DNA from: an uncultured Verrucomicrobiae bacterium
Lineage (GTDB): Bacteria > Verrucomicrobiota > Verrucomicrobiia > Chthoniobacterales > JAFAMB01
Assembly (NCBI GenBank): GCA_963762565.1
Contig: CAVXLD010000005.1
Coordinates: forward strand, 96,001-160,000
DNA length: 64,000 nt
Direction: 5' to 3'
Shown: positions 1 through 64,000 of the stretch, one piece after another
How the letters are laid out: each line of letters opens with the position of its first letter
How positions within the stretch are numbered: the first letter of the stretch is position 1
The notes under the pieces: generated by a model
The model's input: only the letters and a program-made list of their open reading frames with translations
Told to the model about the DNA's origin: nothing
The model's database searches: none
Program-made: the position numbers and the translations under genes

Positions 1-75
1 ACGCCGGCGCTTCACGCCTATGGCGCGACAAGTTTTTGCGGCTATTCTTCAGGGTCTTCTGTGGCTAATTAGTAC

Positions 76-483
76 ATGAACGAACCCACGCCCCAACCTG
101 AAGGCGAACCGATGATCCGCGCGATCGCGATGCCGGCTGACTCGAATCCTTCGGGGGACATATTCGGCGGCTGGTTAATGTCGCAGATGGATTTGGCAGC
201 GGCCAACGCCGCTTGCCGCCGTTCGCGCGGACGTTGTGTAACCGTTGCCGTCGACGGCATGGTTTTTCATGAACCCGTATTTATCGGGGATGAAGTCAGC
301 CTTTATTGTACCGTGATCCGGGTTGGCAGGACATCGATGACCATCCGAGTGGAGGCCTGGCGGCGCAGCCGGACAAGTGAGGCTCGGACCAAAGTCACAG
401 AGGCCCTCTTTACCTATGTCGCCGTTGACGAGAACAGGAGGCCGAGGGCGGTGCCGGCAGAGGCAGAGGTGAAAGGTGATTAG
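76..483 (+). CDS. yciA: acyl-CoA thioesterase (hotdog fold, YciA family)
   Basis: Motif AMPADSNPSGDIFGGWLMSQMDLAA...VTVAVD..F..PV.IGD. Confidence 0.9.
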   Translation: MNEPTPQPEGEPMIRAIAMPADSNPSGDIFGGWLMSQMDLAAANAACRRSRGRCVTVAVDGMVFHEPVFIGDEVSLYCTVIRVGRTSMTIRVEAWRRSRTSEARTKVTEALFTYVAVDENRRPRAVPAEAEVKGD

Positions 484-628
484 TGATTGGTGATTGGTAG
501 TAGGAGGGTCAGAAGGTTTTCGAGGATTGCGATGATGTGCGCATATGATGAGCGCTCCGATTCTGTCGCGCCTTGGCCACCAATTACTTTTATTATTCAC
601 CAATCACCAATCACCAATCACTTCTCAC
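468..628. repeat. cassette bounded by inverted heptamer arrays (GTGATTG)n ... (CAATCAC)n
   Basis: 468-497 ggtgaaaggtgattagtgattggtgattgg; 597-628 tcaccaatcaccaatcaccaatcacttctcac; both flanking stop codons lie in the arrays. Confidence 0.9.
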
Positions 629-1419
629 TGTTTGAGCTGCGCTTCTCGGTGGCTCAAATAGGCCTGTCTGACCGCGATGTACGGATCGATCGCTGCCTCT
701 TTCATTTGTTCGTAGGTACGAACGCTACCCGGTGATCGGACCACGAATCGTGAGGCTGAGACCGAGTAGCCGACGACATTGCTGATAAGCCCGTAGTTAG
801 TAAAGATCAGATACCAGTTGAGGGGATTCAGGGCGAAGTCGCCGGCGTAGCCGGTTAGATCGCGGACAGTCGACGGACCCAGCAGAGGGATAACCAAATA
901 AGGGCCGGGTGAGAATCCCCAGCGAGCGAGGGTTAATCCGAAGTCTTCCGCTGGAACATCGGCCAGGGAAGAAACATGGTCGGAGACGCGAAAGAGGCCG
1001 CCTATCCCCACAGTGGAATTCACGACGAACTTACCGACTTCCTGTCCTGAGCGAACGAACCGGCCTTGCAGGACGTTGTTCCCGAACCGGATAGGAAAAT
1101 CGAGGTTGTCGAAAAAGTTCGAAAGACCGGTGCGAACCTTTTGCGGGACGATGTGCTCATATCCGCGCGCGATAGGCTTGACAGCGTGGATGGTCAACGA
1201 GTCGTTGAGCTTGAAATTAGTGTGGTTGAGGCGCTCAAACGGATCATCCACTTTCTCCACTGGTTCATTACCGAGCTCGTCCCCTGAAGCTGTGAGCGGT
1301 TTAGCGGCCGGCGTCTTTTGGGAAGACTTCGCGGTTTTCGTCTTGGGTTGTTTCGTTTGATCAGCAAAACCCGAAACGCAGGTTAGAAAAACTAGCAGGG
1401 TAGGGATAAGGTAGTTCAC
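625..1419 (-). CDS. mlaA: MlaA/VacJ family lipid-asymmetry protein
   Basis: DPFERLNH..F.LND, NSTVGIGGLF, EDFGLTLARWG..PGPYLVIPLLGPSTVRD, DPYIAVRQAY. Confidence 0.93.
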   Translation of the reverse strand: MNYLIPTLLVFLTCVSGFADQTKQPKTKTAKSSQKTPAAKPLTASGDELGNEPVEKVDDPFERLNHTNFKLNDSLTIHAVKPIARGYEHIVPQKVRTGLSNFFDNLDFPIRFGNNVLQGRFVRSGQEVGKFVVNSTVGIGGLFRVSDHVSSLADVPAEDFGLTLARWGFSPGPYLVIPLLGPSTVRDLTGYAGDFALNPLNWYLIFTNYGLISNVVGYSVSASRFVVRSPGSVRTYEQMKEAAIDPYIAVRQAYLSHREAQLKQ

Positions 1420-2060
1420 GAGTTTGGATTGATTGGCTCAGCAAGTTTAGCTTCAAGAGTCTTAATGACGGCTGCCGCTCCGCCGCGCCGTACCAGGTCG
1501 TCGAATTGAGCCCGGTAATTAGCCACGAAGCTCACCCCCTCGATAAGAACGTCATAGATACGCCAGCCACCAGAGAGATTGACCAGGCGATAGACGACCG
1601 AGAACGGTTTATCGCTGCTGGGGGAGGTAACCCGAGTTGTAATTTCGCATCGGTCCGGCGCCAGCGAGACGCTTTTACCATAAGTGATGTTCGGTTTTTG
1701 CGTCCCAACTACCCGAGCAGCGTAGATCCGGATCACGAGCCGGCTGAAGAGGTCGATTGTTTTTTGTTGATCGGTGGGACTGAACTGTCTCCAGGCAGGT
1801 CCGATGGCTTGGCGAGTCACGAGCTCGAACGAAAAGTCTTTCTCCAACAACGGTCGAGCTCGGTCAGCAAGCGCCTCGCTACTCTGACCGGAGTAAGCGA
1901 GAGCCAAAACTTGGTCGACCTCGCTGTGAAGCTGGGATACCGGATCGGGCGGGGCAGCGGCGAATGACAGATGACAGATGACAAATGACAGATTTATAAC
2001 CGCGATGGGACGCCTGCATCGACGGAGGCGATGGCCGATTTGGCCTATAAAGCTCCTCAT
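1416..2060 (-). CDS. mlaC: MlaC/Ttg2D phospholipid-binding protein (start at 2060 or 2105)
   Basis: GWRIYDVLIEGVSFVANYRAQF motif; position in mla operon; overlaps the mlaA start. Confidence 0.88.
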   Translation of the reverse strand: MRSFIGQIGHRLRRCRRPIAVINLSFVICHLSFAAAPPDPVSQLHSEVDQVLALAYSGQSSEALADRARPLLEKDFSFELVTRQAIGPAWRQFSPTDQQKTIDLFSRLVIRIYAARVVGTQKPNITYGKSVSLAPDRCEITTRVTSPSSDKPFSVVYRLVNLSGGWRIYDVLIEGVSFVANYRAQFDDLVRRGGAAAVIKTLEAKLAEPINPNS

Positions 2061-2117
2061 CCATCGATCGATTATGGCTCGCTGAGATGTATTCGAATTT
2101 GTCATCTGTTATTTGTT
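1964..2117. repeat. cassette bounded by inverted (ATGACAR)n / (YTGTCAT)n arrays, overlapping the mlaC 5' end
   Basis: 1964-1993 atgacagatgacagatgacaaatgacagat; 2097-2117 atttgtcatctgttatttgtt. Confidence 0.8.
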
Positions 2118-2132
2118 CCGGCCACCGCCGGA

Positions 2133-2630
2133 TCATTTCTGCGCGGCTGGTGAAGGCGAAGCGACCGGCGATGCGCTGGTCGCTGGCGAGACGCTGCCGA
2201 ACGCGAATCGGCTGATGATCGATTCCAGGTCGACGGCGGATTCCGTATCAGTAATCGTGCTTCCCGGCGCCAGATTCTGCGACGATGAACCGGGGGAGAG
2301 CGCGACGAATTTATCGCCAATCAAGCCACTGGTTCTGATTGAGGCGATCGTGTCACTCGGAAGTTGGACCTCTTTGTTCACTTCCAAACGAACGATCGCA
2401 GCATATTGGGGATCCAGATTAATGTTATCGACCCGACCGACTGGAACTCCGGCCAGAAAAACTTGGCTCCCCGATTTCAGCCCGCCGGCATTAGAGAATC
2501 TGGCATTGACCGTGTACGTGGAGCCAGCCAAGGGAATGCGAGCGCCGGCCTCAATCGCAAACCAGGCCACCGCTGCCAGCCCTAAAAGCACGAAAGCGCC
2601 GGCTGAAAGTTCAACTGAAGATTGTTTCAT
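2133..2630 (-). CDS. mlaD: MlaD (MCE domain) protein
   Basis: N-terminal TM helix; ARFSNAGGLK.GS.V.LAGVPVGRV; IRTSGLIGDKFVALSPG. Confidence 0.93.
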   Translation of the reverse strand: MKQSSVELSAGAFVLLGLAAVAWFAIEAGARIPLAGSTYTVNARFSNAGGLKSGSQVFLAGVPVGRVDNINLDPQYAAIVRLEVNKEVQLPSDTIASIRTSGLIGDKFVALSPGSSSQNLAPGSTITDTESAVDLESIISRFAFGSVSPATSASPVASPSPAAQK

Positions 2631-2631
2631 A

Positions 2632-3012
2632 ACCGCGAATGGACACGAATAGACACGAATAAAAATCTCACGCAAAGACGCTAAGACGCAAAGGTAAGAC
2701 GATCTTAACCACAGATGAACGCAGATTTACGCAGATAAATGGATTCTTGGAAGGCCACGGCGAAAAAGCAACGCATCCAGCGACCAGACTACGGCTCCGC
2801 GATTTGCCGACCAACTCAGCAGATTCTTGTCTCGTTCTGCATCTCATCTGCGTAAATCTGCGTTCATCTGCGGTTGGTCTTTTTTTTGCGTTCTTTGCGA
2901 TCCTTTGCGGCTAATCCGAATTTGAGACGTCGATTTGCGGTTGGCGGTCGGCGGTTACCGGTTTCTCGGTTGCGAGAATCAATCTGTCATTTGTCATCTG
3001 TCATCTGTCATT
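2632..3012. repeat. composite nested cassette (10-mer, 8/9-mer and 7-mer arrays) inside the mla operon
   Basis: aaccacagatgaacgcagatttacgcagat (~2708) is inverted to atctgcgtaaatctgcgttcatctgcggtt (~2846-2875); flanked by cgcaaaga-type, gacacgaat and ctgtcat arrays. Confidence 0.85.
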
Positions 3013-3750
3013 TAGCGGAGCGCCTTTGCTATTCGCCAAGCCCGCTCCATCCCTGAAGCTCCGGACCAATGAATCTTCTGTGCTGCCAAATTCCGCGGCG
3101 GTTCCCTGAAAATAGATCTTGCCGTTCTCTAACAAAGCCAGGCGGTCGCTGGCCGCCAGCGCCTGGGCGATATCATGGGTAACCACCACAGCGGTAAAAT
3201 CGAATTGTTCCCGATATTCTCTGATCATAGAAAAAACAGCGTTGCCGGCCAGCGGATCTAACCCGGCGGTCGGTTCGTCGAAGAGCACCACGGCCGGGCG
3301 AGTCACTAAGAGGCGAGCCAATGCTAAACGTTTTTGCATGCCGCCTGAGAGTTGAGCCGGAAAATAATCCGGGAACTTCTCCAAGCCGAGGTTCTTGAGA
3401 GCAGACATTACTGCGTCCTTGATCTCGCGGGTCTTCAAACGTGTCGTTTGTTCCAGGGGCAGGGCAACGTTTTCGAAAGCAGTCAATGAATCGAACAATG
3501 CGTTCGCTTGGAACAGATAGCCGCAGTGTTTCCGGAAATCTTGCCCGGTTTGCCCTTCGAACAGGATTTCGCCGGCGTCAGGCTTCAACAATCCGGCTAA
3601 ACATTTTAGCAAAACCGATTTCCCAGCCCCGCTGCGTCCGAGCACAGATACGATAGAGCCGCGTGGTACCATCAGATCGATTCCGCAAAGCACGGCGTGC
3701 TCTCCAAATTGTTTGTGCAATCCGGTTACGGCGACCAGTGGGGGGATCAT
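3001..3750 (-). CDS. mlaF: MlaF ABC transporter ATP-binding subunit
   Basis: Walker A GRSGAGKS, LSGGMQKR signature, LFDEPTAGLDP; ATGA overlap with mlaE at 3747-3750. Confidence 0.92.
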   Translation of the reverse strand: MIPPLVAVTGLHKQFGEHAVLCGIDLMVPRGSIVSVLGRSGAGKSVLLKCLAGLLKPDAGEILFEGQTGQDFRKHCGYLFQANALFDSLTAFENVALPLEQTTRLKTREIKDAVMSALKNLGLEKFPDYFPAQLSGGMQKRLALARLLVTRPAVVLFDEPTAGLDPLAGNAVFSMIREYREQFDFTAVVVTHDIAQALAASDRLALLENGKIYFQGTAAEFGSTEDSLVRSFRDGAGLANSKGAPLNDR

Positions 3751-4532
3751 ACCAGAAACGAAGTGATCACGTAATCCGCGGCCAAAGTGGCAATGCTGGA
3801 GAACACCACCGCTCGAGTGGTTGAGACGCTGACCGCTCGTGAACCGGATACACCGGTTCGGCGATGAGCAGTAAATCCGCTGTGACAACAGATCGCGATG
3901 GTGAGGATCCCAAATACGAGCGCTTTAAGAAGGCATTCACGCACATCTTCGAACCGCACGGCGTTATGCACGTTAGACCAATAAACGCCACTATCTAGCC
4001 CCAACAAGCAGCACCCAGATAGGAAACCACCAAAAGTCCCTACTAGTACGAAAGCCGTGGTCAGAATGGGAAAAACCAAGAGCGCAGCTAAGAGCCGCGG
4101 AGTAATCAAATACCCGAGCGGATCGATCGCCATCGTGGTCAGTGCATCGATTTGTTCGCTATACCGATAAATCCCGATTTCAGCGGCAATAGCGGAACCT
4201 GCCTGACCGACGATCATGAGGGTGGCAAGCACTGGCGCCAGTTCACGGGTGAGGGTGAGTGAAACAAAGGTGCCAAGTAAGCCGGCCGAGCCGAATCGAG
4301 CCAGCACGTAGTATCCCTGCAGGCCCAATACCAGCCCTGCAAACAGCGACACGACCGTTATCACCAGGAGACAACGTACGCCTTGCTGATGGATGGCCCG
4401 GGCGACACCTTTTCCTAACTGGCGCGCATGGCCAATCGCGGTGAAAGCCCGCAGCACGAAATCAGCAAAATCACCGAGTCCGGCAACGATGGCCAGGCTT
4501 CTCCGGCCAACCGTTCGCAGGAAATGGGTCAT
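3747..4532 (-). CDS. mlaE: MlaE ABC transporter permease
   Basis: RELAPVLATLMIVGQAGSAIAAEIG...EQIDALTTMAIDP..YLITPR. Confidence 0.93.
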   Translation of the reverse strand: MTHFLRTVGRRSLAIVAGLGDFADFVLRAFTAIGHARQLGKGVARAIHQQGVRCLLVITVVSLFAGLVLGLQGYYVLARFGSAGLLGTFVSLTLTRELAPVLATLMIVGQAGSAIAAEIGIYRYSEQIDALTTMAIDPLGYLITPRLLAALLVFPILTTAFVLVGTFGGFLSGCCLLGLDSGVYWSNVHNAVRFEDVRECLLKALVFGILTIAICCHSGFTAHRRTGVSGSRAVSVSTTRAVVFSSIATLAADYVITSFLV

Positions 4533-4579
4533 CACGGCGTCTTAATTCGCTTTATGAAGGGCGAATGGCAAGTGGGAGC

Positions 4580-4810
4580 GTTTGGCGTTCGGCGTTCGGC
4601 GTTCGGCGTATCGGCGTATCGGCGTATCGGCGTAAACGCCCGCGTTGGGCGCTGCAAACGGATAGGACCTATAGGACTGATGGGACTAATAGGATGCACA
4701 TATAGGTCCCATAGGTCCTATAAGTCCCATTCGGTCGCGGCGCGGATTCGCGGCATCCTGTGCCATCGTCCGGCTACGCCCACAGTTGCTCACGCCGAAC
4801 GCCAAACGCC
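4580..4810. repeat. nested cassette: (TTCGGCG)n/(TATCGGCG)n ... (CGCCRAA)n with an inner inverted 9-mer pair
   Basis: 4580-4633 ggcgttc/ggcgtatc arrays; 4662-4730 ataggacctataggactgatgggact...gtcccataggtcctataagtcccat; ~4793-4810 cgccgaacgccaaacgcc. Confidence 0.85.
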
Positions 4811-4817
4811 CGCGCCG

Positions 4818-6263
4818 TTACACCGACACCCCCATATGCCCGCCTGCCGATGCGCTCTCCCGAAGCCCTTTGTTGACCATCGTGAACGGGCTAGGTCCGG
4901 ACACAAGCCCGCGGCGTTGCTGCCTTACATTGTGAGCATCAGCTAACGCAAGATCGAAGCGGGATAGAATGGTGCTCAGCACCAATTTCATTTCGAATTG
5001 GGCGAATGCCATACCGATGCAACGGCGAACGCCGCCGCCAAATGGCAAGAATTCATAGGGCGAATAATGCTGGTCGAGAAATCGATCCGGATTGAATTCT
5101 TCGGGGTCAGGAAAGGCTTCTTTTCGGCGATGAGCTAAATAAATGCAGCCGGCTACCAAGGTGCCTGGATCGAGCGTCACTCCGGCTAAATTAACGCGTG
5201 ACCTGGTAACGCGCGGAAAGGTTAGCAGGGCAACCGGGTAGATGCGCAGGGTCTCAGAGCAAACCGCGTTAAGGTAAGGCAGCTTGAGAAGAGCATTGGG
5301 ATCGAAGTTGCGATCCAGCGCGTCGAGTTCCTGCAACAAGCGCAGACGTATTTTGGGCAACCGATGAATCCAATACAATGCCCAGGTTAACGCGGTAGCG
5401 GTGGTTTCGTGGCCAGCGATTAAAAGGGTCATCAATTCATCGCGCAGCTCGACATCCGATAATGCTTCACCTGCTTCATCGCGGGCAGACATCAGCAGCG
5501 TCAGAATATCGTCGCGTTCAGGATTGGGGTTGAGACCGCCCTCACTTCCGCCATGGGTGGCTACGCCTTCGGCCTCGCAAGCGAGGCGCGCTCCACGCCG
5601 GTCGGCGATTTCGGCATAAATCAATTGATCAATTTGTTGCCGGTTACGGATGAATCGCCCCCAAGGACTATGCGGCCCAAGATCTCGCCGTAGACTCGGC
5701 ACAAATAAAATACTCGCGCTCAATGGACTGCTGACGCGACCCAACAAGGTTCCCAGACGTTGTTCGAGTTGTTGATATCGAGGTCCATCGGTTATTCCGA
5801 ACACCGCCCGCAGGATGATCCGCAGCGAGATCGTTTGCATCGGGCGCCGGGCCGGGAAAGCGTGACCCGGCTCGTGCTCGCGCATCACTTGTTCAGCGGT
5901 GTCGCAGATGAGGTCTCCGTAAGATCGCATCCGTTCCCCGTGAAACGGCGGCATCAATAAACGGCGTGCCCGCCGGTGGTCTTCACCGCTCAATCCGAAT
6001 ACCGATAGCTTTCCGGTGATCAACTCGAGAGCAATATTCAACCCTCCAGGAGCGTCGAACAGCTTGCCGTCATCATTCGTCAAAATCAGCTGCATTGCTT
6101 CCGGATCGCTGAACAACACCAGGGGCCCGAATTTTGGGTTCAGCCGAAAGGTGAAAGTGTCTCCATACCGCCGATGACAGCTCCGCATAAACGAAAAAGG
6201 TGTCGTCACCCATTGGAGCATCTGCAGGGCGCTCGGAGTTTTTGGTCCCTCAGGAAGTGCCAT
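4818..6263 (-). CDS. cytochrome P450 (resembles CYP110-type) with an in-frame REP insertion
   Basis: AGHETTATAL I-helix, ETLR ExxR motif, FNPDRF, FGGGVRRCIG heme-Cys motif. Confidence 0.95.
   Translation of the reverse strand: MALPEGPKTPSALQMLQWVTTPFSFMRSCHRRYGDTFTFRLNPKFGPLVLFSDPEAMQLILTNDDGKLFDAPGGLNIALELITGKLSVFGLSGEDHRRARRLLMPPFHGERMRSYGDLICDTAEQVMREHEPGHAFPARRPMQTISLRIILRAVFGITDGPRYQQLEQRLGTLLGRVSSPLSASILFVPSLRRDLGPHSPWGRFIRNRQQIDQLIYAEIADRRGARLACEAEGVATHGGSEGGLNPNPERDDILTLLMSARDEAGEALSDVELRDELMTLLIAGHETTATALTWALYWIHRLPKIRLRLLQELDALDRNFDPNALLKLPYLNAVCSETLRIYPVALLTFPRVTRSRVNLAGVTLDPGTLVAGCIYLAHRRKEAFPDPEEFNPDRFLDQHYSPYEFLPFGGGVRRCIGMAFAQFEMKLVLSTILSRFDLALADAHNVRQQRRGLVSGPSPFTMVNKGLRESASAGGHMGVSV
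5571..5596 (-). repeat. REP-like element GTGG-AG-CGC-GCCTCGC-TT-GCGAGGC-C (other copies 8146, 9337, 46090/46132/46174, 56333)
   Basis: Identical 26-mer ggcctcgcaagcgaggcgcgctccac at six sites, plus a diverged inverted copy at 56333-56358. Confidence 0.88.
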
Positions 6264-6279
6264 GAGTGGCTATTTACTG

Positions 6280-6341
6280 AGGAGTTCAAGGAGTTCAAGG
6301 CCTGCCGCGACGTAGGCTTGGCGAAGTCGGGGACTTCAAGG
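6280..6341. repeat. AGGAGTTCA array with an embedded hairpin element (inverted copies 40378-40446, 49386-49445)
   Basis: aggagttcaaggagttcaaggcctgccgcgacgtaggcttggcgaagtcgggga. Confidence 0.8.
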
Positions 6342-6363
6342 CCGGTATGAGGCGCGAAGCGCT

Positions 6364-6488
6364 GGGAGGGATCGCGTCCTCGCGATCCGCTCTATTAACG
6401 AAGCCGAGGATGTTTCCTCATCGTGGATGAAAATAGCGCTTTGGCCGGTGGCATGTCCTCGCGGCGCGCGGGGACGCGCGCCCTCCCC
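6364..6488. mobile_element. REPIN/MITE-like element about 125 bp with GGAGGG-palindrome ends (homologues 19819-19939, 30061-30190)
   Basis: Ends gggagggatcgcgtcctcgcgatcc / ggcgcgcggggacgcgcgccctccc; shared core tattttcrtccrcgat...cctcggcttcg.taa. Confidence 0.75.
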
Positions 6489-6807
6489 GATGTTACACGC
6501 TGGGGCTCCGCGGGAGGGTTGGAGATGCTTTCAGGGGCTTCGCCCACTTCGATCAACCCAGGGGCTCAAGCCATGGGCTATGGTCTATAGCCGCCTCGCG
6601 GCAGCTAGTCGCTCGGGTCGAAACGAATCGTGAGCAGTACCCATGAATCCAAATCGAAATAAGATTCGACCTGGTCTGGCGGCCATTTCGCATTCGGTTT
6701 GAAGACCAACATGAAGCCGCCCGTGCCAGAATCGAGTGTCGCGCATTCAGCGCCGACACGCCGACACGCCCCTCCTAGCTCCTAGATTCTAGCTCCTAGC
6801 TCCTGTT

Positions 6808-7161
6808 TTATTGAGCCAACGCACTATCATCCAAGTACCATTTGGTACCTTGCATGGGACCAAAGGTCTCCATTTTCACCTTCAACTGATGTCTGGCTGT
6901 GTTGTAGCTGAGGATCTTGACCTTGAGAGGCTTGTCGAATTGGAATGCATTTCGCTTCTTTAGCTCTTTTTGCTGGTATTCTGCCTGCGCGTCTGGTTTG
7001 CCGCTTGCCTTGAGCTGTTGCCATTTACTCAGTTTGGCGTCGTCCTGAAACCAAATGGAGTTAGGGGGCACTTGCACCGTGGCGCCCTTTTGGATTCCTT
7101 GAGCAAAGGAAGCGACGGCCAGAGCGAAGAACAGAGTGAGTATGCTGAGCGATGATTTCAT
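6808..7161 (-). CDS. hypothetical secreted protein
   Basis: Signal-peptide-like N-terminus MKSSLSILTLFFALAVASFA; coherent ORF. Confidence 0.7.
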   Translation of the reverse strand: MKSSLSILTLFFALAVASFAQGIQKGATVQVPPNSIWFQDDAKLSKWQQLKASGKPDAQAEYQQKELKKRNAFQFDKPLKVKILSYNTARHQLKVKMETFGPMQGTKWYLDDSALAQ

Positions 7162-7206
7162 GCGGGGCACCGTAATCGATCAATGGCGCCCGTGGCGATG
7201 CTAAAG

Positions 7207-7360
7207 GAGGAGCTAGGAGCTAGAATCTAGGAGCTAGGAGAGGCGGGTTCACATGGGTCCCATTCGGTCGCAGCGTCCAACGCGCCCGAGCACTGGACAC
7301 GCTCGTAGGCCGAATCGTTCGCCCCCTCCTAGCTCCTAGATTCTAGCTCCTAGCTCCTCC
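7207..7360. repeat. cassette bounded by inverted aggagctaggagctagaatctaggagctaggag arrays
   Basis: Near-perfect inverted pair 7209-7241 / 7326-7358; the same motif occurs at ~6773, 21579, 57494, 59357. Confidence 0.9.
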
Positions 7361-7361
7361 T

Positions 7362-7781
7362 CTATTTTTCCACAAACATCAGATCCGAGATCATCGTGTG
7401 CTTAACGTAGGTATCCATATAGGTGTTGTGCAGCATCCTGATCTTCTGGCCGTGCGCCAAGAGCTTGTAAGCGGCGCCGCTATCAATGGCTTTATAATTC
7501 TGATAAAATTTTGTCTTGGGATAAACGATCACCGTGATCTGATTTCCGTTATCGAGCTCCAAAATTATACTGAACCACCCCGTGTTTCCCGGTTTAACGG
7601 ATTCAATCATTCCATCCAGCTCGACGTTTTGCCCTTGCTGATTCCGATTCTGGGCCGCGTTGCGCCGGATAATGTCAGCGGGATCGCTTAGATCGGTCGC
7701 ACGGAGATTGGGGAGACAACATTCAATTGAAATCAATAAGATTGATAGGCCTATCAAGCCGATAGTTTTGATCTGTTTCAT
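7362..7781 (-). CDS. hypothetical exported protein (possible small beta-barrel/OB-like domain)
   Basis: Hydrophobic N-terminus; beta-strand-rich body. Confidence 0.65.
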   Translation of the reverse strand: MKQIKTIGLIGLSILLISIECCLPNLRATDLSDPADIIRRNAAQNRNQQGQNVELDGMIESVKPGNTGWFSIILELDNGNQITVIVYPKTKFYQNYKAIDSGAAYKLLAHGQKIRMLHNTYMDTYVKHTMISDLMFVEK

Positions 7782-8044
7782 GGGCCGGTTCGGGTGGTGT
7801 TCAAGATAATCTCCCGGATCAAGAACAAATCGTTACCGATACCGGTCACTAATCAGCCTTCGTCTTGGCTCAGGTACTCTCGTTTGAGATCAGCGGCATC
7901 AAAAGAGGGAATAAGAAAATCGGAATTCTTATTGGCCTTGGTGCGAGGCCGCTAATTACAATTGGGAACTAGTTCGATTGCAAGTGCAAAGGGATGGTTC
8001 ACGTCCACGCGCATGGCGTGCAAGAAAAGCGCGATGTGGGCGGG

Positions 8045-8222
8045 CATCACTCCGCGTGGCCGGATTCGACGACAGCGACTCGACTGAGCTCGCCGAAGTC
8101 CTGTCCGCCGTAGCCCAGGCTCTATGTTGCCAACCGCTCGAGGTCGGCCTCGCAAGCGAGGCGCGCTCCACAACCAGGACGTTGGCGAAGGCGGAAGGAC
8201 GAGAACGAAGCGCCTTGTGAGC
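8045..8222 (+). repeat. 170-180 bp direct repeat, copy 1 (copy 2 at 9260-9425), flanking the cyclase gene
   Basis: catcactccgcg...gccgtagccca.gctcta.gttgcc.accgctcga.gtcggcctcgcaagcgaggcgcgctccacaaccaggacgttggcgaaggcggaaggacga...ccttgtgagc in both. Confidence 0.88.
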
Positions 8223-8236
8223 TCCGCTCTAGTTTC

Positions 8237-9139
8237 TCAACTAATCGCGATGGGGTGAACCCATGAACCAGTCGCGCCGGCCAGGCGTAACGGCGTGATA
8301 ATCAATAGAAATTCGTACACGCGTTCCTTAGCCAGGTCCTCAAGATACAAATTCTCCACATGGGTAATTCCATTGTGCACGAGAAAATAGCGGTGCACGG
8401 AATGATCCAAGGGCGGAACGGCCTCTACCGACATGTTATCGGCGCCAACCAGATTCATTCCGAGGCGATGCAATGTCTTGGCGGCTTCCAGGTTTAACCC
8501 GGCAATTGCATCTCGAGAAACTAAATTGCCAGTGATCAGATGTTGAGAAAACCCGGTTCGGATCAGAACGGCGGTTTGCGGGCGAATCTCCGTTTTCTGT
8601 TCTTTCAGGGTCGCTTCAATGTCCTCAGCGGTAATCTGATAATTATCTGGTAAAATCGACGTACGACGGTTACCAGCAACATCGAGCAGGACACCTCGCT
8701 GAACGATCGGAGGCATTTCTGCGATGCTGAGATGTTGTTGGCCGTTCATATCCACCATCTCGGCAGCCCTCACCGTCTTACCGGCCCCGGCGTACAATCT
8801 TATTTCGCCCGCGGGATCCGGGTCACCGTTTTGATCTTGGGCTTCACCGATATGGCAAAGCGCGTCGATATGCGTGCCGGTGTGGCAAGACATGGTTATC
8901 GCTTCGGCAGCAGCGGAGGCCGGAGCTAAAACCTTGATATCACCGTGGCGAAATCGAGTATTGAGTGTGTAAGGCGCCATTGGACCCGGCACGGGAATTC
9001 CTTCCCGATAAATAACGGCCAGGCTGTGAACGGTTCCGGTCTTGATCAGGCTTAGTAAGTCTGGTGTTAAACGGGGAACGGGTAACGCTCCGTATGGAGC
9101 CAGTTTGCCGGCGCGAATTTCGGTTGAAGAATCTGACAT
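8237..9139 (-). CDS. cyclase family metal-dependent hydrolase (kynurenine formamidase-like)
   Basis: HTGTHIDA metal motif; VLIRTG; GADN.SVE; ENL.L..L; PLRLAGATGS. Confidence 0.9.
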   Translation of the reverse strand: MSDSSTEIRAGKLAPYGALPVPRLTPDLLSLIKTGTVHSLAVIYREGIPVPGPMAPYTLNTRFRHGDIKVLAPASAAAEAITMSCHTGTHIDALCHIGEAQDQNGDPDPAGEIRLYAGAGKTVRAAEMVDMNGQQHLSIAEMPPIVQRGVLLDVAGNRRTSILPDNYQITAEDIEATLKEQKTEIRPQTAVLIRTGFSQHLITGNLVSRDAIAGLNLEAAKTLHRLGMNLVGADNMSVEAVPPLDHSVHRYFLVHNGITHVENLYLEDLAKERVYEFLLIITPLRLAGATGSWVHPIAIS

Positions 9140-9484
9140 AGGCGGGGGATTTCAGGGTGAGAGGTGATTGGTGAGAGGTGACTGGTGATCGGACTTAAGA
9201 GGTGCAAAGCACTTTAAAAGGTACGGCAATTCGGCACAGGCGCGCACTACCCAGTACTCCATCACTCCGCGCTGCGGGGTTCGAGGACAGCTTGTCTGCC
9301 GTAGCCCACGCTCTACGTTGCCGACCGCTCGAAGTCGGCCTCGCAAGCGAGGCGCGCTCCACAACCAGGACGTTGGCGAAGGCGGAAGGACGACGACGAG
9401 GACGAGAACGAAGCCCCTTGTGAGCGCCGGGCTTCCATTTGACAATCCGCATTTTGAAGGTTACGGCTGCCGATTCTTTCGCTA

Positions 9485-10075
9485 GTGAGAGGCTACCTGT
9501 TGTTCTTCTTGATGTTGTTGGTTGCGGCGGACATCAAAGCGCGTCCTGCCGTTGTGGTGATTGATCCGGGACACGGCGGATTCGATCGAGGTGGTATGCC
9601 TGGTCAGTTTCTCCCGGAAAAGCCCTACACTCTTGATGTCGCCATACGATTGGCGCGGATACTCAGAGCGGACGGGGGAATCAAAGTCGTTCTTACCCGG
9701 AACGCTGACTATTATGTTTCCTTGCCCGAGCGAACCAGCATCGCGAATGCCTACGCCGGTTACAACGCCGTCTTCGTGTCGATCCATTTCAATGGTGCCT
9801 GGCGTAAAGGCGCGTATGGAATCGAGACCTATTATTATAACTCACGGGCGTATCGGCTGGCGGCGTTAATCCATCCCCGCGTGATTCAGGCGCTGGGCAG
9901 CATTGATCGCCGGATCCGGCGCCGCGGTTATTTTGTTCTACGTCGGAACCGATTGCCGGCCGTGTTGGTCGAATGTGGTTTTCTAACTAATCCGGCAGAA
10001 GCAGCCCGCATCGTGACGCCCGCCGCCCGTGAAAATATTGCCAGCGCAATCGCCGCCGGGATCGAGAGGTACTGA
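9485..10075 (+). CDS. N-acetylmuramoyl-L-alanine amidase (Amidase_3)
   Basis: VVIDPGHGG.D.G, EK, VVLTR, FVSIHFN, PAVLVECGFLTN. Confidence 0.93.
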   Translation: MRGYLLFFLMLLVAADIKARPAVVVIDPGHGGFDRGGMPGQFLPEKPYTLDVAIRLARILRADGGIKVVLTRNADYYVSLPERTSIANAYAGYNAVFVSIHFNGAWRKGAYGIETYYYNSRAYRLAALIHPRVIQALGSIDRRIRRRGYFVLRRNRLPAVLVECGFLTNPAEAARIVTPAARENIASAIAAGIERY

Positions 10076-10186
10076 CGGTGTTCGAGCTGCGAGTCACTTG
10101 GAGGAAATACGCGGCAGCCGAAAAGGAAAGCTTCATCAATTTAGGCCTTCAAAGTCTCCGCTGGGTCCGATAAGGTTCGTAGCTCG

Positions 10187-11704
10187 TTGCCCCAAACTGA
10201 CATCCTGGTTATCGGCGCCGGCCCTTCCGGTCTGTTCGTGGCCAGCGAACTCGCCCGCCACGGCATAGAGGTGCGGCTGGTCGAGAAGGACGTGCAACGG
10301 CACAGACAGGCTCGCGCCACAGCGATCCAACCTGGCACCCTTGAGATCTTGGATTCCGTCGATCTGCTTTCGCCGTTCCTTGAGGCGGCCGAGCACGTCC
10401 GGTGCACTCGCTTGTACAGGACGGACCTGTCCGAGATTGACAACGCGACCTTCGAGGGCATCGACTGCCGCTGTGGATTTCTGTGCAGCCTCCCTCAGTA
10501 CGAGACCGAGCGAATCCTGGAGGCCCACCTCAAGTCGCTCGGCGGCACGGTCGAGCGCGGGGTCACGGTGACAAAGTTGGACTTGGACGGCGACGGCGTC
10601 TTGGCCGAGCTCGTGCACGGGGAGGGCGCCATCGAGACGGTCCACGCCGGTGTCGTCATCGGAGCGGGCGGGGCGCACAGCGTCACTCGCGACTCGATGG
10701 ATCTATCGCTTGAGGGCGGTACCTATCAGGGCCATTTCCTCGTCGCCGACATCGCTATGCAGACATCCTTGCCACGCGACGAGACCAGTTTCTTCTTCGG
10801 TCCAGCTGGCTTGCTGCTGCTTGCGCCGCTTCCGGGCGGGCGGTGGCTTAGTTTTCAAGATTTGGAAGAGGCGGTCGAGACTGTATCCGCTGAGGAGGTT
10901 GTCGCCCGGATCGAGCGACGACTCGGCGGGAGGTGGCGACCTGCGGACGTCGCCTGGTTCTCGCCGTTTCGGATGCATCGGCGGATCGTATCGCGCCTGA
11001 CAGACGGCAGGCGTTTTCTAATCGGCGACGCGGCGCACCTCTCGAGTCCATTTGGTGGCGAAGGACTCAATTCGGGACTGCATGACGGCTACGACCTGGC
11101 CTGGAAGCTTGCGCTGGTCTTGCGCGGCCACGCGCGCCGGTGGTTGCTAGACGACTACGCGCTGGAGCGGAGGATCGCGGACCGCCACGTCCTGGAGGTT
11201 TCGGACGAGGTCCACCGCGCAGTCGTGGGCATCGCGGACGCCGTCCGGCAGGGCCGTGAAGTGCCCGCCGAAAAGGTCGACCCGGTCGCGGCGGCGCTGC
11301 AGCGCAACGCGCGCGCCATGATCGACGTCGACTACACTGGGAGCCCGCTCGTTATCGATTACGTGCCAGATGGAACCGGCGTGGCGGAACCGCATCCCGG
11401 GCAGCGTTATCCGGACTGGACGCGTTTCGGCGGGACTTCCCACCGCGTGCTTGTTTTTGGGCCCGTCACGGACGCCGAGCGGCTTGCACGGCTGGGCCGC
11501 CGGTGGGACAAACGCGTGGAGATCTCGCACAATCCCGATGTCAATCCCGTCCGCGCTGGCGTTGGAACGGGCGGCGTGGTCCTGATCCGTCCCGACGGCC
11601 ACATTGGCTTCCGGTTCCCCTCCGTCGACGCGGAAGCGATCGCCGCACTCGATCGCCATCTCGCCTCGTATCTGATTCCGGACCCTTCCATCGGTCCGGT
11701 TTAG
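10187..11704 (+). CDS. FAD-dependent monooxygenase (aromatic hydroxylase type)
   Basis: GAGPSG Rossmann motif, GDAAHLSSPFGGEGLNSGLHD, LIRPDGHIG. Confidence 0.92.
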   Translation: MPQTDILVIGAGPSGLFVASELARHGIEVRLVEKDVQRHRQARATAIQPGTLEILDSVDLLSPFLEAAEHVRCTRLYRTDLSEIDNATFEGIDCRCGFLCSLPQYETERILEAHLKSLGGTVERGVTVTKLDLDGDGVLAELVHGEGAIETVHAGVVIGAGGAHSVTRDSMDLSLEGGTYQGHFLVADIAMQTSLPRDETSFFFGPAGLLLLAPLPGGRWLSFQDLEEAVETVSAEEVVARIERRLGGRWRPADVAWFSPFRMHRRIVSRLTDGRRFLIGDAAHLSSPFGGEGLNSGLHDGYDLAWKLALVLRGHARRWLLDDYALERRIADRHVLEVSDEVHRAVVGIADAVRQGREVPAEKVDPVAAALQRNARAMIDVDYTGSPLVIDYVPDGTGVAEPHPGQRYPDWTRFGGTSHRVLVFGPVTDAERLARLGRRWDKRVEISHNPDVNPVRAGVGTGGVVLIRPDGHIGFRFPSVDAEAIAALDRHLASYLIPDPSIGPV

Positions 11705-11757
11705 GGCAAGAAGGACGCCGCCGAGAATTAGACCGAACGCCGAGAAGGCGCATTCCA

Positions 11758-11825
11758 GCCCCAAAAGTTTGACATTTGTACATCACGGCCCCGAAAGCTT
11801 GACATTTGTACATCATAGATGTACA
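11758..11825 (+). promoter_or_regulatory. putative GntR/YtrA operator-promoter: 30-bp tandem duplication with TTGACA and palindrome TGTACAT-N5-ATGTACA
   Basis: gccccaaaagtttgacatttgtacatcacg gccccgaaagcttgacatttgtacatcata gatgtaca, just upstream of the GntR gene. Confidence 0.7.
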
Positions 11826-11848
11826 AACTCCATAACCTTACGTCGCCC

Positions 11849-12238
11849 ATGCTACGGATCGATTTAGCATCCCGGGTTTCGGTTTATGAGCAGATCGCCA
11901 ACGGTCTCAGGGCAGAGCTGGTGGCGGGAACATTCAGTCCCGGCGAGAAGCTCCCAACAGTCCGGACCCTGGCCATCAATCTGGGGGTTCATCACAACAC
12001 GGTAGCGGAAGCGTATCGCCAGCTGGCGAACGAAGGTTGGTTGGAATTGAAACGGCACCACGGGGCAATCGTCCGTGAACGTGATCAGCCTGCAGCCGGA
12101 CCCGATACGATGGAGCGGTTTACGCGGCCGTTACGAGAGCTGATTGCGAAGGGGTTGGCGGATGGACTGTCACCGAGTTCGCTTGCCAGAGAGATGATCG
12201 ACACCGCTCGTCGGCTGGAAGGAGAAACATCATTATGA
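11849..12238 (+). CDS. GntR family regulator (YtrA-like, short C-terminus)
   Basis: VYEQI..GLR..LVAG...PGEKLPTVRTLA..LGVHHNTVAEAYRQL..EG. Confidence 0.92.
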   Translation: MLRIDLASRVSVYEQIANGLRAELVAGTFSPGEKLPTVRTLAINLGVHHNTVAEAYRQLANEGWLELKRHHGAIVRERDQPAAGPDTMERFTRPLRELIAKGLADGLSPSSLAREMIDTARRLEGETSL

Positions 12239-13293
12239 ACCACCAATTGCTCGGCATTAATCTTATCGTTGCTGCCACGATGGGCGGTATCGCCATTCTG
12301 CATCTTGTCATTCTTTGGTTCATGCCGCGCCTAACCCGGCCTGATCTTTACTTTGCGGTTACGGTTCCCTCTGGATTTCGGGATGCACCCTCGGGCAAAT
12401 CCATTCTCCGGCGCTACCGGACTCAGCTGTTCCTTATTTCCTTGCTTGCCCTCTTGATATTCGCTGCCGGTGTTGCCTGGGTTGGTGTCCGCTTTGTTAG
12501 CCTGGGTCTCGTTATTCAGGTCTTCGCCGGATTCACCGCCTTTTACCTGGCGAGGAAACGCACCTTGCCGTACGCGGTGTCGCCCACCGCGGTCCGCGAG
12601 ACGGAGCTACGAGAGCATGAGCGGGTTATTCCTGGCGGCTGGATCGCAGCCCTGGGACCGTTCGTTCTGTTGGCTATCTGCGCCGCCTATCTTTGGTTTC
12701 ATGGGGCAGAACCGCAGTCAAAACCCGGTTCAACGGTATATCTGCTCGCCATGTCCGGGGTCCTAGTTGTACTGAACCTGTTTCTTTACGGCTTAGCTCG
12801 TTGGGTACGACCGCTGTATGCCGGTGGAGCTGAGCATGCTCGCGAATTGAAGTTTCGCCGGACGGTTTCAGTCATTGTCCTCGCAGCGGAATACTACATC
12901 GTCTTACAGGCTTCATGGGTTCTGTTCATTCCGCGTCATCAGCCTCTGATGGCAGTTGCCACGGTACCGTTAGCGTTAATTTTTGCTCTCATTGTGGTGG
13001 TGGTACTTGCGCGTCTAGGTCAAGGCGGCAGCCGCGCACTCGCGGCAGGCCAGAACTCGCTCGGCTCTGCGGTGCCGGTCGGAGACCGAACGCCGGATCA
13101 TTACTGGAAGCTGGGTGTCTTTTACTTCAATCCAGACGATTCAGCCATTTTCGTCGAGAAACGGTTCGGTCTCGGATACAGCATGAACTTTGCCCGGCCA
13201 ATGTCCTGGATCATCGTGGCATTGTTGTTGATGGCGCCGTTGATCCCGATTTTGGCACATGTTACCGGGTTTTTGCCGAAGGTTCGGGGATAG
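12235..13293 (+). CDS. membrane protein with C-terminal DUF5808-like motif
   Basis: Multiple TM helices; WKLGVFYFNPDDSAIFVEKRFGLGYSMNFA; overlaps the GntR stop. Confidence 0.82.
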   Translation: MNHQLLGINLIVAATMGGIAILHLVILWFMPRLTRPDLYFAVTVPSGFRDAPSGKSILRRYRTQLFLISLLALLIFAAGVAWVGVRFVSLGLVIQVFAGFTAFYLARKRTLPYAVSPTAVRETELREHERVIPGGWIAALGPFVLLAICAAYLWFHGAEPQSKPGSTVYLLAMSGVLVVLNLFLYGLARWVRPLYAGGAEHARELKFRRTVSVIVLAAEYYIVLQASWVLFIPRHQPLMAVATVPLALIFALIVVVVLARLGQGGSRALAAGQNSLGSAVPVGDRTPDHYWKLGVFYFNPDDSAIFVEKRFGLGYSMNFARPMSWIIVALLLMAPLIPILAHVTGFLPKVRG

Positions 13294-13389
13294 CGCTTCG
13301 CGCATAGCCGAGCGAAGCGCATGACAGATTACAAATGACAGATGACAGATCGGATCTGGGCGAGGCAGGGCGAGCAATCGTTCTCGGGG

Positions 13390-13477
13390 CGCCGAACGCC
13401 GAACGCCGAACGCCGAACGCCGAACGCCGAACGCCAAACGCCAAACGCCAAACGCCAAACGCCAAACGCCAAACGCC
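13390..13477. repeat. heptamer array (CGCCGAA)6(CGCCAAA)6 within composite cassette 13294-13555
   Basis: Counted directly. Confidence 0.95.
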
Positions 13478-13640
13478 CCATCCATCTGCGTAAATCTGCG
13501 TTCATCTCACCCCGGAGAATTTCGGGGCTGCGGTTGGTATTTTCTTCGCGTCGATTCGCGTCCATTCGCGGTTGGCCTAGAATTTGTTGATTTTTGGCCA
13601 GGTCGGGGAACCTATTGTGGGCTAAGGCAGATTCTTGAGC

Positions 13641-15179
13641 ATGACGTTTTACAGCATTTTGTTTCCTGGAGCAGAAGATCCCCAGGCTAGAGAGAGCGCT
13701 GAAGCACCCGAGTTCTTCAAAGACATGAACCTGATCCAAGTGATCGATGCGATCACAGTGGGGAAGGATCTCTATAATCTGAAGCCTCTGTTTTACACCT
13801 ACATGCCCGATATCGATGTCATCGCGTATCGGCACGAAGTGCTTCACGATCTCGAGGACGAGGTGCTGCTCAAGAACCTCAAATCCTTCGCGCAGGAGAT
13901 GATTAGAATGCGCGACTATCTTGCGCAGGCGAGCAAAGTCACTGATGACCGGCAGAAACAACGCTGGTTTTTGGACGCGGTGGGAATTTTTTGCGCCGGC
14001 ATCGACCAGCTTGCCCGCGACCTCAGTTTAGCCAAACTCAAGTCGACCGCGTTAGCGGCATTCCGCGATTATTTGTCGGCCTACGTTGCGTCCAATTCGT
14101 TCAAGACGCTCGATACGGAAACCCGCAAATTGCAAACGGATTTGGACTCGATCCGGTATTCCACGCTCATCCTGGGTTCCGGGACGTTCAAAGTGACGAA
14201 GTATAGAGAGGGCCTGGATTACAGCGCCGAAGTCGAACGGACCTTTAAGAAATTCGAAGAAGGAGCCGCCAAAGAATACAAATATCACTTCCCGAGCTTA
14301 CCCCATCTGAACGTGGTCGAGGCCAAAGTGCTCGAGTTCGTCACCCAGCTCTATCCGGAGATCTTTGAAAATCTAGCCAGTTATTGTTCCCGATACGCGA
14401 ATTATGAGGAGAAACCGATTCAGATTTTTGAGCGCGAGATCCAGTTCTACATCTCCTATCTCGACTATATCGAAACATTAAGGCAGGCCGGCTTGAAATT
14501 TTGTTATCCTGAAATCACCACTGATTCCAAAGAGATCCGCAGCGACGGCGGATTCGATATAGCGTTGGCTTCCAGGCTGGTAGCGGAAGGGCATACGGTG
14601 GTTAGCAACGATTTTCATTTCAAAGATCCAGAGCGCATTTTCTTGGTGACGGGTCCGAACCAGGGTGGAAAAACCACCTTCTCCCGTGAATTCGGTCAGC
14701 TGCATTATTTAGCTGGTATCGGTTGCGTCGTGCCGGGACGAGCAGCCCGAGTGCACTTGTTCGACTACATCATGACTCACTATGAACGGGACGAGTACAT
14801 GACCAATCTGCAGGGCAAGCTCCAGGACGATGTGATCCGCATTCATGAAATTTTGGAACGAGCGACGCCGAACAGCATCATCATTCTGAACGAGATATTT
14901 AGTTCGACTGCGCTGCAGGATGCATTGTTTCTGAGCAAACGGGTGATGGAAAAGATCCGCGAGCTGGACGCGCTGTGTGTTTGGGTAACTTTTGTGGACG
15001 AATTAGCGTCATACTCCGAAAAGGTGGTGAGTATGGTCAGCACAGTGGTTCCGGACAACCCGGCGATACGCACCTATAAAGTGTTCCGCAAACCCGCCGA
15101 AGGGGTTGCCTACGCGTTGACGATCGCCGAGAAGTACGGGCTTACCTACGATCGGGTAAAGGATCGCATCAGTTTATGA
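13641..15179 (+). CDS. MutS-related ATPase (domain V), MutS4A-like
   Basis: TGPNQGGKTTF Walker A; IIILNEIFSST; YALTIAEKYGL; no mismatch-binding domain evident. Confidence 0.85.
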   Translation: MTFYSILFPGAEDPQARESAEAPEFFKDMNLIQVIDAITVGKDLYNLKPLFYTYMPDIDVIAYRHEVLHDLEDEVLLKNLKSFAQEMIRMRDYLAQASKVTDDRQKQRWFLDAVGIFCAGIDQLARDLSLAKLKSTALAAFRDYLSAYVASNSFKTLDTETRKLQTDLDSIRYSTLILGSGTFKVTKYREGLDYSAEVERTFKKFEEGAAKEYKYHFPSLPHLNVVEAKVLEFVTQLYPEIFENLASYCSRYANYEEKPIQIFEREIQFYISYLDYIETLRQAGLKFCYPEITTDSKEIRSDGGFDIALASRLVAEGHTVVSNDFHFKDPERIFLVTGPNQGGKTTFSREFGQLHYLAGIGCVVPGRAARVHLFDYIMTHYERDEYMTNLQGKLQDDVIRIHEILERATPNSIIILNEIFSSTALQDALFLSKRVMEKIRELDALCVWVTFVDELASYSEKVVSMVSTVVPDNPAIRTYKVFRKPAEGVAYALTIAEKYGLTYDRVKDRISL

Positions 15180-16723
15180 AGGTTTGTCTTCTGCATCCGG
15201 AAAACAATTTTGTGTCGCCGCCCTTACCCTGGAATGAGCGAGCGTTAGCTCAGGACCTGGGACTAGACGCCGTGTTCGGGGTTATGGCGCATCGGGATAA
15301 ATTCCTTTTCGGGGCGATTCGGGATATCGTGCTGGCGAGTCTCACCACGAATGTCGACACCATTCTCTACCGGCAAAGCGTGCTCCAAGATTGTTTGAAA
15401 CATCCGACCGTAGTCCGGGACCTTTACGCCATCGCTGTGAAAGGCGTGGAATGTGAAAACAAAGGGTATTGGGCTTTCTTCGGCAAATATCCCACCGGTC
15501 TCCTCAACCGCTCACTCGAGCTCATCAACATGTTAGTGGATGTACTGAGGAAACTGAGGCACCTGGCGGAAAAACAAACAGAGGGGTTCGACTCTGAGGG
15601 TTTCCGTAATTTGTTCGCCCGGCTTCGCCGGGAGCTGACAGACGAATATCTGCATGATGTCCAGGTCCATCTCAAAGACCTGAGATTTATCGATGGCACT
15701 TTGATTACCGCCAGGTTAGGCGAGGGTAATCGGGGAGCCAATTACGTCCTTCAGAAGTCCCCCGTTAAACGGTCCCGGCTCCAGAGGTTATTCGGCATCG
15801 ACAAACAGTCTGGATTTACCTTCCGGTTGCATCCTCGGGATCAACGCGGTGCTAAAGCATTAGGCGAATATAACGAAAAAGGGATTACCCAAACCGCGAC
15901 TGTCCTCGGTCAATCCGCTGATTATATTCTCAGCTTCTTTAGAACGCTGCGGACCGAACTAGCTTTCTATGTAGGTTGTTTGAACCTGCATCAGGCGTTG
16001 TCAGAAAAGAAAGAGCCGGTTTGTTTCCCGGTGCCGGTCAACGGGGAGGAGCGCCAACATACATTTACCGAATTATATGATGTCGGACTTGCTCTGACTA
16101 TCCGGCCGAAGGTAGTGGGAAACGATTTCCAGGCCCAGGGGAAAGAGCTGGTGATTATTACTGGAGCCAATCAGGGAGGTAAATCCACGTTTTTGCGCAG
16201 TATTGGTCTAGCGCAACTCATGATGCAATCTGGGATGTTTGTGGGAGCGACGTCATTTACTGCTAACATCTGTCCGAACTTATTAACGCATTACCGGCGG
16301 GAAGAGGATGAGACCATGCGGAGCGGTAAATTCGATGAAGAGCTCCAAAGGATGAGTGAGATCGTCGATCATTTGGCGCCTAATTCGCTATTGTTATTCA
16401 ACGAGTCGTTCGCCGCCACCAATGAACGCGAAGGTTCAGAGATTGCTCGCCAGATCGTCAGCGCGCTAGTGGAGCGGCGGATGAAGATCTTTTTTGTATC
16501 TCACCAATATACGTTTACCTCTGGATTCCACGGCCGAGAATGGGACAACGTGACGTTCTTACGAGCGGAAAGAAAAGAGGACGGCACTCGGACCTTTAGG
16601 CTGGCCCAGGCAGAACCTCTGCGCACGAGTTACGGTGAAGATCTCTACAATCGAATCTTCGAAGTTAAACCTGCTCCAGAAGGAACGAAGGAAGCGAGCG
16701 ATTCGGCGTTAGTGAGACGGTGA
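15176..16723 (+). CDS. MutS-related ATPase (domain V), MutS4B-like
   Basis: TGANQGGKSTFLRSIGLAQLMMQSG; LFNESFAATNEREGSEI; ATGA overlap with the upstream paralogue. Confidence 0.85.
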   Translation: MKVCLLHPENNFVSPPLPWNERALAQDLGLDAVFGVMAHRDKFLFGAIRDIVLASLTTNVDTILYRQSVLQDCLKHPTVVRDLYAIAVKGVECENKGYWAFFGKYPTGLLNRSLELINMLVDVLRKLRHLAEKQTEGFDSEGFRNLFARLRRELTDEYLHDVQVHLKDLRFIDGTLITARLGEGNRGANYVLQKSPVKRSRLQRLFGIDKQSGFTFRLHPRDQRGAKALGEYNEKGITQTATVLGQSADYILSFFRTLRTELAFYVGCLNLHQALSEKKEPVCFPVPVNGEERQHTFTELYDVGLALTIRPKVVGNDFQAQGKELVIITGANQGGKSTFLRSIGLAQLMMQSGMFVGATSFTANICPNLLTHYRREEDETMRSGKFDEELQRMSEIVDHLAPNSLLLFNESFAATNEREGSEIARQIVSALVERRMKIFFVSHQYTFTSGFHGREWDNVTFLRAERKEDGTRTFRLAQAEPLRTSYGEDLYNRIFEVKPAPEGTKEASDSALVRR

Positions 16724-16729
16724 CGGCGA

Positions 16730-16895
16730 GGCGGCGTGTGGGCGTTTGGGCGTAAGTGGACGGAGTGGACTAAGTAGACCCAGTGGACACGGCCGACCCC
16801 AGGGGCGCCGCAGGTAAGAACCTCCACTACGTCTACTCAGTCCACTAGGTCCACTTCGTCCACTTTCGCCGATACGCCGGAACGCCCATACGCCG
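16730..16895. repeat. nested cassette: GGGCGT-type 8-mers enclosing inverted AGTGGACnn 9-mer arrays
   Basis: gtggacggagtggactaagtagacccagtggac ... tccactacgtctactcagtccactaggtccacttcgtccact. Confidence 0.8.
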
Positions 16896-17038
16896 AATCG
16901 GACCGCCGTCGGGCGGTTCCGAGCCGCATGAATAAAAGACCCTTGCGCTCCGTCTCTAGCTCGGCAACGGTTTGAGCCGAAGCTCAGGACTGCGTCTGCG
17001 GTCTCTGAGCTTTGCTTTAACTAATAGGACATAAGTAC

Positions 17039-17665
17039 ATGAACAGGACTGTTAAAACCAAAACCCTCATTGTGTCGGCCGTCGTCGCGTTTCTTGGACA
17101 GACCGCGATCTCGTTAGCCGGACCAACAGAAACCAGCTCGAAAGAAGTGCTTCCACCGGCTGCTCCGCCTCCGACCTCGTTCTTCAGAGCTAACGAGTTA
17201 GATTTCGGGGTGTTTGCAAGCTATGACAAAGGAGTGGCCGATTTTGCCAATCAAGGGATCGGTGAACACGCCTGGGGTGGCGGTCTCGATGTCGCCTATT
17301 TCCCCTGGTTATATGCGGGATTCAGGTTCCAAGGGTCAGCTATTAATATCAGCCGCGCAGATCAAACCGCTGGCATCGTCGATTATGATGCGGTTCTGCG
17401 ATATCCGCTAGACTTAGTGGTGCCCAACTTTCACCTGGCGCCATATGCATTCGGTGGGGTAGGCGGGTTACTTGGTGGTTTGGATGGAAATAATCGGTCT
17501 GGTGACCAACGAACCGATAGTAAGGTTCTCGGCAATTTTGGTGGCGGTCTCGAGTACCGTTTCACACCGCATGTCGGGATCTTTTCTGAAGCCGCTTACA
17601 ACCTTATTGACGGCCCGCATAACAACGCGGTGCAGGTTAACTGGGGAGCACGCTTCGCGTTCTAA
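17039..17665 (+). CDS. small outer-membrane beta-barrel protein
   Basis: Signal peptide, GPTETSSKEV/Pro-rich leader, APYAFGGVG, GGGLEYRFTP, C-terminal aromatic (ARFAF). Confidence 0.85.
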   Translation: MNRTVKTKTLIVSAVVAFLGQTAISLAGPTETSSKEVLPPAAPPPTSFFRANELDFGVFASYDKGVADFANQGIGEHAWGGGLDVAYFPWLYAGFRFQGSAINISRADQTAGIVDYDAVLRYPLDLVVPNFHLAPYAFGGVGGLLGGLDGNNRSGDQRTDSKVLGNFGGGLEYRFTPHVGIFSEAAYNLIDGPHNNAVQVNWGARFAF

Positions 17666-17732
17666 CCGGCGAGAAAGCTAACAGACAGGTAGCTGCAGGG
17701 GGAGCCGCGAGCTGGGCTCTCCCTGGCAGTAA

Positions 17733-18082
17733 GGAGCTAGGAGCTAGGAGCTAGGAGAGGCGCCACGCCTCAATATTTGAATAGCCGCAAAACCTGTCGC
17801 GCCGAAGGCTTGGCGAAGGCGGAAAGGCGCAAAAGGCACAAAAAGAAAGCAAAACTCAACCGCAGCCCCGATATTCTCCGGGGTGAAATTAACGCAGATA
17901 AAATCTCAAGAGCAGCGTTTTGATTTTACGACTCTTTATCTGCGTCTCTCTGTGTTCATCTGCGGTTAAGCCTTTTTGTGCTTCGGTGGCTTTGTGTGAG
18001 GTTTTCTTTGCGTTCCTTGCGTTCTTTCGCGGCTAATTATTTGTCCCCCCTTTTGCGGCTTTTGCGGCTTTTCGCGGCTATT
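17733..18082. repeat. composite nested cassette (ggagcta, gccgcaaaa and cgcagat arrays plus inserted hairpins)
   Basis: atagccgcaaaa... inverted to ...ttttcgcggctat; aaccgcag...cgcagataaa inverted to tttatctgcg...ctgcggtt. Confidence 0.8.
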
Positions 18083-18114
18083 TATTTCGTCGGATCTTCG
18101 TGGGTCTGGAAAGA

Positions 18115-19062
18115 TTATAGGCTGGCCATAGACATACGAACGCCTTCCGCATACGACGTTTTGTTCAACGGGCCTAAGAGATTGGTAAGCGCGCCATCGT
18201 CTAAGAACAGCGGTTGAGTGAATAGATAGTGCATCTCAGCGACCTCTCTTAGAAGTGGATTGAACAAGCCTACGAGTTGCAACATGCGTTTCCCTGCGAC
18301 GAACTTCCGCAGTGATCTTCCGGTAATGGATTCAACCAACTTTACCATTTCAGCTAAAGTGATTTTACCGGCGCCCGCCAGATTCCAGGTGTGACCATAA
18401 GCTCGGTCTTCGTGGATCAAACGGAACAGGAGTCGGGCGGCATCCGGGATATAAACGTATTCGTGTGGCCTATTAAGCGGTCCGATCAACTGCGCTGTTT
18501 TGCCGCTAGTTGCAGCCTGAAACAGGCTGGAAAGGTAACTCCTTTCGACCTTGGGACCGTAAAAATCAGGTAAGCGCAGAATCGTGCCGCGGATTCGTCC
18601 CGCCGCATCAGCGGTGAGCAGAATATCTTCTTGTTCCTTACGCATTCGGCCTTTGAAGGTCTGCGGGTTCCGGGGATGATCCTCCCGGACTAGAGTTGTT
18701 TGAGCAAGTCCGAAGGGGTAGACCGTCCCGACCAGAGTACAACGCTCGACTCCCTTTTCGATCGCTGCGGTCAACACTTGTTCGAACAAAATCGGATGTA
18801 ACCGGAACTCGGTATAGGGCACTCCGACCAGATAAACGAGGGTTTGGATTCCCTCTAGGGCAGCACTGACCGTTTCGGGTTTTGCCGGGTCCCAGACGGC
18901 GAGATCGGCGTGTGGGCGAGCTGCGAATGCAGATCGGAGCTGGGTCAGGGAACGACCAACGACCCGAAAAGGTTGAGAACCGAAGAGAGGGGCTAACGCT
19001 TGTCCGAGGGTACCGGACCCGCCGAACAAGGCAATGGTGGGATAATTATGAGTTGCAGACAT
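18115..19062 (-). CDS. NAD-dependent epimerase/dehydratase (atypical SDR)
   Basis: GGSGTLG; GTVYPFG; P.TFKGRMR..QE; LRLPDFYGP. Confidence 0.88.
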   Translation of the reverse strand: MSATHNYPTIALFGGSGTLGQALAPLFGSQPFRVVGRSLTQLRSAFAARPHADLAVWDPAKPETVSAALEGIQTLVYLVGVPYTEFRLHPILFEQVLTAAIEKGVERCTLVGTVYPFGLAQTTLVREDHPRNPQTFKGRMRKEQEDILLTADAAGRIRGTILRLPDFYGPKVERSYLSSLFQAATSGKTAQLIGPLNRPHEYVYIPDAARLLFRLIHEDRAYGHTWNLAGAGKITLAEMVKLVESITGRSLRKFVAGKRMLQLVGLFNPLLREVAEMHYLFTQPLFLDDGALTNLLGPLNKTSYAEGVRMSMASL

Positions 19063-19075
19063 AAACAAGTAGATA

Positions 19076-19120
19076 TGAACAATGATCAATAAATGAACTA
19101 TGTTTACTAAACGACGTTCA
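19076..19120. promoter_or_regulatory. three imperfect palindromes TRAAC-N3-GWTYA (putative TetR operators)
   Basis: tgaacaatgatca (19076), tgaactatgttta (19094), taaacgacgttca (19108) between divergent genes. Confidence 0.65.
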
Positions 19121-19164
19121 GTTTGCATTGGATTTTGGGCCCGTCAACCCTATTTTAGAGTCCA

Positions 19165-19779
19165 GTGTCGACCATCGCTCGCGCCCGACGTAAACAAGTC
19201 CTTCGCCAGAAAATCTTAGATGTATCCCGCGAAATCCTGCTCTCCCAGGGGTTCGCAGCGCTCACCATGCGACGGGTGGCTGAAGCGATCGATTATTCTC
19301 CCGCGGCGATCTATCTGCATTTCGAAAGCCGGGAACAGATCGCGCAAGAACTTTGTTTTGCCGGGCTTAAACGGCTTTATGAGCGGCTCCAGAGTGTCGC
19401 TGCGAAAGATCCGGCAACCCAGCTGTCTGGTTATGCTCGGGCTTATCTTGAGTATGCCCAAAGCGACCCGGAAACCTACCGACTTATTTTTATGGCGGAC
19501 TCGCAGCTCAGCAAAGCGGTTTTCACTCATCGCGAGGCCGACAAAGCCGGAGCCGGAGAAGCGGCCCTTGGGCTGATTTTGACCGCATTTACCGAGCTTC
19601 AAATCGGTTCAAAAAAGCTGCAGCCGAAACCCATGGAGCTCGCTGAGCTCTTTTGGTCCGGCCTGCATGGATTAGCCAGCCTGCGGATCGCGTGTTCCCG
19701 TGCGTTGACGAGCGATGAATTCCGGTTGGCCCAGATGTTAACGGCGACGATAACGGGGAAGACAGGAGCTAGGAGCTAG
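19165..19779 (+). CDS. TetR/AcrR family regulator (WHG-type C-terminus)
   Basis: GFAALTMRRVAEAIDYSPAAIYLHF; FWSGLHGLASL. Confidence 0.92.
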   Translation: MSTIARARRKQVLRQKILDVSREILLSQGFAALTMRRVAEAIDYSPAAIYLHFESREQIAQELCFAGLKRLYERLQSVAAKDPATQLSGYARAYLEYAQSDPETYRLIFMADSQLSKAVFTHREADKAGAGEAALGLILTAFTELQIGSKKLQPKPMELAELFWSGLHGLASLRIACSRALTSDEFRLAQMLTATITGKTGARS

Positions 19780-20032
19780 GAGAGGCGCCAAGCCGGCAAT
19801 ATTGATTAGCCGCGAAGCGGGGAGGGCGCGCGTCCCCGCGCGCCGCGAGGGCGCGCCACCCCGAGAGTGTATTTTCGTCCGCGATCACAACACCACCTCG
19901 GCTTCGGTAACCACGGACCGCGAGGACGCGGTCCCTCCCGGCGATGGGCCTGCACTCAACCCAAGAACGACCCTTCCGGGAGTGGCGTTGTGTCGTTATT
20001 TGTGCGTTCTATGCCCTCTTTTGCGGCTATTC

Positions 20033-21061
20033 CTAGGCCGGGGCATTCGCAGTCGCTTCGATCACGACCATGGGCGGACGGATCGGTTTGACCTTGGAGA
20101 AGCGGAAACCCGCCATCTCGATCAATCCGCGGTACTCGTCCAGTGTCCGCTCGCGCCCGGTTAACATCACCATCATGTTTAGATCCATCAATGGTCCGAA
20201 AGGCGGTTCGCCCATTTCGCCGAGCAACATCTCGATTATCGCGACTCTGCCACCGGGTCTGATTGATTCCCGGCATCGCTTCAGGATCGATACGGCTTCT
20301 TTGTCACTCCAATCATGGAGAACGTGTTTGAGCAGATAGAGATCTGCGGCCGGCACGAATTCGAAAAAGTTTGCCGGGAAAGCGGTGCTCCGGTTGCTAA
20401 ACCCTAACTCGCGGGCAGCCGTTTCGGCGCGTCTTACCACCTCGGGTAAGTCGACTACGATACCATGCAGATGCGGGTTTGCTGCCATCAAGCCATGAAC
20501 CAATGTGCCGCTGGCGCCTCCGATATCAGCAACCAATGCTACGTCCGAGGTGTCGATAGCGCCGACTACATCTTCAACAAGACCGGAAGTAAATCCGTGC
20601 ATCGCTCGAGTGAAGGCTGCGCCTTCTTCCGGTTGTTCCTTATAATAATCCCAGATGCTGCCTCCGAGAGTTGAAAGTGTCTGCGGCGCATTTGTGCGTA
20701 ACGCAGTCGCCAATTTACCCCAAGGTTGCCAATGCCCTGACGAAGTCCAAGCGACGGCGAGACTATGCAATGAACCGGCGACATCGCTCTGCAGAGTGCC
20801 GAGCAACCGGGTCGCCGTAAACCTGGTTCCATCGTAAGTGACAAGGCCAAGCGACCCACAGGCACGGAGCAACCGGAAAGTCGCTTCTGGATCGATCCCT
20901 TCCCAGCCCGCAATCTCATCTGCAGTCGCTGATCCTTTAGCCAGATGATCTGCGATGGAGTAAGTAGCGATGGCGCCGGCAATCTGGGTCGTTAAGAAAC
21001 CGGTAAGCATGCCCATCATCTGACCAAAATCTTCTCCTGTTGGTGATAACCTCGTCGTCAT
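20033..21061 (-). CDS. SAM-dependent O-methyltransferase with dimerisation domain
   Basis: VADIGGASG; ADLYLLKHVLHDWSD; DLNMMVMLTGRERT. Confidence 0.92.
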   Translation of the reverse strand: MTTRLSPTGEDFGQMMGMLTGFLTTQIAGAIATYSIADHLAKGSATADEIAGWEGIDPEATFRLLRACGSLGLVTYDGTRFTATRLLGTLQSDVAGSLHSLAVAWTSSGHWQPWGKLATALRTNAPQTLSTLGGSIWDYYKEQPEEGAAFTRAMHGFTSGLVEDVVGAIDTSDVALVADIGGASGTLVHGLMAANPHLHGIVVDLPEVVRRAETAARELGFSNRSTAFPANFFEFVPAADLYLLKHVLHDWSDKEAVSILKRCRESIRPGGRVAIIEMLLGEMGEPPFGPLMDLNMMVMLTGRERTLDEYRGLIEMAGFRFSKVKPIRPPMVVIEATANAPA

Positions 21062-21205
21062 AGCTGCATGTTTTAGCCCAGGAGTAACGCCTTCGATTCG
21101 ATTATGTCCGGGCTGCCGTAAACGAAGTCTGGATTTTGCGGGTGGGTATCATTCTCGTTCTCGTTCTCGTCCTCGTCGTCGTCCTCGAAACTGGGTTTGG
21201 CTGAT

Positions 21206-21525
21206 GCAACGTGCGATCGCCCAGCGCCTGGAGGGGAGCCGCTTTGGCGTGTATTAGGTGACCTCGCGATATTTGCTTTAGCGCTCCGGTCGGCCAAAGA
21301 ATATCGCAACAGGCGGCTCCCGCGAATGACCCAACGGTTCGCAGCTCTACGGTCGGCGGCTGAACGAATCGAAACTCACACGTGAATGCATCACGCTGGG
21401 TTACTCCCGGGAGCCGCTTGTTTTCACACGCAATGGCCGGACTACCTTTGGGAGGAAATGTGCTAGGGCGGCGATATGCGCACCAAAGCGGCTCCCCTCC
21501 AAGCGCTGGGCGATGGCACGCTGTA
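21206..21525. mobile_element. palindromic MITE/REPIN-like element about 300 bp (homologue 25236-25515)
   Basis: cccagcgcctggaggggagccgctttg ... caaagcggctcccctcca(a/g)gcgctggg with inner gcggctcccg / cgggagccgc pair. Confidence 0.8.
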
Positions 21526-21683
21526 TCGACCCGCGAACCTTTCGACGACGACTACGATCGAGCCGCGACACGTCTCTACTAGCTCCTAGATTCTAGCTCC
21601 TGGGTGCTTTTCTCTTTGGGCTATTCCCAACTCCCTCCTTTGAGACATTGACGCAGTCCAAGCTTCAACGGACGGTTGGTTCC

Positions 21684-22790
21684 ATGGATCATTCGAAGAC
21701 GGCAGAGGGGAGAATAGAAACCGGACTTTTCACACCCTTAACCATTCGCGGGGTGAATTTTCGTAACCGGATCGCGGTTTCTCCGATGTGCGAGTACTCG
21801 TGCCAGGATGGTTTCGCGAACGACTGGCATCTGGTTCACTTGGGAAGTCGGGCGGTTGGCGGGGCGGCGTTAGTGCTCACAGAGGCTGCCGCTGTGGAAG
21901 CACGTGGCCGGATCTCACCCGCTGATCTGGGGATCTGGAAGGATGAACATATCGAGAAACTGTCGCAGATCACCTCGTTTATTAAAGAGCAAGGTGTTCT
22001 ACCCGGAATGCAGATCGCCCACGCGGGTAGGAAAGCGAGTTGCCGGGTTCCATGGGAAGGCGGCTCCGCCATTCCGGCGGGGGAAGGTGGCTGGCAAACG
22101 GTCGCCCCTAGCGCTGTGCCGTTCCGTAACACTGATCCTGCCCCTAATGAATTAAGCCTCCCTGAAATCGTAAGAATCGTGGAAGCCTTTGGTGCAGCTG
22201 CTCGTCGGGCGTTAGCTGCCGGGTTCCAGGTGATTGAGATCCATGCTGCACATGGCTATCTACTGCACGAATTTTATTCGCCGCTGTCTAATCGGCGTAC
22301 CGACGAGTATGGCGGTTCGTTCGAAAACCGGATCAGGCTCACCCTTGAAGTGGCAAAGACGGTCCGCTCAATTTTATCGGGTCACAATCCATTGTTTGTC
22401 CGGATCTCATCTACAGACTGGATGGAGAACGGTTGGACACTGGACGAGTCAGTTAAACTAGCTGAACGCCTGCGGGACGTTGGAGTCGATCTAATCGATT
22501 GTTCTTCTGGCGGAGTGGTTCCCAATGCGAAAATCAGTGTTGGCCCTGCTTATCAAGCGCCGTTCGCTGAACGGATCCGAAAGGAAGCCGATATTTTAAC
22601 TGGAGCTGTTGGCATGATCACGGATCCCGACCAAGCAAACCGGATCGTTCGATCCGGACAAGCCGATCTCGTGTTGTTAGCTCGCCAAATGCTTCGAGAT
22701 CCTTACTGGCCATTGCACGCAGCACAAGCTCTTAAGGGCCCGCTCGAGCCGCCTGTGCAATATTTGCGGGCGTTCCCGGAACAGGAGTGA
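21684..22790 (+). CDS. namA: NADH:flavin oxidoreductase, old yellow enzyme YqjM/NamA type
   Basis: NRIAVSPMCEYS; QIAHAGRKAS; IEIHAAHGYLLHEF.SPLSN.RTDEYGGSFENR. Confidence 0.9.
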   Translation: MDHSKTAEGRIETGLFTPLTIRGVNFRNRIAVSPMCEYSCQDGFANDWHLVHLGSRAVGGAALVLTEAAAVEARGRISPADLGIWKDEHIEKLSQITSFIKEQGVLPGMQIAHAGRKASCRVPWEGGSAIPAGEGGWQTVAPSAVPFRNTDPAPNELSLPEIVRIVEAFGAAARRALAAGFQVIEIHAAHGYLLHEFYSPLSNRRTDEYGGSFENRIRLTLEVAKTVRSILSGHNPLFVRISSTDWMENGWTLDESVKLAERLRDVGVDLIDCSSGGVVPNAKISVGPAYQAPFAERIRKEADILTGAVGMITDPDQANRIVRSGQADLVLLARQMLRDPYWPLHAAQALKGPLEPPVQYLRAFPEQE

Positions 22791-22956
22791 GAGGCGGCGC
22801 TTCGCGAATAGCCGATAGCCGAGCGAAGCGCATAACAGATGACAAATGACAAATGACAGATTCGACCTGTGCGTGGCAGACGGCAATTGGGGCGCCGCAT
22901 ACCGATCCGAGTTGCCATCGGCTATCGGCTATTGGCTATTGGTCATGCGCGAAGCG

Positions 22957-23742
22957 CTAGTCGCGGACGCCGAGAACGGCGTCTTGCACTTGGTCGATTA
23001 GTGCGCCGTTCATCGGGATCGAAATATCGCTGAGCAGGAACAAAGCGAGGTGGGCGACATCTTGCGGCTTGATAAGCCGGCCCCATGACATGCGGGCCTC
23101 GGCTTCCTCCAACCATGCTTCGCCTCTTCCCAGTTTCACCGCTTGCATCTCCCGTTCTCCGTCAGTGTCCGCCCAACCGAGGTTAATCCCGAATATGCGG
23201 ATCCGATCCTTTCTATGGGCAAAAGCAGCGTTCTTGGTGAGAAGCGAGAGCGCGGCCTTAGTAGCGCCATAGATCGCGAGATTAACCGATGCTCCGTGGG
23301 CTTGGAACGATAAGACATTGACAATCGAGCCGGGTGCTTTGCGTTCCTGCAGATGGCGGATCACAGCCTGCATCAGAAACATCGGGGCACGCGTGTTTAC
23401 GGCAAACAGAAGATCAAAGAAGGCCGGATCCACCGTGGCCACCGACCCGCGGTCGCTGAGCCCGGCCGCATTAACCAACCCATCTAGCCGGCCAAACTGT
23501 TCGACGGCTGACGCTACAATCTTGCCAGGAGCGTCATGCTCCACCAGGTCGCCGGGAACAAAAGCGGCTTTCGCCCCTAGTTTCGATATTTCGGCGGCGA
23601 CCGCATCCACACGCTTGCTTGGGCGATCAGTGAGAACAATTCCGGCCGCACCAGAGCGGGCAGCTTCAATCGCAATTGCTCTGCCCAGGCCTTGCGCAGC
23701 GCCAGTTACCAGAAAAATTTTGTTATCAACACGAACTTCCAT
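22957..23742 (-). CDS. SDR family oxidoreductase
   Basis: TGAAQGLG; VNAAG; YGATK. Confidence 0.92.
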   Translation of the reverse strand: MEVRVDNKIFLVTGAAQGLGRAIAIEAARSGAAGIVLTDRPSKRVDAVAAEISKLGAKAAFVPGDLVEHDAPGKIVASAVEQFGRLDGLVNAAGLSDRGSVATVDPAFFDLLFAVNTRAPMFLMQAVIRHLQERKAPGSIVNVLSFQAHGASVNLAIYGATKAALSLLTKNAAFAHRKDRIRIFGINLGWADTDGEREMQAVKLGRGEAWLEEAEARMSWGRLIKPQDVAHLALFLLSDISIPMNGALIDQVQDAVLGVRD

Positions 23743-24039
23743 TTAGGGACCCTTGGAGAGATGGAGCGGTGGAGTGATGGAGTGATGGAGTAACGGAGTA
23801 GCGGAGTGTTGCTGTAGTGGCTGTGGTGCTGGCACGTCTACAAGAGGCGAAGCTTGGGTGGAGAACACCATCTGCGTAAATCTGCGTTCATCCGCCTTCG
23901 CAAAGCCTACGGCGCGACAGGTTCTGCGGTTGAAAATGTTTTGCATTTTATTCGCGTCCATTCGCGGTTTTTGGTTTGCGCTTTTTGTGCCTTTCCGCCT
24001 TCGAAGCGACAGGTTTTGCGGTTAATCCTGGTTTTCGAT

Positions 24040-25110
24040 TTAGGGTGCTGACGCGGTTTCCTGTGGCAACAATACCGCTTTCACGATTTCGCCGGAATGC
24101 ATGGTTTCAAATGCCGTGTGCCACTCGGCTAATGGGAAGATCCGGCTGAACTCTGGACCGAGGTTCAATTGACCCGAGGCCAACAAACGGATGATTCGTT
24201 CCCAGATCGGCCAATTATGCGAAAAGCTGCCCTGCAAGGTCACCGCTTTCTTAACCAATGGATCCAGCGAAAAATTAAATGGTTGATGGCCCCAACCGAC
24301 TTTACTGATCTGGCCGGCCGGCCGAACAATATCCAGTGCGAGCTTGAGCGTAACGGAAACGCCGGCGGCATCGACCACGACATCGAACCCGTGTCCATCT
24401 CGGAGTGACCGGGTCCACGCGACAACATCTTCACCGTCGGCACCGAGAGTCGCGGAAGCGCCAAGCCGCTCTGCAATTTGCAATCGACGTTTATCCGCGG
24501 GCGTACCGATCACGACGATCTCACCGGCGCCGGCAAGCTTTGCCATAGTGGCGCACAGAAGTCCGATCGGCCCTGGCCCGATCACTGCGACCGTGTCGCC
24601 GGGGAAAATACGGGCATTACCACAGGTAGCATTGTAAGCAACACAACAAGGTTCGGTTAAAGCGGCGAGTTCAAAACCTAACTTGTCGGGAACATGATGC
24701 AGGATACGTTCCGGCACCTTTGTGAAGTGGGTCATGGCTCCGTCAACACCAAACCCGTACCCGCGTCGGCCGGGATCCAGATTATACAAGCCGGAGTGAG
24801 CAAAGGGAGAGCTCTCATCGATGATCGCCGCGGTTTCACTGACTACGCGATCTCCTTCCTTAAAACCGTGAACGTTCTTACCGGCCTCAACGATCACTCC
24901 GCCAAACTCGTGCCCTAAGATCACCGGATAATTGATATTCCCGCCGGTGTGCTTCTCGTAAGCTACGTGAATATCGGTGCCGCAAACCCCGACCGCTTGA
25001 ACGGCCAGTAGCACCTCGTTTTCACCAATTTGCGGGACCGGAACTTCGCGGAGCTCGACACTGTGAGGTTCAGCTGCGTAGTTAACAACGGCGGGCATTG
25101 TGCTATTCAT
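24040..25110 (-). CDS. zinc-binding (MDR) sugar-alcohol dehydrogenase
   Basis: GVCGTD; LGHEFGG; LTEPCCVAY; GPGPIG; the upstream ORF extension is repeat-derived. Confidence 0.9.
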   Translation of the reverse strand: MNSTMPAVVNYAAEPHSVELREVPVPQIGENEVLLAVQAVGVCGTDIHVAYEKHTGGNINYPVILGHEFGGVIVEAGKNVHGFKEGDRVVSETAAIIDESSPFAHSGLYNLDPGRRGYGFGVDGAMTHFTKVPERILHHVPDKLGFELAALTEPCCVAYNATCGNARIFPGDTVAVIGPGPIGLLCATMAKLAGAGEIVVIGTPADKRRLQIAERLGASATLGADGEDVVAWTRSLRDGHGFDVVVDAAGVSVTLKLALDIVRPAGQISKVGWGHQPFNFSLDPLVKKAVTLQGSFSHNWPIWERIIRLLASGQLNLGPEFSRIFPLAEWHTAFETMHSGEIVKAVLLPQETASAP

Positions 25111-25235
25111 GAGCAATGGGGTTGCATGACATGTGGATCGATTGTGGACGGCATGCAAGGGGCAGGTGAGAAGGAGAGGTGAAAGGTGATTGGTGATTGG
25201 TGGCGGTCGAGTCGTGGAGCGATGGTCGTACCCGA

Positions 25236-25515
25236 AGCGGGCGGAGAAACCCAGCGCCTGGAGGGGAGCCGCTTTGCAGGTCGGCAGCTTTGTCGGGCGG
25301 CAGCCACCGAAAGCATTCGGGGTAGACAGGCGGCTCCCGGGAATAGTCCCTGGCGATGCTTTTGCCCGGCGTCTCTGTTTCGATTCCGTTAGTCGAGGCG
25401 AGTTCAACAGAGCTGCAAAACGCTGGCACATTCCCGGGAGCCGCCTGCTGCGAACCTGCAAAGCTGCCAACCTACAAAGCGGCTCCCCTCCAGGCGCTGG
25501 GTTTCTCCGCCCGCT
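25236..25515. mobile_element. 280 bp palindromic MITE/REPIN-like element with ~57-bp terminal inverted repeats
   Basis: 25236-25292 versus 25459-25515 near-perfect inverted match; inner gcggctcccgggaat / attcccgggagccgc. Confidence 0.82.
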
Positions 25516-25576
25516 CGGGCACCGCTCCGTCACGATTCGAAGCTGCAAACGACCCCATTCTGGCTAATCTTGCGCG

Positions 25577-26398
25577 ATGGATCAGAACCCCTCATTGCGA
25601 ATTGCATTCAGTACTTTGGCGTTCACGGATCGGAACCTGGAGGCGGCGATCTCGCTTGGCAGCTCGCTAGGCTACGCTGGTGTCGAGCTGCGGGTCATTG
25701 ACGGAAAACTATTTGATTCTTCCTTGTCCGCCGTCGACCGCGCACGCGTTAAGCAGACGGTTGCGGCCGCTCGTTTGCCGATTGTGGCGGTCGGTAGCTC
25801 GGTCGTTCTCACCAAAGAAGAACCTGGTCCTGAACTGCGCCGAATGCTCGAGCTCACGAACGAATGGGAATCGCCGTTTATCCGCGTCTATGGCGGTCAG
25901 TTATCCGAAGATTCTGCGACTCGCCAAAAGCAGATGGAGTCGGCGGTTAAAGTGTTGGAGGAAGCGATCCCGATCGCCGAACGCCTTGGTGTGGTTATGC
26001 TGATCGAGACGCATGATGGCTTTTCCGCTTCTTCGGTGACGGCGGAACTCCTGGCCAAGGTTCCATCAAAATGGGTCGGCGCCATATGGGATAGTCTTCA
26101 CCCACATCGGATGGGGGAAACACCCACTGAAGTTTACCAGAACATTGGTGCTCGAACTTTTCACGTCCACATTAAGGATGGCCGGCGTTCAGCGGCACAC
26201 AAAGGCGGTTGGCAACTCGTGCCGTTAGGTGAAGGAGAGGTACCGGTTCCGGAAGTGATCCAATTGCTGGTTGCCGGTGGTTACAAAGGTTTTCTCACGG
26301 TCGAGTGGGAAAAATATTGGCACCCTGAGATCGAAGCGGCTGAAGTGGCTCTTCCACATGAGTTGAAGGTGCTGCAGGGCCTTGTGAATAGCCGATAG
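25577..26398 (+). CDS. sugar phosphate isomerase/epimerase (TIM barrel)
   Basis: GYAGVELR; IETHD; WD..H; HVHIKD; GEGEVP; VEWE. Confidence 0.88.
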   Translation: MDQNPSLRIAFSTLAFTDRNLEAAISLGSSLGYAGVELRVIDGKLFDSSLSAVDRARVKQTVAAARLPIVAVGSSVVLTKEEPGPELRRMLELTNEWESPFIRVYGGQLSEDSATRQKQMESAVKVLEEAIPIAERLGVVMLIETHDGFSASSVTAELLAKVPSKWVGAIWDSLHPHRMGETPTEVYQNIGARTFHVHIKDGRRSAAHKGGWQLVPLGEGEVPVPEVIQLLVAGGYKGFLTVEWEKYWHPEIEAAEVALPHELKVLQGLVNSR

Positions 26399-26413
26399 CC
26401 GATAGCCAAGAGG

Positions 26414-26602
26414 AGAGCCTCGCGCAGAGGACGCGAAGGACGCAACGGATTGTCTATTAACGGGGTTCAACCGGGAGGTTGGCCAGTCGTTTAATACCGT
26501 TTTTAAGATGTTCCTCGCCGAGATTGATCAGGTATCCGAGGACTCAATCCAGATTCTTCCTTGTCTTTCGTTGCGTCCTTTGCGTCCTTTGCGCGAGGCT
26601 CT
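26414..26602. mobile_element. cassette with 34-bp terminal inverted repeats made of GGACGCAAA-type 9-mers
   Basis: 26414-26447 versus 26569-26602, 2 mismatches. Confidence 0.88.
26457..26540 (-). pseudogene. C-terminal remnant of a GxxExxY (PD-(D/E)XK-like) protein
   Basis: Translates LGYLINLGEEHLKNGIKRLANLPVEPR*, preceded across a 1-nt shift by SGLS; matches my recollection of the GxxExxY C-terminal consensus (..GL.LG.LINF....LK.GIKR..N). Confidence 0.7.
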
Positions 26603-26614
26603 GACTTTTCGCAG

Positions 26615-27256
26615 CTATTCCTTCTTCTCGCTGTCCTTCTTTGCTTTCTCCTCGTAGTTTTGCATTAGTTTTTCCGAGGCTTGACGGGCGGCGGCGCGGA
26701 GAAGCATTTCTTGTTCGTCCGGGTTGTTACGAAGGTCTTCGGGTAGGATCGCCGGTAAACTCTTATCGTCACTCTTAATGACTGCTTCGTGTGACCACAG
26801 CGTTTTGTCATCCGGTGTAACCAGTTCGGCGTATAGGGTCATCAGCGGGCGCACTTGGCGTGACACTATCTCCGCCATACCGAAGCCGTATTTGCGTACA
26901 GCCAGACGAAACCGGTCATCTGTCGTACTGTTGTCCTCCGGGGTAAAACCTTTGCTGCGGATGACATCGGAGAATTCTTCATGAACAAAGACGGCGAGCG
27001 GCGTCAGGTTACGGCGTTGGCTGGTCGCGTCATGAACATACTTTTTGACAGCACCTCTGGTCGCCACTGAGGCTGCCAGCCCCATCGAAGCTGCGAGTTC
27101 TATCGATTGGGACAAGCCGATGAACGTCATTTTTTCAGGGTACGGAATGGACTGGTCGACCTGAACAGGGCCGGGAGAAAGAGCACTGGCCGAAATTGAC
27201 TCCAACATCGCGGCACAGATAGCCAAACACAACGCTAAACGATAGGCACAACTCAT
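26615..27256 (-). CDS. hypothetical exported protein
   Basis: Signal-peptide-like N-terminus; 213-aa ORF. Confidence 0.65.
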   Translation of the reverse strand: MSCAYRLALCLAICAAMLESISASALSPGPVQVDQSIPYPEKMTFIGLSQSIELAASMGLAASVATRGAVKKYVHDATSQRRNLTPLAVFVHEEFSDVIRSKGFTPEDNSTTDDRFRLAVRKYGFGMAEIVSRQVRPLMTLYAELVTPDDKTLWSHEAVIKSDDKSLPAILPEDLRNNPDEQEMLLRAAARQASEKLMQNYEEKAKKDSEKKE

Positions 27257-27383
27257 CTACGAGCGTCACACAAAGCCACGATGACACAAAGATCAAGGTT
27301 CGGGTTAATAGCTCCGCCTTCGCCAAGTCTATGGCGCGACTAGCTGCGAAAAGGCACAAAAAGCGCAAAGAAAAAAGCGAAGA

Positions 27384-27556
27384 AAATCTCACGCAAAGAC
27401 GCAAAGACGCAAAGGTTAAGAGGGTGATCTATAAACAATGCGCGGCTCTAGTAGGCTGCGCCCTTTTCAACGCCGAATTTCATCTGCGTAAATCCGCGTC
27501 CATCTGCGGTTCCACTGTCTTTTGCCTTTGCGTCTTTGCGGCTTTGCGTGAGATTT
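27384..27556. repeat. cassette with inverted aaatctcacgcaaagacgcaaagacgcaaagg ends (same family at ~2663, 36368, 52191-52361, ~56535-56563)
   Basis: 27384-27415 versus 27525-27556. Confidence 0.85.
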
Positions 27557-27581
27557 CGTCTTCGTTTTGCGGGCCTCGATC

Positions 27582-30008
27582 ATGCAGACATTTCTTCAGG
27601 ACATTCGATTCGGAATCCGCAGGTTCAGAAAAGATCCGGCTTTTATGGTGGTGACGATTGTCACGTTGGCTCTGGGAATCGGTGCAACCAGCGCGATTTT
27701 CAGCGTCGTTAACGGGGTGCTGCTCCGGCCGCTTCCGTTTCCCCATTCGGAACGGGTGGTGATGCTGATGGAGCAAACCAAAGCCTTTCCGAGGCTTTCA
27801 GTCTCTTACCAGAACTTTGTCGATTGGCGGGCCAGAGCGCAATCCTTCGAATCAGTGGCCGCGGTTCGGAACGCTGTAGTCACACTAAGCGGGGCGGGCG
27901 AGCCGGAACGGTTACCTGCTCAAATGACGACCGCTAATCTCTTTAGTACGCTGGGCATCGACATAACCGAGGGCCGCCCTTTTACCGCGGAAGAAGATCG
28001 AGCCGGTGGTCCGGGTGTAGTGCTGATCAGCCATGGTTTGTGGGAAAGACGTTTCGGCGGAACGAAAGATGTCATTGGCCGATCATTAACGCTGGATAAC
28101 AAACCGTACACGGTTATTGGAGTGTTACCTCCGGGCTACCAGGTCTTACTTCAAATGCCGGACGTCGTGCTGCCATTTGAACCCTGGGCAAAGACCCTTC
28201 CCGATGACCGGGCATGGCATCCCGGGATTGTTCCTATTGCCCGACTCAAACCGGGAGTTTCGTTGGAACAAGCTCGCAGCGAAATGACCGTTATCGCTAA
28301 AGCGCTGGAAAAACAGTATCCGGTTTACGACACGGGCACGGGTGCATTCGTAAACCTGATTCAAGACCAGATGGTGGAGAACGCCCGTCCGGCTCTCCTG
28401 GTGTTATTAGGAGCAGTCGGGTTGGTCTTGCTGATCGCTTGTACCAACGTCGCCAATCTATTGTTAGCGAACTCTGCTGGACGTCACCAGGAATTCGCAG
28501 TGCGTCGCGCCATCGGCTCCAGCCGGTTCCGGATCTTTCGTCAATTACTAACGGAAAGTATCCTGTTATCGATTGCCAGCGCAGTATTGGGGTTATTGCT
28601 GGCCTGGGCCGCAGTCCCGGTCTTGGTCGGACTGGCGGGACCGAGTTTACCTTTTGGTAACCGGGTTTCAATTGATTGGTCGGTCCTGTTATTCACTATC
28701 GCCGTGGCGACCTTTGCCGGCATTTTGTTTGGGTTAGCGCCATTACGTTACGTCATCCGGATGGGCGTGCCCGAGACCTTGAACGTCGCGGTAAAAGGCG
28801 GTGCAACCCGTAGCGCATCCATGATGCGGGCTGGGTTAGTGATAACGCAGATTGCCGTAGCCGTCCTTTTACTGGTAGGCGCCGGACTATTGCTGCACAG
28901 CTTTGAGCGCTTGGTTGCAGTTGCTCCCGGATTCAGCCCGGATCACATCTTGATCGCGGATATTCCGTTATCACCAAATTCACATAGCAAACCGAACGAG
29001 CGGGTGGACTTTTACGAGCGCATACTGGAGCAGACGGCGACGTTGCCAGGCGTTAGTGCTGCCGCTGCTTCCTCGGTTGTGCCATTGAGCCCGACGGCCT
29101 CGGCTTTATACTTCAATATTCGGGGACGGCCACCCCTAAACAACCAATATTCACTCGCCAATTATCGGGCGGTTAGTCCGAACTATTTCGGGGCGATGCG
29201 AATTCCATTACAACAAGGCCGTTTGTTCCAGGACACGGATCGGGAAAATCATCCGCCAACGGTGATCATCAATAGCACGTTCGCCCGGACTTTTTTCGGT
29301 AATCAATCACCGCTGGGACAATACATGCAAGTTGGCGGGCTGCCGGATGATGAAGTTCCCTGGATGGAAATCGTGGGGATAGTAGGGGACGTGAAACAAG
29401 CGTTAAGCGGTGAAGCACCGGCCGAGTATTATATTCCTTACCGGCAGGTAGACGGCGTATTACCGGTCCAGTTTCTGTCGCTGGTTGTACGTACGGAAAG
29501 TAACCCGCAAGCGTTGGCGAAGTCGGTGGAACGCGTGGTGCATCAGATTGATCCGAATCAGCCGGTGACAAAGATCCGCAGCATGGAAGACAATATTGCG
29601 GATTCGATTTCCGAGCCGCGTTTTCGGACGGTGTTGTTAACGCTTTTTGCGGGGATCGCACTGGCCTTAGCTGGGATCGGCATTTTCAGCGTCATGGCTT
29701 ACACGGTAACCCAGCAGACGCGCGAGATCGGCGTCCGGGTGGCTCTGGGAGCTTCCCGCAGCCAGATTTTCAGTCTGACGCTTGGTTATACGATACGTCT
29801 GACCGTGATCGGTATGATACTGGGATTGGCAGCTTCATTTCTGCTAACTCGGTATGTGGCCGCCTTTTTGTTCCAGGTACCAAGTTATGACCTGATTACC
29901 CTGACCGGCACAGCGCTGGTTATCGTGGCGGTCGCGATTGCGGCGTCCTATATGCCGGCTCGCCGGGCTACTGGGATCGATCCAGCGAAGGCGTTAAGGC
30001 AGAACTAG
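27582..30008 (+). CDS. ABC transporter permease, duplicated MacB/FtsX (ADOP family)
   Basis: QDIRFGIR..RKDP.F...IVTLALGIGATSAIFSVV; LLIACTNVANLLLA; TREIGVRVALGA; PARRATGIDP..ALR. Confidence 0.92.
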   Translation: MQTFLQDIRFGIRRFRKDPAFMVVTIVTLALGIGATSAIFSVVNGVLLRPLPFPHSERVVMLMEQTKAFPRLSVSYQNFVDWRARAQSFESVAAVRNAVVTLSGAGEPERLPAQMTTANLFSTLGIDITEGRPFTAEEDRAGGPGVVLISHGLWERRFGGTKDVIGRSLTLDNKPYTVIGVLPPGYQVLLQMPDVVLPFEPWAKTLPDDRAWHPGIVPIARLKPGVSLEQARSEMTVIAKALEKQYPVYDTGTGAFVNLIQDQMVENARPALLVLLGAVGLVLLIACTNVANLLLANSAGRHQEFAVRRAIGSSRFRIFRQLLTESILLSIASAVLGLLLAWAAVPVLVGLAGPSLPFGNRVSIDWSVLLFTIAVATFAGILFGLAPLRYVIRMGVPETLNVAVKGGATRSASMMRAGLVITQIAVAVLLLVGAGLLLHSFERLVAVAPGFSPDHILIADIPLSPNSHSKPNERVDFYERILEQTATLPGVSAAAASSVVPLSPTASALYFNIRGRPPLNNQYSLANYRAVSPNYFGAMRIPLQQGRLFQDTDRENHPPTVIINSTFARTFFGNQSPLGQYMQVGGLPDDEVPWMEIVGIVGDVKQALSGEAPAEYYIPYRQVDGVLPVQFLSLVVRTESNPQALAKSVERVVHQIDPNQPVTKIRSMEDNIADSISEPRFRTVLLTLFAGIALALAGIGIFSVMAYTVTQQTREIGVRVALGASRSQIFSLTLGYTIRLTVIGMILGLAASFLLTRYVAAFLFQVPSYDLITLTGTALVIVAVAIAASYMPARRATGIDPAKALRQN

Positions 30009-30254
30009 TGCAAGGTGAGAGGTGATTAGTGATTAGTGATTGGTGATTGGGGGGCGATCAGGGGAGGGCGCGCGTCCCCGCGCCGCGAGGACGTGCCACA
30101 ACCTAAACGCGTATTTTCGTCCGCGATCGCAACATATCCTCGGCTTCGGTAACAATCCGGCGGCTGCCGGACGGGGACGCGATCCCTCCCGGGCGATGGG
30201 CGAAGGCCGGATTCGACGACGAGAACGCAGGCCCCGAACGGCGCCATCCTACGA

Positions 30255-31151
30255 CTAATACCCGATTTCCTGTTTGGCCACAGCGCAGTGGCTGCGGGTG
30301 AGGTTCAGCGCCGCGTTCAATGTTTCGATCCGGTCGATCATCACGCTCCAGTCCACATAATCTGTACGCAGCTTCCACCAGATCGCCAACCAGCCGCGCG
30401 GGACAGTCAATCGTGTTCTGACCTCAGCGAGAACTTGCGGCTGGTTGTAAGCCTCGATCAAAGCCAGCGAACACGGCACCCATTGTTCCGCAGAAACACA
30501 TCCCATCAAATCCTGGAGAAAGACAAGTAGATCGTCGGCGTGTCTTTCGACCGCCGGCAGGGACTTATCGTGGATCAGCTCAAAATCAATGAGCCGGGCC
30601 TGGTCAGACTCGAGGTCGTAAAGCAGGTTTTCAAGATGCGGATCTCCATGAGACCAATAATCGCCGAGTTGGCTGCACCGGAGGCCATGCGCTCGACGCA
30701 ATTCTTTGCCAGCCGCTTGGATCGCCTGGATAGCAAACGGCGAATCAGTGACCCATTCTCGCAGACTTTTTCCCGGCACGATTCCTACGCATACGGTGCG
30801 TCTGCCTTCAGAGAAGACTTGGAGAGACCGACCGTACAACAGACGGAAACAACCAACTTCCCAGGATTGCCATTTTTTGAGGTCGATCCACAGATGGATG
30901 CGAGCTCGAGCGACAAAAAAGAAAAGATTCGCGAAAACGGCGATCAACCCACTACCCAGCTGCCGCCGTTTAATCCACATTAGACAGTTACCGCGTTTTT
31001 CTCGGCTGATCGCGTTGACTTTGATTGATTCGATCGTACTCGCCAATCTGGATAAAGCGTCTAGGCGGGCGCGTCTGATTGTCTGCGCACAATATGGGAG
31101 GATTCTGAGACCACACAAAAAGGAACGCCTCTTCCTATTCACTGAGAACAT
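30255..31151 (-). CDS. kinase-like/phosphotransferase-fold hypothetical protein (start uncertain)
   Basis: HGDPHLENLLYD...RLIDFE catalytic-loop and DFx motifs. Confidence 0.65.
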   Translation of the reverse strand: MFSVNRKRRSFLCGLRILPYCAQTIRRARLDALSRLASTIESIKVNAISREKRGNCLMWIKRRQLGSGLIAVFANLFFFVARARIHLWIDLKKWQSWEVGCFRLLYGRSLQVFSEGRRTVCVGIVPGKSLREWVTDSPFAIQAIQAAGKELRRAHGLRCSQLGDYWSHGDPHLENLLYDLESDQARLIDFELIHDKSLPAVERHADDLLVFLQDLMGCVSAEQWVPCSLALIEAYNQPQVLAEVRTRLTVPRGWLAIWWKLRTDYVDWSVMIDRIETLNAALNLTRSHCAVAKQEIGY

Positions 31152-31335
31152 TGATTCTTGTTGTAACGGATGATAAGAGACCGTTAGGAAGCAGGGACTT
31201 ACTCACCTGAGTCCGTAGGCGTTAAGGCGATATCGTGCGGAGCTGGGAGCGACAGCTAAACAACAATTCCTCTTTGAACTGATTGATAATGTAGTTGTAT
31301 CTCAAATGTTACAATATTGTAACAAAGTCAACTAA

Positions 31336-31977
31336 TCAATGCCACACCAAAGAGGTAAGGGTAAAGACAAGTAAAATTGCAACAATCGCTAACGCGACCC
31401 GCCATTCACCGAGTGTCGGTTTCCAGTCAAATGCTATTTTTTCTGCTCCTGACCACGGAGTCAGTCGCGGAAGAAGCCGCGGTACATTCTGACAGTATTC
31501 TTCGTATTGGTGCCCGAAAGTTCGTGTTAAGAACTGTTCTTCGGCTGGGATAACCGCAAAGTAAAAGACCGCGAAGACCGCAAAGTATGGAATGAGAGCG
31601 ATCCAGCTCGATAGCAGACCTACCATGCCTAACCCTATGAGCATGCTCCCAAGGTAGATCGGGTTCCGCACAAAACTATAGAGGCCGCCCGTTGACAGCC
31701 GTGGCGCTTCGATTTGTTCCGTCCGGGTGTGGCGCCCGGCAAAGCCATCCGCCAGTGAGCGTATCCCTAGGCCCAGTAAGACGAGAATTGCGGACAAGAC
31801 CTTCCAAGCCGGCCAATCATTCCATTGCGGCCGAGCTCTAATCAAGAAAGCTGCCAGAAACGCGATAGTCAGTCCGAACAACAAGCGATGGGCGAAAAAT
31901 TTCCGACCCACCATTATTGCGAATCGTTTCCATGAACGGGCCGGCCCAGACGATCGCTGCTCAATCTCCGGCGTCAT
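31336..31977 (-). CDS. isoprenylcysteine carboxyl-methyltransferase/PEMT family membrane protein
   Basis: LSTGGLYSFVRNPIYLG; EEQFL...FG..YEEYC..VPR. Confidence 0.88.
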   Translation of the reverse strand: MTPEIEQRSSGPARSWKRFAIMVGRKFFAHRLLFGLTIAFLAAFLIRARPQWNDWPAWKVLSAILVLLGLGIRSLADGFAGRHTRTEQIEAPRLSTGGLYSFVRNPIYLGSMLIGLGMVGLLSSWIALIPYFAVFAVFYFAVIPAEEQFLTRTFGHQYEEYCQNVPRLLPRLTPWSGAEKIAFDWKPTLGEWRVALAIVAILLVFTLTSLVWH

Positions 31978-32064
31978 GTAAAACAGATAGCCACAGATAG
32001 GCCTCAGTTCCTTTTATCTGCGTAAATCCGTGTTTATCTGCGGTTGGTCCTCTCTTCGCGGTTC

Positions 32065-33189
32065 CTACAAATAATACTCGATTTCCGGTTTGGCTATTTT
32101 GACGTCTTCCCAGGGCATTCCAAAACGGATCCGGTGCCAGGCGTTGTTCATGTACCCCTTAAAATTCCAGACACTTTCCGGGGATTCAGGCTGGGTGTTG
32201 GCGGCGGAATCCCAGGCCCGGGCGCAGACGAGTTCGCCGACGAGCAACTTTGGAATCAGCACTTGCCATCTTCTCCAAATGCCGGGTTCAGGCGGATCTT
32301 GAAAAGAAGCTTCGCGCCACTTCAACGGATCACCGTATCCAATATCGACTCGCACAACATGGCGATTCCCGCCTGCGGTGGCGTAGCCTTTAACTAAGAG
32401 CGCGCCGGAGACATCTTCGATCGCGCAGATACATGAATTAACCGACAGTTCGCCCAGCTCCAGAGCGTGTTCCCAATCGGCGCTAGCGGACGATACCTCG
32501 GACGAGAACAATCGGTAGGCGTGGGCGTGGTACAGATTTTTGGAAGGCTGGGCGAGCAGATTGATTTCTTTCAGCCATTTCACGCTGCGCGCTCCGATGT
32601 AGCCGGGGACGATCGTTCGCAAAGGAGCACCGTGCTCTTGAGCCAGAGGGCGGTTATTCATCTCCCACGCGAGTAGTACATCGCCCTGGAGCGCCCGGCT
32701 CAGCGGGATCGATCCGCCGAAGTGAACTTCGGTGCCTTCTTTCAGACAGCGGTCTGCGCCGATAAACTCAACATGTCGCGCCCGATCGTCGAACCCGGTA
32801 AAATGGAGAACGTCGGTTAGCGAACAGCCTTTCCATCCGGCGTTACTGATCGCTTCATTCCCCCAACCGACCTCATGGGGGACCGGCTTGATGGCGGAGG
32901 CGCTGGAGCGCCGGTTCCCGGCGCACTGAAGCGTGGCCGCGATTTCCTTAACCGGGAAACGTTCGGCCAGTTCTTGCAGCGAGAACTGGCAGGGACGTTG
33001 GGCCAGTCCTCCAACCGTTAGCCGATGAGTCGCATCGTTAAGTTCGGGAATATCGCCGTGGGTGCGAATAAAGAAGTCTTCGACCGGCGTAGCGAACTCT
33101 TCAATGAGCCGGTCCAGCGGAGGGCCGCCATTCGGCGGGGTTTCTTGATGAAAAATGAAATCGGGATGCTTATTGAACGGCGCGCCCAT
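32065..33189 (-). CDS. sulfite oxidase family molybdopterin enzyme
   Basis: FFIRTHG; TLQCAGNRR Mo-Cys; EHGAPLR..VPGYIGARSVKWL; WNFKGYMNNAWHR. Confidence 0.92.
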   Translation of the reverse strand: MGAPFNKHPDFIFHQETPPNGGPPLDRLIEEFATPVEDFFIRTHGDIPELNDATHRLTVGGLAQRPCQFSLQELAERFPVKEIAATLQCAGNRRSSASAIKPVPHEVGWGNEAISNAGWKGCSLTDVLHFTGFDDRARHVEFIGADRCLKEGTEVHFGGSIPLSRALQGDVLLAWEMNNRPLAQEHGAPLRTIVPGYIGARSVKWLKEINLLAQPSKNLYHAHAYRLFSSEVSSASADWEHALELGELSVNSCICAIEDVSGALLVKGYATAGGNRHVVRVDIGYGDPLKWREASFQDPPEPGIWRRWQVLIPKLLVGELVCARAWDSAANTQPESPESVWNFKGYMNNAWHRIRFGMPWEDVKIAKPEIEYYL

Positions 33190-33255
33190 GCCCCATTTTA
33201 TCCCGTGAAAGGTGAAACGTGAAAGGTAAAAGCGCAGCCTGCTTTTTTGCGTCTT

Positions 33256-34524
33256 TTATCGGTTTGTGTTCGGAGCCAACACGTTGACGATCGATTCGAA
33301 GATTGTGCCGCTGGCGTTCTTGTAATTGCCCTCTTCGTCAAAGGCGCTTTGAGAGTAGGTAGTTACAATGGTCACGGTTAGTTTCCTGGCGGGAAGATAG
33401 CCTGCGATTGCGCCGCAGCCGGCGAAGTTTTTGGATTGCGTGACCCACGAACCAAGGATCACGACGCCGAGTCCGTAGTTGCGCTCTTTAGTGTTTTGCT
33501 GGCAACTGGGGCAGTTCGGGTCCGGATGGCCGAAGCCAATCAGGTTCGGATTGATCTGAGCGGCGGACGATTCTTTGGAGAGCAGTTTGCCGGTACCGAC
33601 GGCTTCTATCGATTTAGCCAGGTCGTTAATGTCCGTTGTTTGCACCGCGCCTTCGGCTGTGGTCCAGGATGGGTTCCAAAAGGTTGATTCTTCGTAGAGA
33701 ATCGAGCTGGCGGGGACGCCGAGCTCGCCCCGGCGTTCGGAACTGAAGCTGTGGAGGATCGGCGCCGGGATCTCGGGTGTATCGATGCTCTGCGTCTGCT
33801 TCAGGTCCATCGGCCCGCAGATATATTTCTGCATGGCGGTTGCTAACGGTAAACCGGTGATCATCTCCAGGACCCGTCCCAGGATGACGTAGTTAGTGTG
33901 CGAATAGGCCCAATTCGTGCCCGGCTCAAATAGCAGTGGTCTGCTAGTGCCGATCCGGATCAGATCGTCGGAAGACCATTGCCGGAAAGGATCGAGACTG
34001 AGGGCATGGGTAACCTCCGGCTGATAGACATAATCGGCGTATCCAGATGTCATGTTGGCGAGATTCTTCAGAGTGATCCGATCGGCGGATGGCAGGTCGG
34101 GCAAAAACTCGCTCAACTTAGTATCCAGGCTCACTTTCTTCTGATCGACCATTTCCAGGAGCATGGTTGACATGTAGGTGAAAGCCATGGCGCCGTTCCG
34201 AAAATGCATCGGCACCGTTGCCGGCACCCCGGTCATCGATTCACCTTCGGCTTCGGTGTAGATATTTTGGCCGCCGGAATTCACCGCCGCGATGATGGCT
34301 TTCACGCCGTATCGTTTTGCCGCGTCATGGACAATCGCTTCGACGGCCGGGATTTGTTGTTGGAGTGCGAGCTCAGGAGTGGTGGCGGTGTCGTGGCGGC
34401 TGGGGGTGGGAGAGGGCGTGGGGGGTGCAGCGTCGGAGGCAGAAATGACAAACGACAGGCGAAGCGCATAGCCAATAGCCAATAGCCGATAGCCGATATT
34501 AAAGGGGAACGACAAGGAGTGCAT
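33256..34524 (-). CDS. beta-lactamase-fold (serine hydrolase family) protein lacking SxxK
   Basis: FRNGAMAF where FRxGSxxK is expected; LANMTSG; FEPGTNWAYSHTNYVILG. Confidence 0.82.
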   Translation of the reverse strand: MHSLSFPFNIGYRLLAIGYALRLSFVISASDAAPPTPSPTPSRHDTATTPELALQQQIPAVEAIVHDAAKRYGVKAIIAAVNSGGQNIYTEAEGESMTGVPATVPMHFRNGAMAFTYMSTMLLEMVDQKKVSLDTKLSEFLPDLPSADRITLKNLANMTSGYADYVYQPEVTHALSLDPFRQWSSDDLIRIGTSRPLLFEPGTNWAYSHTNYVILGRVLEMITGLPLATAMQKYICGPMDLKQTQSIDTPEIPAPILHSFSSERRGELGVPASSILYEESTFWNPSWTTAEGAVQTTDINDLAKSIEAVGTGKLLSKESSAAQINPNLIGFGHPDPNCPSCQQNTKERNYGLGVVILGSWVTQSKNFAGCGAIAGYLPARKLTVTIVTTYSQSAFDEEGNYKNASGTIFESIVNVLAPNTNR

Positions 34525-34614
34525 GGGGGGTTGTGATATTTTGCCAGAATAGGAATCGCACGCCAAGACGCAAAAAGGGAAGAGGACGCGATTAGTGATT
34601 GGTGATTGGTGATT

Positions 34615-34826
34615 GGTAGGGCGAGGCTCCCGAAAGAGCGTGGGATTGATCAAAGCTCAGCCGCCCAAACCTCACCAATCAACAAGCTACGTACCTAAAA
34701 CGTGCCGAGCCGTGGTCTGTCATGGGCCACGGCTCGGCGCGTCTCTTGGCCTCGCTCAATGGTTGTTCCAGTGCAGGTAATCTTCCCTTGGTCAATGGCT
34801 CGGTCTTGCGGGAGCATCGCCCTACC
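34615..34826. mobile_element. GTAG-type REPIN-like element (homologue 43833-44041, partial at 59173), nested within GTGATTG/CAATCAC arrays
   Basis: ggtagggcgaggctcccg ... cgggagcatcgccctacc; inner gccgagccgtgg...ccacggctcggc hairpin. Confidence 0.78.
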
Positions 34827-34858
34827 AGGCTTCGGCCCCACCAATCACCAATCACCAA

Positions 34859-36256
34859 TCACTTCACCACGGCCGGCGTCTCGTCTTTCTGGCGTTCGAT
34901 GTAGCCGTATACCTCAGGGAGGATAAATATAGCGGATAGGAAGGCGATGAGTGACGAGAGCGAGACTATGGCTGTCGCTATGGAGATACCTACGTGTTCG
35001 AACAGGACCGGGAATAGGAAGATGGTAACGAAATTGGGTAGTTTGACGAAGATATAACCGAACCCGGAGGCGGTGGCTTTGTATCTAGAGGGAGCGACCA
35101 TTGAGCAGATCGTCATCCCATTGGATGCAGACCAGTAATGGAACCACATTAGAGAGGCAGCGGCGATTGGGAGCGCGATTCTCCAGTCCAGGGCGAGGAA
35201 GATTGCTGCCGCCACTAATGAAAGCCAGGTCCCGCCAAAACCCCATTGAGAGATACCGCGATGACCTAGTTTCGGTGTGATCGCAGGAGCAACAAATCCG
35301 CTGATCGTGGCGATGACATAGATCCCAGCTAAGAGAAAGTTAATGCTCACCATGTCCTTGATTCCGATTAGCAAGAAAATGATCGGAAGATAAAAGCCAA
35401 ACGCGGAGAACTCGATTCCTTGGGCCGCGTTCGAGATCCAGGCGTAAATACTGGCTCGCCGGCGGGTCTTGTCGCTCCAGATATCCGCTAGAAAGTCGCG
35501 GGTGCGCGGTCGCTGGACCTGGTAATCTTCATCCGGCAACATGTCCAACGGGTCATTGAATATCTGTTTAGCGACTTTCTTGGCTTGTTTAAATTTGCCG
35601 GATTGAATCAGGGAAAGAGCGGTATCAGAAATATCGAGCCGCATCAGGAAAAGGATGAGGGCAGGAACGGCTCCTAAGGCGAGCCCGATTCGCCAGAGCA
35701 AATCGTGGTTCATGCCGCTGAGGAACATGATTGTGACCACGATGATACAGCCGACCTCGCCCAGACCGAACATACCTTGCCAACGGTTGCCCATGACTTC
35801 GCGTTTACCTTTCGGCATCGATTCCATGATGTAGGCGTAGCCGGAGGCGACATCGCTCCCCAACGGTATACCGAGCAACAATCGGATTATAACGAGTTCC
35901 CACATGTTATGGGCGAAAGCCTGAGTTATGGCTAGAACAACAAATAGCGCCATGGTAGTCAGGAAAACCACGCGGCGCCCAAGACGATCGGCTGCCCAAC
36001 CGCCGATCACGGCGCCGATTAACGCACCCAATTGTACTGAAGCCGATGCCAGGCCCAGTAAGGCTGCATCTGGCTTGAACTCGTCTTTGATGAAGATCAA
36101 CAGAAACGAGATCGAGTACAGGTCCCATGCTTCGATCAGAATGGTGGTGATCATCAGCCAACCGGTACGGGTACCCGTTTGTGTCCCTTCCATGTTGAGC
36201 ACATGGGCCGCGGCGCTATCAGACAACTTTTGCAGTTCTTCCTGACTGGAAATCAT
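34859..36256 (-). CDS. MFS transporter (sugar-porter-like)
   Basis: GGWAADRLGRR motif A; about 12 TM helices; LPE near the C-terminus. Confidence 0.9.
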   Translation of the reverse strand: MISSQEELQKLSDSAAAHVLNMEGTQTGTRTGWLMITTILIEAWDLYSISFLLIFIKDEFKPDAALLGLASASVQLGALIGAVIGGWAADRLGRRVVFLTTMALFVVLAITQAFAHNMWELVIIRLLLGIPLGSDVASGYAYIMESMPKGKREVMGNRWQGMFGLGEVGCIIVVTIMFLSGMNHDLLWRIGLALGAVPALILFLMRLDISDTALSLIQSGKFKQAKKVAKQIFNDPLDMLPDEDYQVQRPRTRDFLADIWSDKTRRRASIYAWISNAAQGIEFSAFGFYLPIIFLLIGIKDMVSINFLLAGIYVIATISGFVAPAITPKLGHRGISQWGFGGTWLSLVAAAIFLALDWRIALPIAAASLMWFHYWSASNGMTICSMVAPSRYKATASGFGYIFVKLPNFVTIFLFPVLFEHVGISIATAIVSLSSLIAFLSAIFILPEVYGYIERQKDETPAVVK

Positions 36257-36496
36257 CGAGGCTCCTTGGGGGGTTAAGGGGTTGGGGCGAAGGTGAATGG
36301 TACGATGGGGGCATGACAAATGACAAATGACAAATGACAGAACGGGGAAGAGCGGCGCCGGAAGAAAAATTCTCACGCAAGGACCCAGCCCGCAACGCTT
36401 CGCGTAGCGATGCGGGCGTGGCGCAAAGGCGCAAAGGGAAGACGAATCCGGAAAAGCTGCGAGAGAGCGCAGAGAAACACTAGCGTTGTGTAAAAA

Positions 36497-38329
36497 GTGT
36501 CGACGTCCTTGGCTGGATTCGCTAAGAGACTGGTCCCCAGGATGCTTTGCCTGAAATCTCAGCTAACTGGGGTCTGGTTCGCCGGCGTTTTGGTCTTTTT
36601 TTCTGCCGGGTTCGAGGCCGTAACTTATGCGGGAAGCCCGCTTGGATCGCGGAATACCATCACGGCGGATCCGCCGGTTAGCCGGCCTCCGGCTAAGTAT
36701 GGCGCCCCTACTAAAGTGACGTTGTTCACTAATGCCGAATTCAACAGTTTTAGTCCGTTTGATTTTAATTATAGTGCGCCGGCGTTCACTCCTCCGGCGG
36801 CGCCCAATAGTCCTGGGCCCTGGGCCAAGGTCATTCTGGTTTGCGATCTCTCGGTGACCCCAGGGGTGCAGTTTGATCGGACGGCTCAAATGACCATTGG
36901 CAATACGATCGTCTTTTTCGGCACCACGTGCGAACCGCAGCAGAAGCTCGGGCCTTCCTGGCACGTTGAACGAGATTTGACGGAGTACAGTAAGCTGCTG
37001 ATGACGGCGACCTCAGGTGAGATGAATATCGGGAACATTGTTAATTCGCAGTATACCGGGGTGATCTACGCTTCGGCTTATCTTTTGTTCTATCCTTATA
37101 CCCAAGGGAGCGGAGAGGCAGCGCCCGTCGTAGCGGATCTGATCTATCCTCTGCCTGGTACTCCGAACGGACTTTCTCAAATAGGATTACCGAACGGCCC
37201 CAGCGCCTTGTCGGCTGCAGTCACGGTTCCGCAACAGATGCAAGGTATTCCAACTTCGGTAGCCCGGGCTTACCTGGATGTGTTTCCGCAGGGGCAATTC
37301 GACGACGAGTTCTGGTATAGCAATGTTCCGGATGATCTGGCTCAAGAATTGGGCCAAAATCCCGGTACCGCTTTTCGAGAGACCGAAGTGACGATTGATG
37401 GTCAAGTGGCCGGATTTGCTCCGGTTTTCCCCTGGATTTTTACGGGCGGCGCCGATTTTTTTCTTTGGGAACCGATCCCGGGCGTTCAAACCCTCAATTT
37501 CGCTCCTTACCGGGTGGATCTTTCACCCTACGCAGCCTTGTTGAGCGACGGGAATGCGCACACGATTTCGATCAACGTTTATAACGCGGACAATTATTTT
37601 CAGATAACGGCGAACCTCTTCGTCTACCTGGCCTACAACTCAAGCGGGGTTACTGGCGGAGTAACCGTGACGGGCGATTCCGAGCCGCCACTGACGATCA
37701 AAGCAAATTTGCATCAGGTTAAAGGTAATCCGAACGGCACTATCTCAACCACGTCGCTGCGTCATTTAACAATAGAAGGTTACGTCGTCACGGGGTCGAC
37801 TAAATTGGTTAGTAAGGTCGAGCAGGATGCGACCTTTACCAACAATCAAAAATTCACCATTTCGGCGACCCAATATTTTCAGGATATTAGTCAAAGCACG
37901 ACGTTAACCACCAAGAGTACTTATCAGGTTATCGACGCTAAGACTGGAGCGGTGCTATCGACCCTGCAGAATACGAAAGAGCTTTCTTATCCGTTTACTG
38001 CTGATTTTGATGAGACCTTAGAATCGGCCAGTACGCTTCAGCTAGTAACCCACATTAGTCAGAACTATCTCATTAACCAGCAAGGCGACTGGGCACCTGA
38101 GATTGGGTTGCCGGTGAAAGTGAATCAGTTTAGCAGCCAATTGGCGAACGTCGTACAGGCTCACGATACAGCGTTCATAGATTTAAGTTTGAGTGCAATC
38201 ACCGGCCACAAAGATCAAGGGAGTTCGCAGGTGTATTCGTTCGATGACAATAATCCGGCCGATAACTATCGGCATGAGATCAAAGCGGTGAATAACGTTG
38301 TTACGTATGACTATGAGGAAGGGCACTGA
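36497..38329 (+). CDS. peptide-N4-(N-acetyl-beta-glucosaminyl)asparagine amidase A-like (PNGase A/H+ type); start may be 36542
   Basis: GVQFDRT, FGTTCEP, WHVERDLTEY, DEFWYSN, FRETEVTIDG..AG.APVFPWIFTGG. Confidence 0.82.
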   Translation: MSTSLAGFAKRLVPRMLCLKSQLTGVWFAGVLVFFSAGFEAVTYAGSPLGSRNTITADPPVSRPPAKYGAPTKVTLFTNAEFNSFSPFDFNYSAPAFTPPAAPNSPGPWAKVILVCDLSVTPGVQFDRTAQMTIGNTIVFFGTTCEPQQKLGPSWHVERDLTEYSKLLMTATSGEMNIGNIVNSQYTGVIYASAYLLFYPYTQGSGEAAPVVADLIYPLPGTPNGLSQIGLPNGPSALSAAVTVPQQMQGIPTSVARAYLDVFPQGQFDDEFWYSNVPDDLAQELGQNPGTAFRETEVTIDGQVAGFAPVFPWIFTGGADFFLWEPIPGVQTLNFAPYRVDLSPYAALLSDGNAHTISINVYNADNYFQITANLFVYLAYNSSGVTGGVTVTGDSEPPLTIKANLHQVKGNPNGTISTTSLRHLTIEGYVVTGSTKLVSKVEQDATFTNNQKFTISATQYFQDISQSTTLTTKSTYQVIDAKTGAVLSTLQNTKELSYPFTADFDETLESASTLQLVTHISQNYLINQQGDWAPEIGLPVKVNQFSSQLANVVQAHDTAFIDLSLSAITGHKDQGSSQVYSFDDNNPADNYRHEIKAVNNVVTYDYEEGH

Positions 38330-38430
38330 GGGTTCGCCGAATAGCAAATAGCAAATGGGGGGTGGCGGCCAAAGTAACGCCGACAACGCCGGGGAGCTCC
38401 GTGACTGCGGGGTGACGTCTGCTGCGGCTA

Positions 38431-38724
38431 CTAGTGTGCTGCCCCATAAATAGCATGGCTTTCGTTGCGATCAAAATGGGCCGCCGGCAAGGCGGTCCGA
38501 GCCGGACTGGCGGTAGAGGGCGCATATCTAGATTGATACGTAACCGACGAGCAACGCAGCCGCCGGCCCATTTTCATCGCAACCCTCCGGGCCGTGGCCA
38601 GTCGGCTGTTTTTCCGCGTTGCTCGCTCGACCCGTATGAACCAAATATGGGCGCTTCGCTCGCGCCTTGAAAAACAGCCAACTGGCCGACGGCGAAAGCC
38701 ATGTTATTTATGGGACAGCACTAG
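38431..38724. mobile_element. MITE-like element with ~28-bp TIRs and CTAG at both ends
   Basis: ctagtg(tg)ctgccccataaatagcatggctttcg ... cgaaagccatgttatttatgggacagcactag; inner inverted pair caaggcg..gagcaacgc / gcgttgctc..cgccttg. Confidence 0.8.
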
Positions 38725-38792
38725 TGTCTCTACGAGCGATTTATGGTTAGCCTGCGGTGGTGCGGATCTGATAGGCTGGGTGCGATTGAGCC

Positions 38793-40289
38793 ATGAGCGA
38801 TGAGCCTTCCCCGGTGCCGTTAGCTAATCCTTTACTTGCTCTTTTGTTTCGTGGCTATGAGCCGGCGCCGCCCAGGTTTATCGCCCAGCAAACGTATTAC
38901 CCGTGGCTGGTGGTGGGTCTTACCTGCGTTAGCGCGTTTATCGGACAGCTTGATGCCTCTATTGTCCAGCTTGCGCTTCCGACTCTGGAGCGCGAATTCG
39001 ATGCGCCATTAGGATCTGTCAGCTGGGTTGCGGTGGCGTATCTGGTCGCTTTTGCGGCGATTCTACCCACGTTTGGCCGGCTCGCGGAGATTGTCGGCCG
39101 AAAGTTGCTCTATGTTGCCGGGTTTGTTCTGTTCACGGTTGCTTCGCTGTTATGCGGCTTGGCCTCTAGCCTGGCAATGCTAATCCTGTTTCGTGCAATT
39201 CAAGGGATTGGTGGAGCGTTACTGGGTGCGAACAGTATCGCAGTTCTGGTGAAAGCGGCAGGTCCGGACCGGCGTAGTCGAGCTATGGGCATCTTCGCGG
39301 GTGCTCAAGCGGTCGGTGTCAGCCTTGGTCCTGCTGTCGGTGGGGTGTTGCTGGATACGCTCGGCTGGCGTTGGGTTTTCTGGGTTAACGTCCCGATCGG
39401 AGTGGCGGCAGCGATGGTTGGGCTGCTGGTTTTACCGCAGACAACCGGTCTCGATGGAAAGAGAAAGTTTGACTTGCCAGGTGCACTTTTGTTGACCCCA
39501 GCGTTGATCGGTTTAGCGATTGGGCTAACCGAGGTCCATTCCTGGGGTATCTTTTCGCCCGCCATCATTCTTTGCTTAATGGTCAGTGCGGTCTTGTTGC
39601 CGGTCTTCGTCTGGCATGAAAACAAAACGAAGGCGCCGCTGCTTGACCCTGCTCTCTTCCAGTTTCCGGGGTTTCGTTACGGCGCCCTCGCTGTCTTTCT
39701 GTCCTATGCCTTGCTCTACGGCATATTTTTGCTCATGTCGTTTGCGTTGGTGCGAGGATATCGCGAATCGGCAGTGGTAGCAGGGCTGCGCCTAGCAATT
39801 ATCCCGATCGCGCTGGGTCTGGTCGCTCCGATCAGCGGTGCTTTGAATGAACGGTTAGGGTCGCGGATTTTGACTGCACTCGGGATGGTTGTCTGTCTGG
39901 TATCGTTGATTTTGCTTGATGGGTTTCTGCGGCAAACGACAGGTGGTCTTTCGATGGTAATGGTCGCTTTGGCACTGTTCGGGGCTGGTCTCGGATTATT
40001 TATTGCTCCTAATAACGATGCGACCGTGCACTCGGTACCAACGGAACGGTCTGGTCAAGCAGGTGCATTGATTAATCTGATGCGGATTCTAGGTACGGCG
40101 ACAGGTGTATCGGCCTGCTCCACGGTTTTCACTTGGCGGTTGGACCAGCTTGGCTTTGCCGGAGGCCGGACCACCTTGGCACCTGCTCCTGTGATGGTCG
40201 CTGCGGCGAGCGATGGGTTGCTTTTGCTGATCGCCTTTGCGGTGTTGGCTGGTGTCGCGGCGAGCGCTTCGCGCAGAACGAAGAAATAG
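38793..40289 (+). CDS. MFS DHA2 (14-TM) efflux transporter
   Basis: LDASIVQLALPTL; GRLAEIVGRK; WRWVFWVNVPIG. Confidence 0.92.
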   Translation: MSDEPSPVPLANPLLALLFRGYEPAPPRFIAQQTYYPWLVVGLTCVSAFIGQLDASIVQLALPTLEREFDAPLGSVSWVAVAYLVAFAAILPTFGRLAEIVGRKLLYVAGFVLFTVASLLCGLASSLAMLILFRAIQGIGGALLGANSIAVLVKAAGPDRRSRAMGIFAGAQAVGVSLGPAVGGVLLDTLGWRWVFWVNVPIGVAAAMVGLLVLPQTTGLDGKRKFDLPGALLLTPALIGLAIGLTEVHSWGIFSPAIILCLMVSAVLLPVFVWHENKTKAPLLDPALFQFPGFRYGALAVFLSYALLYGIFLLMSFALVRGYRESAVVAGLRLAIIPIALGLVAPISGALNERLGSRILTALGMVVCLVSLILLDGFLRQTTGGLSMVMVALALFGAGLGLFIAPNNDATVHSVPTERSGQAGALINLMRILGTATGVSACSTVFTWRLDQLGFAGGRTTLAPAPVMVAAASDGLLLLIAFAVLAGVAASASRRTKK

Positions 40290-40483
40290 GAGTTCAGGGT
40301 GAGGACGATCCAGAAATTGCAATCACAAAGGCTCTGTGAACCGAGAATGTGAAGCAACTGAGTGCCCACGTTAGCAGGCTCCCGAACTCCTGAACTCCCC
40401 GACTTCGCCAAGCCTAAGTCGCGGCAGGCCTTGAACTCCTGAACTTCTTTGTGTGATCGGCGCTTTGAGCTACACTCAGCGCC

Positions 40484-41002
40484 ATGAGAGCTTTTTTGGC
40501 AGGGTTAGTGATCGGCATCATTCTCGTGCCGGCGGCGTTGTATCTCTATTTTTGGCTGGGGTATGCCCCGGTTTCGACGAAAGCGGCCCCGCTTCCTTTT
40601 GAACGTAAAATGGCGGGGATGGCGCTCGAAAAGCGCATCGAGAAAGAGGCGCCGAAGGAGTCGCCGGTGCAACCGACGGAACAGAATCTCTTAGCCGGCG
40701 CGAAGGTCTATATCGAGAACTGCGCAGTTTGTCACGGGACCGCTACGGAACCGGAGAGCGCCATTGCTAAAGGGATGTTCCCTGAACCGCCTCCGTTGCT
40801 TCATGGTAAAGGCGTGACCGACGATCCGGCGGGTGAAACGTTTTGGAAGGTTGCGAACGGAATCCGATTGAGCGGTATGCCCGGGTTTACCGGTTCCCTG
40901 ACAGATGAGCAAATGTGGCAGGTGAGCCAACTGTTGGCCAACGCCGATAAATTGCCGCAGAGCGCTAAAGACGCGCTCGCGCAACCTGGGAATGCTCAAT
41001 AG
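40484..41002 (+). CDS. membrane-anchored cytochrome c
   Basis: CAVCHG; GIRLSGMPGF. Confidence 0.9.
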   Translation: MRAFLAGLVIGIILVPAALYLYFWLGYAPVSTKAAPLPFERKMAGMALEKRIEKEAPKESPVQPTEQNLLAGAKVYIENCAVCHGTATEPESAIAKGMFPEPPPLLHGKGVTDDPAGETFWKVANGIRLSGMPGFTGSLTDEQMWQVSQLLANADKLPQSAKDALAQPGNAQ

Positions 41003-41226
41003 CCGCGAAAGAAATCTCACACAAAGGCTCGAAGCCACGAAGGGAAGACATTAATAGCCGCAAAAACCTGTCGCGCCGTAGGCTTGGCGGAGGCGGAAGG
41101 CACAAAAAGCGCAAAAAAATTTGATTGCCACACGCACAAGCGCGGCTGCGCTTTTCACCTTTCACTTTTTACATCTCACCTTTCACAGTCTTAACCTTTG
41201 TGGCTTTGTGTGAGATTTTATTCGCG

Positions 41227-41982
41227 TTAATCGTGTCCATTCGCGGTTTTTTTTGCATAGACAATGGCTCCGCCCATATGGCCCGATTTTATGGTCTCAT
41301 GCATAAGGTCGTAGAAGTTTGAGGCGTACTCCCAGGTCTCAATACCGCATTCTTCGATCAGTTTAGGGCGCAGCTCGCGGATGCGATCGGAGAACGTTTT
41401 GTACCAACGAATATATTCGGGGGTGACATCCTGGATCGTTTCGAGGGTCCAGCCAGTGTCACTAAGTAAAGAGTTAATCGTAGATAGAATCAGGGGATGC
41501 CAATTAAGTAATTCTACATGTTTACCCAGGGTTGAAACATTAAAGGTCCCCGGGTCCGTGTATTCGAAAATCGCTAGACGCGCACCGGGTCTACCGTTGT
41601 GGGCAAAAGCGCGGAGTGCAGCCGGTTGATCGGAGAACGCGTAAAAGGAATTGAAACAGCAAATGACGTCGAATGTTCCGGAACCGATGCGTTCAGCTTG
41701 TTCCACCGGGCAAACATCAAAAGTGATTTCAGGATAGACCTGGCGAGCTCGGTCAATCGACTCGCCTTCGATATCGATGCCAGTGACTTTTCCCCAACCT
41801 GCCCGCTGAATATAAGCGGCAGTTCCGCCGCGTCCGCAGCCCGCGTCAAGCACCTGCTGGACCGGATTTTTTGTTAACGGACACCAAACGAGATCGATTG
41901 ATTCCGTTTCGCCAGCGTGGGCATAGTCACCGCCCCGGGCCATCGCTAGGAGGCGTTTTCCTTGGAAAGAATTGAGACGCAT
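41227..41982 (-). CDS. class I SAM-dependent methyltransferase
   Basis: VLDAGCGRGG; VTGID. Confidence 0.88.
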   Translation of the reverse strand: MRLNSFQGKRLLAMARGGDYAHAGETESIDLVWCPLTKNPVQQVLDAGCGRGGTAAYIQRAGWGKVTGIDIEGESIDRARQVYPEITFDVCPVEQAERIGSGTFDVICCFNSFYAFSDQPAALRAFAHNGRPGARLAIFEYTDPGTFNVSTLGKHVELLNWHPLILSTINSLLSDTGWTLETIQDVTPEYIRWYKTFSDRIRELRPKLIEECGIETWEYASNFYDLMHETIKSGHMGGAIVYAKKTANGHD

Positions 41983-42157
41983 GGGGGAGGGGCGCTTCGC
42001 GCGTGAGAGGTGAAAGGTGAAAGGTGATTGGTGATTGGTGGGGGTAAACGGCAGGGTAGCAGATGCGTGAGGGGGTGGGAAGAGTGGGCGAGGTGGAGGG
42101 AGTTGAGGTTGGTGGGCAGATGTGGTTGGTGGTGTCTTTGCTGCTTTGGGTGAGATT

Positions 42158-42886
42158 TTATTCTTTAACGGCGGCGATTACTAGGAAGGGTGGGCGGCGG
42201 GATTGGTCTTGGGTATCGGGGTCCTTTGTGTCGGGGGCGGGTTTGGGTTCTTCTAGTCTTTTTAGCAGGAAACCGGAGTTGATTACGGTGTTAACGTAGG
42301 TGGCGATGGTTCGGTGGTATTTGATGACGTTCTCTGTTAACCAGTTCGTTTGGCGGCGGCCTTCTTCTTGGTAATTGTCAACGGGCCAATGTAGCCGTTC
42401 GCCTTTCGGTCCGTGATGCCAGGATTGGGCTGGGAGGGCGGTGAAGATTGGGTGCTCGACTGAGAATAGGAAGGTGCCGTTTGGGGTCATGCAATGATGA
42501 ACTTTTCGGCAGACCAGGTCGAAGGCTTCGACGTAATGGAGGGCGAGCGAGCTGATGACGACGTCGAATTGGTTAGAGGAAAAATCGATGTCTTCGATTG
42601 CGCATCGGTGATATCCGATGTCGGGGTTGTGGCTCGTTGCGCGGGCGCGTTCTAGCATTTTTTCGGATAGATCGATGCCGATTACCGTGCGGGCGCCGTG
42701 CTCTTGGGCGTAACGGCAGTGCCAACCGAAGCCGCATCCCAGATCGAGTACCCGTCTGTCGAGGAGATCAGGTAGAAGTGCCCGGAAAGTGTTCCATTCG
42801 AGACCAGCAGCCAGGCCGTGGATGGACCGAGGCATCTGGCTGTATTCCGCGAAGAACTCGGGGTCGTCGTATTTGTTTTGCTTCAA
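42158..42886 (-). CDS. class I SAM-dependent methyltransferase
   Basis: VLDLGCGFG; SSLALHY; FSVEHP. Confidence 0.9.
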   Translation of the reverse strand: MKQNKYDDPEFFAEYSQMPRSIHGLAAGLEWNTFRALLPDLLDRRVLDLGCGFGWHCRYAQEHGARTVIGIDLSEKMLERARATSHNPDIGYHRCAIEDIDFSSNQFDVVISSLALHYVEAFDLVCRKVHHCMTPNGTFLFSVEHPIFTALPAQSWHHGPKGERLHWPVDNYQEEGRRQTNWLTENVIKYHRTIATYVNTVINSGFLLKRLEEPKPAPDTKDPDTQDQSRRPPFLVIAAVKE

Positions 42887-43074
42887 GTGGGAAGAAGAGA
42901 ATAGCCGCGAAAAGGCACCAAAAACGCACCAAAAATCGCGACACGCAAATGGCTGCGCTTTTTACCTTTCACTTTTCACCTATCACCTTTCACCGTCTTC
43001 ACTTTGTGGCCTTCGTGATCTTCTGTGTGATTTGTTCTGTTTGGTTTTCCCTTTCCCGGCCACTTTTTCTTTAG

Positions 43075-43815
43075 TTAATGGCCGGCCGTGGTTAGGGCGC
43101 CGTCGACGGTGATTGAGGTTCCGGATATGAAGGAGGCGGCGTCGGAAGCCAGGAAGAGTGCGACTTCAGCGACTTCGTTTGGGGTGCCGATTCGGCCTAA
43201 GGGATGAAATTTTAATACTTCTTCCTTAGTCACGATCCCGGTGGCGAACCAGCGTTGCAGCAAGGCAGTTTCGATGTAGCCGGGGCAGATCGCATTTACG
43301 CGGACGCCGTCTCTGCCGTGGTCGAGCGCCATGGCTCGGGTTAATCCAATGAGAGCGGATTTGCTGGCGTCGTAGGCCGGGCATTTCGGCCAGGATACAA
43401 AAGCGTGTACGGAAGAGATGTTAATTATGGACCCGTTGCGGCCTCGCATGGGCGGGATGGCGTATTTGGAACAAAGAAAGACGCCTCGAAGGTTCACGGC
43501 TAACTGACGGTCCCATTGTTCGGCCGTCAAATCGACGATGGTGCCGTTAATCTCGATCCCGGCGTTGTTAATCAAAACGTCGAGCGAACCTAATTCCGTC
43601 AGCGTGCGTTGCACGGCCGTTTTCACTTGTTCTTCGTCGGCCACGTCGCCTGCGAGCACGAGTTTCCGCGGTTCACAATTAATCCGCGAAGCGGTCGCGG
43701 CGGTTGCTTCGCCATCGATATCAAACAGCGCGACCTGGTAACCCGCTTTCAAGAAACGTTGGGCGATTGCTGCTCCGATACCCGAAGCTGCGCCGGTAAC
43801 TAATGCAGTTTTCAT
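43075..43815 (-). CDS. SDR family oxidoreductase
   Basis: TGAASGIG; NNAG; YDASK. Confidence 0.92.
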   Translation of the reverse strand: MKTALVTGAASGIGAAIAQRFLKAGYQVALFDIDGEATAATASRINCEPRKLVLAGDVADEEQVKTAVQRTLTELGSLDVLINNAGIEINGTIVDLTAEQWDRQLAVNLRGVFLCSKYAIPPMRGRNGSIINISSVHAFVSWPKCPAYDASKSALIGLTRAMALDHGRDGVRVNAICPGYIETALLQRWFATGIVTKEEVLKFHPLGRIGTPNEVAEVALFLASDAASFISGTSITVDGALTTAGH

Positions 43816-44045
43816 TCAGAGTTCGAGGAGATGGTAGGGCGAGGCTCCCGAAAGAGCGCTCGACGGTCGCAGGGTCGAATGATGCCTCGTCGGTATATTA
43901 GGTGCAACTTCTAAGCGCTGCCGAGCCGTGGGTTACGCAGGGCCCCGGCTCGGCAGCGTTAAGGTGTTGCATCCCATATTTTGGCGAAACACAATCTGGC
44001 TCTGCGACTTCTTTCCGACCATTCTGGAGCCTCGCCCTACCAACG

Positions 44046-44996
44046 CTAGTCCCGAAGCCGCGCGGATCGGCCGTAGATGAGGAGCATAACCAGCAAGACG
44101 CCACCGTAGATGATCTGCCGGCCGGCTTCAGGCATTTGCAGGACTGAAAGCATGCTTTGGAGTAGCACGATTAACAGGACTCCGATTACGGTGCCGATAT
44201 AGCGGCCGCTGCCACCAAGGACGTTGGTTCCGCCAAGGACGATGGCCGCAATGGCGGGTAACAGATAGGCGTCACCCATCCCTTGATAGGCTTTGGTAGA
44301 ATAACCGGTTAACATGATCCCGCCGAGCGCGGCGGTGACGCCGCTGGTGACGAACGCGCCAATAATCACTAGCCGGGTCGGTACTCCCGAGAGATAAGCA
44401 GCGCGTTCCCGGTTACCAACGGAATAAAGGTAACGTCCGAATTGAGTGGCACGCAGGAGAAAGATTAAGATGGCAGATACTGCGATCCAGACAAACAAGG
44501 CGTTGGGGATGCCGAAGGTGTGATTGACCGCTAACGTCGCCATTAATTGGGTGGCATGACTGGCTGGGGCGGCGCCGCCGGTGTATAAAACTACCAAGCC
44601 TTGTAACACGGCGTTCATTCCCAGGGTAAAAATCATCGAGGGGACTCGTAACCAGGCAACGCCAACCCCGTTTATGAGGCCGACTAACGCCCCGCAGCCG
44701 AGTCCGACCGGGAACACCAGTAGTCCGGCGGTATTTTGAACCTGAGCGACGGCGGTGCCCATCATTGCTGCCATGGTGATCGTCCAGGGGATAGAAAGAT
44801 CGATGTGACCGAGCAGGATCACTAGCATTGAACCGCCGGCGATGATGCCGAGGAATGAGGCAACTTGTAACTGTTGTAATAGGTAATTCGGTGAAACAAA
44901 ATTTCGGTTAATGGTGGCTCCGATTGCCAGGATCACCAGGATGCAAGCGCTGGCCGCAATGATCGGTTGGTTTTCTTTAGTGAAGATCCGGTTCAC
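44046..44996 (-). CDS. monosaccharide ABC transporter permease
   Basis: GHIDLSI; FGRYLYSVGN; IAAIVLGGT; GTGA overlap with the upstream permease. Confidence 0.9.
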   Translation of the reverse strand: MNRIFTKENQPIIAASACILVILAIGATINRNFVSPNYLLQQLQVASFLGIIAGGSMLVILLGHIDLSIPWTITMAAMMGTAVAQVQNTAGLLVFPVGLGCGALVGLINGVGVAWLRVPSMIFTLGMNAVLQGLVVLYTGGAAPASHATQLMATLAVNHTFGIPNALFVWIAVSAILIFLLRATQFGRYLYSVGNRERAAYLSGVPTRLVIIGAFVTSGVTAALGGIMLTGYSTKAYQGMGDAYLLPAIAAIVLGGTNVLGGSGRYIGTVIGVLLIVLLQSMLSVLQMPEAGRQIIYGGVLLVMLLIYGRSARLRD

Positions 44997-46222
44997 AGGA
45001 AGACGTCCATTTGGTTTTTGCGGCGAAGAACCCGGACTGCACCTAAACAAACTGCGGCGAGCAGGATGAGACCTTGAAACAAGGGTTGCCAAAGGGCGGG
45101 AGCGTTAAACACGAAGAGAAGATCGCTAATGATGCGCAGAACGAGAGCACCACAGATCGAGCCGATGAAACCGCCTGAGCCGCCGAATAACGAAGTACCA
45201 CCGATGGCAACGGCAGCGATCGAATTCAGTGTGTAAAAGCCGCCTTGGCTGGAGCTGGCTTCACCGGAGAGCGAGATCAGCGATAGTAAGAGACCGCCGC
45301 ACGCAGCTAATAAACCGGCTAAAGCATAGGCAGCGAACCGGGCGCGTCCGATCGCCAGGCCTGACATATAGGCAGCGCGTTCTGAGGATCCTACGGCGTA
45401 GCAGTTCCGGCCAACAGCGAGGTTACGGAACGGCCACCAGACGAAGAGAATGGTTCCGACTAACAAAAGGAAGGTCGAGGGGATCCCGAAAACATCATAG
45501 GTTAGTGCATTGCTGAAATCTTCGTTCACCTCGCCGCCTGGAGTGGGACGTAACAAAAGCGCGATCCCAAAGTAGATGGCGCCGGTGGCTAGAGTGGCGA
45601 TGATCGGTTGGATCCGGCCGATCACAACGATGGTCGCGTTGATCATACCGGCTAAGAGGCCGCTGGCCAAAATGGCGAGAGTAGCGAGCGCCGTTTGACC
45701 GGGTGACCCGTTCAGGATCACTGAAGCAAGACAGGAGGTCATCGTCATCACCATCCCGACGGATAAATCGAACCCGCCGGTCAGGATGACCAACGTTTGC
45801 GCCATGGCGACGTAGGCTAAGACGACGCCTTTGTTAGAGACCGAAGTTAAGACATTGGTGGATAGGCCGTTTGCCTGTTGGGAAGCGAACAGGATGAACA
45901 TCACGGCGAACACAAAGAAACTGAGCAGCGGGCCGGCGTTCCGTTTCCAAAACCGGGACCACGAATGGACGCCTTCGCCAGCTACGGCGCGACAGGCTAC
46001 GAATGGGCGGGAATGACTCTGCGGCGGAGGTTGTTGGCGGAGCGGTTTCGGTTGTGTGAGCGGGGGCGGTCGGTGGTTCCGACCGAGTCGGCCTCGCAAG
46101 CGAGGCGCGCTCCACGGGTGGCGACCCCTCCGGCCTCGCAAGCGAGGCGCGCTCCACGGGTGGCGACCCCTCCGGCCTCGCAAGCGAGGCGCGCTCCACG
46201 GGTGGCGACCCCTCGTGGTCAT
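44993..46222 (-). CDS. monosaccharide ABC transporter permease with repeat-derived N-terminus
   Basis: TGGFDLSVG; AVGSSERAAYMSG; IAAVAIGGTSL.GG.G. Confidence 0.88.
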   Translation of the reverse strand: MTTRGRHPWSAPRLRGRRGRHPWSAPRLRGRRGRHPWSAPRLRGRLGRNHRPPPLTQPKPLRQQPPPQSHSRPFVACRAVAGEGVHSWSRFWKRNAGPLLSFFVFAVMFILFASQQANGLSTNVLTSVSNKGVVLAYVAMAQTLVILTGGFDLSVGMVMTMTSCLASVILNGSPGQTALATLAILASGLLAGMINATIVVIGRIQPIIATLATGAIYFGIALLLRPTPGGEVNEDFSNALTYDVFGIPSTFLLLVGTILFVWWPFRNLAVGRNCYAVGSSERAAYMSGLAIGRARFAAYALAGLLAACGGLLLSLISLSGEASSSQGGFYTLNSIAAVAIGGTSLFGGSGGFIGSICGALVLRIISDLLFVFNAPALWQPLFQGLILLAAVCLGAVRVLRRKNQMDVFL

Positions 46223-48005
46223 TGTTCTCGCTAAGGTTCAGGGCAGTGGTGATGAGGTTATGTTCGTTGAGGTCTGGACCGCTGAGCTCGCGTATCAATC
46301 GGCCTCCGTAACAGACCAAGACTCGGTCGCACATCCCGATGAGCTCTTCGTAGTCAGTTGAATAGAAGAGAATGCCGAGACCGGTTCCGGCTAGTTCACG
46401 CATCAGACGGTAGAGCTCTTGTTTGGTACCGACGTCGATGCCGCGGGTCGGATCGTTCAGGAGCAGGATCCTGGGTTGTTTCAGCAGCCATTTTCCGATG
46501 ACAACTTTTTGCTGGTTACCGCCGGACAAGGTTCTAACTGGTGCGGACAGGTTATTGGCCAGGATGCGGAGTTTGGCGACGATGTCATTGGTGGCAGCTT
46601 GTTCGCGCGCACGATCGACGAGACCGAACCGGCTCAGGTCCGGGGAAGCCGCCAGCACCAGGTTGTCTTCGATCGACATCGGGAGAAGTAATCCTTGGGT
46701 TTGGCGATCTTGAGGGATCAACGCTAAACCGATGTCGCGGGACTTGGCTTGGCGCGGGTGTTCGATGGTCGTTCGGCGGCCGTCGATGTAGACTTCGCCG
46801 GTCAGACCGCGAAGCACGCCGAATAAGGCCAAGAGAAGTTCGCTTTGGCCTTGGCCGTCTAGGCCTCCGAGGCCGACGATTTCGCCGGGGGCAAGTTTCA
46901 GGGAGATGCCGTTGAGGACGTGGTACCAGGTCAGGTCTTTTATTTCCAGGAGAGGTGGCCTTTGCGTGTCGGCGGGTGGGCGTTTGGGCGTGTCGGCGTG
47001 GCCCGACTTCGCCTCGTCGTTTAGACTCCGAGAGGCTACGTCGGGTCTGGCGAGAGTGGGCCTTTCGTTTTTCTTGGGGTAGGCTCGGGCGACTTCGCGG
47101 CCGATCATCATCGGGACGATTTCTTCGGTTGTCCGGCTGGACATGGGGAACGTCTCGATATGTTTGCCGTTTCGGAAGACGGAACAGATGTCGGCCAGAG
47201 CGGAGATCTCCGGCATTCGATGGGAGATATAGAGGACGGCGACACCTTGTTCGCGTAAGCCGCGAACGATCCGGTAGAGGTGTTCTACGTCTCTCGCGGT
47301 CAGGGCTGAGGTCGCTTCATCCATGATGATGAGGCGCGGGCTGCGGATCAGCGCTTTCGCGATCTCGACCATTTGTTGGCGGGAGAGTGGTAAATCTTTG
47401 ACTCGTTCATCCGGATGAATGTCGCCGCAGCCGACTCGTTGTAAGACTTGTTCGGCGATCCGGCGCTGGCGGCGGTGATCGATTAGCCCGAAACGTTTCG
47501 GCGGGTCAGCGATCGAGATGTTATCGGCGACGGAAAGATCGGGTAAAAGCGACAACTCCTGGAAGATGCAGACGATCCCGAGCGCTGCTGCATCGGCCGG
47601 TGATGCGAATTTTATTGGTTTATCTTCTACGTAAATCTCGCCTTCGTCCGGACGGGTAACGCCGGCGATCAGCTTCATTAATGAGCTTTTACCGGCGCCG
47701 TTCTCACCGACCACGGCATGGATGGTGCCGAGCGAACAAGCGAAATCGACGTTCGCGAGCGCGGTCACGCCGCCGTAACGCTTGGTGATGGCGTGTAAGC
47801 GTAGGAATGGGTTCGGTGTTGAGATAGCGGGCGGGAATGATGGCGATTCGCTGGGACGGCCGTGAGAGGTGAGAAGTGAGAGGTGACGATGCGACGAGGG
47901 ATGGACTTTGGAGTGGTGCGGGTGGTTGGTGTTGGTGCGAATAGGACCTATAGGACCAATGAGACCTATATGGCGCGAGACCGACCCTACACCGGCCAGT
48001 CCCAA
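45834..48005 (-). CDS. sugar ABC transporter ATP-binding protein (two ABC domains) with repeat-derived termini and linker
   Basis: GENGAGKS; IMDEATSAL; LSGGNQQK; LNDPTRGIDVG. Confidence 0.9.
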   Translation of the reverse strand: MGLAGVGSVSRHIGLIGPIGPIRTNTNHPHHSKVHPSSHRHLSLLTSHGRPSESPSFPPAISTPNPFLRLHAITKRYGGVTALANVDFACSLGTIHAVVGENGAGKSSLMKLIAGVTRPDEGEIYVEDKPIKFASPADAAALGIVCIFQELSLLPDLSVADNISIADPPKRFGLIDHRRQRRIAEQVLQRVGCGDIHPDERVKDLPLSRQQMVEIAKALIRSPRLIIMDEATSALTARDVEHLYRIVRGLREQGVAVLYISHRMPEISALADICSVFRNGKHIETFPMSSRTTEEIVPMMIGREVARAYPKKNERPTLARPDVASRSLNDEAKSGHADTPKRPPADTQRPPLLEIKDLTWYHVLNGISLKLAPGEIVGLGGLDGQGQSELLLALFGVLRGLTGEVYIDGRRTTIEHPRQAKSRDIGLALIPQDRQTQGLLLPMSIEDNLVLAASPDLSRFGLVDRAREQAATNDIVAKLRILANNLSAPVRTLSGGNQQKVVIGKWLLKQPRILLLNDPTRGIDVGTKQELYRLMRELAGTGLGILFYSTDYEELIGMCDRVLVCYGGRLIRELSGPDLNEHNLITTALNLSENNDHEGSPPVERASLARPEGSPPVERASLARPEGSPPVERASLARPTRSEPPTAPAHTTETAPPTTSAAESFPPIRSLSRRSWRRRPFVVPVLETERRPAAQFLCVRRDVHPVRFPTGKRPIHQCLNFGL
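46089..46214. repeat. 3 x 42-bp perfect tandem repeat containing the GTGG REP
   Basis: (cggcctcgcaagcgaggcgcgctccacgggtggcgacccctc)3. Confidence 0.95.
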
Positions 48006-48047
48006 GGCCTACCTCTCACTTCTCACCAATCACCTCTCACCTCTCAC
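47862..48047. repeat. cassette bounded by inverted (GTGAGAG)n / (CTCTCAC)n arrays over the ATPase 5' end
   Basis: 47862-47886 versus 48011-48047; inner ataggacct 9-mers. Confidence 0.82.
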
Positions 48048-48076
48048 GTAAGGACGTGCTGTAAGCTCGTCCTTAC
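48048..48076 (-). terminator. stem-loop after the substrate-binding protein gene (terminator or mRNA-stabilising hairpin)
   Basis: gtaaggacg-t-gct-gta-agc-t-cgtccttac; no clear U-tract. Confidence 0.45.
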
Positions 48077-48080
48077 CGAG

Positions 48081-49181
48081 TTAGTTCGTCTTAGCGGCAT
48101 TCATTAGCTTGCCGGCGTCGAGCGTGATGTTGCACTGCGGGAAACCGCTCGCGACGAAGAAGTCGTCCGAGAGATCAGGAAAATAATCTACTCCGGCTTT
48201 CATCGTGTCGTACTCACACTGCGGGATTGGGGCGGAGATATATTGAGGGAGACTATTTCCTTGGAGTGCGGCGAGGCCGGCCTTCAGCGACAAGGCAACC
48301 AAGGCCGGGGATTGGCCGTAGGACCAGCCTTTCAAGCCTTCGTTGGCGTGTTCTGCGATCAGTTTTCGGAAACCGTTCTCTGCTTCACCGGCGACAGGGA
48401 TGAACGGGTTCTTGCCATCGATTAAGGCTCGGACAGCGCCGGTGGTGCCGCCTTGACAGGTCATCCCATCGAATTTGCCGTGAACCGCGATGGCATCCGC
48501 AACTGCTTTTTGGGCGGTGCCGTCATCCCAGTTCCCGACCACTTCGGTGACCTTAATATCAGGATATTTGTCGAAGATTTCGTGCTGCCCTTTGTGGCGG
48601 TCGAGATCGACTGAGTTACCGGCGAGACCGCGCACCTCGATCACGTTACCTTTTGTTCCCATCTGTTTAACGATCCAATTACCCATGAGGCGGCCGGCCT
48701 CGAGCTGATCTTCGTTAACGGCAACAATCTGGTCGCTATCGATGATGTTATCGAAGGAGATGAGGATGACGCCGGCCCGTTTAGCGCGTTCGATCACCGG
48801 TTTGAATGCGGTCGGGCTGACGGCATTAATAATGACCAGGTCATACCCGGCGTTGATAAAGTTATCAACGGCTCCGATCTGAGCTGCGACGTCGGTTCCG
48901 GTGCTGACGATTTTGAGTTCTTTGATCAAGGGTTTGATCTGGGGATCTTCGGCGTATTGCTGGAGACACTTGATCATTTCAATTCGCCAGGTGTTACCGA
49001 TGTAACCATTGGCTAGGGCAACCCGGTACGGCGGTTTTTTGGCTTTGAACTGCAGGGTTTTTGTCTCAGGGGAAAACGGCTTAAAACAATCGGCGGAGGT
49101 AGTGTCCGCAGCCTGGATGGTCGGAGCCAGAACGAATGCGCTGATCACAGCAGTCGCGAATATGCGCTTAATCATAATCAT
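48081..49181 (-). CDS. sugar ABC transporter substrate-binding protein
   Basis: Signal peptide; ANGYIGNTWR; periplasmic binding type I pattern (EVRGLAGNSVD..RHKG). Confidence 0.9.
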   Translation of the reverse strand: MIMIKRIFATAVISAFVLAPTIQAADTTSADCFKPFSPETKTLQFKAKKPPYRVALANGYIGNTWRIEMIKCLQQYAEDPQIKPLIKELKIVSTGTDVAAQIGAVDNFINAGYDLVIINAVSPTAFKPVIERAKRAGVILISFDNIIDSDQIVAVNEDQLEAGRLMGNWIVKQMGTKGNVIEVRGLAGNSVDLDRHKGQHEIFDKYPDIKVTEVVGNWDDGTAQKAVADAIAVHGKFDGMTCQGGTTGAVRALIDGKNPFIPVAGEAENGFRKLIAEHANEGLKGWSYGQSPALVALSLKAGLAALQGNSLPQYISAPIPQCEYDTMKAGVDYFPDLSDDFFVASGFPQCNITLDAGKLMNAAKTN

Positions 49182-49488
49182 TTGAATTGATGGGGTGGAA
49201 GCAACCAAGCGGTGGGGGGAACCGCTTTTCGCGAAAGAATGATAGGCCGCGGCGGAGAAATGACAAATGACAGATTGGGGCGAGTCGTGGGCGAGGGCGC
49301 CGATAGTGGACGGAGTGGACCTAGTCGACTTAGTCGACCGAGTTGATGGGGCTTGTTGTGGCATCGCGCTGACGAGGGGGGCCTTCTTGTACTCCTCGTA
49401 CTCCCCGACTCCGCAAGGCCTACGTCGCGGCAGGCCTTGAACTCCCGCCCGCAACGCTTCGCGGAGCGATGCGGGCGCGGCCTACTAC

Positions 49489-50856
49489 CTAGCCGGTGAG
49501 GATTTTGCCAGGGTTCATGATGTTCTGGGGGTCGATGGCCTGTTTGATGGCGCGCATGACGGAGAGGGCTTCGCCGTGTTCGGCGACTAAGGAATTGATT
49601 TTGCCGAGGCCCACGCCGTGTTCGCCGGTGCAAGTGCCGTCTAAAGATAGGGCGCGGTCGATGAGTCGTTGGTTAAGGCGATTGGCTTCGGCCAGTTGTT
49701 TGGGGTCGTTCGGGTTCAGCACCATGGCGACGTGGAAATTGCCGTCACCGACGTGGCCAATGATTGGGGTAAGGATTGAGGATGAGGCCATATCTTGCTC
49801 GGTTGAAACGATGCATTCAGCTAGACGGGAGATCGGGACGCAAACGTCGGTGGGGAAAAGTTGGCCGTCTGAGCGTAAAGCTCGAGCCGCATAAGCGGCA
49901 TCATGGCGTGCTTGCCAGAGTCTGAGGCGTTCCTCGGCGTTACTCGACCAGGCAAAAGATCCGCCGCCTTGTTCGGCTGCTATTTTCTGGACGGATTCAG
50001 CTTGTTCCGCTGCGCTGGCTGTTGTGCCATGAAACTCGAGCCAAAGGGTTGGCGCGACCGGTAGATCCAGCTTTGAATAGCGGTTGATTGCCTCGATTTG
50101 AGTTGCGTTCGCCAGTTCGATCCGGGCAACGGGGATCCCGGCTTGGATGGTTTTGATCACGGTATTGACCGCGGCTTCGATGCTGGGGAATGAACAGACG
50201 GCAGCTGAAATGGCAGCAGGGCGGGCGAATAGCCGGACGGTGATTTCGGTGATGACACCGAGCGTGCCTTCTGAGCCGACAAAAAGATGGGTCAGATCGT
50301 ACCCGGCCGCGGATTTGCGCGCTCTATGTCCGGTACGAATGATTTTTCCGTCGGGTAGAACTACCTTCAGTGAAAGCACATTGTCGCGGATGGTGCCGTA
50401 CCGGACGGAGTTGGTGCCGGAGGCACGGGTTGCCGTCATCCCGCCGATGGTGGCATTGGCGCCGGGATCAACTGAAAAGAAGAGGTTTTTATCGTGGAGC
50501 GATACATTGAGTTCTCGGTGAGTTACGGCAGCTTCGACCGTGGCATCGAGGTCGTCGGGGTTGATCTCCAGGACCCGGTTCATTCGGGATAGATCGATGG
50601 AGAGGCCACCGTGTATGGCCGAGATGTGGCCTTCCAGGCTGGTCCCGGCGCCGAAGGGGATCATCGGGACTTTGTATTCGGCACAGATTTTAACGATTGC
50701 GCTTACTTCTTCGGTGGTGTCCGGAAAAGCGACGGCATCCGGCGGCATCGCCGGGTGATAAGATTCATCTTTACCGTGCCGGTGGAGAATGGAGGGGTCG
50801 GTGGAGAGGTGGTCGTTTAGGAGGCGGCCCAGGGCGGAGAAAGCGGAGGAGTTCAA
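49489..50856 (-). CDS. FAD-linked oxidase, D-lactate dehydrogenase (cytochrome)/GlcD family
   Basis: PFGAGTSLEGH; GSEGTLG; GHVGDGNFH; GEHGVG; IDP.NIMNPGK. Confidence 0.92.
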   Translation of the reverse strand: MNSSAFSALGRLLNDHLSTDPSILHRHGKDESYHPAMPPDAVAFPDTTEEVSAIVKICAEYKVPMIPFGAGTSLEGHISAIHGGLSIDLSRMNRVLEINPDDLDATVEAAVTHRELNVSLHDKNLFFSVDPGANATIGGMTATRASGTNSVRYGTIRDNVLSLKVVLPDGKIIRTGHRARKSAAGYDLTHLFVGSEGTLGVITEITVRLFARPAAISAAVCSFPSIEAAVNTVIKTIQAGIPVARIELANATQIEAINRYSKLDLPVAPTLWLEFHGTTASAAEQAESVQKIAAEQGGGSFAWSSNAEERLRLWQARHDAAYAARALRSDGQLFPTDVCVPISRLAECIVSTEQDMASSSILTPIIGHVGDGNFHVAMVLNPNDPKQLAEANRLNQRLIDRALSLDGTCTGEHGVGLGKINSLVAEHGEALSVMRAIKQAIDPQNIMNPGKILTG

Positions 50857-51032
50857 GGGGGGCGGGGAATGTGAGTGGTGAGAGGTGGCGCAAGCAGTAA
50901 GCAGCAGTCAGTGATTGGTGATTGGTGATTGGTGCTGCCGGCAGGCACATTTGCTGTCGGCTATTTGCTATTCTGGCTTGGCTATTGGCTATCGGCTATT
51001 GGTCATTCGCGCTGCGCTGTAAGCGCAGCGCG

Positions 51033-52133
51033 CTATGGGTGTCCTAGGAATGAGCCGAGGCGTTTTAGGGGGTCGATTCGGTCGCAGAAGATTTTGAAGG
51101 TGGCAAGGATAGGGACGGCGAGGAGGGTGCCGGCTACGCCCCAGAGGTAAGACCAGACGAGGAATGAAAGGATGATGGCAATTGGGTTCAAGACTAGCCA
51201 GCGACCGAGAAAGAACGGGGTGGCCAGGTTACCCTCGATGGCGGCGCATAGAAGATAGGCGAGGGGTGGGAGGAAGGCGTACCAGACGGAGTCAAAGTGA
51301 ATCAGGGAAACCAGGGTCATGGCGATGATACCACCTGTAGCGCCAACGAACGGAACGTAGTGGAGCAAAAAGGCAGCAACGCCCCAGAGGATCGGGTGCG
51401 GTAATCCTAATAAGCCGACGGAGATCCAAACGCTCACTCCGAGTCCCACATTGATTAAAGTAACCGAGGTAAAGTAACGCGCTGCTGTCTGTTCAATCTC
51501 GGCCGCGATCTCAACGACGTTTTGTTTTTCGGATACGCCGGGGATCATATCGACCAATTTCTTGAGCAGCCGCGCTCCGTAAAGGAGCAGGAAGAAAGCG
51601 AGAACATGAACAACAATCAGTACCGCCAGGAAGGTTGGGGCGTTGCTCAGCGCGATTTCTATGATGCTGGGTCCACGGATACTGATCTCGTGTCCGCTGC
51701 CTGGGTTTAACCAATTGCTGAGGCGATCAATTGAGACGGACTCTTTTTGGACGGAATCGATGATCGGCGCCAGGCGCTCTTGGATATGATCGAGGTACTG
51801 AGGGAAATCAGGTTGGAATTGGGCCAACGAGAACCAGAGTGCGCCAAACAAACAGAGCAAGATGGTGAGGAAACCGAGGGTGCCGACGAGCGGCGCCCAA
51901 AACTCTGATAAACCAATTTTCCTCAGCCCGCGCGTCACGGGAGTCAGCAGAAATCCGAGAAACCCTGCAAGTACGATAGGGAGGAATAGGTCGACTGCGA
52001 CCTTGAGGGTGTAAAAGCAGGCAAAGACGAACAAGCCGACCACAGCAAAAGAGAACCAAGGTTTGATGAGCCGGCCGATCGCGATCGGGTACGAAGCGGG
52101 AGGGCTGTCGTTTTCGTTGGGGGGCTGATCCAT
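51033..52133 (-). CDS. AI-2E family transporter
   Basis: LHYVPFVG; IEGNLATP; WGVAGTLLAVP. Confidence 0.9.
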   Translation of the reverse strand: MDQPPNENDSPPASYPIAIGRLIKPWFSFAVVGLFVFACFYTLKVAVDLFLPIVLAGFLGFLLTPVTRGLRKIGLSEFWAPLVGTLGFLTILLCLFGALWFSLAQFQPDFPQYLDHIQERLAPIIDSVQKESVSIDRLSNWLNPGSGHEISIRGPSIIEIALSNAPTFLAVLIVVHVLAFFLLLYGARLLKKLVDMIPGVSEKQNVVEIAAEIEQTAARYFTSVTLINVGLGVSVWISVGLLGLPHPILWGVAAFLLHYVPFVGATGGIIAMTLVSLIHFDSVWYAFLPPLAYLLCAAIEGNLATPFFLGRWLVLNPIAIILSFLVWSYLWGVAGTLLAVPILATFKIFCDRIDPLKRLGSFLGHP

Positions 52134-52549
52134 TCTGGGGATCCTTTAATAGCCGCAAAAGAGCACAAAGAACGCAAAAAAAAGAGCGAAAATCTCACGC
52201 AAAGCCGCAAAGGTTAAGACGTAAGCCGGAATAGCCGCAAAAAGGCGCAAAAAAAAGGAGTTCGGGGGTGCCCAGTAACTCCTGCCTTTGTGGCCTTTGT
52301 GATCTTACTGTGAAAGTCATTCTGTCTTACGTCTTAATCTTTGCGTCTTTGCGTGAGATTTTTCTTAGTGTGGCGGCTTTCTCGGCCTCGTCCCGTGGTT
52401 GCGGGAAGGCAGCGGTCCAGGGTGGAGCGAAGCGCTTGCGCGCAGGCGATAACACCGTCATTTTAGGGGGATTGTTGAACAATCGTGTTGCATTCTGTGC
52501 CGGCTCGGAGTTGCCGGTGAATTTTTCTCATGGAGGTGCACACGCCTAG

Positions 52550-55339
52550 ATGGCTGAACCGATTGAATTCGAGCATTATCGGCTTCTGCAAAATGAAGAC
52601 GGCTCCCTCGTCGAACTCGGACGAGGCGCCATGGGTATCACCTACAAAGCATTCGATAAGAATCTGCGGTGTGACGTGGCTCTCAAGGTTATCTCGGATC
52701 GATTATTAGAGGATTCGACTGCGTCCGGCCGTTTTCTGAGGGAGGCACGAAGCGCGGCCAAGCTTCGGCATCGGAACGTGGCTTCGATATTTCACCTTGG
52801 TCAACATGGCTCGAGCTATTTCTACGCCATGGAATTCATCAACGGCGAAACGGTCTCAGAGAGGGTGAAACGGGAGGGGCCGCTTCCCTGTCTTTTTGCC
52901 CTGGAAATCGCACAGCAAGTGGCTTCCGCGTTAATCGCGGCGGAAGCCCAACACCTGGTTCATCGCGATATTAAGCCATCCAACCTGATGCTGGTCATGG
53001 AAGGTGACGGCGAAACTATTGTTAAAGTTATTGATTTTGGACTAGCCAAATCGATCCTGATCCAATCCAGCGCGGGGCTTACCTCGGCCGGGTTTGTCGG
53101 TACTCCCTACTTCGCGAGTCCAGAACAACTCGACCGGCAGGCTGAAGATATCCGATCGGATATTTACTCCTTGGGGGTGACGTTGTGGTTCATGCTAACC
53201 GGTAAACCGACGTTCGTGGGATCGATTGCCAGTGTGATCGCGCAGCATTTCGATCGCTCGCCGCCATTCGATGACTTGGCCATCCTGCCGCGCGAAGTCG
53301 TAACCGTGTTGCGACAAATGTTAGAGAAAGATCGAGAAAGCCGCGTCCAGACGCCAGTCGTGTTACGGGCGGAGTTGAAGGCTTGCATTGAAAAGCTTCA
53401 AAGACGCCAAGCACCGGAAGAATCATCCATCTCAGGGGATGTTAATTTTGAGACAATCGCAATAAGCGCCACTCCGCGGCCTGATTCCTTGCCGGCACCT
53501 GGTGAAATGGTTAAGGGACGTTACCGGCTGATCGAAGATCTGGACCCCGCGAATCCGCGACACACTTTTTACGGTGAAGACCAGAACACTGGGACCCGAG
53601 TCGGTCTACGGGTCTTTCGGGCGCCGGAACCGATTTTAAGTCAGCTTCAGGAGGAAGCGAAACGAATCCAGGCGGTCGCTCATCGCAATTTCCTAAAGGT
53701 GTTTACGGTTGAACAAGAGGGATCCTACTGTTTGGCTGTATACGAGTGGCTGGAGGGATTCGCCTTGTCCGATCTGCTGCGGGTGCGTCGAACGCTGACA
53801 TTGAGGGAGGTTTGCTTATTGCTCGGGCAGATCGCGCCGGCTGTGGATGCGGCGCTGGCTGCGGATCTCAGGCTCGAAGTGGGCCTCCGCCAGATCGTGG
53901 TTCATTTCCCGGACGGATTCGGTGAGCCATCAGAAGATATCGTCCTCCGGTGTCCGCTGGATGAATGGCCAGCGTTTGTCGTCAAGATGGACGCATTGGC
54001 GGGTGCCCATGAGCCGGGTGATACGGCGACAGGCGGCGAACCGGGAATCGGCGGAGCTTCACGGAATGAACAGGGTGTCATCCGGGTTGGTCTGCTGGTT
54101 TACGAGATTCTGGGCGGTAAACCGGGTGGGTTTACACCGCTTGCGAATGCGTCCGAGGATGAAAACCGGGTGCTGCGCCGGTGTTTAACACCAGGACAAA
54201 GCTTTGGGACGGCGATCGAATTTTACCAGGCATTGACGGCTCTCCCGGTTGAGCGGCCTGCGCTTCAAGCGGTACGAACCTCAAGTCCCGGCGCTGTTCC
54301 TGAGCAAGATCCCGCTGCTCAGACCTTAGCGGGAGGAACCGTTGGTAAAGGGCCTGCGAATGTTGGAACCGCGTCCGGCACTGCAGCCCGTAAACGAGCA
54401 TCCCACCCATGGATCTATCTTCTTTTAGCGGTGATCGGATGTGCCGGTTTAGGTTGGTGGCTCGTCTCCACGTCGCTAAAGCCGCCAGTTCAGCCTGCAA
54501 TCATCAAAGCGAAACCTACGGCGAAATCAGTTCCCGTGAGTCGAGCGCCACTGGTCGCCGGACAGCCGTGGTCGAACAGTCTCGATATGAAGTTCGTACC
54601 GATGGGCTTGATTCACTTTGCGGTTTGGCAAACGCGGGTGCACGATTTTGCCGCCTTTGTCGGAGCAACCGGCTATGACGCCACGGGAGGGATGTCATCC
54701 GTAGTGACACAGAACGGTTTCAAGCTGAATTCGCTCACTTGGAAGGAACCGGGATTTGTGCAGACGCCGGATGATCCTGTCGTCGGTATCAGCTGGGAAG
54801 ATGCTGGACAATTTTGTGATTGGTTAACTCGAAAGGAACGGGCAGAAGGGATCTTGTCCGCGTTTCAGCGATATCGTTTACCGACCGATGCTGAGTGGAG
54901 CTTAGCGGTCGGGTTAACGCGGGAAACCGGAGGTACTCCGGAGGAACGAAGCGGAGGCGTTAAGAACGTTTACCCTTGGGGAAATCGATTTCCTCCGGCA
55001 AACGATGTCAGTAACTATGCAGGCAGCGAATCGCGAACGGGCGCGCCGCAGGATTGGGCGGTTATAGCCGGCTATCATGATGCTTACCCTCGTACGGGTC
55101 CGGTAACTGCATTCGCGCCTAACCAGGAAGGAGTTTCTAGTTTGGGCGGTAACGTATGGGAATGGTGCGAAGACAAGTACAAAGCCGGTCTGAATTGGCG
55201 AACCTTGCGAGGGGGTTCGTGGGCGACGTCGCGGGCCGAGGAAACGCTCTCGTCTTATCGCAGGGGTTACGATCCTTATTTTCGCAGTGACGATGTCGGT
55301 TTTCGATGTGTTATCGCCTCCGACGGAGAACATGAATGA
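52550..55339 (+). CDS. Ser/Thr protein kinase + degenerate kinase-like domain + TM + FGE-sulfatase (SUMF1) domain
   Basis: LGRGAMG, VALK, HRDIKPSN, DFG, GTPYFASPE; second kinase-like segment without catalytic motifs; RLPTDAEW, GNVWEWC, RGGSW, VGFRC. Confidence 0.9.
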   Translation: MAEPIEFEHYRLLQNEDGSLVELGRGAMGITYKAFDKNLRCDVALKVISDRLLEDSTASGRFLREARSAAKLRHRNVASIFHLGQHGSSYFYAMEFINGETVSERVKREGPLPCLFALEIAQQVASALIAAEAQHLVHRDIKPSNLMLVMEGDGETIVKVIDFGLAKSILIQSSAGLTSAGFVGTPYFASPEQLDRQAEDIRSDIYSLGVTLWFMLTGKPTFVGSIASVIAQHFDRSPPFDDLAILPREVVTVLRQMLEKDRESRVQTPVVLRAELKACIEKLQRRQAPEESSISGDVNFETIAISATPRPDSLPAPGEMVKGRYRLIEDLDPANPRHTFYGEDQNTGTRVGLRVFRAPEPILSQLQEEAKRIQAVAHRNFLKVFTVEQEGSYCLAVYEWLEGFALSDLLRVRRTLTLREVCLLLGQIAPAVDAALAADLRLEVGLRQIVVHFPDGFGEPSEDIVLRCPLDEWPAFVVKMDALAGAHEPGDTATGGEPGIGGASRNEQGVIRVGLLVYEILGGKPGGFTPLANASEDENRVLRRCLTPGQSFGTAIEFYQALTALPVERPALQAVRTSSPGAVPEQDPAAQTLAGGTVGKGPANVGTASGTAARKRASHPWIYLLLAVIGCAGLGWWLVSTSLKPPVQPAIIKAKPTAKSVPVSRAPLVAGQPWSNSLDMKFVPMGLIHFAVWQTRVHDFAAFVGATGYDATGGMSSVVTQNGFKLNSLTWKEPGFVQTPDDPVVGISWEDAGQFCDWLTRKERAEGILSAFQRYRLPTDAEWSLAVGLTRETGGTPEERSGGVKNVYPWGNRFPPANDVSNYAGSESRTGAPQDWAVIAGYHDAYPRTGPVTAFAPNQEGVSSLGGNVWEWCEDKYKAGLNWRTLRGGSWATSRAEETLSSYRRGYDPYFRSDDVGFRCVIASDGEHE

Positions 55340-56244
55340 AATTGCTTAAGTTTAACCTCGTCTTCATCCCGGTCCTGCTCATCTGTTTCGGTGCGATCGG
55401 TTACGTTACTGAACAAGCATTGGTCGAATCCGCGCGCCAGCACGTGGAGCAGAATGCCCGTATTATAATGGAGGCAGCTCTTTCCAGCCGGACGTACACC
55501 ACCAAACAGGTTGCTCCGCTGCTTCAGCAAAAGAATTTTAAACTGCAGACGGCGGTGGCGGAACTTCGCAAGACGATCGAAGACGTACCGAAATCAGTCG
55601 ATCAAAATGTTCCAAACGATCTTCGAGCCAGCGTCAAGCGCGGGTTCCAGCTTGGACAACAACATGCCCTGAGCGCGTTAGAAGATTTCTTGAATTCAAT
55701 TAAAGGTAAGTCTGACGAACTGTTGGATACCGAGTTCCACCCGCAATCCGTGCCGGCGTTCGCGGCGACGGAAATCTTTGGGTATCTCCGAGAGAAATTT
55801 CCCAACTACTTTTATAAAGAAGCAACGCTTAACCCGACTAATCCGCGAGATCGGGCGACAGATTGGGAGACGGATATCGTCAATCAATTTCGCGGGGACA
55901 CGGAACACAGCGAGATGTCTGCTACTCGCGATACACCTAATGGGATATCGCTGTTCTTAGCTCGTCCGATCAAAGTCAACAATGTTAGTTGTCTGGAGTG
56001 CCATACCACCGCGGAAAAGGCACCTGTGGAAATGATAAAGCTCTATGGCACGGCCAATGGATTTGGTTGGAAACTTGACGATATAATCGGAGCCCAGATT
56101 GTTTCGGTGCCGTTAGCGGTTCCGTTGCAGATAGCACAAGGGGCTTTTCTCAATTTGTTATGGTGGTTTGTCGGCGCGTTTCTAATGATTTTAATCGTGG
56201 CTAATGTAATGGTCTTTGTGCTCGCGAGGGCGAAGCGCGGATAG
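55336..56244 (+). CDS. DUF3365/Tll0287-like heme-c sensor-domain membrane protein
   Basis: SVPAFAATE, YKEATLNPTNPRDRA, LARPI, CLECH, GAQIVSVP; TM at both ends. Confidence 0.85.
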   Translation: MKLLKFNLVFIPVLLICFGAIGYVTEQALVESARQHVEQNARIIMEAALSSRTYTTKQVAPLLQQKNFKLQTAVAELRKTIEDVPKSVDQNVPNDLRASVKRGFQLGQQHALSALEDFLNSIKGKSDELLDTEFHPQSVPAFAATEIFGYLREKFPNYFYKEATLNPTNPRDRATDWETDIVNQFRGDTEHSEMSATRDTPNGISLFLARPIKVNNVSCLECHTTAEKAPVEMIKLYGTANGFGWKLDDIIGAQIVSVPLAVPLQIAQGAFLNLLWWFVGAFLMILIVANVMVFVLARAKRG

Positions 56245-56573
56245 AAGAATCTAATCCTCCGCGAAAAAGGGACCGCGAAATGGACGCGAATACAATCCGA
56301 ACCGCAGATGAACGCAGATAGGGACCGCCACCGTGGAGCGCGCCCGGCTTGCGAGGCCGACGGAGCCGCGTAGCGGCGAAATATTTATAGCCTGTGTGAA
56401 GCCCTAGGTATGCCGTGTCTAGCGCTGGGCCGCGGCTCGGCGCGTCGATCGGTCTAACCACATCCAGTCTAAAGCAACGATCTAATCCTCCGCGAAAGTC
56501 AGGAGAATTTCGGAGCTGCGGTTCGTCTGTCTTTCCTTTGCGCCTTTGCGTCTTTGCGTGAGAATACAGAGCT

Positions 56574-57431
56574 GTGGAAAATGTGCTGTGGCGTAACTCG
56601 AAGTGGGGTTCCAAGGGCATTTTGATCACGATCACTGGGTTGGCAGTGGTTTGGGTGATGGTCCCATTCCTGTGGGCGATCGATAACTCGATCAAATCGG
56701 ATGCCGACATCTTCAAGCCGGGAGCGATTATTCCGTTTCTGCAGTTCACTCCCAGGCTGGACATGTGGATCAAGGTGATCTTCGATCCGCAGCTTCAGAA
56801 ATGTTTAGGCAATAGCGCGTTGGTGGGACTGATCTCAACTGTTCTGGTGTTGTTGATCGGGACACCGGCTGCATACAGTCTCGCGCGGTTCGATTTTAGG
56901 CGAGTGAGCAGCAAAGATCTCGCTCTTTGGTTCTTGTCTCAGAGAGTCTTGCCGCCGGTAGTGGTGCTTTCGCCGTTTTACATCCTATTAGCTATGACCG
57001 GCCTAATTGATACCCGGCTGGGGCTGATCCTGCTCTATATCACGTTCAATTTGAATTTTTGTGTGATCATCATGCGGGACATTTTTCGTGATGTTAGCAA
57101 GGAAGTAGAAGAAGCCGCTCGGATTGAAGGAGCCTCGCTGTGGCAGGTGTTTTGGATGATTGCGTTGCCGCTCTCACTCGATGGCTTGGTGGTCACGGCT
57201 TTCATCGTTTTTGCGTTTTGTTGGAACGAAGCGTTGTTCGCATCGGCGGTGACGACGCAGAATGCGGTTACGATGCCAGCCTTTATTTTAGCTTCACGAG
57301 ATACGCAGGGGATCCGGTTCAATTTTGCTGCGGTTAATACGATAATCGCGATATCGCCTCCGGTATTGTTGTCGCTGTTTGTGCAGCGATATCTAGCACG
57401 AGGACTGTCGTTTGGCGCGGTGAAGGCATAG
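56574..57431 (+). CDS. carbohydrate ABC transporter permease (MalG-like), orphan
   Basis: AAYSLAR; EVEEAARIEGAS EAA loop; WNE; QRYLARGL. Confidence 0.9.
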   Translation: MENVLWRNSKWGSKGILITITGLAVVWVMVPFLWAIDNSIKSDADIFKPGAIIPFLQFTPRLDMWIKVIFDPQLQKCLGNSALVGLISTVLVLLIGTPAAYSLARFDFRRVSSKDLALWFLSQRVLPPVVVLSPFYILLAMTGLIDTRLGLILLYITFNLNFCVIIMRDIFRDVSKEVEEAARIEGASLWQVFWMIALPLSLDGLVVTAFIVFAFCWNEALFASAVTTQNAVTMPAFILASRDTQGIRFNFAAVNTIIAISPPVLLSLFVQRYLARGLSFGAVKA

Positions 57432-57582
57432 CGCGACGCGCTTACAGCGCTTCGCGAATAGCCGATAGCCAATAGCCAAAGGCGCGACACGCTCTCCTAG
57501 CTCCTAGATTCTAGCTCCTAGCTCCTGTCTTAGCGAAAGCTGATGCGGCGGCCGACCAGGTGGAGCGCGACGCCGGGGATGG

Positions 57583-58104
57583 TTAGTTTCGGTTTTCCAG
57601 GCCATTGGCGGTCCTGGTCTTACGGATGGAGTCGACTTGTTTTAGGAGTTGGTCGCGCATCTGGGCTAGGCCGGCTACGATTTGGTCGTATTGCGATTTG
57701 TATTTGTCCCGAGGAGTTAGGGCATTCGCATGGGATTGATCCCAAGCGATCACGGCGTCAATCGTTTTGGCGAGCTGGGGAATATCGCCAAACGCGTATT
57801 CGTTGATGGGGCGGCCTATTTCTTCTGATAACGATGCGAAGACGGCGGGATCACCGTCCGGCTTTAGCGTGTCCTTGTTCGCTACGAGGTAGACTCGATA
57901 ACGGAGCTGGCCTGTGTAAAACCAAAAGACGGCGTCGTCTTTTTGTCCGGCAGCGAAAAGCTTCTGCGCCAGAATGTAAAAAGCGGTGGGATGTTGGTTT
58001 TCTATGCCGTTCTTGAGCTGGTCGATGGATAGGCTCGATAGGTTCACTGCGGAAGTTTTAAGGAAGGATAGGGTAAGGAAGGCTGACAGCAAGGCGGTGC
58101 GCAT
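57583..58104 (-). CDS. hypothetical secreted helical protein
   Basis: Signal peptide; AVFWFYTGQLRYR. Confidence 0.7.
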   Translation of the reverse strand: MRTALLSAFLTLSFLKTSAVNLSSLSIDQLKNGIENQHPTAFYILAQKLFAAGQKDDAVFWFYTGQLRYRVYLVANKDTLKPDGDPAVFASLSEEIGRPINEYAFGDIPQLAKTIDAVIAWDQSHANALTPRDKYKSQYDQIVAGLAQMRDQLLKQVDSIRKTRTANGLENRN

Positions 58105-58365
58105 GGTGGGGCTTCGGGCTTACAGCTCGAAGCCATAGCCAATAGCCGATAGCCGAGTGAAGCGCACGACAAATAACAGATGATGGAGTGGTGGAGTATC
58201 GGAGTGATGGAGTGGTGGTCCGGGGTAAGTGACGAAGGACCGAAAAGATAACAATTCAACACCTGCGGGATGAGCTTGGGTGGACCACTCGAAGCGCTAT
58301 CTGCGCGCTTCGAGAATGACCGATAGCCGATAGCCAATAGCCAAGAGGTAGGGAAGGGAGATTGG

Positions 58366-59148
58366 CTATTGGCTATTCACGGAGTGTATGGCCTCGAGGC
58401 CGCTGGCTGTGATGGCCGGGGCCGCGGTCGCGGAGGACAGGAACGCGACTAGGGCTTTGGCGGCTGCCGGTTCTTTGGACCCGACTACTATTCCGGCGGA
58501 GAAGATGGTGATTTTTTGGAGTTCGTTGGGTAAGGGGCCTATTATTTCAATTCCTTTGATCGGCTTCAATTCGCTCATTTGCTGGAAACCGATCTCGGCT
58601 TCGCCGCGAGCGACCACTAATCCGACGGGTTCGGCTGGGATCATCCGGCTTTTACCAGAGACTTGATCGGCGATCCCAAGGCGTTGGAAGAGCTCGGTCG
58701 AAATGTATACGCCGCTGGCGCTATCGGAATAAGCAATTGATTTGGCATTCAGGAGTGTATTCCGCAAGGAATCGACATTGCTGATGTCTGGTCTCTGAGT
58801 ACCTGACCGGACAGCGGCTCCAATGGCTGAGCGAGCGAGGTCGACTCGGCTGTCAGGGATGATTTTGCCCTCGTCCACTAATTTGCTCAAGGCAGGGCCG
58901 ACCATGATCACGACGTCGATCGGTTCGTGACGAGCCAGTCGCTGAGGCACGGCGTCAGCAGTGTTCCCCATAGAGGGTCCCCAACTGGCGATGAGGTGGT
59001 TGCCGGTACTTTGTTCGAATTCGGGTGCGAGTGCACGGTAAGCGGCCGCGAAACCTCCGGAGCTAACGATGCGGATGTCAGTTGCTCTGGATAGACCGCA
59101 AAGGGAGAAAAGGAGAGCGACAAGGAATGGGAGGCGCGTGAAGAGCAT
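58366..59148 (-). CDS. ModA-like substrate-binding domain protein
   Basis: SSGGFAAAY; GPSMG; IAYSDSASG; GFQQMSEL. Confidence 0.85.
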   Translation of the reverse strand: MLFTRLPFLVALLFSLCGLSRATDIRIVSSGGFAAAYRALAPEFEQSTGNHLIASWGPSMGNTADAVPQRLARHEPIDVVIMVGPALSKLVDEGKIIPDSRVDLARSAIGAAVRSGTQRPDISNVDSLRNTLLNAKSIAYSDSASGVYISTELFQRLGIADQVSGKSRMIPAEPVGLVVARGEAEIGFQQMSELKPIKGIEIIGPLPNELQKITIFSAGIVVGSKEPAAAKALVAFLSSATAAPAITASGLEAIHSVNSQ

Positions 59149-59462
59149 ATGGGAGAAGGAGTACGGGGAGTTGGTAGGGCGAGGCTCCCGAAAGATCAAC
59201 CGGGAATCGCAGCGCAAAACAACGTTTCGTCGGCGGCGGAGAGCCTGGCAGTGCAGAGGTGAAAAGTGACTGGTGATTGGTGGGAGACTCAGTGGACCTA
59301 GTGGACTGAGTCGACCGAGTGGACAAAAAGAAGGGTGTGGTGGGCCGCGGGGCGTCTCCTAGCTCCAAGATTCTAGCTCCTAGCTCCTTTTTTGCGCTTT
59401 TTGTGTCTTTTTGCGGCTATTCCGGATTTGTCAGGTGCGTTGCTTGAGCTAACCTCGGTTCC

Positions 59463-61145
59463 ATGGGAACGCAGAAAGCAAGGGGTGCGGAAATCCTGCT
59501 CGAGATTTTACGCTCGGAGGGTACCAGATTCATTTTTGGGAATCCGGGTACGACTGAGCTTCCTCTGATCGACGCGCTAATTGTTAATCCGGATTTTCAT
59601 TACGTCTGGGGCCTGCAAGAAGCGACGGTTGTTAGTATGGCCGACGGCTATTCTCAGGCCTCGGGTAAACCGGCCTTTGTGAATCTGCACACTTCCGGGG
59701 GGCTGGGCCATGGGATGGGAGCGATCATGAACGCGAAGATCGCTCGGGTGCCGCTGGTAATTACCGCCGGCCAACAGGACCTCCGGCATATTCTGGCTGA
59801 TCCTTTGCTGGCAGCGGATCTGGTGCAAATCGCGGCTCCGGCGGCCAAGTGGTGTTTCGAGCCGAATTCGTTAGATGATTTGCCTCTGATACTGCGCCGG
59901 GCTTTTCATAGTTCAATAACTCCTCCTCGCGGCCCGGTGTTCTTGTCGCTACCCATGAATATCTTGGACGAGGTGGGCTCGCCGCGGGTGCTTCCCCCAA
60001 GCCGGATTGAACTTTCCAGCGTCGCTGTTGGGGTCAACGAATTGGCAGCCGGGCTCCTGAAATTCGATCGGTTCCGAACAGTTATTCTGGCCGGGAATGA
60101 TATTGCGGAGGTCGGGGTAGGAAAGGCGGCGGCTCGAGTGGCTCAATTGCTCGGTGCGCCAGTATACGGCGCTTCCTGGCCGTCAGTTAATAATTATCCT
60201 TCTATTGATCCTTTCTGGAGAGGGACACTGCCAACGACCGCTAAGGGTATCTCAGAAATTCTGGGTCGATACGATTGTTTGTTGGCGTTAGGCGGGAAGA
60301 GTTTGATCTCGATCGTTTATACGATGCGGGATCCGATCCCTGAATCGATCGAGTTCTATCATATATCAGAAGACGCTAACGACCTGGGGTATAACGATGC
60401 TCCTAAGCTCGGTATTTTTGGGAATGTGAGGGCGACGCTTGAAGCGTTAGCGGATGAGTTAGAACTCAAGGTGTCGCCGGCTACGATCAAACAAAACATC
60501 GAAGTTGCCCAAAAAGAAAAGGACGCCCTTTGGCGCGGGCTTATGGACCAGGCAGAGGCTGCGGTCAATGATGATCGCAGGATCGCGCCGATTGTTGCCA
60601 CCAGGGAAGTGTTACGCCCATTGCCCGATGGGTTCTTGCTGGTAGACGAAGCGCTATGCGCGAATCCCTTTACTCAGCCGTTGCACCGTTCGACCGGTGG
60701 ACGCCAATATTTCCATAATCGAGGAGGAGGACTGGGCTGGGGTATGCCAGCAGCGGTTGGGGTATCGTTAGCGCGCGATCGAGCACCGGTGCTTTGTGTG
60801 GTTGGTGATGGATCCGCGATGTATTCGCCTCAAGCGCTCTGGAGCGCCGTGCACGAGAACGCGCCGGTGATTTACGTGGTGTTTAATAATCTCGAGTACG
60901 GCATCTTGAAAAACTTCATGGTTAGCCAGCCGCAGTACAATTCGAATCAGCACGGTTTTTTGGCGATGGATCTTTGCCAGCCAAACGTTGATTTCCAGTC
61001 CTTAGCACGATCGATGGGGGTAAAGGCGACGTTAGTGAATTCTTACCGAGAAATTAGCGAAGCGGTTGAGACTGCGATCAAGGCTGGGAAGCCGCATTTG
61101 ATCGAGATTCCGATCAAGGGGATAGGCGGGGAGGTCGTGCAGTGA
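59463..61145 (+). CDS. mdlC: thiamine-diphosphate enzyme, benzoylformate decarboxylase-like
   Basis: FGNPGTTELP; NLHTSGGLG; GGLGWGMP; GDGSAMYSPQALWSA...NN. Confidence 0.8.
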   Translation: MGTQKARGAEILLEILRSEGTRFIFGNPGTTELPLIDALIVNPDFHYVWGLQEATVVSMADGYSQASGKPAFVNLHTSGGLGHGMGAIMNAKIARVPLVITAGQQDLRHILADPLLAADLVQIAAPAAKWCFEPNSLDDLPLILRRAFHSSITPPRGPVFLSLPMNILDEVGSPRVLPPSRIELSSVAVGVNELAAGLLKFDRFRTVILAGNDIAEVGVGKAAARVAQLLGAPVYGASWPSVNNYPSIDPFWRGTLPTTAKGISEILGRYDCLLALGGKSLISIVYTMRDPIPESIEFYHISEDANDLGYNDAPKLGIFGNVRATLEALADELELKVSPATIKQNIEVAQKEKDALWRGLMDQAEAAVNDDRRIAPIVATREVLRPLPDGFLLVDEALCANPFTQPLHRSTGGRQYFHNRGGGLGWGMPAAVGVSLARDRAPVLCVVGDGSAMYSPQALWSAVHENAPVIYVVFNNLEYGILKNFMVSQPQYNSNQHGFLAMDLCQPNVDFQSLARSMGVKATLVNSYREISEAVETAIKAGKPHLIEIPIKGIGGEVVQ

Positions 61146-61358
61146 GAGGTGAGAAAACGTGATTGGTGACTAGTGATTGGTGATTGGTGGAGCGCGGGGG
61201 ATAGCGGGCCAAGTGGACTTTAGTGGACTTAGTGGACGCCGTGGACTGGAGTGGTCGGGAGTAGTAGGGACGGAGAGGATGATCTCCGGAGCAGGCGACG
61301 AATTTTAACGGCCGGATTCGTTTGAGCGTTTTGGTAACAGAGATGGTCTTTGTTCCAA

Positions 61359-62159
61359 ATGAATTTTAACGATCCTCTCTCTCCGCGAGTACCAACGGTT
61401 CAACTTGGCGTCCGGCGGACGTTTCTAGTTTCGATTTTAGGTCTGAGCTTGGTTATTGGGTCCGCGCGAGGGGATGAGGTTTCGCCATCGCCAACTGCGG
61501 CATCCGCGCCGATGGCTAACCCGACGCCGGAGGGCAAAATCAACTTGGAAGCGACTGCGCGTAAGCGATTGCCGAATACGGTCGCTAATGTGGTTCTGGG
61601 GATTCAGGTCGAGGGACGCACTGGCGATGCGGTTTCAGGCTCGCTGGCTGATCGATCCCACACCTTGCTCGACTTTCTGCGCCAGCAAGGAGTGGAGCGG
61701 CTCCGCACGGAAGACGTCAGTTATCAGCCGCAGATTGAATCCGGCCGTAATGGAGCACCGGATCGCATTGTAGGTTACACGGGCAGCGCGAGTATCTCGT
61801 TTCGGACGACTCCGGACAAGTTAGGCGCGCTCTTAGGCGGGAGCTTGGACCACGGAGCAAATACGATTAGTCAGACGCAGTTTAGTCCATTGGAAAGCGA
61901 GATCGACGCTGCCCGGCAAGACCTGGCTATTGAAGCGACGAAGACGGCGCTAGCTCGAGCCGATGCGTTAGCCCAGGCGACGGGGTTGCGCGTGGTGCGA
62001 ATCGAGCAGATCAACGTCGCGTCTGAAGAGAACATCGTGCCGGTTCCGCTTGGCGGTATGAAAATGATGGCGCCGGCGCGGGCACCAATCGAGACGGCCT
62101 CTGGAGAACAGGAAGTGGCGGCGCGGGTTTCGGTGCAGGTGGGCGTCGCGAAGCGCTAA
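61359..62159 (+). CDS. SIMPL (DUF541) domain protein
   Basis: Signal-like segment; A...ALARADALAQATG; PIETASGEQEVAARVSV. Confidence 0.82.
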   Translation: MNFNDPLSPRVPTVQLGVRRTFLVSILGLSLVIGSARGDEVSPSPTAASAPMANPTPEGKINLEATARKRLPNTVANVVLGIQVEGRTGDAVSGSLADRSHTLLDFLRQQGVERLRTEDVSYQPQIESGRNGAPDRIVGYTGSASISFRTTPDKLGALLGGSLDHGANTISQTQFSPLESEIDAARQDLAIEATKTALARADALAQATGLRVVRIEQINVASEENIVPVPLGGMKMMAPARAPIETASGEQEVAARVSVQVGVAKR

Positions 62160-62322
62160 CAGCGCGCTTCGCGAAATGGTCAATAGCCGATAGCCAATAG
62201 CCGAGGCGGCGGGCTAATGACACATGACAGATCGGAGGCCCGAGGAAGCATCGATCCTGTCGATTTTAATTTATCTTTTATCGATTTTATATATACGAGA
62301 GATTGGACGACGATCATCCGGT

Positions 62323-62751
62323 ATGAAAACAGAAGCGATCGGGCAGGGTGAGGGAGCAGAAGACCCCAGTTATCCAGAGCATCAGCATCTTCAACCCGCT
62401 AGCGCGAGTGCAATTCGCAAGCGGAGGTTTTGGGTTGTCCCGGTTTTGGCCGCTATTCCGACCCTGTTGGTGATCCTGCTTATTTTTCTTCTGAAGGATT
62501 ATGACTTTCCGAAGGAAGTCGTGGGTATTTTGTTCATTACCGTCGTGATACCCGCGGCGCTGATCTGCGAGAAGCTTGGGCTTGGGCAGTTTAATATTTT
62601 GGGGGGTAGCACGATCCCGGACTGGTTGTTTTACAGTGTCATGATTCTGCTGGTGTACCTCTATAGTTTGGCGTTGGTGGCGTCGGGACGGGGGATTGTG
62701 TCGTTGATGGGGCGAGCGCTGCGAGGGGGGCGAAAGGTGATTGGTGATTAG
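62323..62751 (+). CDS. hypothetical membrane protein (3 TM)
   Basis: Three hydrophobic segments; stop lies inside a GTGATTA array. Confidence 0.6.
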   Translation: MKTEAIGQGEGAEDPSYPEHQHLQPASASAIRKRRFWVVPVLAAIPTLLVILLIFLLKDYDFPKEVVGILFITVVIPAALICEKLGLGQFNILGGSTIPDWLFYSVMILLVYLYSLALVASGRGIVSLMGRALRGGRKVIGD

Positions 62752-62953
62752 TGATTAGTGATTAGTGATTGGTGATTAGTGATTGGTGGAAGAGAAGCTG
62801 TCCGTTCGGCGGCCTTCTCGGTCGGGTAACCGTCGGGGGTGTTTTCGCGAGGAGGGGGCAAATTTCGGTTAGTAATATTTTGCCAGGAGTTGTCCTGGTT
62901 TGGTTCTATTGTTCGTCGAGCGGGAGGAACTGAAATAACCGAGAGGTAAACAA

Positions 62954-63448
62954 ATGATTACATCGCCAAAGATCGTTGAACGCATTGAACAACCGTATGT
63001 GGCTATTAAATCAGTGGTGAAAATGGAGGAGATAGCACCAACGGCCGGGCAGCTGTTCGGGGAAGTTTTCGGGTGGTTAGGTGGGCGCGGTTTAACGCCG
63101 GCCGGAGCCCCGTTTTTCAAGTATAACGTTGTCGACATGGAACGCGGGCTCGAGATTGAGTTTGCGCTGCCGACGGCAGCGCCGGCGACTGGAGATGATC
63201 GGGTTTTAGCGGGTGTGCTTCCTGCAGGCCGGTATGCCTCATTGATGCACCTAGGCCCGTATGATCAGCTTAAGGACGCTAATGCGGCGCTTGGGGAATG
63301 GATCAAAGAGCAAGGGCTTACCGTCGACGTGGTGAAGAGCCCGGAAGGGGACAGATTTGGGTGCCGGTTGGAAATTTATCTTAATGATCCAGGGGTGGAG
63401 AAGGATCCAGCGAAGTGGGAGACGGAAGTGGCGTTTAAGCTCGCGTAA
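62954..63448 (+). CDS. GyrI-like small-molecule binding domain protein
   Basis: PAGAPFFKY; LPAGRYA...H.GPYD.L; EIYL.DP; SD gaggt upstream. Confidence 0.88.
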   Translation: MITSPKIVERIEQPYVAIKSVVKMEEIAPTAGQLFGEVFGWLGGRGLTPAGAPFFKYNVVDMERGLEIEFALPTAAPATGDDRVLAGVLPAGRYASLMHLGPYDQLKDANAALGEWIKEQGLTVDVVKSPEGDRFGCRLEIYLNDPGVEKDPAKWETEVAFKLA

Positions 63449-63468
63449 ACGCCCTTCAAGAAATCAAA

Positions 63469-63902
63469 TTCACCACAGAGACACAGAGGACACCGAGAAA
63501 AGACTCGAACCGCAGATGGACGCAGATTTACGCAGATAAAGACAGGAGCCTGACTGAGGCAGGGGTTGAACGCACTCCTTCTGCCGGCAGCACATTGAGA
63601 TTTGGAATATCCGCAGATTACACAGATTACGCAGATTTCGCCTTTAGGCTTGGGCACGTCACTTTAGATAAAAAAAAGTTCTGACTCGGTTACGCTTTCG
63701 GTAGCCCAAGGACTGATCCGAAGCCCACGACGAAATCTGCGAAATCTGTGTAATCTGCGGATATTAACGTTTTCCAGAATGTTGCCAGCCCATGACGCGT
63801 CTCTCAACGTCAGCTGCGATCTGCTCCCAGTCTCCATCTGCGTAAATCTGCGTCCATCTGCGGTTGAGGTTTTCTCTGTGTTCTCTGTGTCTCTGTGGTG
63901 AA
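63469..63902. mobile_element. three concentric cassettes with microsatellite-built TIRs
   Basis: 63469-63501/63870-63902 (2 mismatches), 63508-63537/63836-63865 (perfect), 63606-63640/63731-63765 (1 mismatch). Confidence 0.9.
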
Positions 63903-64000
63903 ATAAGTCTTAATAGGCTTTGCCGAAGAGGACGCGGCGGGGGCTGGGGGCGCCGGTGAAGATGCATTTCCCTGGCGTCTCATCTTTGAAAGCAGGATCG

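Follow-up and report, generated by a model that had tools for sequence, protein, structure and literature searches.

REP, REPIN and BIME elements are close analogues of the hairpin-forming mosaic repeats considered here. REPs are reported to be conserved extragenic palindromes tied to RAYTs, and O. terrae, another verrucomicrobium, to be rich in them (PMC3733652). Convergent pairs of heptamer arrays are reported in Xanthomonas (PMC4692102), and among long simple repeats of bacteria, heptamers have been named, on the authority of other work, as the most common (PMC4679880). A preliminary description of the window (the whole stretch of 64,000 nucleotides analysed here) knew of no characterised mechanism for such repeats; this partly stands, but the Xanthomonas pairs are in print and the REP-type analogues are close. 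It is proposed, with about even confidence, that hairpin-forming mosaic repeats of a lineage-specific, REPIN/BIME-like family fill the spacers of the window, which belongs to the Chthoniobacterales-type genome of a soil verrucomicrobium. In contrast to young MITEs or REPINs, the copies in the window differ from each other, sharing stems and not their full length.

Tandem Repeats Finder (TRF) lists 113 rows with periods of 6–18 in the window; our own run gave 110 rows, merging into 97 arrays, versus 5–16 rows in each of ten dinucleotide shuffles, and a 50-kb control from E. coli K-12 gave 13. By a crude ORF map that leaves only 18% of the window non-coding, 81 of the 97 arrays lie mostly in intergenic DNA, and most of the remaining 16 lie within 5' ORF extensions without homology support. 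At least one array occurs in 38 of the 46 spacers longer than 30 bp, in agreement with the earlier statement that most spacers hold short tandem arrays. The vocabulary given there was recovered entirely, both the heptamers and hexamer (GTGATTG, GTGAGAG/GTGAAAG, ATAGCCR, ATGACAR, CTAGGAG, GGCGTTC, GACGAG) and the longer units (GGAGTGAT, CGCAAAGA, AGTGGACnn, ATAGGACnn, AGGAGTTCA, GGACGCAAA, CGCAGATnnA), as were all eight inverted pairs that it named, although the arms at 2096–2116 and 26428–26450 are too degenerate for TRF and were recognised by eye. Heptamers are the most frequent period (41/97), and array length has a median of 26 nt (IQR 23–30), independent of period.

The chief new result is that spacers have a strand-symmetric polarity, whatever the orientation of the neighbouring genes. 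Purines are enriched in the left half of 41 of 46 spacers (p = 4e-8), the right half being its complement, and each of the four classes of gene orientation shows this; in the E. coli control the left half is purine-richer in only 14 of 34 and the polarity is absent. With TRF arrays masked, it persists in 39 of 43 spacers. The arrays obey the same rule (left half, 45 purine-rich [+] and 4 in the opposite orientation; right half, 12 and 32; Fisher p = 8e-11), which bears out within the window the left/right rule of the preliminary description, and on the inward strand AAAA has 129 occurrences against 29 for its complement. For a selfish element alone, there is no obvious reason why the inward strand should be purine-rich in every module family.

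The preliminary description interpreted the paired arrays as terminal repeats of gene cassettes, mostly with decayed cargo, each repeat class having its own protein family. Every gene is indeed flanked by inverted arrays, because the polarity rule of the spacers entails it, and a 120-aa ORF (6808–7170) between two identical CTAGGAG modules was not found at that place in the relative L002. However, the flanked genes are ordinary housekeeping genes in conserved synteny, and the two small flanked ORFs examined are secreted-protein-like with no family match. The cores and linkers of 60–300 bp are unrelated from copy to copy, which speaks against decayed cargo, and none of the repeat classes is accompanied by an ORF family of its own. 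RAYT, GIY-YIG, TIGR02436 and GxxExxY had no match among 63 window ORFs (NCBIfam), 13 (Pfam) and 37 of the 73 ORFs at the relatives' loci. Neither the 64-kb window nor those 37 of 73 ORFs from the relatives' 75 kb yielded a transposase or any other mobility gene. Discrete cassettes inserted into spacers are also at odds with whole spacers that stay polar after masking, and with arms that lie flush with the neighbouring genes' stop codons or contain them. We consider the cassette interpretation highly improbable; what stands of the earlier reading is the rejection of random slippage, given the strong polarity of the arrays, together with the copying of modules between loci, seen in shared variants, and the differences in module content among related species.

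The arms are mosaics of modules of about 26 nt, some being tandem arrays and others REP-like stems, and modules recur at many loci with identical internal variants and order. Composite motifs of 14–35 nt occur 2–10 times each in the window, forward on the left and reverse on the right (7/7, 8/8, 4/4, 4/4 and 6/7 for five motifs); a CTAGGAG block of 25–33 nt with the variant unit CTAGAAT has seven matches, as does the composite CGCAGATGRA-CGCAGATTTA-CGCAGATAAA. The same odd variants at several loci indicate that whole modules were copied. In 25 of 27 co-occurrences, modules stand in the order that most of them share, which is only suggestive as that order was defined after the fact. Ordinary microsatellites, born in place by polymerase slippage and pairing as a by-product of a small vocabulary, would account for the dominance of heptamers and for the copy numbers, which vary between orthologous arrays. 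They would not account for the same irregular variant order at unlinked loci, for non-repetitive motifs of 20–35 nt that obey the same placement rules, for an array length near 26 nt whatever the period, or for units conserved across species beyond the neutral level. Slippage as the sole explanation is largely refuted by the shared composite motifs and the polarity under masking, and we leave it barely any probability; the earlier phrase "not random slippage" was well chosen.

The arrangement can be followed along the window (z denotes folding against shuffles). Between YciA and MlaA (475–621; arms 475–498 and 597–621), GTGAAAG/GTGATTR in 3.4 copies on the left faces CAATCAC in 3.6 copies across a core of about 100 nt (z = −5.7), and orthologues in L001, L003 and L004 have co-varying arms. 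The MlaC/MlaD spacer, S2 (1964–2120; arms 1964–1993 and about 2096–2116), carries ATGACAR ×4.3 and YTGTCAT ×2–3 (z = −5.4). The MlaD/MlaF spacer (2636–3011; z = −5.3) is a nested mosaic, with CGAATRGACA, TCTCAC-GCAAAGNC and CGCAGATnnA ×3 on the left, and ATCTGCGnnn ×3, TTTGCGnnC, GCGGTYG and CTGTCAT ×4.3 on the right, the MlaF ORF ending within the last array. The MlaE/P450 spacer (4578–4810; arms 4578–4634 and 4792–4810; z = −5.9) has outer GGCGTTC/GGCGTATC arrays with their complement, the arms co-varying with L002; inside them, ATAGGACCT-type 9-mers form a tight hairpin at about 4655–4735. The spacer at 6280–6804 holds a AGGAGTTCA module and a motif beginning GGCCTGCCGCGACGTAGGC on the left, with CGCCGACA and CTCCTAG ×4.7 on the right, and at 7208–7358 (arms 7208–7240 and 7326–7358) two identical 33-nt CTAGGAG modules, each with the variant unit CTAGAAT, form an inverted pair (z = −8.7). 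The spacer at 13321–13570 is not a strong hairpin (z = +0.4); it has ATGACAG ×4.3 on the left and, in right polarity, CATCTGCGTA, TTCGCGTCCA and the longest array of the window, CGCCAAA ×12.6 (88 nt). GGCGTGTG and AGTGGACnn arrays meet their complements at 16733–16896 (z = −8.6), and the spacer at 17732–18079 combines CTAGGAG ×3.7 and AATAGCCGCAAAA on the left with ATCTGCGTTC, TTCCTTGCG and CTTTTGCGG on the right.

A REP-like nested palindrome with outer 27-nt stems (CCCAGCGCCTGGAGGGGAGCCGCTTTG) and inner stems of about 19 nt occurs at 21220–21510 (spacer z = −12.3) and again, with unrelated linkers, at 25250–25501, where it follows a GGTGATT array (25185–25501; z = −12.4). Such paralogous palindromes have perfect 26–27-nt stems, and their linkers align at 0.35–0.59, no better than unrelated DNA. 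The spacer at 22808–22939 (z = −3.3) has a small GC hairpin followed by ATAGCCG and ATGACAA arrays on the left and ATCGGCT on the right; that at 26388–26593 (arms about 26428–26450 and 26571–26593; z = −9.3) has an ATAGCCG array with an AGGACGCRA module and, on the right, TTGCGTCCT ×2.6; and that at 27358–27549 (z = −4.9) has ACGCAAAG ×3 opposite CTTTGCGT ×3, its right arm also holding TCTCACGCAAAG and CGCAGAT modules. At 34468–34862 (arms 34590–34617 and 34839–34862; z = −4.9), ATAGCCA and GATTGGT arrays on the left and CACCAAT on the right enclose a GGTAGGGCGAGGCTCC REP-like pair (34615–34826), whose second copy, a nested palindrome without a TRF array, lies at 43833–44041 (z = −15.8). Between these, at 41010–41220 (z = −7.8), a motif beginning ATCTCACACAAAGG on the left is accompanied by CCTTTGTGGCTTTGTGTGAGAT on the right and a TTTCACC array. 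A perfect 42-bp threefold tandem between two ABC transporter genes (46089–46214) carries the dispersed hairpin motif GAGCGCGCCTCGCTTGCGAGGCC in each unit. The spacer at 47862–48047 (arms 47862–47886 and 48011–48047; z = −5.9) has GTGAGAG ×3.6 and ACCTCTC ×5.3 around an unpaired ATAGGACCT ×3.3, and that at 50911–51002 (z = −4.9) has arms of different families, GTGATTG ×3.4 and TTGGCTA ×3.6. AATAGCCGCAAAAG, CACAAAG and TCTCACGCAAAG modules face their complements at 52148–52365 (z = −9.1). The usual polarity is kept in three successive spacers (57457–57526, 58131–58377 and 59286–59415) with ATAGCCR, CTAGGAG, GGAGTGRT, AGTGGACnn and GACGCAAAAA modules. Three spacers within 61159–62788 contain left-polarity arrays only (GTGATTG with AGTGGACTTT and GGAGTAGTAG; ATAGCCG; GTGATTR ×7.4) and form weak hairpins or none (z = +1.8, −1.3 and −2.6). 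The strongest fold of the window (z = −20.2) is the nested palindrome A B C ... C' B' A' at 63474–63897 (arms 63474–63498 and 63872–63897), where A is CACAGAGA, B CGCAGATnnA and C CAGATTACA.

The closest relatives of the window are Chthoniobacterales (Verrucomicrobiota) MAGs, with 84–94% identity in MlaE and conserved synteny, and the comparison with cyanobacterial STRR arrays made earlier does not fit this lineage. Their orthologous spacers show the same repeat architecture. Array density in six loci from five MAGs is 0.66–2.0 per kb, with, by our own count, 27 array pairs in the +/− order versus 4 reversed. In S2, identity to three species is 0.92–0.97 for the left arm and 0.76–0.83 for the right, against 0.64–0.70 for the core and 0.57–0.63 at 4-fold sites of MlaE/MlaD, taken as the neutral reference; the stem is nearly invariant and retained in 4/4 genomes. 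Conservation of modules lies far above the neutral level, and that of cores and linkers does not. Arm complementarity is higher within than across genomes in S1 (39 vs 20) and S4 (52 vs 21.5), so that arms co-vary in two of three orthologous spacers tested, S3 being the exception. In the comparison of orthologous spacers, suggested as a check, module content differs between related species, but neither a target-site duplication nor a clean filled/empty junction could be defined at those compared, and the cores do not align.

Arm pairing within spacers is not universal: the folding z is below −3 for 20 of 45 spacers, and 29 of 45 outdo a control in which one half was flipped (p = 1.5e-4), but in about half the arms are unpaired or one-sided (23/45 with z > −2). 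Another explanation is that these are host-selected gene-boundary elements, kept by purifying selection and not by mobility, which we regard as possible though rather unlikely. Paired stems of about 26 bp with purine-rich/pyrimidine-rich flanks would then have their effect on transcripts of both directions, whether as hairpins that protect or process 3' ends, as bidirectional terminator-like structures or as barriers to out-of-frame or read-through translation; alternatively, a nucleoid or RNA-binding protein would bind the arrays. This is supported by the above-neutral arms inside the mla operon, the perfect paralogous stems beside linkers drifted to randomness, the arms flush with stop codons, and the inward AAAA excess, as around bidirectional terminators. 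On the inward strand, 31/86 arms have a stop in each of the three frames within 60 nt, versus 11/86 outward (stop density 0.049 vs 0.030, p = 3e-4), and periods divisible by 3 occur in 9/64 outer versus 10/29 inner arrays, the outermost being mostly 7-mers. However, the stop bias is alike at 5' (14/41) and 3' (17/44) gene ends, and among 29 co-directional spacers only 8 have a sense strand that folds better than the antisense; better folding goes with the G-rich + strand in either case, and there is therefore no sign of selection on the transcript. In addition, 15–20 different module sequences would require many readers, a purely structural role predicts covariation and not the near-invariance of the S2 stem, and an Rfam search gave no family match. 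Simple hairpin-plus-T-run sites are in only modest excess in the 1–20 kb part of the window (32 vs 21.8 ± 4.7 in shuffles), and most of those listed there lie outside arrays.

The between-species pattern, with outer modules common and inner ones differing, is a point in favour of growth from the centre without a transposase. Palindrome centres would break, for example by hairpin/cruciform cleavage; repeated templated synthesis would then add short purine-rich units to both exposed 3' ends before they are rejoined, each round adding an inner module pair. Such growth would account for the universal polarity (on either side the purine-rich strand points 5'→3' to the centre, as in head-to-head telomere fusion), for the tandem short units, the module size of about 26 nt and the nesting, and for the stems common to several loci with unrelated linkers, and it suits the lack of a transposase among the ORFs scanned in window and relatives. 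On the other hand, no candidate enzyme came to light, copying of long templates accounts at least as well for long composite arms of fixed module order, and unpaired single arms need secondary loss. We know of no bacterial precedent, and consider this mechanism quite improbable.

To return to the REPIN/BIME-like explanation, the anatomy and polarity on which it builds are shown: a spacer has a core of low conservation between two arms, the right one inverted to the left, and the arms are built from some 15–20 modules in a recurrent outer-to-inner order. Most modules are 2–5 tandem copies of a 7–10-nt unit and others unique REP-like stems, and their purine-rich strand always points inwards, 5'→3', from the adjoining gene. 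The modules may owe their spread or renewal to an enzyme that acts in trans from another locus, plausibly an HUH/RAYT-type transposase that recognises single-strand hairpins. Array copy number would drift through replication slippage, correction templated by the hairpin (quasipalindrome correction) or else stem selection would keep the arms alike, and new modules would enter near the centre, older ones being left beside the genes. The strong arm conservation at orthologous sites fits host function as well as mobility, and transcript-end hairpins, out-of-frame stop barriers and protein-binding arrays are possible host uses. Compared with the REP/BIME-type repeats of other bacteria, to which they would be related, the spacer repeats of this genome are unusually dense and orderly.

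Short tandem arrays are abundant in the window, and most lie between genes. Tandem Repeats Finder (TRF) reported 113 rows of short arrays and our own run 110, which were merged into 97 arrays; each of ten dinucleotide shuffles of the window gave 5–16 rows, and 50 kb of E. coli K-12 gave 13. Every unit in the vocabulary of the preliminary description was found, as were all eight of its named inverted array pairs. The arrays are mostly intergenic (81/97), and most of the other 16 sit in 5′ ORF extensions without homology cover. At least one array is present in 38 of the 46 gaps between genes (spacers) longer than 30 bp. The period is 7 in 41 of the 97 arrays, and the median length is 26 nt (IQR 23–30) whatever the period, near the size of the unique stems considered below. 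The window is ~82% coding in our ORF map, with a GC content of 0.53–0.59 and a positive GC skew in every 4-kb bin (1–64000); a tRNA scan of it returned none. The genes named with NCBIfam (the mla lipid-transport operon, P450, oxidoreductases, ABC and MFS transporters, an ADOP permease, a Ser/Thr kinase, and others) are ordinary chromosomal content. A search of genome contigs with MlaE gave six loci in five MAGs (L001–L006), all Verrucomicrobiota or Chthoniobacterales, with 84–94% MlaE identity to the window and conserved synteny, none being identical to it; the order YciA-MlaA-MlaC-MlaD-MlaF-MlaE-P450 is kept in L001, L003, and L004. From the labels of these relatives, the MlaE identity, and the synteny, the host is a soil-type verrucomicrobium and not a cyanobacterium, with which the gene content (e.g., the ADOP permease) agrees, and the cyanobacterial STRR frame invoked earlier for the arrays is not supported.

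The arrays are strongly polar. With orientation assigned from the excess of purines, the left half of a spacer is where purine-rich arrays are found, and the right half holds their complements (left, 45 purine-rich and 4 of the opposite sign; right, 12 and 32; Fisher p = 8e-11), so the fixed left/right orientation claimed from the sequence was borne out. In 41/46 spacers the purine content is higher on the left side than on the right (p = 4e-8); this bias is seen in all four classes of flanking-gene orientation, as read from the per-spacer table, and persists in 39/43 spacers when TRF arrays (21% of spacer bases) are masked, whereas the E. coli control shows no bias (14/34). A sequence followed by its reverse complement reads alike whichever strand is taken, which makes the rule strand-symmetric: starting at the gene on either side, purines are enriched on the strand that enters the spacer 5′→3′. 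AAA, AGA, GGA, and GAG are enriched on this inward strand, which carries 129 AAAA vs. 29 TTTT. GTAG was considered as a polarity tag and rejected, its bias being only weak (32 inward vs. 19 outward); the polarity is a general purine richness that belongs to no single tetramer. In the relatives, where array density is 0.66–2.0 per kb, 27 pairs of opposite sign are ordered and 4 reversed (own count from array-order strings).

The polarity also affects gene calling. ORF callers run gene starts through the pyrimidine-rich arms (the flanks of the spacers) because these arms have no stop codons. Longest-ORF calls extend 40–150 codons upstream of the homology start, as in the 5′-over-extended ORFs at 1416–2105, 24040–25548, 33256–34653, 34859–36376, 48081–49454, and 45834–48005, and gene starts in such genomes are likely over-called. 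The MlaF ORF runs ~18 codons (3001–3055) beyond its homology end (3055/3056) to a TGA supplied by the ATGACAG array, while MlaF of L001–L004 terminates sooner, at a stop of its own. A perfect 42-bp ×3 tandem at 46089–46214 is open to two long ORFs, which pass through it since 42 is a multiple of 3 and there are no stops; this tandem lies between sugar ABC ATPase and permease genes, and a dispersed GC hairpin motif with 7 matches in the window is present in every unit. Directly upstream of a GntR-family regulator gene (11819–12238), a 30-bp unit containing TTGACATTTGTACATCA is repeated 1.9 times (11758–11815), which looks like a duplicated operator or promoter and not a module of the mosaics.

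All 92 arms were printed from the gene boundary inwards and compared for shared modules. They are mosaics of modules, i.e., blocks of ~26 nt, either tandem arrays of 7–10-nt units or unique REP-like stems, that recur between spacers. A CTAGGAG block in which one unit is the deviant CTAGAAT occurs 7 times in the window, CGCAGATGRA-CGCAGATTTA-CGCAGATAAA also 7 times with the order of variants unchanged, TCTCAC-GCAAAGNC-GCAAAG 8 times, and CGCGAATGGAC 4 times; two REP-like stems each occur as 2 inverted pairs. For five motifs, the side of the spacer goes with the orientation of the copy (left, forward; right, reverse) in 7/7, 8/8, 4/4, 4/4, and 6/7 cases. Composite motifs have 2–10 copies each per 64 kb, which would extrapolate to hundreds per genome. 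The modules arose by copying between loci, not by growth in place. Pure in-place slippage is largely excluded, since same-variant modules recur at several loci and the polarity persists with arrays masked; the earlier view that the arrays are not random slippage is upheld on these grounds. Among module pairs co-occurring at least 3 times, the majority outer-to-inner order is kept in 25/27 cases (e.g., GTGARAG outside GTGATTR 6:0, and outside AGTGGACnn 3:0); with the majority order set after the fact, a fixed order is suggestive only. The REP-like palindromes, two copies each, have perfect 26–27-nt outer stems and 13–19-nt inner stems at similar spacing, joined by linkers that match no better than unrelated DNA. 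MFE drawings had hinted at linker complementarity, but an inverted duplication of the whole length was rejected after direct alignment (0.47–0.59 arm-to-arm within a copy, 0.35–0.56 between copies). A dispersed repeat of at least 80 nt that is not array-based (GGGAGGGCGCGCGTCCCCGCG ... GTATTTTCGTCCGCGATC) has two copies, at 19820–19890 and 30062–30130, downstream of unrelated genes.

The arms are conserved at orthologous sites. In the MlaC/MlaD spacer, identity of the window to three species is 0.92–0.97 for the left arm (ATGACAR), 0.76–0.83 for the right arm, and 0.64–0.70 for the enclosed core; the neutral yardstick, 4-fold degenerate sites of MlaE and MlaD only, gives 0.57–0.63. In other orthologous spacers the family of the outer module is kept and the unit variants differ, in both arms together. 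The YciA/MlaA arms are GTGATTG/CAATCAC in the window and GTGAGAN/NTCTCAC in L003 and L004, and L001 has an additional inner hairpin there (GTAAGCR ×6/YGCTTAC ×8). The MlaE/P450 arms are GGCGTTC/GGCGTATC in the window, with units GGCGTGT in L002, GGCGATAC in L001, and GGGCGAAT in L003. Arm complementarity is higher within than across genomes for YciA/MlaA (39 vs. 20) and MlaE/P450 (52 vs. 21.5); it is not higher within genomes for MlaD/MlaF, where the comparison covers the outer 90 nt only and the shared CGCAGAT module lies deeper. The latter spacer also varies in length (~112 bp in L006, ~415 bp in the window), and module content too differs between orthologous spacers. In one species CGAATGGACA is on the left of MlaD/MlaF and in another it is reverse-complemented on the right; therefore arms are lost independently, and the polarity is never violated. 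No target-site duplication or filled/empty junction could be aligned at the orthologous spacers compared. The strong arm conservation supports host function at gene boundaries, the main rival to the explanation that we prefer and in our estimation an unlikely one. This rival is also favored by a modest excess of arms with inward-strand stops in all three frames (31/86 vs. 11/86 outward); however, arms at 5′ and 3′ gene ends show the same stop bias, and the module types are too many for a few readers.

The folding of spacers bears on the same question. When single strands were compared with dinucleotide shuffles, 20 of 45 spacers folded with z < −3 and 22 with z < −2, the strongest being 63449–63910 (z = −20); in about half of the spacers, then, the arms are one-sided or pair poorly. 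Folding is better than that of a control with one half reverse-complemented in 29/45 spacers (p = 1.5e-4). Some of the strongest hairpins, those at 43816–44045 and over most of 21062–21647 and 25093–25576, are free of tandem arrays and consist of REP-like unique stems. The MlaC/MlaD stem is nearly invariant across four genomes, with compensatory changes in 3/56 pairs, all in the core. If the hairpins served the host in transcripts, the sense strand would be expected to fold better, but it does so in only 8 of 29 co-directional spacers; selection on transcripts via folding found no support, as the G-rich + strand wins regardless. In most spacers the + strand gives a more stable fold than the − strand, and this advantage together with the positive GC skew is consistent with a single replichore and with tolerance of G:T mismatches on the G-rich strand. 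As for terminators, a simple scan between 1 and 20 kb, which is blind to long-loop stems, found 32 classical hairpin-plus-T-run sites vs. 21.8 ± 4.7 expected, a modest enrichment, and most of the sites listed are outside arrays; A/T tracts around the spacers are polar, as the AAAA counts given above show. Rfam 15 gave no match in the window at the gathering score, and a simple promoter scan nothing informative.

The preliminary description regarded the arrays as ends of cassettes with decayed cargo and considered a tie of each repeat class to GxxExxY, TIGR02436, RAYT, or GIY-YIG genes. In 139 kb (the window plus the relatives' loci), none of these families was matched, nor was a transposase or integrase, and no IS was found among the scanned ORFs. 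NCBIfam was run on 63 window ORFs and Pfam on 13, and of the 73 ORFs in the relatives' 75 kb 37 were scanned; the remaining 36 are counterparts of genes already named in the window. The cassette idea found no support, since the flanked genes are ordinary and the cores and linkers are unrelated between copies. Two small array-flanked ORFs have no Pfam or NCBIfam family and resemble secreted proteins. The insert between MlaE and P450 in L001, L003, and L004 was examined as a repeat-bounded cassette and dismissed, as it consists of ordinary genes. It includes an L,D-transpeptidase-like gene, intact in L003 (4196–5203) and L004 (6068–7084), internally deleted and decayed in L001 (9090–9963), and missing in the window and L002. 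In L004 a glycosyltransferase-like gene is present there as well, and both genes were named from translations alone. A short way downstream of the longest array of the window (CGCCAAA ×12.6, 13390–13477) are two adjacent, overlapping genes of ~514 aa each (13635–16723) whose similarity to MutS/MutS2 is confined to the ATPase part, and any link of this pair to repeat handling is speculative. The absence of mobility genes in the DNA scanned would be explained by transposase-free growth from the center outwards, in which palindrome centers break, both 3′ ends are healed in a telomere-like manner by repeated templated synthesis of short purine-rich units, and the ends are rejoined. It is the only model considered that predicts the universal polarity directly, and it would also explain the ~26-nt module size, the nesting, and the stems common to loci with unrelated linkers. 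We consider it very improbable. If it were true, then every spacer would be a stack of head-to-head "healed ends".

Several known systems resemble these repeats in part. Cyanobacterial STRR are tandem heptamers concentrated between genes, Nostoc has small dispersed repeats that are nested, and BIMEs are mosaics whose REP doublets have a fixed intrinsic polarity. With its period-7 and intergenic arrays, the window shows the tandem heptamers between genes that mark STRR. The literature describes REPs, their RAYT transposases, and the abundance of REPs in the verrucomicrobium O. terrae (PMC3733652), as well as REPINs (PMC3116915). The REP, REPIN, and BIME repeats of proteobacteria and those of the window are extragenic, consist of conserved 20–35-nt modules (PMC3733652), form inverted doublets that fold into hairpins and mosaics with less conserved linkers, are dense at gene ends and inside operons, and have a fixed doublet polarity. 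The non-array stems (GGTAGGGCGAGGCTCC..., CCCAGCGCCTGG...) each hold a small palindrome, and one begins with GTAG; imperfect palindromes typical of REPs are found in the stems at 21220, 25250, 34615, and 43833, while the ~26-nt array modules are tandem and not palindromic. The inverted hairpin doublet, the repeat unit of REPINs, is present, with paired copies in opposite orientation on the two sides (left forward, right reverse) and z < −3 in 20/45 spacers. Unlike in the REP, REPIN, and BIME systems, most modules are internally tandem with 7–10-nt units, there are 15–20 module types instead of 1–3, all modules are purine-rich inward with whole spacers polar, no RAYT is among the ORFs scanned in 139 kb, and the phylum is Verrucomicrobiota. 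In Xanthomonas, convergent pairs of GGGAATC heptamer arrays were counted in two genomes (70 and 75 cases); the arrays are intergenic, typically of ~4 units, and are described as having no tie to IS elements and an unknown mechanism (Rehm et al., 2015, PMC4692102). The window likewise has convergent intergenic heptamer-array pairs on opposite strands, but Xanthomonas relies on a single unit, whose G-run could give quadruplexes (PMC4692102), and the window has many units nested in mosaics, most of them lacking the G-runs that quadruplexes require; its main units (GTGATTG, ATGACAG, CTAGGAG, ATAGCCG, CGCAAAGA, and others) have no GGG. The long Xanthomonas arrays are at different genes in two species (PMC4692102), whereas the arms described here persist at orthologous spacers. 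Among the long simple repeats of bacteria, heptamers are reported to be the most frequent, and arrays of TAACTGA precede start codons in Beggiatoaceae, cyanobacteria, and Bacteroidetes, with sets that are almost all direct (169 direct, 1 indirect; PMC4679880). They too are short intergenic heptamers with a stop codon inside the unit, but no general inverted pairing or polarity is reported for them (PMC4679880), and the phylum and units of the window differ from theirs as from those of STRR and Nostoc repeats. The elements of the window are non-coding with two inverted ends, terminal inverted repeats being present, like those of MITEs (PMC3184786), and the inverted ends are built from tandem sub-repeats that fold back, like those of eukaryotic foldback transposons (PMC4079207). 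Unlike MITEs, the copies are not homologous along their whole length (linkers and cores 0.35–0.56) and no parent IS was found; unlike both, no target-site duplication or parent element was found, and foldback elements are eukaryotic. A literature search gave no description of such repeats for Verrucomicrobia or Chthoniobacterales. The density of repeats, the many module types, their nesting, the conservation at orthologous sites, and above all the purine-to-pyrimidine polarity of whole spacers are new.

As the anatomy matches repeats of the REP/REPIN/BIME type best, we favor a lineage-specific family of hairpin-forming mosaic repeats, to which we would give about an even chance. In this family, an enzyme whose gene lies elsewhere would copy the modules in trans; the modules would expand and contract by slippage, and new ones would enter a spacer at its center, while the symmetry of the arms would be maintained by hairpin-templated correction or by selection; quasipalindrome template-switching is a known process. 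The copying of modules, their polarity and conservation, and the co-variation of arms are demonstrated by the data, and we infer an enzyme, the way in which modules spread, and their entry at the center. The many module types and species offer natural replicates for testing mobility against host function. The long-standing question of why REP-like modules stay conserved is also concerned, given arms that are 92–97% identical beside neighboring neutral sites at ~60%. If the arrangement is genome-wide in this lineage of the Chthoniobacterales, an order of soil Verrucomicrobiota, then about a fifth of its DNA would be organized by a single, simple strand-symmetric rule, for which present models of bacterial repeats give no prediction.

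What the first reader, a model, noticed from the sequence alone, without database searches (positions are those of the whole stretch)
26414..26602. Fossil GxxExxY nuclease fragment inside a repeat-bounded cassette
Seen: between 34-bp inverted repeats the minus strand reads SGLS/(shift)/LGYLINLGEEHLKNGIKRLANLPVEPR**, too short for the ORF track. Knowledge (from memory): GxxExxY proteins (TIGR04256, PDDEXK_3-like, ~130 aa) end in ..GL.LG.LINF....LK.GIKR..N. Inference: an internally deleted derivative of a GxxExxY gene cassette. This is the best evidence that the empty cassettes descend from nuclease-carrying mobile units, as MITEs descend from IS elements.
Basis: partly seen in the sequence, partly recalled or inferred. 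Interest (0 to 1): 0.85.

Follow-up and report, generated by a model that had tools for sequence, protein, structure and literature searches.

The report
Relic nuclease gene inside hairpin cassette
A 189-base hairpin between two ordinary genes still holds the last 30 or so codons of a small GxxExxY nuclease gene, so this near-empty hairpin once carried the gene that intact cassettes of the same design carry in many other bacteria.

Summary
Arms 26414-26447 and 26569-26602 are 34 nt long and 94% complementary. The minus strand reads VLGYLINLGEEHLKNGIKRLANLPVEPR**.

Public family libraries do not report the 28-aa peptide. Profiles I built from unrelated full-length GxxExxY proteins rank it first among 2331 six-frame window peptides: 15.8 bits, E=0.002, next hit E=13, aligned to profile positions 100-120 of 121. 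No reversed or shuffled control reaches that score.

A genome scan with the arm 20-mer returned 123 loci from many phyla. All 5 GxxExxY genes in them lie next to the repeat. All four arm pairs 361-700 nt apart enclose one, with the stop codon a few bases before the 3' arm, as here.

Of four plasmid genes chosen by protein similarity alone, three are enclosed by arms of 9-nt units and one abuts such a hairpin.

The feature is a dead, 5'-deleted GxxExxY cassette. The wider claim, that empty hairpins in general descend from such cassettes, rests on this one relic. The source genome's own intact copies could not be examined.

The parts
26569..26602 (.). Arm lying 5' of the relic in the relic's (minus-strand) orientation. 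On that strand it reads AGAGCCTCGCGC AAAGGACGC AAAGGACGC AACG.
   Evidence: pair I11. The exact 20-mer also occurs in 123 loci of other genomes.
26544..26568 (-). Purine-rich junction (AAAGACAAGGAAGAATCTGGATTGA). It is probably the leftover leader of the cassette joined to the deletion end-point.
   Evidence: Full cassettes have a purine-rich leader directly after the 5' arm: L036 AAGGAAGAGGAGGAAGG, L071 GGAAAAACTTGGAAGAGGAAAG, L004 AAGAAGGAAAAGGAAAC. This is resemblance only, so the reading is an inference.
26542..26556 (-). Frame-shifted piece reading ESGLS. It extends the match three to four profile positions upstream across a 1-nt frame break.
   Evidence: Reading through with X at the break raises the score from 15.8 to 18.6 bits and moves the match to profile positions 96-120 of 121. 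The gain is small.
26460..26543 (-). In-frame relic of the GxxExxY C-terminus: 28 codons, VLGYLINLGEEHLKNGIKRLANLPVEPR.
   Evidence: Searches give the reading. Profile scores are 14.4 to 15.8 bits with E=0.002 to 0.005 in the window. It hits 223 of 274 GxxExxY proteins by blastp-short, always at their C-termini.
26454..26459 (-). Tandem stop codons TAA TAG, 6 nt before the 3' arm.
   Evidence: The placement matches L036, L118 and L071, where the stop lies 5-9 nt before the arm.
26414..26447 (.). Arm lying 3' of the relic. On the plus strand it reads AGAGCCTCGCGC AGAGGACGC GAAGGACGC AACG. It differs from the other arm by two transitions.
   Evidence: pair I11.
26615..27256 (-). Upstream host gene (213 aa, no Pfam or NCBIfam match). 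It has the same orientation as the relic, and its stop lies 12 nt before the cassette.
25577..26398 (+). Convergent host gene (xylose isomerase-like TIM barrel). Its stop lies 15 nt from the cassette.
   Evidence: PF01261, E=1e-30.

Best explanation
This is the decayed remnant of a GxxExxY cassette. An intact cassette is a small selfish-looking unit. Two inverted arms made of tandem 9-nt units enclose a short purine-rich leader and a gene of about 125 codons for a PD-(D/E)XK nuclease, whose stop codon lies a few bases before the 3' arm.

In the window copy about 300 nt are missing, from the start codon to about codon 95. A 1-nt frame break follows the junction. What remains is both arms, a leader-like stretch, the last 28-32 codons and the stop.

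None of the residues that define the family survive: the GxxExxY motif and the D...ExK catalytic residues are gone. The relic therefore encodes nothing. Only the 34-bp stem can still act.

Shown here: the homology of the peptide; the shared architecture; and an arms-plus-gene unit that is present between fabD and fabG in one Sphingomonas and absent in another.

Inferred: the deletion happened in place. The cassette is read as part of the upstream gene's transcript, since intact cassettes are co-oriented with their neighbours. The stem is cut by RNase III as in 23S rRNA intervening sequences. The nuclease drives spread of the unit.
For: Homology:
- A seed profile of 4 full-length genes from other phyla gives 5 full-length hits in 40,051 six-frame peptides. 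The window peptide is next, at 14.4 bits, on profile positions 100-118 of 121.
- In the window alone (2331 peptides) it is the top hit with all three profiles, with E=0.0046, 0.0035 and 0.0019.
- Reversed and shuffled controls reach at most 12.7 bits.
- By blastp-short it hits 223 of 274 family proteins, ending a median of 4 residues from their C-termini. The best matches are 57-62% identical over 21-23 residues without gaps.
- It keeps 5 of the 6 invariant or nearly invariant columns in its span (G, L, N, G, R), with F changed to L.

Same cassette elsewhere:
- All 5 GxxExxY genes found in the 123 loci (1.29 Mb) lie within the 10% of that sequence that is within 600 nt of the arm 20-mer. The chance of this is about 1e-5.
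- The 4 arm pairs spaced 361-700 nt all enclose a gene scoring 130-139 bits on TIGR04256 (L004, L036, L118) or E=1e-39 on the seed profile (L071).
- The stop-to-arm distance is 5-9 nt there and 6 nt here.

Independent sample: 4 plasmid genes were picked by protein similarity only. Three are enclosed by 25-30-nt arms of 9-nt units spaced 387-412 nt. The fourth abuts a 32-nt-arm hairpin.

Insertion: fabD-[arms+gene]-fabG in S. parapaucimobilis against fabD-fabG in S. paeninsulae, where the matched span is 1699 nt against 2159 nt.

The family is a real nuclease fold. AF2 gives pLDDT 96.6, and the best PDB neighbours are Cas4 SSO0001 and lambda exonuclease, with TM about 0.5. D, E and K are invariant or nearly invariant in 100 sequences.
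Against: - The curated models TIGR04256 and PF13366 report nothing for the peptide even at E<=10. The match is only 20-25 residues and 15-19 bits, so it rests on a small search space plus context.
- The arms of the comparison loci share the 20-mer by construction of the scan.
- No intact GxxExxY gene lies in the window, and the source genome could not be searched.
- The ESGLS extension adds only 1.5-2.8 bits.
- An in-place deletion cannot be told from a copy that was truncated on arrival.
- Nothing here shows RNase III cutting, nuclease activity or mobility. Arm mismatches show no bias towards G-U pairs on the sense strand: 5 G-U, 5 A-C and 5 other in 7 cassettes.
Confidence: 0.8

Rival explanations
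1. Chance resemblance. The 28 codons are an accidental open frame in a hairpin loop that happens to look like the family's C-terminus.
For: hmmscan against NCBIfam and Pfam reports nothing at E<=10. The match is short. One of 20 shuffled sets reached 12.7 bits.
Against: E=0.002-0.005 in the window with three independent profiles, and the next hit has E=13. 0 of 20 shuffles and the reversed set reach 15.8 bits. The match lies exactly at the profile's C-terminal end, with a stop and then the arm as in intact cassettes that have the same arms.
Confidence: 0.03
2. It is a relic, but not of a deletion in place. The copy arrived already 5'-truncated, through incomplete copying or template switching from the 3' arm inwards, so this site never held a working gene.
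For: Only the 3' end of the gene survives, directly beside the 3' arm. No ancestor sequence is available to map deletion end-points.
Against: Both arms and a leader-like purine stretch after the 5' arm are present, which fits loss of an internal piece. No other truncated copy was seen among the 123 loci, so there is no sign of a process that commonly makes them.
Confidence: 0.2
3. The hairpins come first. Tandem-repeat hairpins are host or self-propagating intergenic elements, and GxxExxY genes are guests that home into them. On this view empty hairpins are not degraded cassettes, and this relic only records one guest that came and decayed.
For: - 44 of 56 arm pairs in the loci are 130 nt or less apart and show no gene trace.
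- 67 of 123 loci show the repeat with no inverted partner at all.
- Blocks of other tandem units stand in series without partners.
- One genome has a multi-copy empty family with conserved loop and flanks.
- Only 1 relic was found among 147 window loop peptides.
- Intergenic heptamer repeats are described without any nuclease link (PMC4692102, passages).
Against: In Sphingomonas the arms are present with the gene and absent without it. Genes picked without regard to arms still have them. Predicted N-termini of family members often translate such arms: 16 of 97 with an extension of 7 or more residues.
Confidence: 0.35
4. The stem-loop is simply a host RNA element, such as a bidirectional terminator or stabiliser between convergent genes, and the coding remnant is irrelevant to what it does now.
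For: It fills the spacer between two convergent genes and forms a very stable stem.
Against: No terminator-like site was found in 26200-26800. No T-run follows the stem on the minus strand. There is no Rfam family in the window. This rival concerns present function and does not contradict the origin.
Confidence: 0.25

Closest known systems
GxxExxY protein family (NCBIfam TIGR04256; Pfam PF13366 PDDEXK_3)
   Same: The relic aligns to the last 20-25 positions of the family profile and keeps its LxN(F/L)...GIxR end.
   Different: It lacks about 95 of about 125 codons, including the GxxExxY motif and the D...ExK residues, and it is frame-broken. The family's function is listed as 'Unknown' in the 2012 survey of PD-(D/E)XK enzymes (PMC3424549, Table 1 row read).
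23S rRNA intervening sequences with a small ORF (Coxiella burnetii IVS with the S23p ORF; also Leptospira and Salmonella)
   Same: Both have terminal inverted repeats forming a stem of about 28 bp, an AG-rich leader, tandem heptamer repeats before the ORF, and one small ORF in the loop that is decaying. The IVS is excised by RNase III and is called a selfish element of unknown mobility (PMC4990558, abstract and passages). Its heptamer GACAGAT also forms repeat blocks in this window (family D16).
   Different: The window element lies between protein genes, not in rRNA. Its cargo is a PD-(D/E)XK nuclease, not the four-helix-bundle S23p. RNase III cutting was not tested here.
MITEs as internally deleted IS elements
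   Same: Inverted ends are kept, the internal gene is lost, and the relic marks the descent.
   Different: No target-site duplication is visible at the window cassette or at the Sphingomonas insertion. The arms are tandem 9-nt units that vary between cassettes. The nuclease is not a known transposase. Only one relic was found.
REPIN-RAYT systems
   Same: Many short hairpin-forming inverted doublets are dispersed between genes, and a few gene-carrying copies are flanked by the same repeat (PMC3116915; search listing and start of abstract only; the rest is recalled).
   Different: RAYT is an IS200/IS605-type tyrosine transposase present once per genome. Here the gene is a PD-(D/E)XK nuclease belonging to a family of 36,538 clusters.
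Intergenic heptameric repeats of Xanthomonas and Nostoc, and cyanobacterial STRR sequences
   Same: Both are tandem 7-nt units close to ORF ends, sometimes paired as inverted repeats, in the same lineages that returned the arm 20-mer (PMC4692102, abstract and passages). STRR is recalled, not read.
   Different: That paper links them to G-quadruplexes. The word 'nuclease' does not occur in it.
Free-standing homing endonuclease genes (intronless homing in T-even phages; recalled, no paper read)
   Same: A small nuclease gene is wedged into tight spacers of conserved operons and co-oriented with its neighbours: fabD-fabG, radA, ade.
   Different: No cleavage site or homing has been shown for GxxExxY. 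Homing endonuclease genes do not carry long inverted arms.

Membership tests
GxxExxY protein (TIGR04256 / PF13366) | Whole-protein score above the curated cut-off (35 bits for TIGR04256, 22 bits for PF13366) | tested here: not met
   No hit at E<=10. My own profiles give 14.4-15.8 bits, or 18.6 bits read through. Intact relatives score 126-150 bits.
GxxExxY protein (TIGR04256 / PF13366) | GxxExxY motif near the N-terminus | tested here: not met
   No such motif occurs in any frame of the cassette. The region is deleted.
GxxExxY protein (TIGR04256 / PF13366) | PD-(D/E)XK catalytic D...ExK | tested here: not met
   D71, E81 and K83 of alignment A2 lie outside the surviving span, which covers profile positions 96-120.
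GxxExxY protein (TIGR04256 / PF13366) | C-terminal LGxLxNF...GIxR block ending a few residues before the stop | tested here: met
   LGYLINL...NGIKR, then 9 residues and the stop. 223 of 274 family proteins match it at their C-termini.
GxxExxY cassette (architecture defined here) | Inverted arms of tandem 9-nt units enclosing the gene, with the stop a few nt before the 3' arm | tested here: met
   Window arms are 34 nt with the stop 6 nt before the arm. The same layout holds in L036, L118, L071, L125, L126 and L127.
23S rRNA intervening sequence (IVS) | Terminal inverted repeats forming a long stem around a loop with a small ORF | tested here: met
   34-bp stem, z -7.6. The ORF is only a relic.
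23S rRNA intervening sequence (IVS) | Location in helix 25 or 45 of 23S rRNA | tested here: not met
   It lies between two protein genes. No rRNA or other Rfam family is in the window.
23S rRNA intervening sequence (IVS) | Excision from the transcript by RNase III | not testable with these tools
   This needs RNA end mapping or an in vitro RNase III assay.
MITE | Terminal inverted repeats | tested here: met
MITE | Target-site duplication flanking the element | tested here: not met
   The flanks AAGAGG and GACTTT are not direct repeats. None is seen at the Sphingomonas insertion, where the flanks instead extend the inverted repeat.
MITE | Many near-identical copies in the same genome | tested here: inconclusive
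   In the window the 20-mer matches only the two arms, plus one 3-mismatch site at 18008. The rest of the genome was not available. A multi-copy empty family exists in another genome.
REPIN-RAYT | Associated IS200/IS605-type RAYT transposase | tested here: not met
   The associated gene is PF13366. No transposase domain appears among 50 window ORFs.

The most novel reading that the evidence does not exclude
GxxExxY genes are the autonomous form of a very large class of hairpin elements that spans many phyla and resembles rRNA intervening sequences. Each is a PD-(D/E)XK nuclease gene carried in the loop of a long stem whose arms are tandem 7-9-nt repeats. The unit is tolerated inside operons because the stem lets the host cut it out of the transcript.

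On this reading the abundant 'empty' tandem-repeat hairpins are its non-autonomous or decayed derivatives. These would include the hairpins that fill intergenic DNA in this genome, the heptamer repeats of cyanobacteria and Xanthomonadales, and possibly the ORF-less rRNA intervening sequences. They would be spread or maintained in trans by the nuclease, as REPINs are by RAYT. The window relic would be the first transitional form linking the two.
Probability: 0.3. Interest if true: 0.8.

Novelty: new variant of a known kind. Interest (0 to 1): 0.6.

Why it matters
The GxxExxY / PDDEXK_3 family is very large: 36,538 clusters at 50% identity with E<=0.001. It has no known function (PMC3424549). 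Short tandem-repeat hairpins crowd the intergenic DNA of this window and of many cyanobacteria, Xanthomonadales, PVC bacteria and Acidobacteriota, also without an accepted origin.

This relic, together with the intact cassettes found here, ties the two together. It turns a vague annotation into a testable model: a nuclease gene packaged in a stem that may be cut by RNase III, inserted within operons, and decaying to bare hairpins.

It also suggests that 23S rRNA intervening sequences with small ORFs are one special case of a wider element class.

In seven literature searches no title or abstract start listed, and no passage I read, links GxxExxY genes to such repeats. Most of the papers those searches hold were not listed, and the curated family descriptions could not be read with these tools.

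Tried and rejected
- hmmscan of the 28-aa peptide against NCBIfam and Pfam: nothing at E<=10.
- phmmer against PDB sequences: only two chance-level matches, a chain named E8 (8fje) and a flap endonuclease.
- tblastn of the peptide against plasmids: no match.
The peptide was therefore never searched against the large protein sets. Its relatives were reached through the arm DNA instead.
- A regex for G..E..Y found no intact gene in the window.
- The window's own contig was not among the scan's loci.
- Rfam at gathering threshold: 0 families in the window.
- Promoter and terminator scan of 26200-26800: none.
- Pfam scan of 147 of the 160 stop-to-stop peptides from the window's repeat regions, at E<=1: only chance-level hits (best E=0.017), and none to PF13366 or PF05635.
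- Test for sense-strand G-U bias in arm mismatches: 5 G-U, 5 A-C and 5 other, so uninformative.
- Foldseek against the PDB found no close solved relative. 0 matches had E<=0.001, and the best were Cas4 and lambda exonuclease at TM 0.5.
- A cluster look-up to name the organism could not be made.
- Considered and dropped: the plus-strand 83-aa open frame 26406-26654. Its only hit, Csa5 at E=0.017, is at chance level for 147 proteins against 24,736 models.

Full report
**1.

The window between 26414 and 26602 is a 189-nt inverted-repeat structure. The arms 26414-26447 and 26569-26602 are 34 nt long, 94% complementary and 121 nt apart (pair I11). Each arm is three 9-nt units of the type GGACGCAAA behind an outer AGAGCCTCGCGC.

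Folded as one strand, 26405-26612 reaches -91 kcal/mol as RNA (z -7.6) and -54.7 kcal/mol as DNA (z -8.3). 0 of 200 shuffles do as well in either case.

On the minus strand, 26543-26460 reads VLGYLINLGEEHLKNGIKRLANLPVEPR, followed by TAA TAG. One frame over, 26556-26542 reads ESGLS. No start codon opens the frame.

The cassette fills the spacer between two convergent genes. One is a xylose-isomerase-like TIM-barrel gene ending at 26398. The other is an unassigned 213-aa gene on the minus strand ending at 26615. The relic has the orientation of the latter and starts 12 nt after its stop.

**2. Is the peptide GxxExxY-derived?**

The curated models say nothing: hmmscan against NCBIfam and Pfam gives no family at E<=10. 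The large protein searches refuse so short a query. I therefore reached relatives through the DNA.

In their six-frame translation a simple motif filter found four ORFs. These score 130.6-150.3 bits on TIGR04256 (cut-off 35) and 125.8-144.6 bits on PF13366 (cut-off 22).

A profile of these four was searched without filters against all 40,051 six-frame peptides of the loci plus the window. It finds five full-length genes. The next hit is the window peptide at 14.4 bits, on profile positions 100-118 of 121.

Restricted to the window (2331 peptides), the peptide is the top hit with each of three profiles:

| Profile | Score | E-value |
|---|---|---|
| 4 sequences | 14.4 bits | 0.0046 |
| 125 sequences | 14.8 bits | 0.0035 |
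| 169 domains from 150 cluster representatives | 15.8 bits | 0.0019 |

With the last profile the next hit has E=13.

- Controls: the reversed peptides reach 4.2 bits at best. Twenty shuffled sets reach 3.6-12.7 bits.
- Reading through the frame break with X raises the score to 18.6 bits, with the match on positions 96-120 of 121.
- By blastp-short the peptide hits 223 of 274 family proteins, always at their C-termini (median 4 residues from the end). Identity is up to 57-62% over 21-23 ungapped residues.
- Of the six invariant or nearly invariant columns in its span, it keeps G, L, N, G and R and changes F to L.
- The family's GxxExxY motif and the D...ExK residues lie in the missing part.

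So this is a dead fragment, not a short gene.

**3. Do intact genes carry the same flanks?**

Yes, in other genomes.

- All 5 GxxExxY genes in the 1.29 Mb of loci lie next to the 20-mer, although only 10% of that DNA is within 600 nt of a match. The chance of this is about 1e-5. Three pairs of loci overlap, so the total is slightly over-counted.
- 56 of 123 loci show an inverted partner within 2 kb. Spacing is 130 nt or less in 44, 131-360 nt in 7, 361-700 nt in 4, and above 700 nt in 1.
- All four in the 361-700 class enclose a full gene: L118 Lysobacterales (404), L036 Nostoc (412), L071 Betaproteobacteria (489) and L004 Parachlamydiaceae (637, with a nested empty hairpin).
- The fifth gene (L037, Phycisphaerae) stands beside a run of hairpins.
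- 43 of the 123 loci hold only 300 nt on each side, so wider pairs there would be missed.

In gene orientation the layout is always the same: 5' arm, a purine-rich leader, the ORF, the stop, 5-9 nt, then the 3' arm. The window has a 5' arm, 25 nt that are mostly purine, the last codons, the stop, 6 nt, then the 3' arm.

These loci were selected by the arm sequence, so I took an independent sample. tblastn of the Nostoc protein against plasmids found 6 records, and I fetched 4 of them.

- Three genes are enclosed by inverted arms of 25-30 nt built of 9-nt units, spaced 387-412 nt:
  - Sphingomonas parapaucimobilis, between fabD and fabG.
  - Bernardetia, between ade and a mannose-1-phosphate guanylyltransferase gene.
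  - Bacteroides finegoldii, between radA and an FAD protein gene.
- The fourth (Gemmatirosa) has a 32-nt-arm hairpin 22 nt after its stop.

S. paeninsulae has fabD and fabG adjacent without the unit. The matched span is 1699 nt against 2159 nt, at 72% identity in two pieces. The extra DNA in S. parapaucimobilis runs from one arm's outer end (TTCACGCGAAG...) to the other's (...CTTCGCGTGAA). At that divergence the ends are approximate.

Other observations on intact genes:
- They are co-oriented with the adjacent gene in 7 of 7 loci that can be judged. Three are annotated and four are judged by ORFs only.
- Predicted N-termini of family members often translate such arms (MNRQDAKNAK, TEGTEDTE, AEDAEDAE). 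This holds for 16 of 97 representatives with an extension of 7 or more residues.

The window holds none and its contig was not among the loci.

**4. What the family is**

- The family is very large. 8000 of 8000 scored candidates were significant in one search, and all 120 listed carry PF13366. A profile search found 36,538 clusters at 50% identity with E<=0.001, and 16,306 with E<=1e-10.
- A model of the Nostoc protein is confident (pLDDT 96.6, pTM 0.89).
- Its nearest solved folds are Cas4 SSO0001, lambda exonuclease, MGME1 and similar enzymes, at TM about 0.5. No match has E<=0.001. It is a minimal PD-(D/E)XK core without a close solved relative.
- 23 of the 150 best representatives are two-domain fusions with ordinary linkers. 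This fits a domain that works in pairs, but that is an inference.
- The 2012 survey of the superfamily lists PDDEXK_3 as 'Unknown', with multiple transfers (PMC3424549, table row read).

**5. How it most likely works**

Shown:
- A unit of arms plus nuclease gene recurs across phyla.
- It sits in tight spacers of conserved operons.
- It is present in one Sphingomonas and absent in another.
- It occurs nested (L004; window 63469-63902).
- It coexists with many gene-less hairpins bearing the same arms.

Inferred:
- The unit is transcribed with its host genes, and the long stem is a substrate for RNase III. The insert would then be cut out of the message, as shown for the 23S rRNA intervening sequence of Coxiella. 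That element has a 28-bp terminal stem, an AG-rich leader, tandem GACAGAT heptamers, a small decaying ORF and proven RNase III excision (PMC4990558, abstract and passages).
- The nuclease promotes spread of the unit. Whether it does so by homing-like repair or by cutting at the arms cannot be said.

The window copy lost about 300 nt from the start codon to about codon 95 and then, or before, acquired a 1-nt frame break. Only its stem can still matter. No terminator-like or promoter-like site is found there.

Arm mismatches in seven cassettes show no preference for G-U on the sense strand (5 G-U, 5 A-C, 5 other). The data therefore do not decide between RNA-level and DNA-level constraint.

**6. 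The wider claim**

The relic proves one such descent. Beyond that the evidence is thin.

- No other partial match appears at E<=10 in the loci.
- None of 147 loop peptides from the window's repeat regions matches any relevant family.
- 67 of 123 loci have the repeat with no inverted partner.
- Blocks of different tandem units stand in series in a Lysobacterales genome.
- In a Rhodanobacteraceae genome the empty hairpins form a multi-copy family with its own conserved loop and flanks. This resembles REPIN-like propagation more than repeated gene loss.

I therefore rate the interpretation as partly supported. The view that hairpins come first stays as a live rival.

**7. Context and novelty**

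The window is ordinary chromosome: the Mla operon, a P450, transporters and dehydrogenases. An ADOP-family permease scores 919 bits. From memory, that family is typical of Acidobacteriota. The organism was not identified, because the cluster look-up was not possible.

All 12 strict inverted pairs in the window are intergenic. They use several different repeat units.

Literature coverage:
- 'GxxExxY' occurs in 3 papers. I read one passage, on a gene next to a reverse transcriptase, and saw one other in the listing only.
- PDDEXK_3, PF13366 or TIGR04256 occur in 2 papers.
- Searches on intervening-sequence proteins and on heptamer repeats brought up the IVS work and a study of G-rich heptamers in Xanthomonas and Nostoc. 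That study never mentions a nuclease.
- No title or abstract start listed, and no passage I read, links GxxExxY genes to tandem-repeat arms. Most of the papers these searches hold were not listed. Subscription papers and the curated family descriptions were not visible to me.

I call this a new variant of a known kind: an element resembling an intervening sequence or a MITE, with a PD-(D/E)XK cargo, seen here in a decayed state.

Noticed in passing
window 63469-63902: Three nested inverted-repeat pairs, each with its own repeat unit. The outer arms (TTCACCACAGAGACACAGAGGACACC...) are nearly the same as the arms around the intact GxxExxY gene on a Bacteroides finegoldii plasmid (L127 1137-1166 / 1579-1608). 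No gene trace was found inside.
   Followed up: partly
window 1960-1994, 13317-13365, 22828-22862, 36309-36343: Blocks of the heptamer GACAGAT (written ATGACAG, family D16). The same heptamer is reported in tandem before the S23p ORF of the Coxiella 23S rRNA intervening sequence (PMC4990558).
   Followed up: no
window 26386-26410, with five further copies at 22795, 34462, 57445, 58303 and 62170: An (ATAGCCG)n block at gene ends. At 26386-26398 it supplies the last codons and the TAG stop of gene 25577-26398 (family D12).
   Followed up: no
window 6764-7248: A 120-aa ORF with a signal-peptide-like start (6808-7170, minus strand, no Pfam match) lies between CTAGCTC-type arms 391 nt apart, next to an empty hairpin of the same arms (7202-7364). 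It may be a different cargo, or simply a gene between two repeat-bearing spacers.
   Followed up: no
window 469-628, 1946-2130, 2707-2875: Hairpins with three different arm units stand in or next to the Mla operon: after mlaA, between mlaC and mlaD, and upstream of mlaD.
   Followed up: no
window 46075-46214: Three tandem copies of a 42-nt unit containing GGCCTCGCAAGCGAGGCGCGCTCCAC, inside overlapping ORFs of an ABC-transporter cluster. Further single copies lie at 5556 and 9322 (family D7).
   Followed up: no
L022 2820-3020 and L024 3900-4130 (Lysobacterales MAG): Three different tandem-repeat blocks stand in series, (GGGACTC)n, (GGACGCAAA)n and (CGTGCCCT)n, without an inverted partner. The same composite occurs in both orientations on two contigs.
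   Followed up: no
L005, L021, L027, L044, L052, L054 (Rhodanobacteraceae MAG CALEZI01): Empty GGACGCAAA hairpins form a multi-copy family. The loop (GAGCCAAGAACC..GGTGTTGATGTTCTGCTGGCTTTG) and the flanks outside the arms are conserved.
   Followed up: partly
proteins P0121-P0137 and others: 23 of the 150 best GxxExxY representatives have two family domains in one chain, joined by 16-55 residues that do not look like translated arms.
   Followed up: no
L071 5870-6010: The 3' end of the cassette (stop, short spacer, arm, then AAAGATTTTGA) is present twice about 100 nt apart, as if the 3' arm region had been duplicated.
   Followed up: no

Follow-up and report, generated by a model that had tools for sequence, protein, structure and literature searches.

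How could three different pairs of inverted repeats come to enclose one another, each pair nearly perfect, within a single gap between two genes? This question is raised by 434 bp of non-coding DNA (positions 63469-63902, corresponding to G000:C5:159469-159902 in the genome studied, G000) at the end of the window, by which we mean the whole stretch of 64,000 nucleotides that was analysed. Three gene-less hairpin cassettes are stacked in this element, and their arms also bracket intact genes of the GxxExxY family (PF13366). Our best explanation, to which we give an even chance, is that interiors have been exchanged at the arms, driven by cognate GxxExxY nucleases whose role as the enzymes we infer.

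Upstream of the element lies a GyrI-like gene (62954..63448, plus strand; PF06445, E 1.2e-14), which is orthologous in the congeners G002, G003 and G004, and downstream the 3' end of the convergent gene proS (63910..64000, minus strand; TIGR00408, E 4.8e-145). Both genes are outside the element, which starts 21 nt past the stop of the GyrI-like gene and ends 7 nt short of the proS stop. The outermost arms, termed class A (63469..63501, plus strand, with three CAC(A/C)GAG words, and 63870..63902, minus strand), are 33 nt long with 2 mismatches. Inside them the class B arms (63508..63537, plus, and 63836..63865, minus) are built from CGCAGAT 10-mers and are identical at 30/30 positions, and the innermost class C arms (63606..63640, plus, and 63731..63765, minus) are built from CRCAGATTA 9-mers and show 1 mismatch over 35 nt. 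A short linker (63502..63507, plus) joins the left A and B arms, the B shell contains a non-coding left spacer (63538..63605, plus) and a right spacer (63766..63835, plus), and the C arms enclose a core of 90 nt (63641..63730, plus). Folded as single-stranded DNA, the 434 nt reach -141.6 kcal/mol (z -20.9), a value equalled by 0 of 100 shuffled sequences. The sequence-only reading of this locus had proposed three concentric arm pairs with exactly these mismatch counts and a hairpin of ~430 nt downstream of the GyrI-like gene, and both were borne out. Contigs from two soil runs (X1, record 4, and X3, record 17), either of which is possibly the source sample of the assembly, carry the core, the right C arm and the right spacer with zero differences, so that the assembled order and orientation hold and are no assembly artefact. 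The runs containing the stretch are nearly all soil metagenomes, and no RNA run is listed among them.

Elsewhere in the window we observed a GTGATT(G/A) heptamer array at 62737-62788 overlapping the end of the ORF 62224-62751; 8-mers of this type are several-fold over-represented in the genome, with similar short arrays at ~61160-61255 and 62176-62203. The ORF 52550-55339 encodes a 929-aa protein which we take to combine an N-terminal kinase-like region with a C-terminal formylglycine-generating-enzyme-like region.

Each of the three arm classes belongs to a genome-wide family. Position-weight scans for the arm classes across the genome yielded 79 arms of class A, 154 of class B and 165 of class C, which combine into 24, 44 and 64 pairs, respectively, and the reversed contig C1, used as control, gave 0 matches for all three classes versus 27, 60 and 37 on the real C1. 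The layers can thus be regarded as independent modules of three repeat classes, as had been supposed. Their order is nearly fixed: counting junctions of arms in the same direction as outer versus inner, A lies outside B in 17:0, B outside C in 32:1 and A outside C in 16:0 cases, although symmetric elements enter these numbers with both of their sides and one element is duplicated, so that the junctions are not fully independent. The order of E and B is looser (52:15), and 81 loci from the relatives, chosen without an arm match, gave 3:0 for B outside C, 10:1 for E outside B and no A junction. A stricter pattern scan found the complete A-B-C-C-B-A stack only at this locus, and A, B and C follow each other on one side at ~6 further sites; nesting is a pattern of the whole genome, of which this locus provides a clear example. 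Among the 44 B pairs, 10 are flanked by a single class on both sides, and the C-class cassettes held no other cassettes. The offset from the A to the B start is 36-39 nt in 12 of the 17 junctions, which equals one A arm plus the usual outer linker of B (the consensus of the outer B flank is A-rich followed by CCC). No A core therefore survives between A and B arms, and the linker at 63502..63507 represents the outer edge of the B layer.

Two near-identical A-B cassettes (G000:C1:1199797-1200042 and C1:1203067-1203314) lie 3.3 kb apart and are probably a local duplication. In this genome and its congeners a ~30-nt hairpin also occurs at a fixed place within B or C arms (L068:840-875, L071:480-505 and L081, that is G004:C509 at about 4745 and 4900), and in L081 it is symmetric in both arms.

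To which genes do these arms belong? The genome contains 14 PF13366 matches at 12 loci, and across the 40 GxxExxY loci of the genome and five relatives, arms of the same class were found on both sides in 28, including A, B and C versions; 8 of the 40 loci show none of the nine arm classes used. The classes A, B and C each bracket an intact GxxExxY gene in this genome or in a congener. The suggested connection of the element to GxxExxY cassettes is therefore correct for the arms, and it failed for the sequence between them. The frame following the middle left arm (DKDRSL...RFG) is present, and it had been read as resembling a GxxExxY N-terminus; its best score of -1.5 bits was equalled or beaten by 50 of 200 shuffled sequences, no Pfam match was obtained, and this locus is absent from the protein matches as well as from the nhmmer matches against GxxExxY genes. 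We thus rejected a GxxExxY relic in spacer or core as chance. Likewise the cores, which had appeared decayed, are non-coding sub-families and not decayed genes, since from 244 interiors only 8 bear a gene, one a clear and one a faint gene fragment. An F5-type GxxExxY fragment is located at C5:122416. A Y1 transposase was also rejected as partner, as none of the 12 Y1-transposase loci (PF01797) in the genome carries these arms within ~600 nt of the match. Two frameshifted GxxExxY genes (G000:C15:24328-24677 and C1:653061-653407) are still boxed by F and H arms.

Arm class follows the protein tree, from which the broken genes L010 and L011 were excluded, with 10 changes versus 26.9 in shuffled data, the D and I labels not being single clades. 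All 25 flank-sharing pairs consist of genes of one class, and same-class genes mostly share their flanks between congeners. As same-class genes thus mostly sit at the same chromosomal place, the clustering is largely orthology and reflects inheritance more than independent co-evolution. Although the genome has 154 B arms, B is the innermost arm of none of its genes, and the sole B-armed gene (L115 from G005) groups among E-type proteins; both findings argue against a strict rule of one enzyme for one arm. Looking across phyla, we found flanking inverted repeats at 55 of 76 GxxExxY genes versus 2 of 76 controls (4 of 80 loci with short flanks had been dropped), and most of these repeats are words in tandem with a generally similar shape. 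In this set of other phyla A arms accompany 3 of 11 A-like but 1 of 69 C-like proteins (p 0.007), and C arms 13 of 69 C-like and 0 of 11 A-like proteins, a difference that is not significant (p 0.20), most of the others carrying different words. Many C-like GxxExxY genes from many phyla (L147-L214) are boxed by tandem CACGAAG, which is outside the nine arm classes.

The GxxExxY protein models confidently as a PD-(D/E)XK nuclease fold, the model (pLDDT 94.7) showing a minimal core of this type. The residues D69, E79, K81, Q93 and Y97 are conserved in the alignment used with the structure (54 rows; L146 and L149, which have internal stops, and other unselected loci were left out), and Q93-x3-Y97 forms a motif that we take to be RecB-type. 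The best structural match was Cas4 SSO0001 (Z 8.2, rmsd 3.7, 99 aligned), with a restriction enzyme scoring equally, and Hjc resolvases scored below it (Z 6.5), so that a role of GxxExxY proteins as junction resolvases is no more than a possibility. A sequence search of the PDB gave only a weak match to T7 endonuclease I (E 0.28), and Foldseek returned no match at E 0.001 or better. In the part of PMC3424549 available the function of GxxExxY is given as 'Unknown', and our literature search found no activity for any GxxExxY protein.

In three of the five congeners (G002, G003 and G004) the same gap is present, and in all three (3/3) an A arm is found at the place of the outer left arm. G002 and G004 have kept both A arms, here around ~130 nt of unrelated interior without B or C arms, whereas G003 shows the A arm on the left together with a D arm, and another hairpin takes the place of the right A arm. 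The interiors of G002 and G004 are only 59% identical to each other, while the upstream gene reaches 81% and proS 90%. Since the A arms are shared and the contents are different, the A arms must be older at this gap than what they enclose at present.

Evidence for an exchange of parts comes from a paralog at G000:C7:619086-619460, which shares both B spacers and the C core with our locus and has an outer layer of E-type, not A. The left spacer matches the opposite strand of G000:C7:619353-619429 in 53 of 77 columns and the right spacer the opposite strand of G000:C7:619119-619191 in 49 of 75, both in the flipped sense only (z 9.3 and 8.0 versus 0.3 and 1.5). The core is most similar in the forward sense (69 of 103 columns, z 8.5; reverse z 3.7). 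The inner core is thus inverted relative to its shell between the two loci, a feature that was absent from the earlier reading. That reading would have been contradicted by a single fixed 434-bp element; instead the congeners have another interior and the paralog a different combination of parts. Contigs that are ~90-95% identical to the spacers and core (63518-63860) occur in the runs X1, X2, X5 and X9, in X1 at a depth similar to that of the exact copy, pointing to copies of the B-C unit in sister strains or unassembled DNA that are closer than the C7 paralog.

A second B-C family of 12 copies behaves similarly: 4 copies have the core the same way round, 3 have it flipped, 3 carry a Q-type spacer on both sides and 2 are partial; as outer layer they have A, E or G, or lack one altogether. 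The congener gaps at five sites of this family have other contents or nothing; one of these has retained the order E-B-C and a single spacer but contains a new core, one holds A arms instead and one, in G003, is empty. All 7 paired in-shell copies of this family share one core sub-family, which is absent from the other 37 short C cassettes, and the core sub-family of our locus, with 7 copies in the genome, occurs without this shell in 5 of them. Spacer-plus-core composites have therefore been copied between sites, under different outer layers and with the core either way round. A flip at one and the same site was not seen between relatives, where orthologous sites bore different cores. Of 76 joints in one set of runs, the 15 listed included no strand-changing one, and a second set gave no joints, both coming from assembled contigs only and being uninformative on live flipping; exact-pattern scans of metagenome contigs found nothing.

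Why are the arms so well preserved? At this locus they are the commonest variants of their families, and the first 26 nt of the left B arm represent the top variant (12 of 84 arms). In paired tests partner arms were not significantly closer to each other than to other arms of the family (p 0.12, 0.45 and 0.09), and a permutation test revealed a small partner excess per 26 nt in A (+0.6, p 0.009) and C (+0.34, p 0.02), with +0.2 (p 0.14) in B. Given this small excess, the near-perfect arms mostly reflect the family consensus. The idea that pairing is maintained within each element is therefore left with the small excess in A and C, and partners are closer than random family members by only 0.2-0.6 of 26 nt. 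Taken singly, A, B and C arms do not fold (0 to -0.1 kcal/mol, z +0.5 to +1.3) and are not palindromes.

The cores are different. Among the 44 short C pairs (20 of the 64 pairs, longer than 175 nt, were left out of the tallies of core length and orientation) 37 have a core of 89-94 nt, and many of these align near background. The core at this locus has no structure of its own (z -0.09), C cores in general have a mean z of 0.17, and when 11 related cassettes are folded as a consensus, only the arms pair and the core stays unpaired, with a covariation term of +0.29. A faint mirror symmetry can be seen between the right and the left spacer (score reached by 42 of 2000 shuffled sequences) and also in the core. 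A partner-specific mirror in the core was rejected, as the own half scored no better than halves from other copies (13.8 versus 15.3 for C; own better in 17 of 44). The sole Rfam match, a mir-981 hairpin at 27.5 bits, lies below the threshold of 51 and was discarded as a chance hairpin match.

To explain these data we propose that cuts and an exchange of strands at the arms brought in the interior and reversed the core, the GxxExxY nucleases likely being the enzymes. Within an arm, the three words repeated in tandem every 9-10 bp would be putative binding sites of the cognate nuclease, the gene of which would stay at one chromosomal place like RAYT genes. Repair of a cut at or near the arms, using another copy or the partner arm, would then swap or invert the interior or copy the cassette. 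As long as such an exchange takes place between like arms of the same orientation, an existing order of layers would be kept; how this order first arose lies outside the proposal. Such a model accounts for interiors replaced without leftovers, flipped cores, shells with mixed spacers, the layer order and the consensus arms.

It might also be possible that host processes alone have produced the element, with the arms promoting template switching and short-homology recombination and the GxxExxY genes being inert cargo. Template switching is known to invert the spacers of inverted repeats and to homogenise their arms (PMC8604942, in the part available), so that core flips would need no enzyme of their own, and the small excess between partner arms, the faint mirror symmetry of spacers and core as well as the abundance of B arms in a genome without a B-armed gene agree with it. 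Nevertheless we consider this explanation rather unlikely, because it leaves unexplained why the arms stay near their family consensus while the 90-nt cores drift to background, why related words enclose GxxExxY genes in different phyla and why the A words track A-like proteins.

Also unlikely, and slightly more so, is a series of MITE-like insertions, in which B would have inserted into an A cassette and C into B, at a preferred site and in either orientation, with the old cores being deleted later. The paired layers, the B pairs wrapped by one class on both sides, the C cassettes without any others inside, the core sub-family that mostly occurs without this shell and the gap that is empty in G003 agree with such insertions. 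Target duplications, however, were not detected for A, B or C when own flanks were compared with swapped ones (longest direct word 3.46 versus 3.70, 2.98 versus 3.17 and 3.64 versus 3.60, respectively; duplications of 2 bp would escape this comparison). Searches of this genome with nhmmer, and with BLAST of G001-G005, which are 78-95% complete and for which 70-nt queries at 65% identity are near the limit of BLAST, revealed neither an empty B shell nor a copy of spacers or core beyond the C7 paralog. In addition no A core is left, and the single core sub-family in all 7 copies of the second family fits one origin followed by flips better. From the proposed preferential insertion of cassettes into each other the nesting order therefore remains, and plain insertion becomes unlikely.

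Very improbable, finally, is an RNA or DNA structure kept by the host, for example a two-way terminator or stabiliser between the convergent gyrI-like and proS transcripts with mobility being secondary: the element fills the gap between two convergent stops, the A-rich outer flanks of the arms give T-rich tails past each right arm, the A arms persist in all congeners with the gap and the C cores are mostly of uniform length, but a consensus scan found neither a terminator-like site nor a promoter consensus, convergent genes show no excess of A, B and C pairs in the gaps between them (15/566 versus 9/530 divergent, p 0.31, and 68/1474 tandem, based on crude gene calls), and neither the unfolded cores nor the consensus fold with its arms-only pairing fits a conserved structure.

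With an exchange at the arms as the preferred explanation, the locus points to a likely substrate for a widespread protein family whose function is listed as unknown. Since three arm classes are united in one 434-bp piece and a flipped paralog exists naturally, the role of the family can be tested directly. If the enzymes drive the exchange, they would represent a second route to domesticated repeat systems of the RAYT kind, and pairs of enzyme and arm might be used for orthogonal inversion or cassette exchange. If they do not, the locus still shows that in a soil lineage the DNA between genes is replaced fast and in an ordered manner.

A description of this repeat family was not found in the literature that we searched, including the available part of PMC3733652, most subscription papers being outside the search. 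Several known systems are nevertheless similar in part. Bacterial MITEs such as the Correia elements of Neisseria are short and non-coding, have terminal inverted repeats of ~30 bp and share their ends with a gene-bearing element. Our cassettes resemble them in the terminal inverted repeats on a short non-coding unit, but they lack a target duplication, their partner gene encodes a predicted PD-(D/E)XK protein and not a DDE transposase, and their interiors do not represent remains of genes (one clear and one faint fragment in 244, apart from the 8 that bear a gene). In invertons a segment between inverted repeats occurs in both orientations, as is the case here; in contrast to them it is from one paralogous copy to another that the orientation varies, assembled contigs gave no sign of switching at a single locus and no recombinase gene is adjacent. 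The SDRs of cyanobacteria (Elhai et al. 2008, as cited in the available part of PMC4390886) are small modules at precise places inside other repeats. Compared by this description, our units differ in being paired-arm cassettes of 85-430 bp that are tied to a gene for a nuclease fold.

The closest parallel is found in REPINs, BIMEs and their RAYT enzymes. Here too the elements are extragenic and multi-copy, with conserved inverted arms around a variable spacer and several classes per genome. According to the parts available of the respective papers, the RAYT gene is boxed by its own arms and sits mostly at one site across relatives (PMC3116915; 10.1101/2021.07.10.451892), and TnpA-REP cleaves and recombines BIMEs (PMC3333891). 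GxxExxY genes are boxed and stay put across relatives in the same way, although the enzyme is not a RAYT: the linked gene encodes a protein of predicted PD-(D/E)XK fold and none of the Y1 loci is armed. Moreover, a REP arm is a short palindrome, whereas arms of the classes A, B and C consist of direct words in tandem without a hairpin of their own, and only here do the classes stack in a polar order with inner cores that flip. Tentatively, and with somewhat less than even confidence, we therefore suggest that GxxExxY proteins could be undescribed mobile-repeat enzymes spread across phyla, namely stay-at-home Cas4-like nucleases that would copy, swap and invert layered cassettes through their own triple-word arms, as an analogue of the REPIN/RAYT system with orthogonal pairs of enzyme and repeat.
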